From the NCBI GenBank assembly GCA_008632985.1, contig QPGO01000364.1, positions 1 through 38,795 on the forward strand: a stretch of 38,795 nt of DNA, written 5' to 3'. Positions within the stretch are counted from its first letter, which is position 1. Every line of letters begins with the position of its first letter. The notes beneath the pieces are model-generated. The model was not told where the DNA came from, did not search any database, and was given only the letters and a program-made list of their open reading frames with translations. The translations under genes and the position numbers were made by a program. Of this stretch, positions 1-38,795 are shown one piece after another. Source of the DNA: Psammoneis japonica (taxonomy: Eukaryota).

Positions 1-100
1 CATCGTGCAAAAGAGACATGGTGTCAACGGAGACGTCAGCGGTTGGCGTGTGCGGGGGTGTGGGTGTTTCATTTGTGAGTCGTCGTGTCGTGATGTGTGG

Positions 101-160
101 TGTCGTGTCTTGTCGTGTCTTGTCGTGTCTTGTCGTGTCTTGTCGTGTCTTGTAGTGTCC
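101..160. repeat. 10-bp tandem repeat (TGTCGTGTCT)x5 plus one degenerate copy
   Basis: Five exact copies at 101-150, then TGTAGTGTCC at 151-160. Confidence 0.95.
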
Positions 161-222
161 ATCCGACAAAATTTGTCGCACGTCGGACAAAATTTGTCGT
201 GTGCGACAAATTTTGTCGGATG
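160..222. repeat. Perfect 22-bp inverted repeat built from palindromic GACAAAWTTTGTCG units
   Basis: 160-181 CATCCGACAAAATTTGTCGCAC is the exact reverse complement of 201-222. A third unit lies in the loop, and partial units recur at about 356-447. Confidence 0.9.
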
Positions 223-939
223 AATTTTCGTGGATGACATCGATCGCCAAATTCTGTTAATTGCCCCACTCATTGAAACAACATCGCCAAAGTGCAGGTT
301 GGTTGTAAATGACATCAATCATTTCACAACTTAGTTGGACAATGTTTCTCTCCAGTTTGTCGCCAACCCGGACAATTTGTCGCAATTCGCATCTTTTCGC
401 GACAAATCATCAATTCATTTAAGAAAATGTCACCAAATGCGACAAAATGCCGTGTGTCCCTGGCATGTGCTGCAGCCAATTTCAAAAAGCAGATGGAGAC
501 TGGCTCAGCTGGAAATGGGGGACTTGTGTGCAAAAATTCCTGTTTGCGTGTCAGTTGGAGCATGCTGCAGTCAACCTGAAAAAGCCAACCAGCTCACATG
601 TGAGCGAACAAACAAGTGCACAGAGAGGGCAGCCAGTGCGTGGGTCACTTGCTTGGTGCTTTTTGTTGGAAACAGGGAATCTGCGTGCTGAAGCCCCTGT
701 TTCCATGGCAGACAACAGCCAGTGTGGCAGGAAACCTCAAAAAGCTAACCAACTTAACAATGGCGCTAAGAGCTCTCCAACTGACCCACATGCCCAGCAT
801 TTTAGCTTGCTCCAGGGCTGCCTGTGTGACAGCCCATGTGGCCTGTGAGTCCATTTGTGGAGCCCTGCAATCCCGAACTCAACGCTGTCAAGTTTGCCAG
901 CGTGTTGCTCCATGACTGCAAAGCTGGCTGATGCACCAA

Positions 940-1230
940 AACACTTTGTTGGAGTTCTCGGCTTGCCGACCAGCACGTTTTTGGTTTTGCCTGCTCCCAG
1001 CTCACCGTGTGGCTTGCAAACACATTGCCAATGGCCGCCAACTGCTGCTGACATGTCAACCAGGTGCAAAAGCTAAAATGTGAGCACAAAAGACCAGCGA
1101 CTCAATCCTGGCTGTAAACACAAACTTGCCGTGTTGTTGGCAGTGGCCAGCATGTCTTTCCACTGCAGTTTTGTCTGTCTGTCTTGCAAAAACTGCTTCC
1201 AACCTTGATGTTCCAACACACACTCCTTCC
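940..1230. repeat. Diverged ~290-bp direct repeat, copy 1 (copy 2 at ~2270-2550)
   Basis: Colinear shared blocks: GCTTGCCRACCAGC, TGGCTTGCAAACA, TGAGCACAA, AACACAAACTTGCC, CAGCATGTCTTTCC, TTTGTCTGTCTGTC, TTCCAACACA. Confidence 0.85.
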
Positions 1231-1329
1231 CACACAAGCTGCCAACTGATCGGCCTCATGCATGTCATGCGCACAGGAGGATGACACTTGGGGTCCGTGC
1301 CACCCAACACCATGTCAACAATTCCATTG

Positions 1330-2160
1330 ATTCCCGTGGCCCAGATCATCATTCAACTCTGCCGATGAATGATCGCTGTCAGGACAATCCTTTCTCACAT
1401 GCCCAACCTTGCTGCATTTCCAGTGTCCAATCTGATTTTTCTCGCTCTGTGCAAAACTCATGTTGTCAGGTTTTTTGTTGGTCCTGCAGGTGCCCAACAC
1501 CTGCAGTGCCTCCACGGCTGAACTGGGGCAGACATCAACCCCCAATGTGAGCTGCCAATGCACCGGTCTTTCAAGGCATGCCAACATTCCTTGGTGCCCT
1601 CCATAATGGAGTTAAGACTGGCACAATGTGAGCTGCCAAAAACGTCCCGAACACCGGCACGGCAATTTTTACGCTGCACATCGACATTGAATGACAGTGG
1701 TTTTTGGCAAACAATTGGGGCATTTTTACAGATGTGACCCACACAAACCAATTGCAACAATCTTGAAGTGCCTCTCCTTCATCTTGATCAGTGAGCCCCA
1801 ACTGCTTCCAAACCTTGACCACCTGGACATGCCGGCAAGTTCACCTTCTCACTTGCATCAAACAAGATCGACTTGAGAACATCCAACAGTGCTGCCACAC
1901 CCCACTCCTTTGCAACTCTGATGAGCTCTGTTGCTCCTTCAAGTTTGTGATGAATGGCTTTCACACATTGCCCCACAACAATGCCAAACACCTTCACCTT
2001 CTGTGTCCTGTAGATCGCACTCTGTTTTGCACAGCAACCACACTCCTTGTCCCACATTGCCTTGTCATTCTCTGATGTGGTGACTCCCAACAGATGCTCT
2101 GGCTCTTTTGGGGGGTGCCATCTTGCCTCAGAGATGCCAGCACCTGCATCTCCGGCTGAG
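1330..2160 (-). pseudogene. gag: Degenerate copia-type gag fragment with C-terminal zinc knuckle
   Basis: Frameshifted motifs KVFGIVVGQC..KLEG, LLDVLKSI, Q..GEALQDCCNWF, GVDVCPSSAVEALQVL and knuckle-like WKCSKVGHVRKDCP. Confidence 0.7.
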
Positions 2161-2269
2161 TGTTCTTCTGACATGCTTGCCAATCTTCCTTGTGGTGTCC
2201 GCACAAGCACCTGCCTGCAGCATTGTGACAACACCAATCCTTTGGGTGTTGTGCCGTGCCTTTTTGGCT

Positions 2270-2550
2270 TTTGCGTTGAAGCTTTGTGGCTTGCCAACCA
2301 GCGTGCCTGTGGTCTCACTGACTCCCAACTGAACCCATGGCTTGCAAACAAATTGCATCAATGCTGTGGACTGCTGTTGCCATGCCAGCCTGGTGCAGAA
2401 GCTGAGCAGTGAGCACAAGACCCACAACTCAACCCAAGCTGCTAACACAAACTTGCCACATTGTTCACAAATGTCAGCATGTCTTTCCCCTGCAACTTTG
2501 TCTGTCTGTCCTACGAAAACCACCTCTCCAGCCCCAACATTCCAACACAT
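2270..2550. repeat. Diverged ~290-bp direct repeat, copy 2
   Basis: Aligns colinearly with 940-1230. Confidence 0.85.
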
Positions 2551-3404
2551 TTCCAGGTTGTGAGCATGGTTGCTGCATGGACAGTGACAAAACAGAGCAG
2601 TGGCATGGTGAGTGGGTTGTCCAAGCCATTTCCCAAGCCATCACAACAAGCGGTGATGTGACACGCAACAGCATCAATTGCTGAAACCAGGCTGCAATCA
2701 ACTCTGAGATTTTCAGTTTGCCACAAGGGCTCTGAACATTGTGTCATCTTTTGTGTGCACCAGCCACCAACCTGGTGATGTAAAAAAATCTCAATCAAAG
2801 ATGAAACAATCGTGTGCACGCCAAATGTGGTGTTTCCTCTTTTGACATTTTGGGAGTGTGCACGATCACATGTTTCACAAACTTTCAAGGTCTTTGTTTG
2901 GCAATGGCAATGCTGATGCTCAAGCTTCAAATTTCAAAGTCTTCAAAGAACTCCAGGAGCTGAGTGGGCTGCCTCCCAACATTGCAAAAATGCCCAAGGT
3001 GGGTGCCCTTGAAACTCCAATGACAGCAAATTGAAAATCCATTGTGGAAATGTGTGGAAGATGTCAGAGACAAAATGTCAAGCCTGCTCCCGCAGCAAGT
3101 TGTCCCCTGGCAGCAGCCCTCTTCAGTGCACCTCAAACTGGCATTGTTGCAAGGCACTCCAAGGTGAGGAAAAATCAACAGAAATCAAAAACCTGGAAAT
3201 GCTTTGCACAGCTTCTGACACAACCATGGAGGTGACAGAGCCAAGTCTGTGGCTGGGTCAAGCTCATTGTGCCAAGATGGTTGTGGGAAATGACACTCTT
3301 TCTTTGCCCCTGATCATTGGGGTGTGCAAGAATCATTGCCACAGTGAGCTTTGCATGGTGGCAAGTCCACAACCACAAAAGACAAGGAGTTAATGAAAAG
3401 TGCA

Positions 3405-4010
3405 CTCTTTGGCAAGATCACCTCTGACAGTGAATCTGGAGCACTCATTTCACCATCTTCTTTCCCAACTCTCAATGTGCCAGCCACTGCACTGCTTCTG
3501 AAATGACATGGCAATTGACAGCACTGTGCTTCTTTCACAAAACTGACTCTGGAACACTCACATTCTTGACAACTCGGCCATTGATGCAAAACACATTCCC
3601 TGGACCTTCAACTGGCACATCAGAGCATGCATTGCAGTGATCAAGGCTGGTCATTTGAGCAACACTGGAGATGCAAGTTGGTCCACAGAGACAACTTGAC
3701 CTGTGTGTGTGGGCTGTTCCATGTCAGCTCCTGGTTGCTTCATGTCTCATCCTGTTGTTTTTGCTTTGTTGCCTTGGCATCCTGGCAAGGGGAGCATTCA
3801 GGCATGTTGCATTTTGCCAGGCTCTTTGGAAGCACACCCAATCTTGCCATCCATTGCAGTTTCACAAAACTTGTGTGACCAAATTGTTGACGGCATTTCA
3901 GGAGCAGCTGTGCCTTGGCAGATCCTTGTTGGTCATCTTTGTCCTTTGCCACAGGCAGCAGCTCAGAGTCTTCATCTGGCACCACAGGTGGTGTCTTGGA
4001 GTCCACTCAC
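3405..4010 (-). pseudogene. pol: Internally deleted copia pol remnant: integrase N-terminus joined directly to RNase H
   Basis: FGHTSFVKLQWMARLGVLPKSLAKC..PECSPC and GQVVSVDQL (4000-3670), followed by VPVEGPGNVFC.NG.VVKNVSVPES..KKH and AGTLRVGKEDG (RNase H, ~3630-3410). Confidence 0.8.
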
Positions 4011-4079
4011 TCTGAGGTCAAACTTGGCAAGGTGCCCATGTCTCCCTCATGCTTGCCATTCATTGACAGTCCATCTAAG

Positions 4080-4290
4080 TCAAAAATTGCTGCCGTGGAC
4101 TCATTGCCTTCCACAGGTGCCAACCCCATGTCTTGCGATTGGTTTTGGCTCCCAGGTTGCTGCTCCTTGTGCATTGGCATCGCATCTCTCCTCATCTTCG
4201 TTTTGGTCTGTCTGAGTCAAAAACTGCTGCCATGAACCCATCTCCTTCCCCAGGTGCCAACCCTGAGTCTTGCAATGGTCTTGGCTTGCA
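4080..4290. repeat. Local duplication of ~70 bp, period ~136 bp
   Basis: GTCAAAAAYTGCTGCC...CAGGTGCCAACCC...GTCTTGC at ~4080-4150 and ~4216-4288. Confidence 0.8.
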
Positions 4291-6489
4291 GGTCTGTCAA
4301 ACAAATGACAACCTCACACTTGAGTTTACATCATGTGAAAGCATTCTGTCATGAAGGCATTGCAGACATGGAGCAATGGCCCCTGTTGATTGATCCAATC
4401 AACTGCAATTCAGAAGGAGCATTTAATTTTCGGAATCCCTCTGCATTGAGTATTAAACTGATCCATTGAATGCTCTGTGCAAAATGGACAGTTTACTCAA
4501 CTGGCACTCACAATTTGTGAATTTACTTCACTGCAACAACCAAGCTCTTTGTCAGTTCAAAGACCTTGGGTGGAAAGTGTGAGGAAAAGTGGTGGATCCA
4601 CAAACCATCAGCATGTGAAGGAAAAGCCTTCCTTGCTCGGAAACTTGGTGGCACAAAACATCCTTCAGAAAAAATGATGAGCCAACATCAACCAAGATGA
4701 TCCAAAAAGACCTCAAGTCCCTCAAGCTGTCAGAAGCTCTCAGTGCCATCACAGACGAGATTGAGCCCTTCAACGAAGAATGACTGGCAGAGCAATGTGA
4801 CAAGCCTGACTGTGATTGGAGAATCCAGGGTGTTGCAATCTGCATGATGTCATTTGCTGCATGGTTTGCAACTGTGGTTGCAGCTGTGCCACTGTTGCTG
4901 CTGCACAACAATTTTATGGCAGTTGCCCACCAACAACACCTGCGTGTGTTTCTACGTGCGCTCCCGCACTGATGTCACCCTTTTCAGACGGCATTTCGCT
5001 GGGTCTCCCAAGACCATTCTGGCCATTTCAACCAATGGCATGCCCTTGTTTCAGCATGATGAGCAATGTTTCTAAGTGGAAAATGACTGGCGTCGACTCC
5101 TTGTGGTTCGCATGCTCGTTGATTTTTTTCGTAATTTTCTGCAGACTCAAGAAATTTCCTACACGGATTCTAGTGCAAATTCTACGCACGACAGCAACAA
5201 CCACCGACGACTGCTGCATCAACGCTCCAAACTACTCACACCCACACCCCACACCCATCGGTCCTCAATGACCTTCTTTATCCCCATCTGCCTGTCAAGT
5301 GCTTCACCATTTGGTGAAAGTGCCTCCTCTGTTGCGGCACTGACGAGCATGAAAGTGAGTCTCCCTTCGGCACTAAGAAGCGATCATTGTCCTTTTGCTG
5401 CAAGTGTCGGCATGTCTACACAAGATCCGGTGTGGTTTCTACATGAGACAATTGTTTTTTCAGACGACCAACAAGGTCTATCTACAAGGCTTCTTGTTTC
5501 ACATCTGCAAGTCCTGTGCCACCTTGCTTCCATCTGCTGGCTGATCAAGCTTGCTGCTGCTCCGAGTGGTGATCTCACTGTTTTTGCTGCAGTTCCTCAA
5601 GGTGTGCAAACAATGAGATGCCTCATGATGCCAGTTGGTGTCTGTCACTCAAGCGAATTCCACGGTCCCTTTTGGCTTCCAGCATGGCTCCCATCAAATT
5701 TTTCCCAAACTCAACTGTCCTCTGTGGTTACGGTGGCACTAATGTGTGCATCACCAGCAAGACTGCAGTAAACTCCAAGTGTTTTATTCTCTGTGTCAAC
5801 TGTTTCCATCGGGTGTCTCCTCCAGGAGACGCCTTTTCAGGCTCATTGCATGCACTTCTGCTGCATCTCCAAGCGGGGTGTGCTGGAAGTGTGGGTTAGC
5901 CGGTGCCGGTGTTGCTGGGCAAAGGTGCAACAGCACTTGGAACAATTGATTTGGGTTTTTTTTGTTGCTGCTGCACAATTTATGTGGACAGCTGCAACCT
6001 GCAACTGGATCTCAACCACAGCTCATGAATTGTTGAGGGAAGCAATTGCAAACACTCTTCCAATCAAATTCATTGCCAGAGCTCACATGTTGCTGACAAT
6101 TGTCATTTTCCACCTCATTGTTTTCTTTGGCAAGGACCCCAACAATCCCAATCTGTGCTGCATTTCATGATCAAAACATTGGAGAGAATGTGGAAGATTG
6201 ATGTAGCAGGCCCATTCAAGCATGCAATGGACAGGAAACCAAATTGGTTGATTATCAATCAATTGTCCACAGCCAAACAACACCTGAGAGGGAGAATCAG
6301 GTGAGTCAAAGAGTCACCAAGGAAGATCAACAACAAACATCAAACAAGGCACTAAACCAGCATGACAGCAGCACTGGCAATCCTGGCAGAGCATGCATGA
6401 CAGCCCAGAATGATGTTCTCAAGTGAGAAAACATGTCATGACTCAACACGGACTCAGGACCTGCAGGTGTGAACAACCAATGCATGGGA

Positions 6490-7215
6490 TGCACATCCAA
6501 TGTGCAAGCTGTGAAAGGATTTTTGGAAGGTCAAAAACAACAGGAGTTGTGATGGGCACATTGATCTGGTGATGGTGCAATGACAATGGAACTGCTCACT
6601 TGTTTAAGATGACAAACTCGCACCATGCACCTGATGGCAAGGTCCATCTGTCAAGTCCCCAACACTGGGCAAAGACACAAAAGGACTGCAAGCCAACAGA
6701 AGGTGCAGGGGAAAGCTCAGATTCTAACCAATGTGCTTTGTGCTGGAGCCAAAAGCAAAACAAACTCACTGTTCCCCTGAGTCCAGAGACCAATGCAGCA
6801 ATGTTCAACCTTGCTCCCTGGTCACCAGAAGTTCAAGGCCTTCTGTGCTGAATGTGGAATGGACAATGCCAGCCACTGAAGATGCGGATCCCATCTTTGA
6901 ACAAAGCAAATGTCATGAGTGATGATGAGAAAGAAGATGAGGAACAAGAAGAAACCAATGATTGGGGGTTGGTTGAATGCACCTGGACCTTGAATCTGAT
7001 CAAGGCCATCTTGCGCCATGCCAAGCACAATGCCAGCATGCCTCAGGGTTGGAGGATGACACTCCAGTTGCCACTCCATTCAATTTGAATGGTCCACCTG
7101 ATGGCACAAGCAAAACCAGTCTACCCCAAGTCATCACAGACAAGGAGGATTGGCAAAAAGAAAGTGCATCAGTGGAAGTGTTGAGACTCCACCAAAAATG
7201 TGGACACATCTCAGT
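6490..7215 (+). pseudogene. pol: Copia pol fragment (end of protease region to start of integrase zinc-binding domain)
   Basis: VKGF..., GTLIW, HLSSPQHWA, LTVPLSPETNAAMFNLAP, then VITDKED...EVLRLHQKCGHIS. Related to the remnant at 3740-4006. Confidence 0.7.
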
Positions 7216-7219
7216 GATT

Positions 7220-8262
7220 CAGCACAAAAGTCTGATGAGATTTGCCAATTCCTTCACTCCATTGGAGCCAGCCTGTGCCTGCTGGAGGAAGGAACACCAT
7301 GGTCAAATTGTGCTGAGCTCTGCATCGGCTTGTTGAAGGAAGTGGTCTGCAAGGACATGGAGTCACACTGTCCCCTTCCCCTCTGGGACTGCTGTTTTGA
7401 GTGACAAGCCCGCATCAACAACCTGATGGCTTGTAACCTGCTCCAACTTGAGGGGAGGAATCTGCACTTCTCCATGACAGGGGAGGAGGGCAATGTCTCC
7501 AACCTTGCTCAGTTTGGATGGCATGAATGGTGCTGCTTCCGTGAGCACACTGACCCATTTCCCTTTGACCATGGATGGGAAGCCAGATGGGTGCTTGATG
7601 GACACAAGACCTCCAACCCCAAGGGTTTGACATGGGCTGGGGTTGTGTCCAGGGAGAGTGTCCAAATTGTGCTGATGTGTGCTGCCCTGAATGATGTTGA
7701 TGTAATGGCAGCCCACATCCAGAAGGTGCACTTGCAGGCTCCATTGCCTCAGAAGCACTGTGTCACAGGTTGCCCCGAATTTGGTCTTGAAAATGTGGGC
7801 AAGCATGCTCTCATTCGCCGGGCTTTGTACAGAGGCAAGTTGGCTGGGCATGACTTTTAGAATCACCTTTGTGCGTGCATGTCACACCTTCAATTTGAGC
7901 TTTGCAAGGCTGATCCTGATGTGTGGACGCATGTGGCTCTTAAGGAAGATGGCACTGAGTGCTTGGAGCATGTTCTCCTGTGCACTGATGATGTGCTGTG
8001 CATCTCGAATGATGCATTGGCAAGCACTTCCCCCTTGAGGAGGCCTGGATTGGACCTCCTTGCTTGTGTCTGGGTGGCCACTTGTGAAAGGCAGAGCTTC
8101 AGAATGGAGTCAAGGCATGGGCTTTCAGCTCTTCTCAGTGCACCCAGGTGGTGGTCAAGAATGTGGAGACTTGCTTGGCATCAAGGGGCAAGAAGCCACC
8201 AGCCAAGGCACCAACTCCTCTCAGCAGCTTGCATCACCCTGAACTTGACACAAGTGTGGAAC
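7220..8262 (+). mobile_element. pol: Copia element D, left part: integrase core fused by deletion to RT
   Basis: EEGTPWSNCAEL, LWDCCFE, FGWHEW (integrase), then ARWVLDGH, AGVVSRESV, RALY.GK, KADPDVW, VLLCTDD, HPELDTSVEL. The frame resumes after element A at 16088. Confidence 0.85.
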
Positions 8263-8476
8263 TGACAGGATTTGAACAAGATTTTAGTTTGTCATGCACA
8301 ATCATGTGTGCTCTGAGTTCTGCACGCGACGCGTGATGTAGTTTGCTTTCGAGCCACTCGGTTCTCAAGAATGATGAAAGCTCCTGTTACGGTCTCTGTA
8401 CGGAGACTCATCTGCTGTTTAGACAGCAGCAAGGAGTTGTTGTTTTCTTCCACCCAGTCATCTTCAATTTCTGTCA
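8263..8476 (+). repeat. 5' LTR of element A (214 bp)
   Basis: Starts TGACAGGATTTGAACAAG and ends TCAATTTCTGTCA; matches 14653-14739 plus 15922-16087. Confidence 0.93.
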
Positions 8477-9313
8477 GATTGACAGTCTTGCTCATCTTCA
8501 TCCATTGAGCGTTCATCATCGTCATCAAGAAAAATTTTGACGATGCATGCTGTTGGCAGTGGAAGCACACACCTGCCTTCTTCACTGCTGCACATTGGAT
8601 TGAATCTGTACGTTTGGATCTATCTAACACTTTGCATCACTGGACACATTTGTTCAACGGACATTTGTTTGGTCAGGAATTTCTGAACTCTCAGACATGC
8701 AAGATTCCGGATTCCCCGCAGCAGATTCCACCTTGTCAACAGACAGACCAATCCATCCACAGGCGTTCACGCACACACGATGTGACTGTCTGACTCTGGC
8801 CTTGTTCCATGCATGCCAAGTCTGCTGCTGCACATCTACACTGGATTGCTGGTCTTCTACAGTCATTCTTCAAGGTCCACCAGGACCCCTGTGAGAGGAA
8901 GCAGTTCGTGATTGCAGCCTGCATTGGGGCAAGGGTGCATTTCCCACATTTGTTTGTCCCTCCACAGCGCCAAATTTGGCCGGCCTGATGGGGTTGTCCA
9001 ACCCACACAAAATGAGAAAGGTTTGGAGGTCTTGTTTACCTCCAGCTGGCTTGTCAGCAGGGGTTTTTAACCCGTTGCTCCACTCTCAGGCAACCCAAGC
9101 ATCGCCAGTTGCGGATTGGGACGTGCCGGCACAACTCCACGGACCAGATGGGAAGCTTGGCATTTAACTACAAATGATGGGATGTCACAGCCCCACAGCT
9201 TCTGATTTGTAAGACAGTTCAAGACTTCAAGTCAAGATTCAAGTCAAGTTTCAAGTTGTTTCAAGCTCACCCTCCAACTCCAGCCAGTTCTCCGACACCC
9301 ACTCAGTTGCACC

Positions 9314-12300
9314 ATGGTTCTCACCAGGCAGCAACAAGTCAATGGCCTTGAGCACATTTTAGGCACTGTTCTGAATCAAGCTGCAGACAGTCCTTTGCGC
9401 TCTGCCCTCAGCATTGACGGCACTGACTCATGCCAGGATCTCTTCACTTTCACTCTGACACAACTGGATGCCCCAGTCTCCACAATGACAGCACCAATCA
9501 AATGCCCCTGCCACATGACTGCAAAGCGCAGACAGCTGTGTTGATTAGTCTGCACATGGTAAAAGTGCATGGCAGCACCGATGTTCGCAACAACCCCAAC
9601 TTGTTCACACATGAGGAGTTTGCTGACTGTCATCTTAATCCCAGGTGTGCAGCATCCCTCTCCATGGGTGTGGTGCCATCTGCTCCCACTCCTGGCTCAT
9701 TGCCCCCAAAACCACGTGACCCCATGCATGACTTTAAACATGGCATCAAACATGACCCACTCACCTTCATGACTCTCAAGTCTGCCAAACAGTGGCACAC
9801 ATGGCACACCTCCATTGTTGCACAGGCCTGCTCCCAGGATGCCGACCGCATCCTTGATCTAAAGCACACTCCCTCTACAGCTGAGGACAAGGCCCTGTTT
9901 GACAAACAACAGAAGCACATGTTCACAAACATGACCTGCCCCCCAATGAACCTGATGATGATGTGTTCTTTGACATCAACAGTGATGTTAACATCATTCA
10001 AGTGCATGCTGCACAGACTCGCGGCACAACTCCCTCACCAGGGAACAATGGCATCACATTCCGCCAGATCACCAGCGCATTTGGGATGCCTTGCCCCAAT
10101 CCACCAAGGCCATCATCCTTGGCTTGGGCACTGCCCATGCTGGCAACTGCCATGACTTGAAGGCAGTCAGCCTGCACAACCTCCATCTTGGCAGTGATGG
10201 TGATGTCAACTTGTCTGCCAACACCCATGATCTTATGTCGGCCCCTGAACCACCCGATGCTGCGGCCAACTCAGCTGGTGCTAACCCCATCCTGGCTCAC
10301 CTCACCAGGTGCAAGCCTTTGCCACCCGGCAACTTACAACGTCTCCTGGCACCTGAACAGCCTCCTTCAGCCTGCTCTGGCGAGAAACCCCCTGGATCTG
10401 TGCCTTCTGTCTGCTTTGACAAGAAACCCAATGGATCTGTGTCTTTCCGTAATGCCGACACTGACATTGAGATCAATGGTCACAAATGCCGTTGTGTCAA
10501 CAACCACAATGTCGTCCACTCTGCATCGACCCACAACTTGACTCACAAGGGTGCTCTCGTGGATCGTGGTGCAAACGGTGGTGTTGCCGGTGATGATGTT
10601 TGTGTCATTGCCTGCACTGATCACCAGGTTGACGTGCAAGGCATCGACAATCATCAGCTTGTCAACATTCCCATTGTCACTGCCAGCAGTGTCATTCACA
10701 TGCAACGCAGACTTGTCATCACCATTCTTCACCAGTGCACACTCTTGCGGCCAACTCGAGCAGCACAATCACAATGTCAACAACGGCATCACCACTGTTG
10801 ATGGATGCATCATTCCTGTCGACATCAAAGGTGGCCTTCCACACATCACCACATGTCCGTACACTGATGCCAAATGGGACACCCTGCTGCATGTCATTCT
10901 CACTGGCAATGACACATGGGACCCATCTGTCCTTGACCACCAGTTCACCAACAATGAGAAGTGGTGTGATGCTGTGTCTGACCCACAAGACGACCCTGCC
11001 ACCAACCTCTTGATGAGTTGGGCAACTGTGGTCACCAACACATTGTCAACAACACCATGCTTGCAGACTCCGTCCTTGATGACCACCTGCTCCCAATGTC
11101 CCATTTCTTCTACGAATGCCACGAGCGCGAGATCAATCCCAAGGATGCCGACTTTGAGTTTCTTTGCCCTCATTTTGGCTTTCTCCCAAAGGACACTGTT
11201 TGCCACACTTTTGATTGCACAACACAGTGCATCGGCATGCCCAAAAACACGCACCTGAAAAAAGTGCACAAGTTGCCCAACCTGGCTCTCAATGTCCACC
11301 AACACAATGAACCCATTGCCACTGATGCAGTGTGCTCTGACACCCCTGCCGTTGACTCCGGATGCACCAGCACCCAACTCTTTGTTGGTGTGGAATCTCT
11401 TGTCATGGACGTGCATGGAACCAAAACTGACAGGGAATTCATCAACATGTTTGAAGACAACATCCGCAATGGTGGAACCCCGTCCAAGCTCATCAGCGAC
11501 CGTGCTCAGGTTGAGATCAGCAACAAGGTCCTTGGCATTCTTCGTGCCCTCTTTGTCTCTAGTTGGCAAAGTGAGCCCCACCAACAGCACCAGAATTTTG
11601 CTGAACGCCGCTGCCAAACTGTGAAGACCATGGCCAACACCATCATGGATCACTTTGGATTTCCAGCCTGCACCTGGCTGCTCGCCTTGATGTGTGTGTG
11701 TTTTGTGCTCAACCACACAGCGTCTGCCAAACTCCACTGGTGCACCCCCACCAAGGTGCTGTCAGACTCTGCCCTCGACATCAGCCCACTCCTTTGCTTT
11801 CAATGGTGGGAACCCCTGTGCCACCACTTGGATGATCCCGACTGGCCATCCGAATCCCGCTAGTTGCGTGGCCGCTTTGTGGGCATTGCCAAACACATGG
11901 GTCATCACATGACATTCAAGATTCTGTTTGACAACACTCAGAAGATTGTTTGCCACTCAAACATGCATTCCGCCCATGATCTGTCTGCTCCGAACCTGCA
12001 TCTTGATCCTCCTGACAAGGAATCTGCTGAACCCATCATCAAATCCTGACACAACTCCAAGGATTCACCAGAATCACCACATGGGGAGGCAATCAGGATG
12101 CCCAAAATGCTGGTCTTTGACCCCGAGGACATCATCAAATGCACCTTCCTCATGAAGCCACAAGTGGACGGACAATGCCACAGGGCCCATGTCATCAAAG
12201 CCATTGAAAACCATGACTGGAAAATCGGAGACAACCCTGAACTGGTCAAGTTCATTTGCTCCATCAACAATGATGAATGTGAGGAAGTCCTTGCCCACAA

Positions 12301-14640
12301 TGACATCATGCATCACATCAAGCAAGAAGACAAGGATTCTACCCTCTGGAAGTTCCGATGCATTGTCTCCCATGAAGGACCATTGAGACCTCACAATCCC
12401 TCTTGGAAAGGCTCAAGCTGCAACATCATGCTCAAATGGGAGAATGGGGAGATCAAGTCTGAACCCCTTGCCATCATTGCCAAGGATGATCCCATCACCT
12501 GTGCCATTTGCGCATGCCAACACGGTTTGTTTGAGACTGAGGGCTGGAAATGCTTCTGGACTACAGCTCTGCACCAGAAAAAGCTGTTCTGCATGGCCAA
12601 TCAAGCCAAGTTGCACTCCTTTCACACTGCGCCACGATGCAAGTGCGGGTTTGAAGTGCCCCGGGACTACAAGCACGCCTTGGCCCTCAATGAGCGCATC
12701 GGCAACAACAAGTGGGGAGATGCAACAGACCTCGAGATGACTCAGCTTGATGAGTGCAAGGTCTTCCACAACTGCAGACATTACAAGGACTCCAGTGCTC
12801 CATCAGCACACAAGAAGATTGGGGTGCATCTCGTCTGCAATGTCAAACATGATGGACGGCACAAAGCATGACTTAATGCCGATGGACACCTCACCAATGC
12901 ACCCATTGACAGCATCTGTTCTGGAGCAGTGTCTCTCCGCGGCCTGCAAATGATGATCTTTCTGGCAGAACTCAATGACCTGGAGATTTGGGCAACCAAC
13001 ATTGGGAATGACAGCCTCAAAGCTGCGACCAAGGAGAAACTGCACATCATTGCAGGTCCCAAATTCAGCAAGCTAGAAGGACACATCCTTGTCATCCACA
13101 AGGCCTTGTACAGACTCCGCAGCTCCCACCTCAGGTGGCATGAACCCTTTGCCAATTCCTTGTGTGCCAAAGGTTTCTTCCCATGCAAAGCCAAACCCGA
13201 CATCTGGCTGCGTGGGAATGGTGACAACTGCAAGTGCGTGGCAGTGTGTGTGGATGACCTGGCCTTTGCCATGAAGAATCCCCAGGCTTTTGTAGACACT
13301 CTCATGGAGAAGCACAAGTTCAAGCTCAAGGGCACTGAACCATTGGAGTTCCATCTTGGTTGCGACTTCACCCGTGATCCAGACAGCATCCTGTGCCTTG
13401 CTCCTTGCAAGCACATTGAGTGCATGGTTGACAACCATGCACATCTCTCTGGGGAGAAGCCTTGCACTGATGTGCTTTCACCTCTTGACAAGAGAGATCA
13501 CCCTGAGCTTGACACCTCCAAACCACTCCGACCGGATGGCATCCACCAATTCCAGTCCTTGATTGGCTCCCTGCAATGGGCTGCATCCCTTGGTTGCATT
13601 GACATTGCTGCAGCTGACATGTCCCTGTCTAGCTTCCATGCAGCGCCCCGTCAAGGCCACCCAGACCGTGCCAAATGCATCTGCGGATTCCTCTCCAAGA
13701 TGCACAATGGTGCCCTCCGAGTGCACACTGAGGAGCCCGACCATTCAGACCTTCCGAAGCCCGTGTGTGACTAGACCCAATCTGTGTGTGGGGAGGTAGA
13801 AGAGCTGCTCCTGCAAGATGCACCTGAGGCACTTGGCAAGTTCATCACCATGACACACTGCATCGATGCAAACTTGTTCCATTGCATGCTCACTGGATGC
13901 TCTGTCACAGGCATCCTTCATTTCCTCAACAAGTTTCCGGCTGATTGGTTCTCCAAGAAACAAGCAACAGTTGAGACTGCTGTGCATGGATCTGAGTTTG
14001 TCACCGCAAGGACGTGCGTGCGCACCAAGGAGCCGGACCATTCAGACCTTCCCAAGCCCGTGTACGACTGGACCCAATCTGTGCATGGGGAGGTAGAAGA
14101 GCTGCTCCCACAAGATGCACCCAAGGCACTTGGCAAGTTCATCACCATGACACACTGCATCGATGCAAACTTGTTCCATTGCATGCTCACTGGATGCTCA
14201 GTCACTGGCATCCTCTATTTCCTCAACAAGTTTCCGGCTGATTGGTTCTCCAAGAAACAAGCAACAGTTGAGACTGCTGTGCATGAATCTGAGTTGATCA
14301 TTGATCTGCGCATCACTTCATGTCACCTTGGCATCCTCATTCGTGAAACATGTTACATGTTTGGGGATGACAAGTTGGTTGTGGACAGTGCCACCATCCC
14401 GCACTCCAAGTTACACAAGTGACACACTGCCCTCTTGTTCCACCGTGTGCGTGAGGCAATTGCCTCCAGTTTCTTCAAGTTCCATTTCATCAAAGGTTCC
14501 CGCAACCCAGCTGACATCCTCAGCAAGCACTGGGGTCACTCCCAGGTCTGGAACCTCCTTTGTCCTCTAATGCTTTGGAACTTCAATCCTGAGGCTTTCA
14601 ACCAATCTGACCTCAAATCTGTTGCTGTTGACCCCTCAAG
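9314..14640 (+). pseudogene. gag-pol: gag-pol of element A (stops, frameshifts, deletion in gag)
   Basis: gag DFKHGIKHDP..LK..KQW; protease ALVDRGANGG (~10555); integrase ATDAVCSD, LISDRA, SEPHQQHQNFAERR; RT VKHDGRHKA, KALY.L, AVCVDDL (13247), HPELD; RNase H DANL.H, KKQATVETA, GDDKLVV, NPADILSKHW. Confidence 0.92.
13721..14295 (+). repeat. In-frame 297-bp tandem duplication at the RT/RNase H boundary of element A
   Basis: EPDHSDLPKPV...KKQATVETAVH occurs twice, starting at ~13721 and ~14018. Confidence 0.95.
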
Positions 14641-14641
14641 C

Positions 14642-14652
14642 AAATTGGGGAG
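14642..14652 (+). other. Polypurine tract of element A
   Basis: AAATTGGGGAG immediately before the TG of the 3' LTR. Confidence 0.8.
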
Positions 14653-16087
14653 TGACAGGATTTGAACAAGATTTCAGTTTGTCACACATTAACATGTGTG
14701 CTCTCAGTTCTGCGTGCGACACGCAATGCACTGTAGTTTCACAGCAAACGAGACTTCACGGAAATGCGCAGAATTTGCGCACAACTCCGTGGCCAAAAGA
14801 GGGGGGTACGGAATGTCCCCACTCCCGGAGCGCATCGCGCACGATGCACATGCAAAATTCAGAAAATCGCCCAAAATCACTGACGTGCATGGTGGGCGAT
14901 GCACATGAAGTCTTTTTTGGCACTGCTTTGTCACTAAAACTTGTCTGTTCAAGAGCCTTGCTTAACAAATGCCAACATGTCCTCGTCTTCTACTGCGCTT
15001 GACATGCTTCATGCTGTTTTTCTAGGGTTTGATTGGCTCAGCTTGTCCTCCAATAATTGTTTCATTTGCTGCCACTCAGAAAGTGCTCAACAACAACACG
15101 ATGACAAGGTGTGAAAACTTCCGACCACATTGTATTGTCTAGAAACATTTCTGGGTGAGGGAAGCAAATCCGGGTAATTGTTGCAATTGCACACGTAGAA
15201 AAGACGTAGAAAAGTGCTGAGTGCATCGCCCACAGTGCACACGCATAGAAGCTGTGCAGGTTTTCCCGCCACAAATGCCCAATGTTTACATGTCAGCTTC
15301 GATGAGAACGGTTGAACTTGGCTCTTTTTCACTTTCGGGGAGGAACAACCTCTGTGTTAACTGTAAGATTTATGCTGTCAGTCCGATTGAAGCTCGGCGG
15401 GGGGAAAGCACGAGAGGTCTGAATCTGTGTGCATCGTGTGAGATGCACACGATTCAGGGAGCGGGGACATGATGATCACGTGACAACAAGAAAATTTGAG
15501 TTCACACTCCAAATTCACATTGTCACAATGTACGTTCTCATTCCCTGTCACTTCACAGAAAAAGCACATTCCGATGCCTCAATCCATGCTCCATAAAAGG
15601 CCTTTTTTCATTGCACTCTGATTGCCAATCCGTTTCCTGCATTCTGTCAAACACATTCTGTGCAGAATGCCGACAGTGTTCAAACGCAGATCAGTGCATT
15701 CCGTTTATCATCACAGAATGCAAAGAGAATGTTGGCTGCTCAGAATGTGTTTTTCACATTCCTTTTGCATCTCCTCTCGAAACAGAATGTGGAGGTGCAT
15801 TCCATGAAAACAGGCCCCTGCGGAATGTGCAAAAATGGCCTCATTTCTTATGGAATGGGTCAATGGAATGCAAGAAAAAAAGACTTGTTCCATGCATTTC
15901 CATGAAGTCTCGTTTGCTGTGTTGTTTTCAAGCCACTCAGCTCACAAGAATGATGACAGCAGTGCCAATGTCAATGACACCAGTCTTTCAGCTCCTGTGA
16001 TGGTCTCTGCACGGAGACTCATCTGCTGTTTAGACAGCAGCAAGGAGTTGTTGTTTTCTTCCACCCAGTCATCTTCAATTTCTGTCG
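14653..16087 (+). repeat. 3' LTR of element A, split by a TIR element
   Basis: LTR homology at 14653-14739 and 15922-16087. Confidence 0.92.
14740..15921. mobile_element. Non-autonomous TIR DNA transposon, Tc1/mariner-like
   Basis: 28-bp inverted ends with 1 mismatch: CACAGCAAACGAGACTTCACGGAAATGC and GCATTTCCATGAAGTCTCGTTTGCTGTG. Absent from the 5' LTR. Reversing the TA loss gives TA|CAGTAAAC..., a TA TSD plus CAGT end (inference). No transposase motif recognised. Confidence 0.85.
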
Positions 16088-16815
16088 GGAACTGTCACCA
16101 ACAGATGCAGCCCACTGTCAGTCACTCATTGGGATCCTGTGTTGGATGGTTGAGCTTGGGTGCATCAACATCTGTCTTGAAGTGTCAATGATGTCCTTGC
16201 ACTTGGCATCACCACAAGAGGGACACCTCAAACAGGTGTGTGCCACACCTTTGCACACCTCAAGAAGCACCACAACACAGAGATGGTGTTTGATCCCAGC
16301 AACCCTGTCATCGATGAAGTGTTGCTTGTGAAACAGGACTGGATGACCTCCAAGTTTGGCCTTGCCATGTGGGAGGAGATCCCTGCCCATGCAGGTGACT
16401 CAATCACTTGCCATTTGCACACTGGTTTCCTTGCATGTCTCAACTCTTCCTTTGTGAGCTGGATGTTCGCCAGTGTGAAGCAATGCATGGAGTGCATTTG
16501 TGGGCTTCTGAACAAGCTCCAGATGATGGAGATCCTGGTTGTTAGACCGGCTCATGCCATGGGGGACAACCAGTCTGTCCTGGCAAACACCTCCATCTTG
16601 ATTCAACCTTGAAGAAGAAATGTCACAGTCTGGCATGCCACTTTGTCCATGAGGGTGCAGCATGCAACAAGTGGCAGACGGCACATGTCAACACGCACCT
16701 GAATCCTGGCGATCTATGGACCAAGGTGCTTCCATCTGGAGAGAAACGCAATTGGTTTGTGGGAATGATTCTGCACTGTCTTGGTGGGAAGGTGGAGTGG
16801 GCTGTGGTCAGCTGA
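16088..16815 (+). mobile_element. pol: Copia element D, right part (RT C-terminus and RNase H)
   Basis: QSLIGILCWMVELG, PQEGHL, MVFDPS, HAGD..T...TGF, GDNQSVLANT, KKKCHSLACHFVHEG, NPGDLWTK. Confidence 0.88.
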
Positions 16816-16981
16816 ACCACCTGCCAACATGGAGGGTTTTATCTGGAGTTCCCTGCCAGTGACATGGGTTTTTGTTTGGAGTTTCCCATTTGATGGATGT
16901 TTGTTTGAAATTTTCCATCACATGATGTTGATGAGTCCCTTTGTCAGCAATCTAGCTTGATGACGTGACCAAGTCAAAATT

Positions 16982-17198
16982 GAGGGGGAGTGTTTTAGTC
17001 TTCAGTCTGTCCGTTGTTGGATGGACAAGGTGACTGACACATTTGTTGGTTTGGTTCTCATGAAGTAAGACTTTGTGACGATGTCTTTGACATTCTGAGG
17101 ACATTGGCAGAAGACCAAGAGATCCACTTGAGGATCATCTCACAATTTGAACAGATCATGTTTCATTGCTGATTTGTTCCATTGATGCACTTTTAGCA
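16982..17198 (+). repeat. PPT and probable 3' LTR of element D
   Basis: GAGGGGGAG (16982-16990) followed by TGTT, downstream of RNase H. The right end is approximate and no partner LTR is visible. Confidence 0.55.
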
Positions 17199-17199
17199 G

Positions 17200-18920
17200 C
17201 ATGTTGCCTTCAGAATCAATCTGAGCAAAAAGGTTCTCCTCAATTGCACCAGCTGTGTGCAAGAATCCGTGGATCCATCCAGAAAATCAACATCACATGT
17301 CCTGGAGTCTAGGACCAGGTTGTTGTTCCTTGTGCCTGCAGGAGCTCTGTTGCCATTGTGTTTGTGAGCAATGACTCTTGCATGAGTCAGTGTGCCTCCT
17401 CATGGCACAGCATCACAACCTGAGCAGTGAGATGCTCAACCAACCCCTTTGCAGCATGCTGGTCAGCTTCCTGGCAAGTGGAGTTCAGCTCCACAGGCTC
17501 TGGGTTGTCACCCTAGTCACTGCCCATCAGGTCATCTGGAGCATTGGGGAACTGATCCTTCACATTCTCTTCCAGGTTGCCTGGTCACTCAACAAAGCTT
17601 GGTCAACTGAAGCCAAGTCCATGTCAATGGCTGGAGTCTCAAGGTCATCTCCTCCTGTGTGGCCCGCACATCCTTCCAAATGACAGGCCTGCTGAATTTG
17701 GGCAAGATGATGAGTGCCATGTCATCCCTGTAATTCTTGTCCACCACAGGCATGCAGCAGCACACAGGCCAGTGCCAATCAAACAGGGAGAGGGATGAGA
17801 CATGCAGTGCAGAGCCCAATGTCTCCTCCTCTGGCACCCTTCCTCTCATCTTGAATGTGTTGGAAGCTGTCAAACACAAAACAGTGCATGCCCATTGGGC
17901 CCAGCAAAACCACACGCATTGTGGCACGCCAGTCTGGCACAGAGTCACACTGACTCTTTTCTTCAACTCATGAACAGATGCCTCGGCTGGGCTCTGCCAG
18001 GGGCTGTTCAGTGCAAACACCTTTTGATGCATCCTGTGTTCCAAATGTCCTTGGTCTGGCCTTCTGCCATTTCTGGTGTGCCATCTGACACAAGGGTTTG
18101 TGGAACACCAACATTGTGGATGAATGACATGATGGCATCAGGATGGTCTCCTGCTTCCTTTTTCCAAGGACTGGACCTGTCGCACCCTCTTCCACTGGCA
18201 AAGATGCTGCCCCCCATTTCACCATGTGTTGATTTGGTCTTTGAGAACATCTGGTCAGAATGGAGGAAGCGTCCCTTGACAGCAGGGAGTTTGAGCCATG
18301 GGGCTTTCTTTCAAATGTTCCAGTTGGATGGAGTGCAAACATTGTGGACCCCAGCCTCGGTTGTCACTCCAAGTGCATTTTTGGCAGCCATCAGGCTGAT
18401 GTTCCATCTCTTAGACAGCACCTCAGGTGTGACAGTGGACACATGACCCAAGGTTGACAGTGTGTGCACATGCTTCCCACTCATCACAATCGGGGTGGAT
18501 GTCTGCATCACACCCATCATGCAGCCCAACTCCCTTGATGTTGTCATGGGATGCATTGGCTTGGGCCATCAAGCAGTGATGTGGAGCATCATCATCTCCA
18601 GATTCCACAATGACATTTTTGTTGTGATGCAAGCACCAGTGTGAGTGAATCAAAGCAATGCACCTGCTTGTGTTCATCAGTGTTGCTGGTTCATCAGAGA
18701 ATCAGCTGATCTTTGGCACACACCAGCACACAACAATTCCTTCCTTTGCACTGAAGCATCAGCAAAAAGCTCCTGTTTCATTGGAGATGTCAGTTCCAGG
18801 TGTGGGAAGATTGTCCAAGTCATCCTGGCTCAGCTTGTGCCAGCAGAAGACTGATGCAATGCCTTGCAGGTACAAACCTTGCAGATGCAAAGGAATCTTG
18901 ACCTTTGAGTCAGGGAAAGT
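17200..18920 (-). mobile_element. pol: Copia family B, copy 1 (integrase region); continues at 19760-19892 and 27893-28110
   Basis: VTPEVLSKRWNI, GVPQTLVSDG, SPWQSPAEASVHELKKR, FDWHWPV. DNA is colinear with ~36930-38730. Confidence 0.85.
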
Positions 18921-18924
18921 GATG

Positions 18925-19760
18925 GAATGGAAATTGAAGAAGAAATGGGTGGAAGAAAACAATGACTCCCTGTCTGAACAACAGATGAGTTTCCATGCAG
19001 AGACCATTGCAGGAGCCCAAAAGATGTGTGTCATCATGTTGGCACTGCTGTCATTGTTCTTGTCAGCTCATGAGAGCAAAACTGCATTGCCCGACAATGT
19101 GCACAGAACTAAGAGCACACACACATCTGTGTGTGACAAACCAACTAAAATCCCATTCAAATCCTGTCACTTCCCATTTTTCTTGAGGGAGCCACAGAGA
19201 CAGATTCAAGATTGGATTGGATGAGGGCCTCAGGATCAAAGTTCCAGAACACGAGAGGACGGAGGAGGTTCCAGATCTGTGAGCAGCCCAGTGCTTGCTG
19301 AGAACATCAGCGGGATTGCAGGAACCTTCAACAAAGTGAAACTCAAAGAAACCAGAGGCAATCACCTTGTGAACATGATGGAATGAGAGGGTGGTGAGTT
19401 GCTTGTGTAACTTGCAGTGCAGGACAATGGTGCTGTCAACAACCAACTTGTTGTCCCTGAACATGCAAAACGTGTGTCACAGATGGGAATGCCAAGGCAA
19501 CGCAATGTGGTGTGCAGATGGATGATCTGTTGAATGCATGTCCCAGCAGCAACAAACTCAGATCCACAGGTTGCAGTCTCAAATGTGGCTTGATTGTTGG
19601 AGAACTGATCAGCCAGGAATTTGTTGAGGAAATGAATGATGCCTGTGACAGAGCATCCAGTGAGCATGCAATGAAACAAGTTCACATCAACACAATGAGT
19701 CACAGTGACCAACTTGCCAAGAGGCTTGGGCACTGCTCTCATCAAACTGTCAAGGAGTGT
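18925..19760 (-). mobile_element. Truncated 3' end of a family A copia (RNase H, PPT, LTR)
   Basis: LGKLVTVTHCVDVNLFHC, DNKLVVDS, NPADVLSKHW. The LTR begins TGACAGGATTTGAA at 19169 on the minus strand and is homologous to 8263-8476. Confidence 0.88.
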
Positions 19761-19892
19761 CATGGACAGTCAGTCCATTTGCTTGCAGTTCATTGGGGCA
19801 CAACAATGCAATCATGATTTGGTCCCTGAAAAATGCAGCCTCATGGACTGGCAGTGAGCATGTGGTTGGCCAACGTCCCGGTCAGCCTGCAC

Positions 19893-20104
19893 AGTCACAA
19901 CTCAACGTCATTCTTTTTGCATCTCACCACTGCAACCCAGACTCAACTCTTTTCTTTGAAACATTTAGCTCATCTCACAATCCGATTTAAAACAGAGCCA
20001 ACAACTTTTTGAACCAATTGTCTGTTTGCTCTGTTGTCATTCATGTTGCTGCCAACCTCCGAGGTCTTGTCCATCCTGCCAAGCTGCAGGACTGTATCTC
20101 GACT
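19893..20104 (+). repeat. 5' LTR of element C (AGTC...GACT)
   Basis: Aligns with 27652-27887 apart from a ~24-bp indel between CAACRACTTT direct repeats. Confidence 0.92.
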
Positions 20105-20267
20105 GGTTGTGGAGACCAAGTTTACACGTTGACGAGAGCTCCTGACCGAGTCATCATCACGGACGCTTTTGGTTTTGATTTTGAAGCAAACCAGGGGAAT
20201 TGGCTGAGACTCACTCGCTTCTCTCGTCTTCACACTGACAAGAACCTCCCATGCTACACTCTCTGTC

Positions 20268-22438
20268 ATGACTGCCATCGATTTGGACGTCCTGGCGAAG
20301 GCGTTTGCCGACGCCATGGCTGCCAACGCCACTGCGAACGTTCCCCCACCTCCAACCAAGCCGTTGCATGGTGGAATTCACCAAACCCAAGGGGTCTACA
20401 TTGGTGGTTCCCAACTTGATGACACTTGCGTTCAAACCTCAAAAAGAACCCACCCACTCACCTCTCAGCGCCGTCATCCCAAGGCTCTCGACTCAATCGA
20501 ACGATCCCTTCGAGATCAACAAGCTTCCGCAATGACTTCCAAGTTCAACGGTCAACTTGAGATTTCAGACAGTCCCATCAATGAGCTTGACAAGGACCAT
20601 TTCATCAAGACTGTCAGAGATCTAGTTTTGAAGCCCATGGCCAGCAGACTTTTTACCATGTCAAGAACAGCAACAACAAGGTTCAACATATTTTTGATCA
20701 TCCACACGAGTTCACTGTGACCGATCTCGTGAACGAGTACAAAACCAGGAATGCAGCCAGCGATGACACCAAGCATGACGAGATCGAGCTCGACGACATC
20801 GGGCTCTCTCAGCTCCTCATTCACTCAAGAATCTCAAATGCCTTTCACGAGAAAATCGAGACCAAGTTCAACCATCTCAAGGACTGCCAAGACTGCCCTG
20901 GGTCTGTTCTGTTCATGATGGCTCTCAATGCTTGCAACACCAGTGCTCTGACGGATGTTGAGATGGCTAAGAAGCAGCCAGAAGACCTCAGTTTGGTTGA
21001 CCATCCCGGCAAGGATTGCACGGACTTTGCTGCCGAAGCACTTCCCATCATGAAGACCATGCAAACCGACTGCGCGCTTCCGGCAAACACAAGCTCCAAG
21101 CCACTCCACAAGATTTCCAAAACGTCCTCTGAATGCTTCAATTGGAGAGTCCACAACAAGCTTGATGATGTTAAAGCTGTGGAACGCAAGTGTTGCCTCA
21201 AGAATCCTGCGGACATCAAGTCAGACAGCAACTGCAACACGCTCAGACCGGTCGGCATCATCGCGTGGATTCAAGAGCAACACAACGAGCTCGTGAAGGA
21301 CGGGGAGTGGCCTGCATTGGTCGCCAAGCTACCCGAGAGCAACCTTTTGACTGCGGAAAACCCTGGGAAAATGAAGCATTGTTTTGGTTGCGGTCTCGAG
21401 GGGCACACCAAGAAGACGTGCCCAAAGTGCAACGCCAAACCGCCGCGTGACGATCCTCCTCCAAATCTGCTGCCTGCAGATGACCCTTCCAAGAAGAAGC
21501 AGAGACCCATCGCTGCCTGGCGCACTAAATTTGACGGAGAAATGAAGAAGCATAAGAATGGCAAGGAATGGAAGTGGTGTGCCATGTGCACGGCGAAGGG
21601 TGCCGACAAACCTGGAATCTACCAACGTCACTCTACCGTGGAACACAAGGATGACTTCAAGCAACCTCCCAAGGAAATCCCAGCAGGGAATTTGTCTTCC
21701 GCATCTGATCCAGACAGTGGTGTGCCCATGGGTCTGCCAGCTCAGACTGCCAAGGAACCAGAGGGGGACGAGTCCGATCCAAACGAGTTGGTTTTCACGG
21801 GAATGTGGTGCACGGCTACGGATGCCATCACCAACCCGGATTTCCTTTCTGACCCTGTCACTGCGGCAATTGTTGTTGCTCTGGCTTCTTCGGCCAAGAG
21901 GGAGAGCAATGCAGTCATCAGCACTGAGGTGCTTTGCACCGAAACAAGCCCACCTGTGCTCACCTCAGTCGTGGATCCAGTCGTGTCTCCCATCGTGGTT
22001 GAGACCGTCACTCCCAAAGATGCTGATGACTTCTACGAATGCCCCGACGCTTCTACATTTGAAAACAAACCACCAGCCATTGAGTTGTTTCTGGCCTTGA
22101 AGCTGTACTCTGTCAAGCATCCAGATGAGTTCTTTGATGCTCCCACAAATTTGACGGACATGCTGTCAGACGACACCAAGTTAGACCTCATTCTTGAACA
22201 CGAAGTACACTTTGAAGATGCTTGTGACGACTTGCCTCTGTGTGTTACACATCATGGATTCGATTTCTATGATCCAGAGACCCTGGATGCGGATGATTGT
22301 AATGAAAACGTCAAAGAGGAGCCCACTTCACATCAATCGTTTTTGGGACGAGTCAAGCTCTTCACATTCTGGCTCGCCGCCATGTTTTGGGAAACGGCAC
22401 TGCATCTTTGCTTTGCTCCGATCCCAAGTGTCCCTTGA
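20268..22438 (+). pseudogene. gag: gag of element C (frameshift near 20640-20717)
   Basis: GSVLFMMALNACN, L..HPGKDCTDF, GEWPA, CCHC knuckle CFGCGLEGHTKKTCP, WKWCAMC...HSTVEH. Confidence 0.85.
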
Positions 22439-22824
22439 TTTCTACGCCGCCAGCACAAACTCCCAACCTTGCATGGGTTTCCAGCCTCCTGGATGGTCCT
22501 GTCCATTGCAGTTGTGGTGTGGTCAGCAGTTTATGCCGGTCAACAGCCCCAGCATCCATTTGTGAACGTGCCAAGCCGATTTTCGACCGCCAGCTCTCAA
22601 GTCTACCACATTGTGGAAGAGTTGGATGACCGGACAGTGTTAGATTCCGGGTCGCTGTTCGAACATGACAGGATCAAGGGCACGCAAGTACTCACCGAGT
22701 TTGTTGCACGCCATCCATCGCACGCACTGAGCACTCGTCTCAAGGCCTGCTGGGAGACCCTCTAGAAGTCGCTGAATGGTCTGATGCGATAGACGAATCA
22801 GCCTTCTTTGATGCTTGTGAGGAA

Positions 22825-25169
22825 TTGGAACCTCTCGATGACCAGAAGCACTTCTTTGACGCTCTTGAGGACTTTAGCCCTGATTTCTTCCGGTTCGACG
22901 AGCTCTGTCTGCCCCATCACGTCATGGACACTGCCCATTTTCAAGATCCTGTGGAACCATTGGAAGAAGCACGTGTTAGACCAGTTGTCTACAACACCTC
23001 CACCATCCAACTACTCACTGGACAATCTCAAGCCGACCTTCTTGCATCTGATCTGCAGGCGCTCATCGGTCTGTCGGACGAGACACTCACGGTTGTCATG
23101 GACACTGGTGCCACGTTAACTGTTGCTCCCGATGAAGATGATTTTACAGGACCCATGACTGTTCCCAAGAAACCCCTGCAGATCAATGGGATTGCCAATG
23201 GTCTCACCATCCAGGGCACCAGTCTGGTTGCGTGGGTGTTCACAACGCCAAGTGGTGCTGCCATCCAATTGAATGCCATGGTGCACTACGTCCCTGGAGC
23301 CCGTCAATGCCTGCTGTTGCCTCAATGCCTCTTTAACGAAGAGAAGGGTGTGCGTGGGAGGTGTGATGGCGATGAGCACACTTTCCGTTTACATGTTGAC
23401 GGGATGGGCAAGTTGGTCATGCCACATCACCAATCAAGCCACTTGCCTGTTTCGTTGATGACCAAGGGTGTATCTGCAGCTCCCCGAGTGAGTCTGCAAA
23501 TCCTCAACGAAGAGAACCAGAATCTCACAGCAGGCCAAAAGCTTCTTCTAGAAATGCATGCACGTTTTGGTCATTTAAACTTTGGTCAAGTCCAAGCATT
23601 TCTCCGTGCAGCTCCATTCCTGTCAAATCATTTCAAGTCCACAGCGAAGTGTGACCACCCAAGATGTGAGGTGTGCGAGCATGCAAAAGGTCACAGACGC
23701 TCTCTCAGATCTACCCACAAGTCGACAGTCCCTGAACGTGACAGGGCCCTTCGTGCTGACCATCTTCGACCGGGTCAGGCTGTCAGCGTTGATCATTTTG
23801 AGTCGCGCCTCTTAGGTCGAACCTCTGACTCATGTGGGAAAGCCACATCCAAGCAATTCAAGGACGGTTGTGTCTTTGTAGACCATGCCTCTGGATGCGT
23901 CCAGGTCGAGCATCAACCAGGTTTCTCCACTGTCGAGACGATGCGAGCAAAGCAAGCACATGAGAAACATGCTTTGGACCACGGTGTCATCGTCCAAGAA
24001 TTTCTTACCGACAGTTGCGCTTTCAAGGCCAATGCTTTTGTACAACACACACGAGAGCATGAACAACGTCTCTGTTTTTGTGGAACCAACACCCATCATC
24101 AGAACGGCGTGGCAGAGCGGGGCATCCGAAGCATCTCCAACATGGCGAGAGCGATGTTGCTTCATGCATCAATCCACTGGAAGGGAGGGATTGACAGCTC
24201 ACTGTGGCCCATGGCTGTTTCTTGTGCCACGCACATCTACAATGTCACCCCAAATTCCAAGGGACATTGCCCAGTGGACATTTTCACCGGTTCGACAGTG
24301 CCTTGACATCGCTTGTGAGACATTCACACATGGGGACATCCAGCATGCGTCCTTGATCCAAAACTCGCCTCTGGAAAGAAACTCCCGTGTTGGGAACCAC
24401 ACACTCATTGCGCTTTGTTGGTGGGACTCAGTGCCATCCATTCCAGTGAGGTTCCTCTGGTCCTCAATCTTCAAACTGGAAGCGTCACTCCTCAGCATCA
24501 TGTGGTCTTTGACGATCTCTTCACTGCCGTGCCATCAATCAAGAGGGAGACGGATCCACCTGATCACTGGGAGCACTTGTGTCTCAACCAATTGACATGC
24601 ATCCCTCTGGAGAAGGATCAGATGGTCCACCTGCATGATGAGTGGCTTGCTCCTCCAGAGCGTCAACATAAAGAGCAAGACCCAGCCAGAGAGACGCGCA
24701 TTCGCGGCCATTTTGAGCCTGCTCCATCGATCACTGTGCCAGATCCACCCATTTCTCGTGATGACGTTTCCAATCAAGTCACACCTGTGACTCAACAGCC
24801 AAGGCCACCAGTCCCACCTGTGACTCAAACTCCTACAGACTCTGTGGAATCTACACCAATTCAGCCACCTGAACCTCAAGACAGCAACGGACTTCTGCCA
24901 CCCGAAGCGCCGACGGAACCAACAGCTCCTCCCCCAGTCGAGACACCTCCTGTGAAGAATCCAGAGGGAGCATCAGGGCTGCGACAGTCTTCAAGGTAAA
25001 CCAAAGGACAGTTCAACTCTGCCAAGTTCACAGATGAAGTCTGCTTTAGTTCCATCAAGGAAATGCCAATGCCGATTGGACACGAGGCTCAGCTGGCTTA
25101 TCTGGCGACTCTTGAGATGGATTTGGACAGTGGTGCCATCAATGTCGATGATCCCCAAGCCTGCGCAGC
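22825..25169 (+). pseudogene. pol: Protease-integrase region of element C
   Basis: VMDTGATLTV; HARFGHLNF..C..C (HHCC); VSVDHFES; HHQNGVAERGIR; LWPMAV; VLNLQTGSVTPQHHVVFDD. Confidence 0.92.
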
Positions 25170-25539
25170 TGGTGGTTGTCCGTACAAATGCCACAATGCC
25201 ACATGTGGCATTTCTTTCTATGGTGAAACTGGTGCTGATTCTACGTAATGCCACATAAAATGCCACATTTTGCGCATGAAAAAGCGTGCCGGCGATTGAT
25301 TCGTGGCCCCCGACTGCGACGAACTCATTTCTCATGTGTTCAGAAGCCTTCCAATGCTTCTTCTGATCACTTTTCCCTCATGTTAACCATGCGCCCCTGT
25401 GCCCTGCAGTGTTTAATGCTTTGCCATCAACGGCAAAACAATTGGGGATCATTGGAAAAACAGTGGTGGCATTTGGGATCAAAATGCCATGTTCATGCCA
25501 CATTTAGGGCAAATGTGGCATTTGTGCAGATGACCACTA
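25170..25539. mobile_element. MITE (~370 bp) with ~25-bp TIRs and repeated AATGCCACA/TGTGGCATT subterminal motifs
   Basis: CTGGTGGTTGTCCGTACAAATGCCACA versus reverse complement of the right end CTAGTGGTCATCTGCACAAATGCCACA. Removal restores ..ACAASKKTKDPD. The TSD is TA or CTAG (ambiguous, palindromic site). Confidence 0.85.
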
Positions 25540-25725
25540 GCAAGAAGACCAAGGACCCTGACATGCCTTCGTCACACAATGCTCTGAAAGGACCGGATGC
25601 CGAAGAATGGATTGAGGCAATGAAAATCAAAGTCAATGCACTCATGCATCATCAAGCCTGGAAAGCAGTCAAGCATCAGCTGCATGTGAATGTACTTCCA
25701 GGTACATGGGCACTTAAGCTCAAGA

Positions 25726-26119
25726 CGCGTTCCAGCTCTAGGTGGGACCTCGTACTGCTGAACTGTGACACAATTATTTTTTGTCATCCGTCGCATGTTT
25801 CTCACGTACATTTCTACGTGTTCTCTGTCATAAAAAATTGTTCCACACTGCCTGTTTTGCGAAGCCAAAGGCTTTCTGTTGTCCACATTTATGACAATAA
25901 AAATGCACTGGGTGTGTTCTTTAATGTCTGAAGAACACACCTGGGCACACTGTAAAGAATGTGCTTCAAGTGTGGAGGAGGAGATACGTTCGCAAAATTG
26001 CCTCTTTTTCTGTTGGCGATTATTCATGTATCCATTGCTTGACAATTTTACTACGGAGCTCGCACGTAGAATTCTATGGGCCCAATGTCACAAAAAGTCC
26101 CACACAGGACTGGAACCTG
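25726..26119. mobile_element. MITE (394 bp), hAT-like, inserted in the RT of element C
   Basis: Imperfect ~25-bp TIRs (CGCGTTCCAGCTCTAGGTGGGAC vs CAGGTTCCAGTCCTGTGTGGGAC). Flanks GCTCAAGA / TCTCAAGA (8-bp TSD, 7/8). Removal restores TWALKLKRLPDG. Confidence 0.8.
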
Positions 26120-27630
26120 TCTCAAGAGACTCCCAGATGGAACCCCTCTGAAGCACAAGGCCTGACACTGCGTCTGCAGTGATTTACAGAAAGAGGGAGT
26201 GGATTGTTTTGAAACCCATGCGCCGGTCGTGCAGTGGTCCAGCATCTGACTCATGCTCACCACAGCATTGAAGGAAGGATGGATTGCACGTCAGGTGGAC
26301 TTTGCCACAGCCTTCTGCCAAGCCGACATCGCGGAGGAAGTTTGTGCAAACACCGCCAAAGGGTTTTGCAGCAAGGTCGGGACTCAATGTGGTTTTCAAA
26401 CTTTTGAAAGGACCACATGGCCTAAAACAGTCTCCCAAGGGCTTCTACAAGAAGTTAAGAGCTGGTTTAATCAAGCACGGATGGGCACCCTCAGCCATGG
26501 ACCCCTGTTTGTATTTCAAAGAGGGTGTGATGTGTGTGGTGCACGTCGACAACACAGCATTTGCTGGAGCTTCAGCTGAAGCTCTAGAAGAAGAAATTTG
26601 CAAGTTAGGAGTTTCCGACGATGAGCATCGACACGTGTTTGAACTCAGAGACAAAGGAGAAGTCGGTGACTTTCTTGGTGTCAAGATCGAAAAGCTCTCC
26701 AAGGGTCAATTTCTACTCACTCAACCTGGTCTAATTGACAAGGTCCTGCGCACCGCACAGATGCAGGATTGCAATGGAGCATCCACTCCAGCTCTGCCTG
26801 CGGCCATTGGTGCCGACACGGATGGCCCACCTTTTGATGAACCCTGCCATTGTCGCTCAGTTGTTGGAATGTTGATGTGCTTGGCAGCGAACAGCCGGCC
26901 AGACATTGCGCATGCTACACATCAAGCAGCTCGATTTTCATTTGCACCCCAAGCGTCCCACGCTGCTGCAGTGAAGCAGATGCTCCGATGCCTCAAAGCC
27001 ACTGCTGCTGAAGGTCTCATTCTCAAGCCTGCGCAAGATCATCAAGTTGATTGTTGCGTTGATTCTGACTTCGCGGGGTCATTTGGTGTGGAAGATGGTC
27101 AAGACCCAGTTTCTGTCAAGTCCAGGACTGGACACCTCATCCACTGCACCGGCTGCCCGCTCATCTGGGTGTCCAAGCTGCAGACTCTTGCAGCATTGTC
27201 GACCATGGAAGCGGAACATGTCACACTTTCTCAAGCCATGCGCAATCTCATCCCTGTTCATGAAGTTCTCAAGGAGCTCAACCACCATGCATTCAGAAAG
27301 TCTGACCGCCAAAACCCCACCACGACTCACTCCAAGGCTTTTGAGCTCGCAAACCAAGGCACCGATGACTCGCCTGTTGAGCAGAATGTCCCACCTGTGT
27401 CCATTGTGTACGAAGATAACTCCACATGCCTCAAGTTCGCATGTGTGCCCAAGTTGTCTCCACGAACCAAACACATCGGTATCCCACACCACTGGTTTAG
27501 GACTAAAGTTGAACAATTGGAGATCGACATCCAACCCATCAGCACTCCAGAGCAACTGGCCAATCAGTTCATGAAGGGACTGCGGACCGATGCATTCTGT
27601 GCAGCTAGAAAGGCTCTTGTGGGCTGGTGA
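26120..27630 (+). pseudogene. pol: RT-RNase H of element C (RT begins ~25540)
   Basis: EGVDCFETHAPVVQW, QVDFATAF, HGLKQSP, DPCLY, VHVDN, FLGV, VGMLMCL..NSRPDIA, VDSDFAG, LSTMEAEH, YEDN, RTKHI. Confidence 0.93.
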
Positions 27631-27651
27631 GCTCTCTCGGTTGAGAGGGAG

Positions 27652-27887
27652 AGTCACGACTCAACGTCATTCTGGTCACATCTCACGACTGCAACCCAGA
27701 CTCAACTCTTTTCTTCGAAACATCTGGCTCATCTCACAATCCGATTCAAAACAGAACCAACGACTTTCATCACAATATCTAGACAACGACTTTGAACCAA
27801 GCGTCTGTTCACTCTGTTGTTGTTCACATTGCTGCCAACCTCCAAAGTCTTATCCATCCTGCCAAGCTGCAGGACTGTGTCTCGACT
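27652..27887 (+). repeat. 3' LTR of element C
   Basis: Follows the PPT; AGTCACGACTC...TCTCGACT, then TSD TGCAC. Confidence 0.92.
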
Positions 27888-28139
27888 TGCACAGCAGCAG
27901 CAATGCAAATGGGTGTGTCTTTAACAGGCTGGTGCTCTTTGGAGCATGGTGTGCAACCACGATGTGGTCAGCACTGGAGCACATGAAAAAATTGGACCCC
28001 ACAGCAAGTGTCAGCATCCAAGTTGAAGTGGTTTGTTGCCACAGCATCGGGCTTCCCAGCTGATGCCACCATTTTTTGGAAATTTCCCAGACAAATGTGC
28101 AGTGTCAGCAGGTGTGAGAAAACATGAATGAATGACTCA

Positions 28140-28372
28140 GCATGGTTCTGCTAGGAGCTGTGTGGTGCACACACACCTCTTGATGCATCCTGTGTTCCTT
28201 GCAAATGTCCTTGGTCTGGCTTTCTGCCATTTCCAGTGTGCCATCTGACACAAGGGTTTGCGGAACACCAACGGTCATGGATGAATGACATGATGGCATC
28301 AGGACAGTTCTGCTTCCTTTTCCAGCAAGGACAAAACCTGTCGCACCCAGTTCTGTTGGTGAAAATGCCACC
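28140..28372 (-). mobile_element. pol: Copia family B, copy 2, integrase piece
   Basis: DAIMSFIHD, GVPQTLVSDG, KDICKEHRMHQ; colinear with ~18010-18215 and ~37835-38040. Confidence 0.8.
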
Positions 28373-28374
28373 CC

Positions 28375-31300
28375 CTGAATGCACACAGAAATGGGTTGCA
28401 AATGGCAGTCTTCAACCACCTTGTTTGTTGGTGGTGTGATCCAAGATCCATTGGGTAAACACCGAATGGGATGGTGTGCTGTGCCTCTGGCACATCGAGC
28501 GTCAAAACCTTCAAGACGATTGAGGGAGCCAGCAGACAAAACCCATGTTGCCGATCCAAAAACAGTGTCTGTTGTACAATTGTTCAATGGAACCTGCCCA
28601 TTGTTTCAACAGATGCTCCATCAGCTTGTGACAACTTTGAAAACCGACTCCAAATGTGTCTTGCATGCAAACATGCACAGCATTGTCTTCTGAATCGTCC
28701 GATGCTAAGATTCGTCCAAGATGCCAAAAACTTGAAACACATTCAATTGGTTTGCCATCAATTTCAAAAGGAACAGACTCATCTGAGATCATCAAACATT
28801 GTTGATTCAAAAGGATCCATGCTCGACGTTCCGATTGAGCAATGCAAAACTGGGATTGGAAGTGTTTCTCTGTCAAACAAATGACCAACATGCCACAACG
28901 AGGGCATTGAACAAATTGTGAAGGGGTTCCAGTCAAATGGAAATGATTCAACGGATGTCGGATGCACAGGTGACGGTGAAGGCTGCACGAATCATGAAAT
29001 GCAAACAAGTTGGTCAAGGAAGCTGGGCACTCAGGGACTGGGCAGACCACACATTCAGAGTTTAAACTGATTGAATGGTGATTGAGCGAAAGTGGAAGGT
29101 CAGTTGCACGTGAGCATTTGCAAGGTGGGGGCAAAGTGCAATCGTCTTCAGTGCTCACATTTTCATCAAGCACCAAATGATGGACATGGCGAATGTGAGC
29201 AGGCAAATGCTGATTGCTCATTGCACCACAGCAATGAGGACATGGCACTTTTGCAAGCTTCCGAGCACGATAAGCAGGAGTGTCATCGGAATCGAAATGG
29301 CACTTGCATGTGATGTTTGACATAAAGTCAGGATGAGGATGACCTGTGCTTGTCATTGCCTTTGTCTTAACGACATTTGGAAGCAATCCATTGTGAGCAA
29401 ACAAGTTCAGAAGTGCATCAAAATCTTCCTGTGCACTGTCCCTGTCAAAACCAGCGATTCGACCATCATCGGCACAAAACTCACCAACAGCACACAGTCA
29501 ACAATGACATTCAAAAACAAAGGAGAAAGGACATCTCCTTGCCAAATCCCTCGATCCAAGCCAACAGGTGAACCGTGGCACCCCATCTGTCAAAGCACAA
29601 GACAGGCATTGTCCCAGTTTCGGTGGAGAAATCATCGAACATTTGGACCAAAACCGCAGGCTTGCAAAACAACAAGCAAATGTTTGCGATCAACAGAGTC
29701 ACATGCTTTTGTCAAGTCAAGGAATGTTTGGAAGTGCGGAACAGCATGGAAAGCCTCCCATTGCATTTCCAATTTTGCTTCCAAAACAGCCATCTCACAA
29801 CCACGTTGAAAACGAAAGCCACGAATGTCAGGATGAAATCGAATCACTTGAACCACTCGCAGACACACAATCATTCCCCACAACTTGCACAGAATCTCCA
29901 AAAGAGTAATGCCACGAAATTTGCCGTGTTGATTCTTAGGAATGAGAACCAATGTTGCTTGTGAGTGGGCCATCAGAATTTTGTACCCCAGGAACGAAAT
30001 CTGAACCAAACCAATCATCAATTGCCATGCATCAGGAGCTTTTCGTTCCCACTCGAGCAAATGTTCGACTTTCATTTTGGAAGGACCAGGGGCACGACCC
30101 CAGTGCAGATGATGCAAAGCCTCCCGAATTTCGTCTTCTTCCGGCATCTCATGGGGGATGTCAAAAGGAGTGATCTGTGGGACAAGAGGAAGAGCAGCAA
30201 CAGGTTGCCATGAGTGCAACATTTCGCATTCATGACTGAGTCATTGGAGATCTTCAAACAACGGTTTTGACTGGAGGTTGCTTTGTTCACGACACCAGCC
30301 AGATGCAGTTTTTGGCAAGCCTCATGAACTTGTCCATTCATGAGATGATGTTCAGCTTGCAAAGCTGTTCGAGCTGCACATTCCTCATGATCCTTGCAAA
30401 AAGCAGCATGAATCTGGTGACCCAATGAGTGAAACTGAGAACAACATTCCGCATGACACAATCCCTGAATGGGTCTCTCAATTTGAGCATTGGTGTGCGA
30501 ACGAGTTTGTTTTGCCACTGGTGGATTGTCAAGATGATGATGAAATTTGTGCTGATGCACAAGAGCAGAGCGACAATCAATCAATCTCCACGTTTCTTGC
30601 AAAATCCACAAGGAATCATGTTGAGAAGGTCGAGATTGTTCACACTCTTTAGAAAGTGCACACAAAGAATCAAACATCTGATCCAGGCGATTCAAAGGCC
30701 AAACCAGTTGAATTGGGAACTTGTGAAGTTGTTGACACCATGAATGCTGAAGCTGAACAAGTTTCTTCAGTTGAATTTCCGTCACAATGGCCCGATGATC
30801 ACCATGGAACCGGGGCATTTTGACAACCCAACAAGAAAACTGTTGTGCCACAACACAATCCGTTGTAGAATGAATGCATGGCCTGATCTCCATTGAGACC
30901 AAGTCCATTTGCCACAAGGATGCGCAAAAAAGCTGCGACGTCCGACAAATCCAAAAGAGAGGTGAGAGTGGCAATCTCTTCATCTCGAGTCAAAGAAAGC
31001 CTGCTCAGATTGCAGTTGAAATCTCCCATGACAATGAAAGGGTGTTTTGCATTTCGAGCAGCTTGTCAAGAAAATTCAAAGTAGAGCCATCAACTTCTGA
31101 CAGAGGAAAATGGGCACCAACACAGATCCAACAATGATTGCCCAAAACCAAAGAGCAATGAAGAACATCAGGCCCAAATGCCTGAATGCCTTCAATTGTC
31201 CAACAAGAAGAATTGTGACAAAACAATGCGACACCTCCTTTAAAACCATCTGAACAAGTGGCATGTGCTGAACAGCCTTCACAATTTTGTGCACATTTGT

Positions 31301-31650
31301 CATGTGAAAGTTTGACTTCCATTGAGAATCCAAAATCAACCTGCATGTGATTCATCTGACGAAGTGCCATGTTCAAATTGTTCCCACCAGCATGGATGAC
31401 ATTGCAGGTGATCATCCGAGTGAGTCCATGATGAGACGACATGATGAAACATGGCAACACCAAAAAAAGGGGGTCTTTCAGAGCTTGCACGTGGGCTGTC
31501 ACAGGAAATTAACTCAGACCCAACATCAAGAAGCATTTGCAAGTTTGAAAAACATGATCAAGCAACAAAATGTTCAAAGAACTTTTCCAAAATGACACCA
31601 AAAACTGTCAATCCAACTCCAAAGGGAAGATGCCACACAGAGTCAAGGGC
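28375..31650 (-). mobile_element. Decayed non-LTR retrotransposon (APE endonuclease + RT, RTE-like) with C2H2-type fingers after the RT core
   Basis: APE: ITCNV, EVKL, GGVALF, MGDFN, DHRAI. RT: APGPS, LVLIPK..GKFRGITL, GFR..RG, FLDLTKACDSVDR, QGDVLSP, FCADDG (29479-29462), NVVKTK. Then CPHC..HIRHVH, CPVPEC..HLCIRH, CPRC, FWHLGR, FGSATW. Confidence 0.9.
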
Positions 31651-31722
31651 ATGAAAAGGTGACAGCAGCAATGCTTTTGCGTCAGAGCTGTGAGAAATGC
31701 CAGGCTTGCAAAACCTGGGGTG

Positions 31723-31723
<1 letters not shown>

Positions 31724-31807
<84 letters not shown>
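31724..31807. repeat. (TG)42 microsatellite
   Basis: Uninterrupted 84-bp TG run. Confidence 0.97.
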
Positions 31808-31809
<2 letters not shown>

Positions 31810-33060
31810 TCTGCTCATCACAATCAGGGCAGACATTGGCATGATGCCCATCATGGGACATGTTGACCAGGGGGCTGTCAAGCAGTGATGAAGAGCATCA
31901 TTGTCATTGGAGTCCAAAACAACATTCTTGTCATGATGCAAACACAGGTGTGAGTGAATCAAAGGGATTGCCAGCTCGTCAGTTGGAGAATTTGCTGATC
32001 TTTGGTGCACACCAACACACAACAATTCCTCCCTTTGTGCCAAAGCATCAGCAAGAAGTGGCTCCCACATCATTGGAAATGTCAGATCCAGGTGTGGAAG
32101 ATCATCCAAGTTATCCTGGCTCAGCTTGTGTGAGTCAAATGCCGATGCAAGCCTTGCAGGGGCAAAGGAATCCCAACCTTCAAGTCAGAAAAAGTGATGG
32201 AGGGGGCACTGCTCTTATCAAACTGTGGAGGAGCATTGTGGACAGTCAGTCCATTCACTCACAGTTGGTTGGGGCACAACAATGCACTCATCATTTGGTC
32301 CCCAAATGAACACAGCCTTGCAGACCAGCAGTGAGCATGGTTGGCCATCATCCTGGTCAACCAACATGGCAGCAGCTGTGCAAATGGGCACATCTTCAAC
32401 AGGCTCATTCCCTTTGGAACATGGGTGTGCAACCACCATGCAAATGGGCACACATTTAACAGGCTTGTTCCCTTTGGAGCATGGGTGTGCAACCACCATG
32501 CAGTCAGCACTGGGGCACACAACAAAATTGGACCCCGCAGCACAAGTGTCAGTGTGCGAGTCCAAGTCATTTGTCACCACAGCACCAGGCTTTCCAGCCA
32601 ATGCCACTGAGCAATGTGTGTCTGTTGGAAATCACCTGGATAAATGTGTGTTGCCAGTGGGTGCAGAAACATTCAATCCTGTGCCATTTGGCACTGGCAC
32701 AACCATTCATTGCTCTCTCAAAGCCTCATGGGTGCCAAGTCTGAATTGGCCACTTGCATTGGCAGCAGGCTTCTTGTCTGACTCATCTAAGTCCTTCAGT
32801 TCCTCATCAGGCTTGGACTCAGGTTCATCTGTCTCTTTGGGTCAGCAATGGCAACCTTCTTGACAGAATGAGTCTCCTCTTCTTTCTCTTCTTCTGAAGA
32901 GACAGAGTGAGCCTTGCACTTGCCATCAGCCTTGCATGCCTCACACAGCTTTTAACCTGGTGTTCCTGTTCCTCACAAGCTTTTTTCACTCATCAACAGG
33001 ATGATGGCTCACCCTGATCCCAGGCTTTTTCTTCTTCATGCCCTGTTTGCTCTCTCCCTT

Positions 33061-33681
33061 TGTTGTGGTGCACACACTTGCATGTCACCAGTGTGAACAA
33101 TGGTTGGATGTGCAGTCACCCTTTTGTGTGCATGTGACTGGTTGTGAGCAGCAATTTGCTTGCCTCTGTGGTGCAGCCGAGAGCCCAGAGAGCAGAGGTT
33201 GCAGGTTCAACACCTTGAATTCATGCAGAGAAGTCCACAGCAATGCAGGGGGGCAAATGCCTGTAAAACAGCCCAACTGACATGCTGAAAAAGCACGCGC
33301 AAGAAGAGCGCACAAAACATGCCTTCCAACCAGGGTGCAAGAAGCCAACAGGGTACGAGACACCTGACAAGAGCAGCCTTCACAACAACACAAACAACAA
33401 AATGCATCAAAGACACAAACACAATGTAAATCATGCCGACAGGTGCTGGAGACACCTCTCCTGTGATTGGACTCACAGTTGTGTTGCACAATGAAAACAT
33501 GCAAACATGTGCACCAGACACTGACAACCAGAAAACATCTGCTTCTGAATGCAATGCAAACCAACACACTTCGTGAACATCCAAACATTGGTTTGAAGGG
33601 GGTGTTGTGGCACACAAACTTTCACATCACCAGTGTAAATGATGGTTGGATGTGCAGTCACCCTTTTGTGCACATGTGACA
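33061..33681 (+). mobile_element. TRIM (miniature non-autonomous LTR element), 621 bp
   Basis: 79-bp LTRs at 33061-33139 and 33603-33681 (TGTTG...TGACW). TSD CCCTT at 33056-33060 and 33682-33686. PBS-like GGTTGTGAGC at 33140 and PPT GAAGGGGG before the 3' LTR. Non-coding interior. Confidence 0.9.
33162..33216 (+). promoter_or_regulatory. tRNA-derived segment with A-box/B-box (putative Pol III promoter) inside the TRIM
   Basis: GCCTCTG, then TGGTGCAG at tRNA positions 8-15, then GAGGTTGCAGGTTCAACACC (B-box GGTTCRANNCC). The A-B spacing is short and no anticodon arm is visible. Confidence 0.55.
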
Positions 33682-33784
33682 CCCTTGCTTTCTGCATCAA
33701 TGGTCCGGGTGTTGGCATTGTGGTTCTTGGCATTTTTGACCACCAGAGTCTTGATGTGCTGCTGGCAAGCTTCAAAATCCATGA

Positions 33785-34575
33785 TTTCAAGGAAAACAAA
33801 CACGCCATTTGAAGAAAAACAAACACGTCATTTCAAGGAAAACAAGCATGTCTTTTCAAGGAAAACAAACATGTGTTTTAAAAAAACAAACAAACATGTC
33901 TTTTCAAGGAAAACAAACATGTCTTTTCAAGGAAAACAAACATGTCATTTCAAGGAAAACAAACATGTCGTTTTCAAGGAAATCAAACATGTCTTTTCAA
34001 GAAAAACAAACATGTCGTTTCAAGGAAAACAAACATGCTGTTTCAAGGAAAACAAACATGTCGTTTCAAGGAAAACAAACATGTTGTTTCAATGAAAACA
34101 AACATGTTTTTTTAAGAAAAACAAACATGTCTTTTCAAGGAAAACAAACATGTCTTTTCAAGGAAAACAAACATGTCGTTTCAGGGAAAACAAACATGTC
34201 TTTTCAAGGAAAACAAACATGTCATTTCAAGGAACACAAACATGTCATTTCAAGGAACACAAACATGTTATTTCAAGGAAAACAAACATGTCTTTGCAAG
34301 GAAAACAAACATGTCGTTTCAAGGAAAACAAACATGTCTTTTCAAGGAAAACAAACACGTCATTTCAAGAAAAACAAACCTGTTGTTTCAACAAAAACAA
34401 ACATGTTGTTTTTAAGAAAACAAACATGTCTTTTCAAGGAAAACAAACATGTCGTTTCAAGGAAAACAAACATGTCATTTCAAGAAAAACAAACACGCCA
34501 TTTCAAGAAAAACAAACACGTCATTTCAACAAAAACAAACATGTCGTTTGGAGGAAAACAAACATGTCTTTTTGA
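33785..34575. repeat. Minisatellite, ~23-bp unit TTTCAAGGAAAACAAACATGTCN, ~34 copies
   Basis: Head-to-tail units with point variants and no spacers. Confidence 0.95.
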
Positions 34576-34589
34576 ACAAATGCCACCAT

Positions 34590-34765
34590 GACAGCTGAGA
34601 ATTGGTTGTGAGACAAGACAGAGTGTTGAACATCATCAACAGGTTCTAGAGTTGTGAGATGTTGCGCCGCTGGGGCCGCTGAACAAGCGACAGTGGACCA
34701 ATCGCCAACAGTGTGTGAGCTGCCTGCATTCGTGACAGCATGTCAGCATTCACTTAGTCCCCTCG
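34590..34765 (-). repeat. Probable PPT and 3' LTR of family B copy 3
   Basis: Minus strand reads GAGGGGACTAAG|TG at ~34764-34751, downstream of RNase H. The distal end is uncertain. Confidence 0.45.
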
Positions 34766-34899
34766 AACTGACACCAGCTCTGCTCGGGCCAGATCGACAG
34801 ACAAATGCAACCTGATGCTGCCCCATTCTAGGGTGGTGCTTTTGTTTTGGGGATGGGAAAAGCCACACCTGCGCAGCAAACCCGCTTGGTTTGTCCCCT

Positions 34900-37800
34900 T
34901 TTGGGACTCCCCACAGGACATGACTTGTGATTTCCTGGAGCTTCAGTCCAGGCAACAACTTGGTCAATGCGTCCGCTAGATTCGTGCGTCTGTCTTCCCA
35001 AGCAATGCGCGCTGTTCCAGCGGCTTGTGCCTCGCAAGTCCTGTGATGGGCAATTGCATTGTGCTTCTTCTTCAAAGTGGACTCCGGCTCAGTTGAGTTC
35101 TTGAAGACAGCCTCATTGTTGCAGAAAACGTCAGCAGCCCCATCCATGGGGATTCCGAGCATCCGAAGCTTGCAGCGCAAGGCTTCGATTTGCTCCACTG
35201 CAGTCTTCATGGCCACGAACTCCGACCCAAAAGCAGAGGACTCTACGACATTCTTCCGCTTGAAGCAACACAAGATGGGTGCTCGTTGGACAAATGTCAG
35301 GATCCCAGTGAGGGACCTGCGCGTCACACGGCATCCGGCATGGTCAGCATCAACAAAGCAAGTGGCAGTCACGCTGTTCCCGCGTGCCTCCGGCATGTTT
35401 GGTGGCATTGGTTCAGCCGCACCAGGGTGACATTCTTCCCAATCACACTTGGCAAAGCGAATCTCGTCAAAGACAGGCTCAGTGTTGTCGAACACCAGCG
35501 CAGACTTAGAGCAAGCCTTCAAGCATGCGAAGACATGGAGCACCTCGTCCAGGTGTCCAACTGGTGGTGCTGCCAAGCAGGAGGACATGAGCGAGACAGC
35601 GACAAAAGTGGCCACTCGCCCCAGTTCAACTGCCCATCGTAGCACACCAATGAGGCCTTGACAGCAGTTGGCCGTTTTGGCGTTCAACTCAGGTGAACCG
35701 TCCAGCTCAGGCCTGTGTGCCAAGCTCAAGGGCGTCGACGCCTTCGTTGGAAGACGCCTGTCAGTTTTCTTGAGCTCCAGCTCAACGTCAGCTGATGCCC
35801 TTTTGACAAAAAGGTCAGAGGACATGGCCCAGCGTGTCTCACTGTCCGAGTCAGACAGCTGGCACTTTCTGATCTGGGCGCCTGAGTGCTCTTCCGGCTC
35901 GCAGACACTTCCGTCCTTGAGTGTGTGCCCAGAGCTCACACAATCCATGACCTTCTGAGGTTCATGGGAGACGCACAACAAGTCGTCCACATAGACAAGT
36001 GCATGTTCCCAGCACTTGAAGCCATCCGGCTTGACCGCAGCCCGCATCCAGACATCTGGGCCAGCCTTGCAAGACTTGAACCCAGCATCCCGCAGAGCAG
36101 CTGCCACATGTTCCCCAAATCTTGCACCTGAAGACTTGAGACCATGCAAGGCACGGACAATGATCGCCGGCCTTCCCTCGTTCTGCTCCCCGAATTCCAG
36201 GCCAGCAGCAGTGCAACACATTTCCTCAGTGTGTGCGTTCAAGCAGGCACTCTGAACGTCAGCGCTCAGGACCTCCAGGTCATTCAGAGCAGCTGCAGTG
36301 AATGCTGTCCTAATGCTGTCACGCGACACCATGCTGGAATGGGTCGATTCCTTGGGTGGATCAGTTTGGTGGCCTCCAGCCACGAACCTCGCTTTGCGTT
36401 GGAGGGTGCTTTTGATGTCAAAAATCATGAGACAATCAATGTGTTTGTGCCCGACCGGCACAGTGTTGTCATCGCAGAATTCGAGCGCAGGCATGACGTT
36501 GCACATTTCCTTCTCGACAGCCTTGAACCAGAAGTCGGTCCCTGTTCTGTTGTCCATTTCCACAGCTTCCTTGACAGATTTCGGGAGCTCAATTCCGAAC
36601 TCATGCGTGCGTTTCCAGTGACGCGACTTGACTTTCTTCAGGATCCTTGATCTGCGATGCAAGACGTCTCAGACCCACCAGTTGAAGGCTGGCTCACTGG
36701 CCACTTTGTTCGCTGCAGCGCACTCAGCAACCTCGACTGGATTGGACTCCTTCAAATCCTTGAGAGGAGCCCAGGATGCAGTCCCATCCTTCCATTTGAC
36801 TTGCAGGTCCCAGCCTGCGGTCGTCCTCCTGGGAGCACGCCTGCCAGTCTCAGTCATTGTGTGCCCGTCATCAGCCATCACGGCACGGACATCACGTCGG
36901 TGATCGACTGTCTCCTTCATGATCTGGCAGGCATTCCCTTCAGAGTCGATCTGAGCGAATGGGTTCTCTGCAATTTCATCAGCAGCACAGGAATCAGCGG
37001 ATCCATCAGGGAATTCCATGTCGCATGTCCTCGAGTCCAGGACAGGGTTGTTGTTCCCAGCACCAACAGGAACCCCATCACTGTCTCGCTTGCGTGCAAT
37101 GACCCTAGCATGAGTCAGCTTGCCTCCTCGTGGTGACATGACTTGAGCCGTGAGATGCTCATCTGGCCCTTCCGGGGTGGGCTCATCAGCTTCCGGTTTG
37201 GAAGTGTCAGGTTCCACGGGTTCAACGGCATCATCCCATTCATCCATGAAGTTGTCAGGGAGTTCAGGGAAGTCAGCACTGGCGTCCTTTTCCGGGATGC
37301 TAAGCCATTCGATCAAAGCTTGATCGATGGATGCAAGATCCATCTGGATCGCCGGAGTTTTGAGGTCATCCTCCGGCATGGCCCACGCATCCTTCCGAAT
37401 GATGGATCACCAGAGTTTTAAGGTCATCCTCCAGCATGGCCCATGCATCCTTCCAAATGATGGGTTTGCCTGATTCGGGCAAAACAATGAATGCCATGTC
37501 GTCAGTGCAGTTGTCAGCTGCTCCGAGCCAACGGCCAATTCACTTCTTTTCGTGTGGGAACTCCACCACAGGCATGCAGCAACAAACAGGTTGACACCAA
37601 TCAAAGAGAGAGAGGGAAGAGATGTCGGGTGTCGAACCTGTCACCTCCTCTTCTGGGACTCGTCCTCCCATGTCCGACATGCCAGTTGCAATCATGCGTC
37701 CGATGTCACACATCCATTTGGCGCTGCAGGACCAAAGTAGCCTGTGAGCGCCAGTCCGGTGCAGAGTCACACGGACTCTTTTCTTCAACTCACGAGTGGA

Positions 37801-38795
37801 TGCCTCGGGCTGGGTTCTGCCAGGGGCTGCACGGGGGTGGACACCTCCTGGTGCATCCTGTGTTCCTTGCAGATCTCTTTGGTCTGGCCTTCTGCCATTT
37901 CTGGTGCGCCATCCAACACAAGGACCTGCGGTGTGCCATCGTCATGTGTGAATGACATGACGGCATCCGGGTGGTCCTGTTTCCTCTTCCAAGGACAGAA
38001 CCTGTCATGCCCTCTTCCGTTGGCAAACACACTTCCTCCTGTCTCGTCATGCATCGATTTGACCTTCGAAAACATCTGGTTGGAGTAGAAGCATCCCTTG
38101 ACAGCAGGGAACTTAAGCCAAGGGGCTTTCTTCCGGACTTTCCACTCGGATGGTGTGCAGACATTGCGGACCCCTGCCTGGGTTGTCACTCTGAGGGTGT
38201 TCTTGGCAGCCGTCAGGCCAATGTCCCACCTTTTAGAGAGTGTCTTGGGCGTGATGGTCGATGCACGACTCGAGGTCGACAGTGCACACACCCGTTTCCG
38301 CTTGGCACAATCCGGGTGGACATCCAGGTCACACCGGTCGTGTGGCCCGTCTCCCTCAGTGTCATTGTGGGGGACATTCACCTGAGCAACCAGGCGGTGA
38401 CACAAAGAATCGTCATCATTGGCATCCACAATGACGCTCTCGTCATGACAGGACGTTTGGTGTGAATGAATGGAAGCGACACACCTGGTCGCATTCATCA
38501 TCGTTGACCGTCCATCCGACTTTGCTGATCCTTGGCGCACACTGGCACATGCGTGCGCTTCCTCCTTTTGCGCCAGGGCATCAGCAGAAGGCTCCCATCT
38601 CAGGGGTGATGCAAGTTCCAGCCGGGGGAGGTTCTCCAGATCCTCCTTTGTCGGCTTGTGTGAATCAAAGTCTGAAGCAACACCTCACATTCGCAGTGGC
38701 ATCCTGATCTTCGAGTCAGGAAAAGAAATGGAGTGTGTGCCAGTCGGATCAAACTGGCGAGGGGTGTCGTGGACAATCAGCCCATTCGCTCACAG
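34900..38795 (-). pseudogene. pol: pol of copia family B copy 3 (IN-RT-RH), best-preserved copy, runs off the window
   Basis: 639-aa ORF with RKARFVAGGH, VSRDSIR, RALHGLKSSG, LVYVDD, RPELD, FVDADHAG..TRRS.TG, FGSEFVA, KKKHNAIAHH, NLADALTK. Upstream integrase ITPKTLSKRW..DGAPEM. Contains a 58-bp tandem duplication at 37345-37463. Confidence 0.93.

Follow-up and report, generated by a model that had tools for sequence, protein, structure and literature searches.

The stretch of DNA analysed here (hereafter, the window; 38,795 nt) is a block of repeats alone from the nuclear genome of a diatom. It comprises copia elements of at least three lineages, a LINE, a satellite array and unclassified DNA (Table 1), and no recognisable host gene was identified anywhere within its 38,795 nt. 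The copia sequences were separated into at least three diverged lineages (elements A, C and D), with homologues up to 65% identical for element D and with element A sharing 27% identity with D-family proteins in tblastn searches. In element C, an RVT_2 domain is accompanied by a weak gag-pre-integrase match, and homologues of the LINE bear PF00078, PF14529 and PF03372. The mutated reverse transcriptase (RT) domains score only just over the Pfam threshold, and the elements have also decayed in other ways, through stops and frame breaks. The altered RT motifs listed in an earlier note on this DNA were all recovered: CTDD (7981), CVDD (13247), HVDN (26542) and CADD (29465-29476, minus strand); the sole YVDD in the window lies at 35982-35993 on the minus strand. 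Units of the 23-bp satellite vary from one to the next in a manner that is uninformative on the mutation process.

Table 1. Features of the window, with observed/expected (o/e) ratios for TpA and CpG.
Feature	Positions	Strand	Basis	TA o/e	CpG o/e
Continuous TpA-depleted, TG/CA-enriched tract	1..38795	.	dinucleotide o/e, one-kb bins	0.12	0.41
copia pol fragment with RT motif CTDD (7981)	7237..8285	+	tblastn HSPs		
LTR-like repeat, sister of 15990-16086	8379..8475	+	96.9% identity over 97 bp		
copia element A pol region, including 297-bp tandem duplication 13721-14300	11192..14723	+	tblastn	0.10	
LTR-like repeat, sister of 8379-8475	15990..16086	+	repeat pair		
copia fragments related to elements D and A	17155..19754	-	70-80% identity to 36934-38660 and, inverted, 13832-14712	0.05	0.10
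copia element C	19893..27887	+	LTRs 19893-20104 and 27652-27887; ~2200-aa-type polyprotein	0.22	0.62
Non-LTR (LINE) retroelement	28375..31415	-	RVT_1 match 29635-30240; endonuclease-type homologue	0.06	
23-bp satellite array, 34 copies	33785..34572	+	TRF	0.05	
copia element D: RT-RNase H ORF 34743-36662 and upstream integrase/gag remains	34743..38684	-	RVT_2 match	0.08	0.63

TpA is depleted throughout the window

TpA occurs 297 times in the window versus 2479 expected, a deficit for which chance is excluded as the cause. The earlier note had drawn attention to positions 34741-38795, where it counted 15 TA. That count is exact (204.6 expected), and the depletion it described as pervasive extends well past those 4 kb, with TA o/e values of 0.35 or less in all 38 one-kb bins. 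A scan of the window for islands with a normal TA level returned none (maximum o/e 0.40). Bases 1-430 are depleted as well (5 TA versus 30.9 expected), as are the unclassified DNA and the satellite; every part of the window is affected. The loss is restricted to TpA among the dinucleotides built from A and T, since AA (1.16), TT (1.12) and AT (0.92) are not depleted; AG (0.96) and TC (1.10) are likewise spared, and TG (1.73) and CA (1.65) are in excess. CpG is also under-represented, and its loss correlates with that of TpA across the 38 bins (Spearman 0.43, P = 0.007). Because TAA and TAG are nearly gone (212 and 171 instances versus 1976 for TGA), 111 stop-free frames of at least 110 codons are found in 38.8 kb of dead DNA, and gene finders will be misled by them.

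Conserved tyrosine columns give the direction of change

The direction of change was read from alignment columns that are conserved in unmutated homologues of three unrelated retroelements (copia D, copia C and the LINE). The earlier note had proposed that TA was converted to TG or CA, and this direction is borne out: of the 73 pooled Tyr columns, 7 retain Tyr, whereas His (CAY) and Cys (TGY) have each replaced it in 28. The pattern holds in each element, with 1 Tyr kept, 9 His, 8 Cys and 1 Phe in the 19 columns of element D; 5 kept, 13 His, 12 Cys and 8 other residues in the 38 columns of element C; and 1 kept, 6 His, 8 Cys and 1 Phe in the 16 columns of the LINE. Overall column conservation in the same alignments amounts to 295/367, 618/820 and 375/513, respectively. 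The equality of His and Cys agrees with the suggestion that both strands are affected about equally, and the changes are nearly all transitions (56 His or Cys versus 6 Phe among the 73 columns). Further columns were obtained by tblastn, both for element A (35 Tyr columns: 1 kept, 8 His, 9 Cys) and over 23 segments (139 columns with Tyr in the homologue: 4 kept, 37 His, 42 Cys), in which other residues are kept at 30-65%. The 639-aa ORF of element D (34743-36662, minus strand) contains a single Tyr, as had been noticed, together with 26 His and 28 Cys, and the peptides RALHG, STHSS, NCCQG, LRCKL and AIAHH cited as former Tyr sites are all present in it.

Not every change in these elements is of the TA type. 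In element D, 27 of the 72 changed conserved columns are explained by single TA>TG (16) or TA>CA (11) steps, and the remaining 45 are not TA-type. CpG decay of the kind caused by deamination of 5-methylcytosine (5mC) co-occurs in the window (o/e 0.41), as reflected in Arg columns with CpG-type changes to His, Cys, Gln, Trp or stop (19/54 in element C, 28/61 in the LINE). This is a second, ordinary process, which is incapable of removing TpA.

Sister copies diverged after insertion, on either strand

Copies derived from a common sequence within the window were compared with each other, and TG was found opposite CA at 152 double discordances; the mirror control AC~GT yields 27, and no other type exceeds 18. 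The facing of TG by CA in sister copies indicates that the changes post-date duplication. Pairs involving the fragments at 17155..19754 account for many of these sites, the two longest contributing 38 and 26. Between paired LTRs and between the halves of the duplication, discordance affects 24 of 129 shared YpR sites and 14 of the 329 remaining positions (odds ratio 5.1, P = 4.5e-6), in agreement with the earlier claim that the changes arose in DNA after insertion or duplication. All 12 sister-copy strings quoted in support of that claim were located with consistent spacing, which is 297 bp in the duplication, 7611 bp in pair A and 7783 bp in pair C. The two halves of the 297-bp duplication are 93% identical, and their 19 mismatched positions comprise, among others, 3 of TA type, 2 of CG type and 8 in TG~CA pairs. 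The LTR-like pair 8379-8475/15990-16086, in which CTGTACGG at 8396 faces CTGCACGG at 16007, differs at three positions (one TA-type, one CG-type and one transversion).

Strand runs, as tested by runs tests, are absent (z -0.24 and -0.61): sister pairs present 61 runs versus 60.5 expected, and none of the one-kb bins shows a TG/CA skew with P<0.001. Sites were resolved independently, with either strand equally likely to be hit.

Sequence flanks and comparison with relatives

The few surviving TA are unevenly distributed with respect to their neighbours. Only 51 of 297 lie in an ATA or TAT context, compared with 10827 of 20683 in relatives (P = 1e-35), and the effect is reproduced in both halves of the window; TpA within ATA/TAT is thus lost most completely. 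The relatives are 80 environmental sequences with TA o/e values between 0.48 and 0.98, and a TA o/e below 0.32 was found in none of their 1341 one-kb windows, although, having been chosen as best matches, they are a selection that favours unmutated copies. Judged from these sequences, TpA depletion does not appear to be a trait of the families themselves.

A probable TpA-specific mutation process and its alternatives

The earlier note knew of no named system of this kind. That statement is now outdated, since the same TpA-only A:T to G:C signature has been described in Bigelowiella natans in a recent preprint (bioRxiv 10.64898/2026.01.13.699255). We read the process in the window as a probable diatom counterpart of the TpA-only hypermutation seen there in integrated viral DNA. 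That a real TpA-specific DNA mutation process of this type has been at work appears very likely; adenine deamination leads among the candidate chemistries, at slightly under even odds. Taken as a whole, the explanation that we favour, namely a post-insertion, TpA-specific process acting on DNA, a diatom counterpart of the Bigelowiella type with adenine deamination as the most likely chemistry, is assigned a probability of roughly 0.55. It would presumably involve an enzyme, a choice of the DNA to be attacked, which may fall on repeats as the earlier note proposed, and a role in defence. An adenine deaminase and a mispairing modified base, both raised in that note, would be candidate mechanisms.

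Under this explanation, the sequences of the window were in place first, and about 85-90% of their TpA was then rewritten to TpG or CpA, in parallel with an ordinary CpG decay, consistent with 5mC deamination, that feeds the same TG/CA pool. The adenine following T may be deaminated enzymatically in silenced DNA, and the hypoxanthine so formed would pair with C at the next replication, yielding TA to TG on the strand that was hit and CA as read from the other. The outcome would be the permanent inactivation of the transposons.

An identical change in sequence (TA to CA, seen as TG from the opposite strand) is predicted if, in silenced DNA, the thymine of TpA is modified enzymatically, for instance by oxidation or glycosylation (hydroxymethyluracil and base J being examples), and then mispairs with G or is misrepaired, giving T to C. 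Because TpA is its own reverse complement, the Tyr columns and the sister copies agree equally with T or A as the target, the flank preference may be read as A-T-A or T-A-T alike, and the sequence data would be equally compatible with either base as the chemical target. In dinoflagellates, hydroxymethyluracil reportedly occurs by preference at TpA and TpC; TC, however, is not depleted in the window (1.10). Moreover, known thymine hypermodifications are generally read as T by polymerases, and a high mutation yield would therefore need an additional step. We consider a thymine-centred route clearly unlikely.

An untargeted, genome-wide bias from TpA to TpG/CpA, which repeats would display in the absence of opposing selection, accords with the depletion of all parts of the window, including satellite and unclassified DNA, where there is no gene for comparison. 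Against it, element C (0.22) and a 1.27-kb insert (0.23) retain more TA than their neighbours (0.05-0.10), an unevenness that fits differing age or exposure, and in B. natans the process is limited to particular regions (bioRxiv 10.64898/2026.01.13.699255). Such a bias is regarded as very unlikely.

It is also conceivable that TA is really present and that a long-read basecaller, according to the strand being read, rendered a modified base in repeat chromatin as TG or CA. An artefact of this sort would likewise produce Tyr to His/Cys changes and a random choice of TG or CA between sister copies. Run X1, in which 487 contigs are at least 99% alike to the TA-poor stretch, argues otherwise, since about 190 TA are missing in 4 kb and TA-bearing reads would be at most ~95% alike. 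The library type of X1 is off record and the run may be of the assembly's own sample; its independence from the assembly platform is deduced only from contigs that are short (142-211 nt among those listed) and have word depths of 24-51, as for accurate reads. The variable places among family copies in X1 are transitions in 414 of 448 cases. In addition, lines of B. natans sequenced by Illumina acquired this signature de novo (bioRxiv 10.64898/2026.01.13.699255), and the 45 of 72 changed conserved columns that are not TA-type, together with stops and frame breaks, reflect true decay. A sequencing artefact is hence highly improbable.

A further candidate, put forward in the earlier note, is Pol eta-type patch repair, an error-prone synthesis that would turn WA into WG where methylated DNA is damaged, and the correlation between CpG decay and TpA loss is in its favour. 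The A-to-G errors of Pol eta occur opposite T and follow T or A. The loss of AA predicted on this view is contradicted by the composition of the window, in which AA stands at 1.16 and AG, at 0.96, shows no enrichment. The expected transversion component is not borne out either, the Tyr changes being almost all transitions, and element D combines a strong TpA loss (0.08) with a mild CpG loss (0.63), leaving this route scarcely plausible.

ADAR-type editing of retrotransposon transcripts, fixed by reverse transcription before integration, would suit the preference of ADARs for U before the edited A and their hyperediting of repeat-derived double-stranded RNA, but A-to-G changes would then be confined to the sense strand, and the proposal is contradicted by the 28:28 ratio of Cys (sense) to His (antisense), by the discordance of LTR pairs and the tandem duplication at these sites, and by the equal depletion of satellite and unclassified DNA, so that its probability is close to nil.

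Significance

A TpA-erasing signature is rare, with one report so far, a 2026 preprint on an unrelated (rhizarian) alga. To our knowledge, eukaryotic genome defences known to rewrite DNA (RIP, AID/APOBEC) act on cytosine. The window extends the phenomenon to a second major lineage, a diatom in which it is near saturation, and to ordinary retrotransposons. It also offers many polarised sites from which the properties of the presumed enzyme may be read (a strict need for TpA, a preference for ATA/TAT and independent hits on either strand), and therewith a concrete search image for a candidate that could be a natural DNA adenine editor. A broader proposition, which we hold tentatively and consider rather unlikely, is that diatoms and chlorarachniophytes share an old, dedicated defence system in which an enzyme would recognise duplex DNA that is silenced or invading and deaminate adenine specifically at TpA, best within TAT/ATA, hitting sites singly and on one strand each. 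If true, a natural, context-specific DNA adenine editor would operate in the direction opposite to RIP and alongside cytosine methylation, and in diatoms it would be near saturation and would shape a large part of the genome.

Comparison with known systems

In the RIP of Neurospora and other fungi, CpA is converted to TpA (C to T), which enriches TpA; RIP is defined by its dependence on homology, its premeiotic stage and a DNA-methyltransferase-like enzyme. The process favoured here resembles RIP in that DNA-level transitions in a dinucleotide context riddle repeats and kill transposons, but TpA is gained in RIP and removed in the window, where CpA and TpG are enriched (TA 0.12, CA 1.65, TG 1.73), a polarity already recognised in the earlier note as opposite to that of fungal RIP. 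AID/APOBEC enzymes, which restrict retroelements, are host deaminases too, and their hypermutation of nucleic acid from invaders follows a short sequence context; they deaminate C on single strands and leave strand-coordinated clusters, whereas strand runs are absent here. TadA, ADAT2-ADAT3 and the adenine base editors convert A to inosine, read as G, and the natural ADAT target, A34 of tRNA, follows the conserved U33 and thus lies in a UpA context. BjADAT2, the one eukaryotic ADAT2 known to edit DNA, prefers GAA and TCG and hairpin single strands (PMC10354150), as opposed to TpA in duplex DNA, a difference that counts against adenine deamination.

The closest likeness is with B. natans. The TpA to TpG/CpA signature was measured there in mutation-accumulation lines, in which 231 of 302 new mutations fell in two viral regions, all of them at TpA and all but one A>G or T>C; the targets are integrated giant-virus and virophage DNA, low-TpA coding sequences are enriched for reverse transcriptase and DDE domains, and an ADAT2-like candidate was proposed (Mettrop et al., bioRxiv 10.64898/2026.01.13.699255). 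On the same source, both systems share A:T to G:C transitions at TpA only, giving TpG or CpA by strand, an action on foreign DNA that has become integrated, hits on either strand (here, His:Cys of 28:28 and 152 TG~CA discordances) and a long-term trace of low TpA with high CpA and TpG. They differ in host (a chlorarachniophyte there, a diatom, i.e. a stramenopile, here) and in the DNA affected (viral DNA versus retrotransposons and satellite DNA). The Bigelowiella type is characterised by a mutation rate raised by orders of magnitude, as followed in real time, whereas the window provides a relative excess at YpR sites (24/129 versus 14/329). The ATA/TAT preference and the absence of strand runs found here go unmentioned in the main text of the preprint, and a further difference is the CpG decay that accompanies TpA loss here. 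The depletion is also much deeper in the window (o/e 0.12 overall, 0.05-0.10 in most parts) than in the B. natans viral region, for which the preprint gives a Rho of 0.45.

TpA depletion and stop-free frames

Dinucleotide counts over the 38,795 bases of the window gave 297 TpA against 2479 expected from base composition (observed/expected ratio, o/e, 0.12), together with o/e values of 1.73 for TG, 1.65 for CA and 0.41 for CG, and ordinary values for AA (1.16), TT (1.12), AT (0.92), AG (0.96) and TC (1.10). The TA o/e was 0.35 or lower in all 38 one-kb bins, and the most TA-rich island reached just 0.40. An earlier note on this DNA had described hypermutation of TpA to TpG or CpA in repeats, with a manual count of 15 TA in 34741-38795; that count is exact (204.6 expected), and the dinucleotide counts confirm the observation as such and widen it, bases 1-430, which lay beyond the coordinates of the note, being likewise depleted (5 TA versus 30.9 expected). 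CpG is fairly well retained in the first kilobase (o/e 0.73). With both strands pooled, the stop triplets numbered 212 for TAA, 171 for TAG and 1976 for TGA, where about 1250 of each would be expected. Because TAA and TAG are almost erased, a six-frame search returned 111 stop-free frames of at least 110 codons, of which many overlap one another on both strands, and gene finders would over-call genes in dead DNA with such frames.

Contents of the window

The contents of the window were determined by Pfam searches of the 111 stop-to-stop frames, self-comparison and TRF. No recognisable host gene was found in the window, the 111 frames yielding retroelement domains and sub-threshold chance matches only. 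Self-comparison also revealed several diverged paralogous fragments. The three coding regions that are best preserved have homologues in metagenomes and in diatoms, such as Fragilaria crotonensis, and the host is therefore a diatom or close to one. The satellite and the GT microsatellite are placed between the LINE (a non-LTR retroelement) and copia element D. The satellite units hold CA and TG and are nearly without TA, with little unit-to-unit variation, and are uninformative on the process; the array may have expanded once the mutation process had already acted on its founder unit.

Features of the window by position
Feature	Position	Strand	Source
GTCGT/GTCGTGTCTT short tandem repeat	82-159		
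Imperfect 63-bp self-complementary stretch, 86% to its own reverse complement, directly after the short tandem repeat	160-222		
LTR-like pair	8379-8475 and 15990-16086		Self-comparison
Copia element A, pol region	11192-14723	+	
RVT_2	12872-13771	+	Pfam
297-bp tandem duplication	13721-14300		Self-comparison
Copia element C	19893-27887	+	
LTR pair of element C	19893-20104 and 27652-27887		Self-comparison
gag-pre-integrase, weak match	22669-24303	+	Pfam
RVT_2	26272-27627	+	Pfam
LINE	28375-31415	-	
RVT_1	29635-30240	-	Pfam
(GT)44 microsatellite	31720-31807		TRF
23-bp satellite, 34 copies	33785-34572		TRF
Copia element D	34743-38684	-	
RVT_2	34746-36668	-	Pfam

In element A, the pol end is separated from the LTR-like repeat by a 1.27-kb stretch (14724-15989) whose counterpart in the sister copy is only about 45 bp long (8334-8378). 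This stretch is less depleted than its neighbours (TpA o/e 0.23, CpG 0.67; surroundings 0.05-0.16), as would fit a later insertion less exposed to the process. An 86% match links the pol end of element A with the bases immediately preceding the repeat at 8379-8475 (8263-8475 versus 14653-14723 and 15990-16086), so that the copia fragment at 7237-8475 and element A look like two tandem copies of the same family sharing the LTR-like repeat, not one element with two LTRs.

Direction of the change

In order to polarise the substitutions, the fate of strongly conserved columns was counted in three unrelated elements, copia D, copia C and the LINE, whose unmutated homologues have a normal Tyr content of about 3-5%. 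Pooled over the three, 7 of the 73 conserved Tyr columns kept Tyr, 28 read His and 28 read Cys. The sole single-step path for these Tyr changes is TAY to CAY or TGY, and the ancestral dinucleotide was therefore TA, with the change running from TA to CA or TG. A cruder count of homologue-Tyr columns over 23 tblastn segments covering all copia fragments gave 4 of 139 kept, with 37 His and 42 Cys, while residues other than Tyr were kept at 30-65% in the same segments. At the codon level, the 72 changed conserved columns of element D comprise 27 single-step TA>TG (16) or TA>CA (11) changes, 8 of CpG type, 9 other transitions, 19 transversions and 9 multi-step changes. The reverse transcriptase catalytic motifs CTDD, CVDD, HVDN and CADD are present in four elements as previously read; YVDD serves as this motif in element D only.

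Outcome at strongly conserved columns of copia D, copia C and the LINE
Element	Homologues	Identical columns	Tyr columns	Tyr kept	His	Cys	Other
Copia D	60	295/367	19	1	9	8	1 (Phe)
Copia C	33 (full-length)	618/820	38	5	13	12	8
LINE	6	375/513	16	1	6	8	1 (Phe)

Timing and strand of the change

Sister copies inside the window differ at 1000 mismatched positions, 304 of which fall in 152 sites reading TG in one copy and CA in the other, compared with 27 sites for the mirror control AC/GT and at most 18 for any other adjacent double mismatch. Such a TG/CA pair is the product of one ancestral TA (or CG) changing separately in the two sister copies. Three pairs started out identical, namely the 297-bp duplication, the LTRs of element C and the LTR-like pair of element A; in these, 24 of 129 shared pyrimidine-purine (YpR) sites were discordant, compared with 14 among 329 other positions (odds ratio 5.1, P = 4.5e-6). 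The sister-copy strings quoted in the earlier note are all present at matching offsets.

The order of His and Cys along elements D and C is free of runs (runs test, z = -0.24 and -0.61), the orientation of TG/CA discordances over eight sister alignments forms 61 runs versus 60.5 expected, and no one-kb bin of the window shows a TG/CA skew with P<0.001. Strand choice therefore looks random; as these copies are near saturation, strand coordination within a single episode could have been lost under many later ones. Strand symmetry and the differences accumulated after duplication exclude ADAR-type editing before integration. AA shows no depletion, which speaks against WA mutagenesis of the Pol eta type, one of the routes initially proposed.

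TpA content of relatives and support from reads

A TA-poor ancestry was assessed against 80 metagenome loci that code for proteins related to the element D reverse transcriptase. Their TA o/e ranges from 0.48 to 0.98, and all 1341 one-kb windows taken from them have values of at least 0.32, which shows that a low TA content is not inherent in this reverse transcriptase family. No hypermutated relative from another organism was among these 80 loci, a set of best matches that does not by itself show mutated copies to be absent elsewhere.

An origin of the TA-poor sequence as an artefact was weighed against public reads. Of three public sequencing runs (X1, X2 and X3), only X1 contains the stretch 34741-38795, with 37% of its sampled words present; X2 and X3 gave no matching sequence, which carries no weight either way. 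A total of 4244 short contigs of this run match these 4 kb, of which 487 do so at 99% likeness or more, 1049 at 95-99%, 1826 at 90-95% and 882 at under 90%; 414 of the 448 variable places among them (92%) are transitions. Given these numbers and likenesses, the copia D family is abundant and the X1 reads carry TA-poor sequence. The 40 best-supported of the 448 differing places are mostly private changes of the window copy (23 outside YpR steps, 11 with TG/CA in the window versus CG, 3 with TG/CA versus TA, 2 with CG versus TG and 1 with TA versus CA) and give no help with polarity. The short, deep contigs suggest that the X1 reads, from a library of unrecorded type and possibly from the assembly's own sample, are accurate, and the TA-poor sequence is probably not an artefact.

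CpG loss and flank context

CpG loss goes loosely with TpA loss (Spearman 0.43, P = 0.007 over 38 bins), the o/e values being 0.08 for TA and 0.63 for CG in element D, and 0.05 and 0.10 in the fragments at 17155-19754. CpG-type changes affect 19 of 54 conserved Arg columns in element C and 28 of 61 in the LINE. Both losses supply the TG/CA pool, and the end state of the window DNA is one in which nearly all pyrimidine-purine steps are TG or CA.

Surviving TpA lies in ATA/TAT in 51 of 297 cases in the window, versus 10,827 of 20,683 in the 80 unmutated relatives (P = 1e-35). By the base preceding T, strands pooled, relative survival is 0.29 for A, 1.04 for G, 1.49 for C and 1.48 for T; these values are nearly equal between the two halves of the window, and its own TG and CA contexts rank the flanks in the same order. 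For the ATA/TAT preference, the product excesses are confounded by CpG decay and do not distinguish an effect of A before T from one of T after A. CTA/TAG and TTAA contexts hold more of the surviving TpA than their share (relative survival 1.9-2.4); this may simply mirror the ATA/TAT preference, or some of these sites may be new TpA created by C-to-T change at CAG/CTG.

Comparison with known systems

The polarity of the change from TA to TG or CA is opposite to that of fungal RIP. Literature searches that covered few subscription journals, and a term search of a 2025 diatom transposon preprint, turned up no account of diatom TpA loss. The process had been put forward as undescribed, a status that no longer holds, since the same kind of process is known from one preprint. 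Of 302 new single-base mutations reported from Illumina-sequenced mutation-accumulation lines of Bigelowiella natans, 231 lie in two viral regions integrated there; these are all at TpA and, with a single exception, A>G or T>C. In low-TpA coding sequences of that alga, reverse transcriptase and DDE domains are reported to be enriched (bioRxiv 10.64898/2026.01.13.699255). The same authors propose an ADAT2-like adenine deaminase (bioRxiv 10.64898/2026.01.13.699255). Amphioxus ADAT2, a DNA editor, is described as preferring GAA and TCG in hairpin single strands (PMC10354150), and because of this the ADAT2 idea is without support from the context preferences known from that account. What stands of the initial interpretation is a process that changes TpA to TpG or CpA in DNA, after insertion and on both strands; its targeting of repeats, its enzyme and its role in defence are putative, its undescribed status does not stand and the Pol eta-type route is disfavoured. 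The signature in B. natans is the same as in the window, whereas host lineage, targets and depth of depletion differ. A flank effect goes unmentioned in the preprint's main text. To the known signature the window adds the ATA/TAT preference, a direction of change read from three unrelated elements, a strand choice free of runs and a comparison against 80 relatives.
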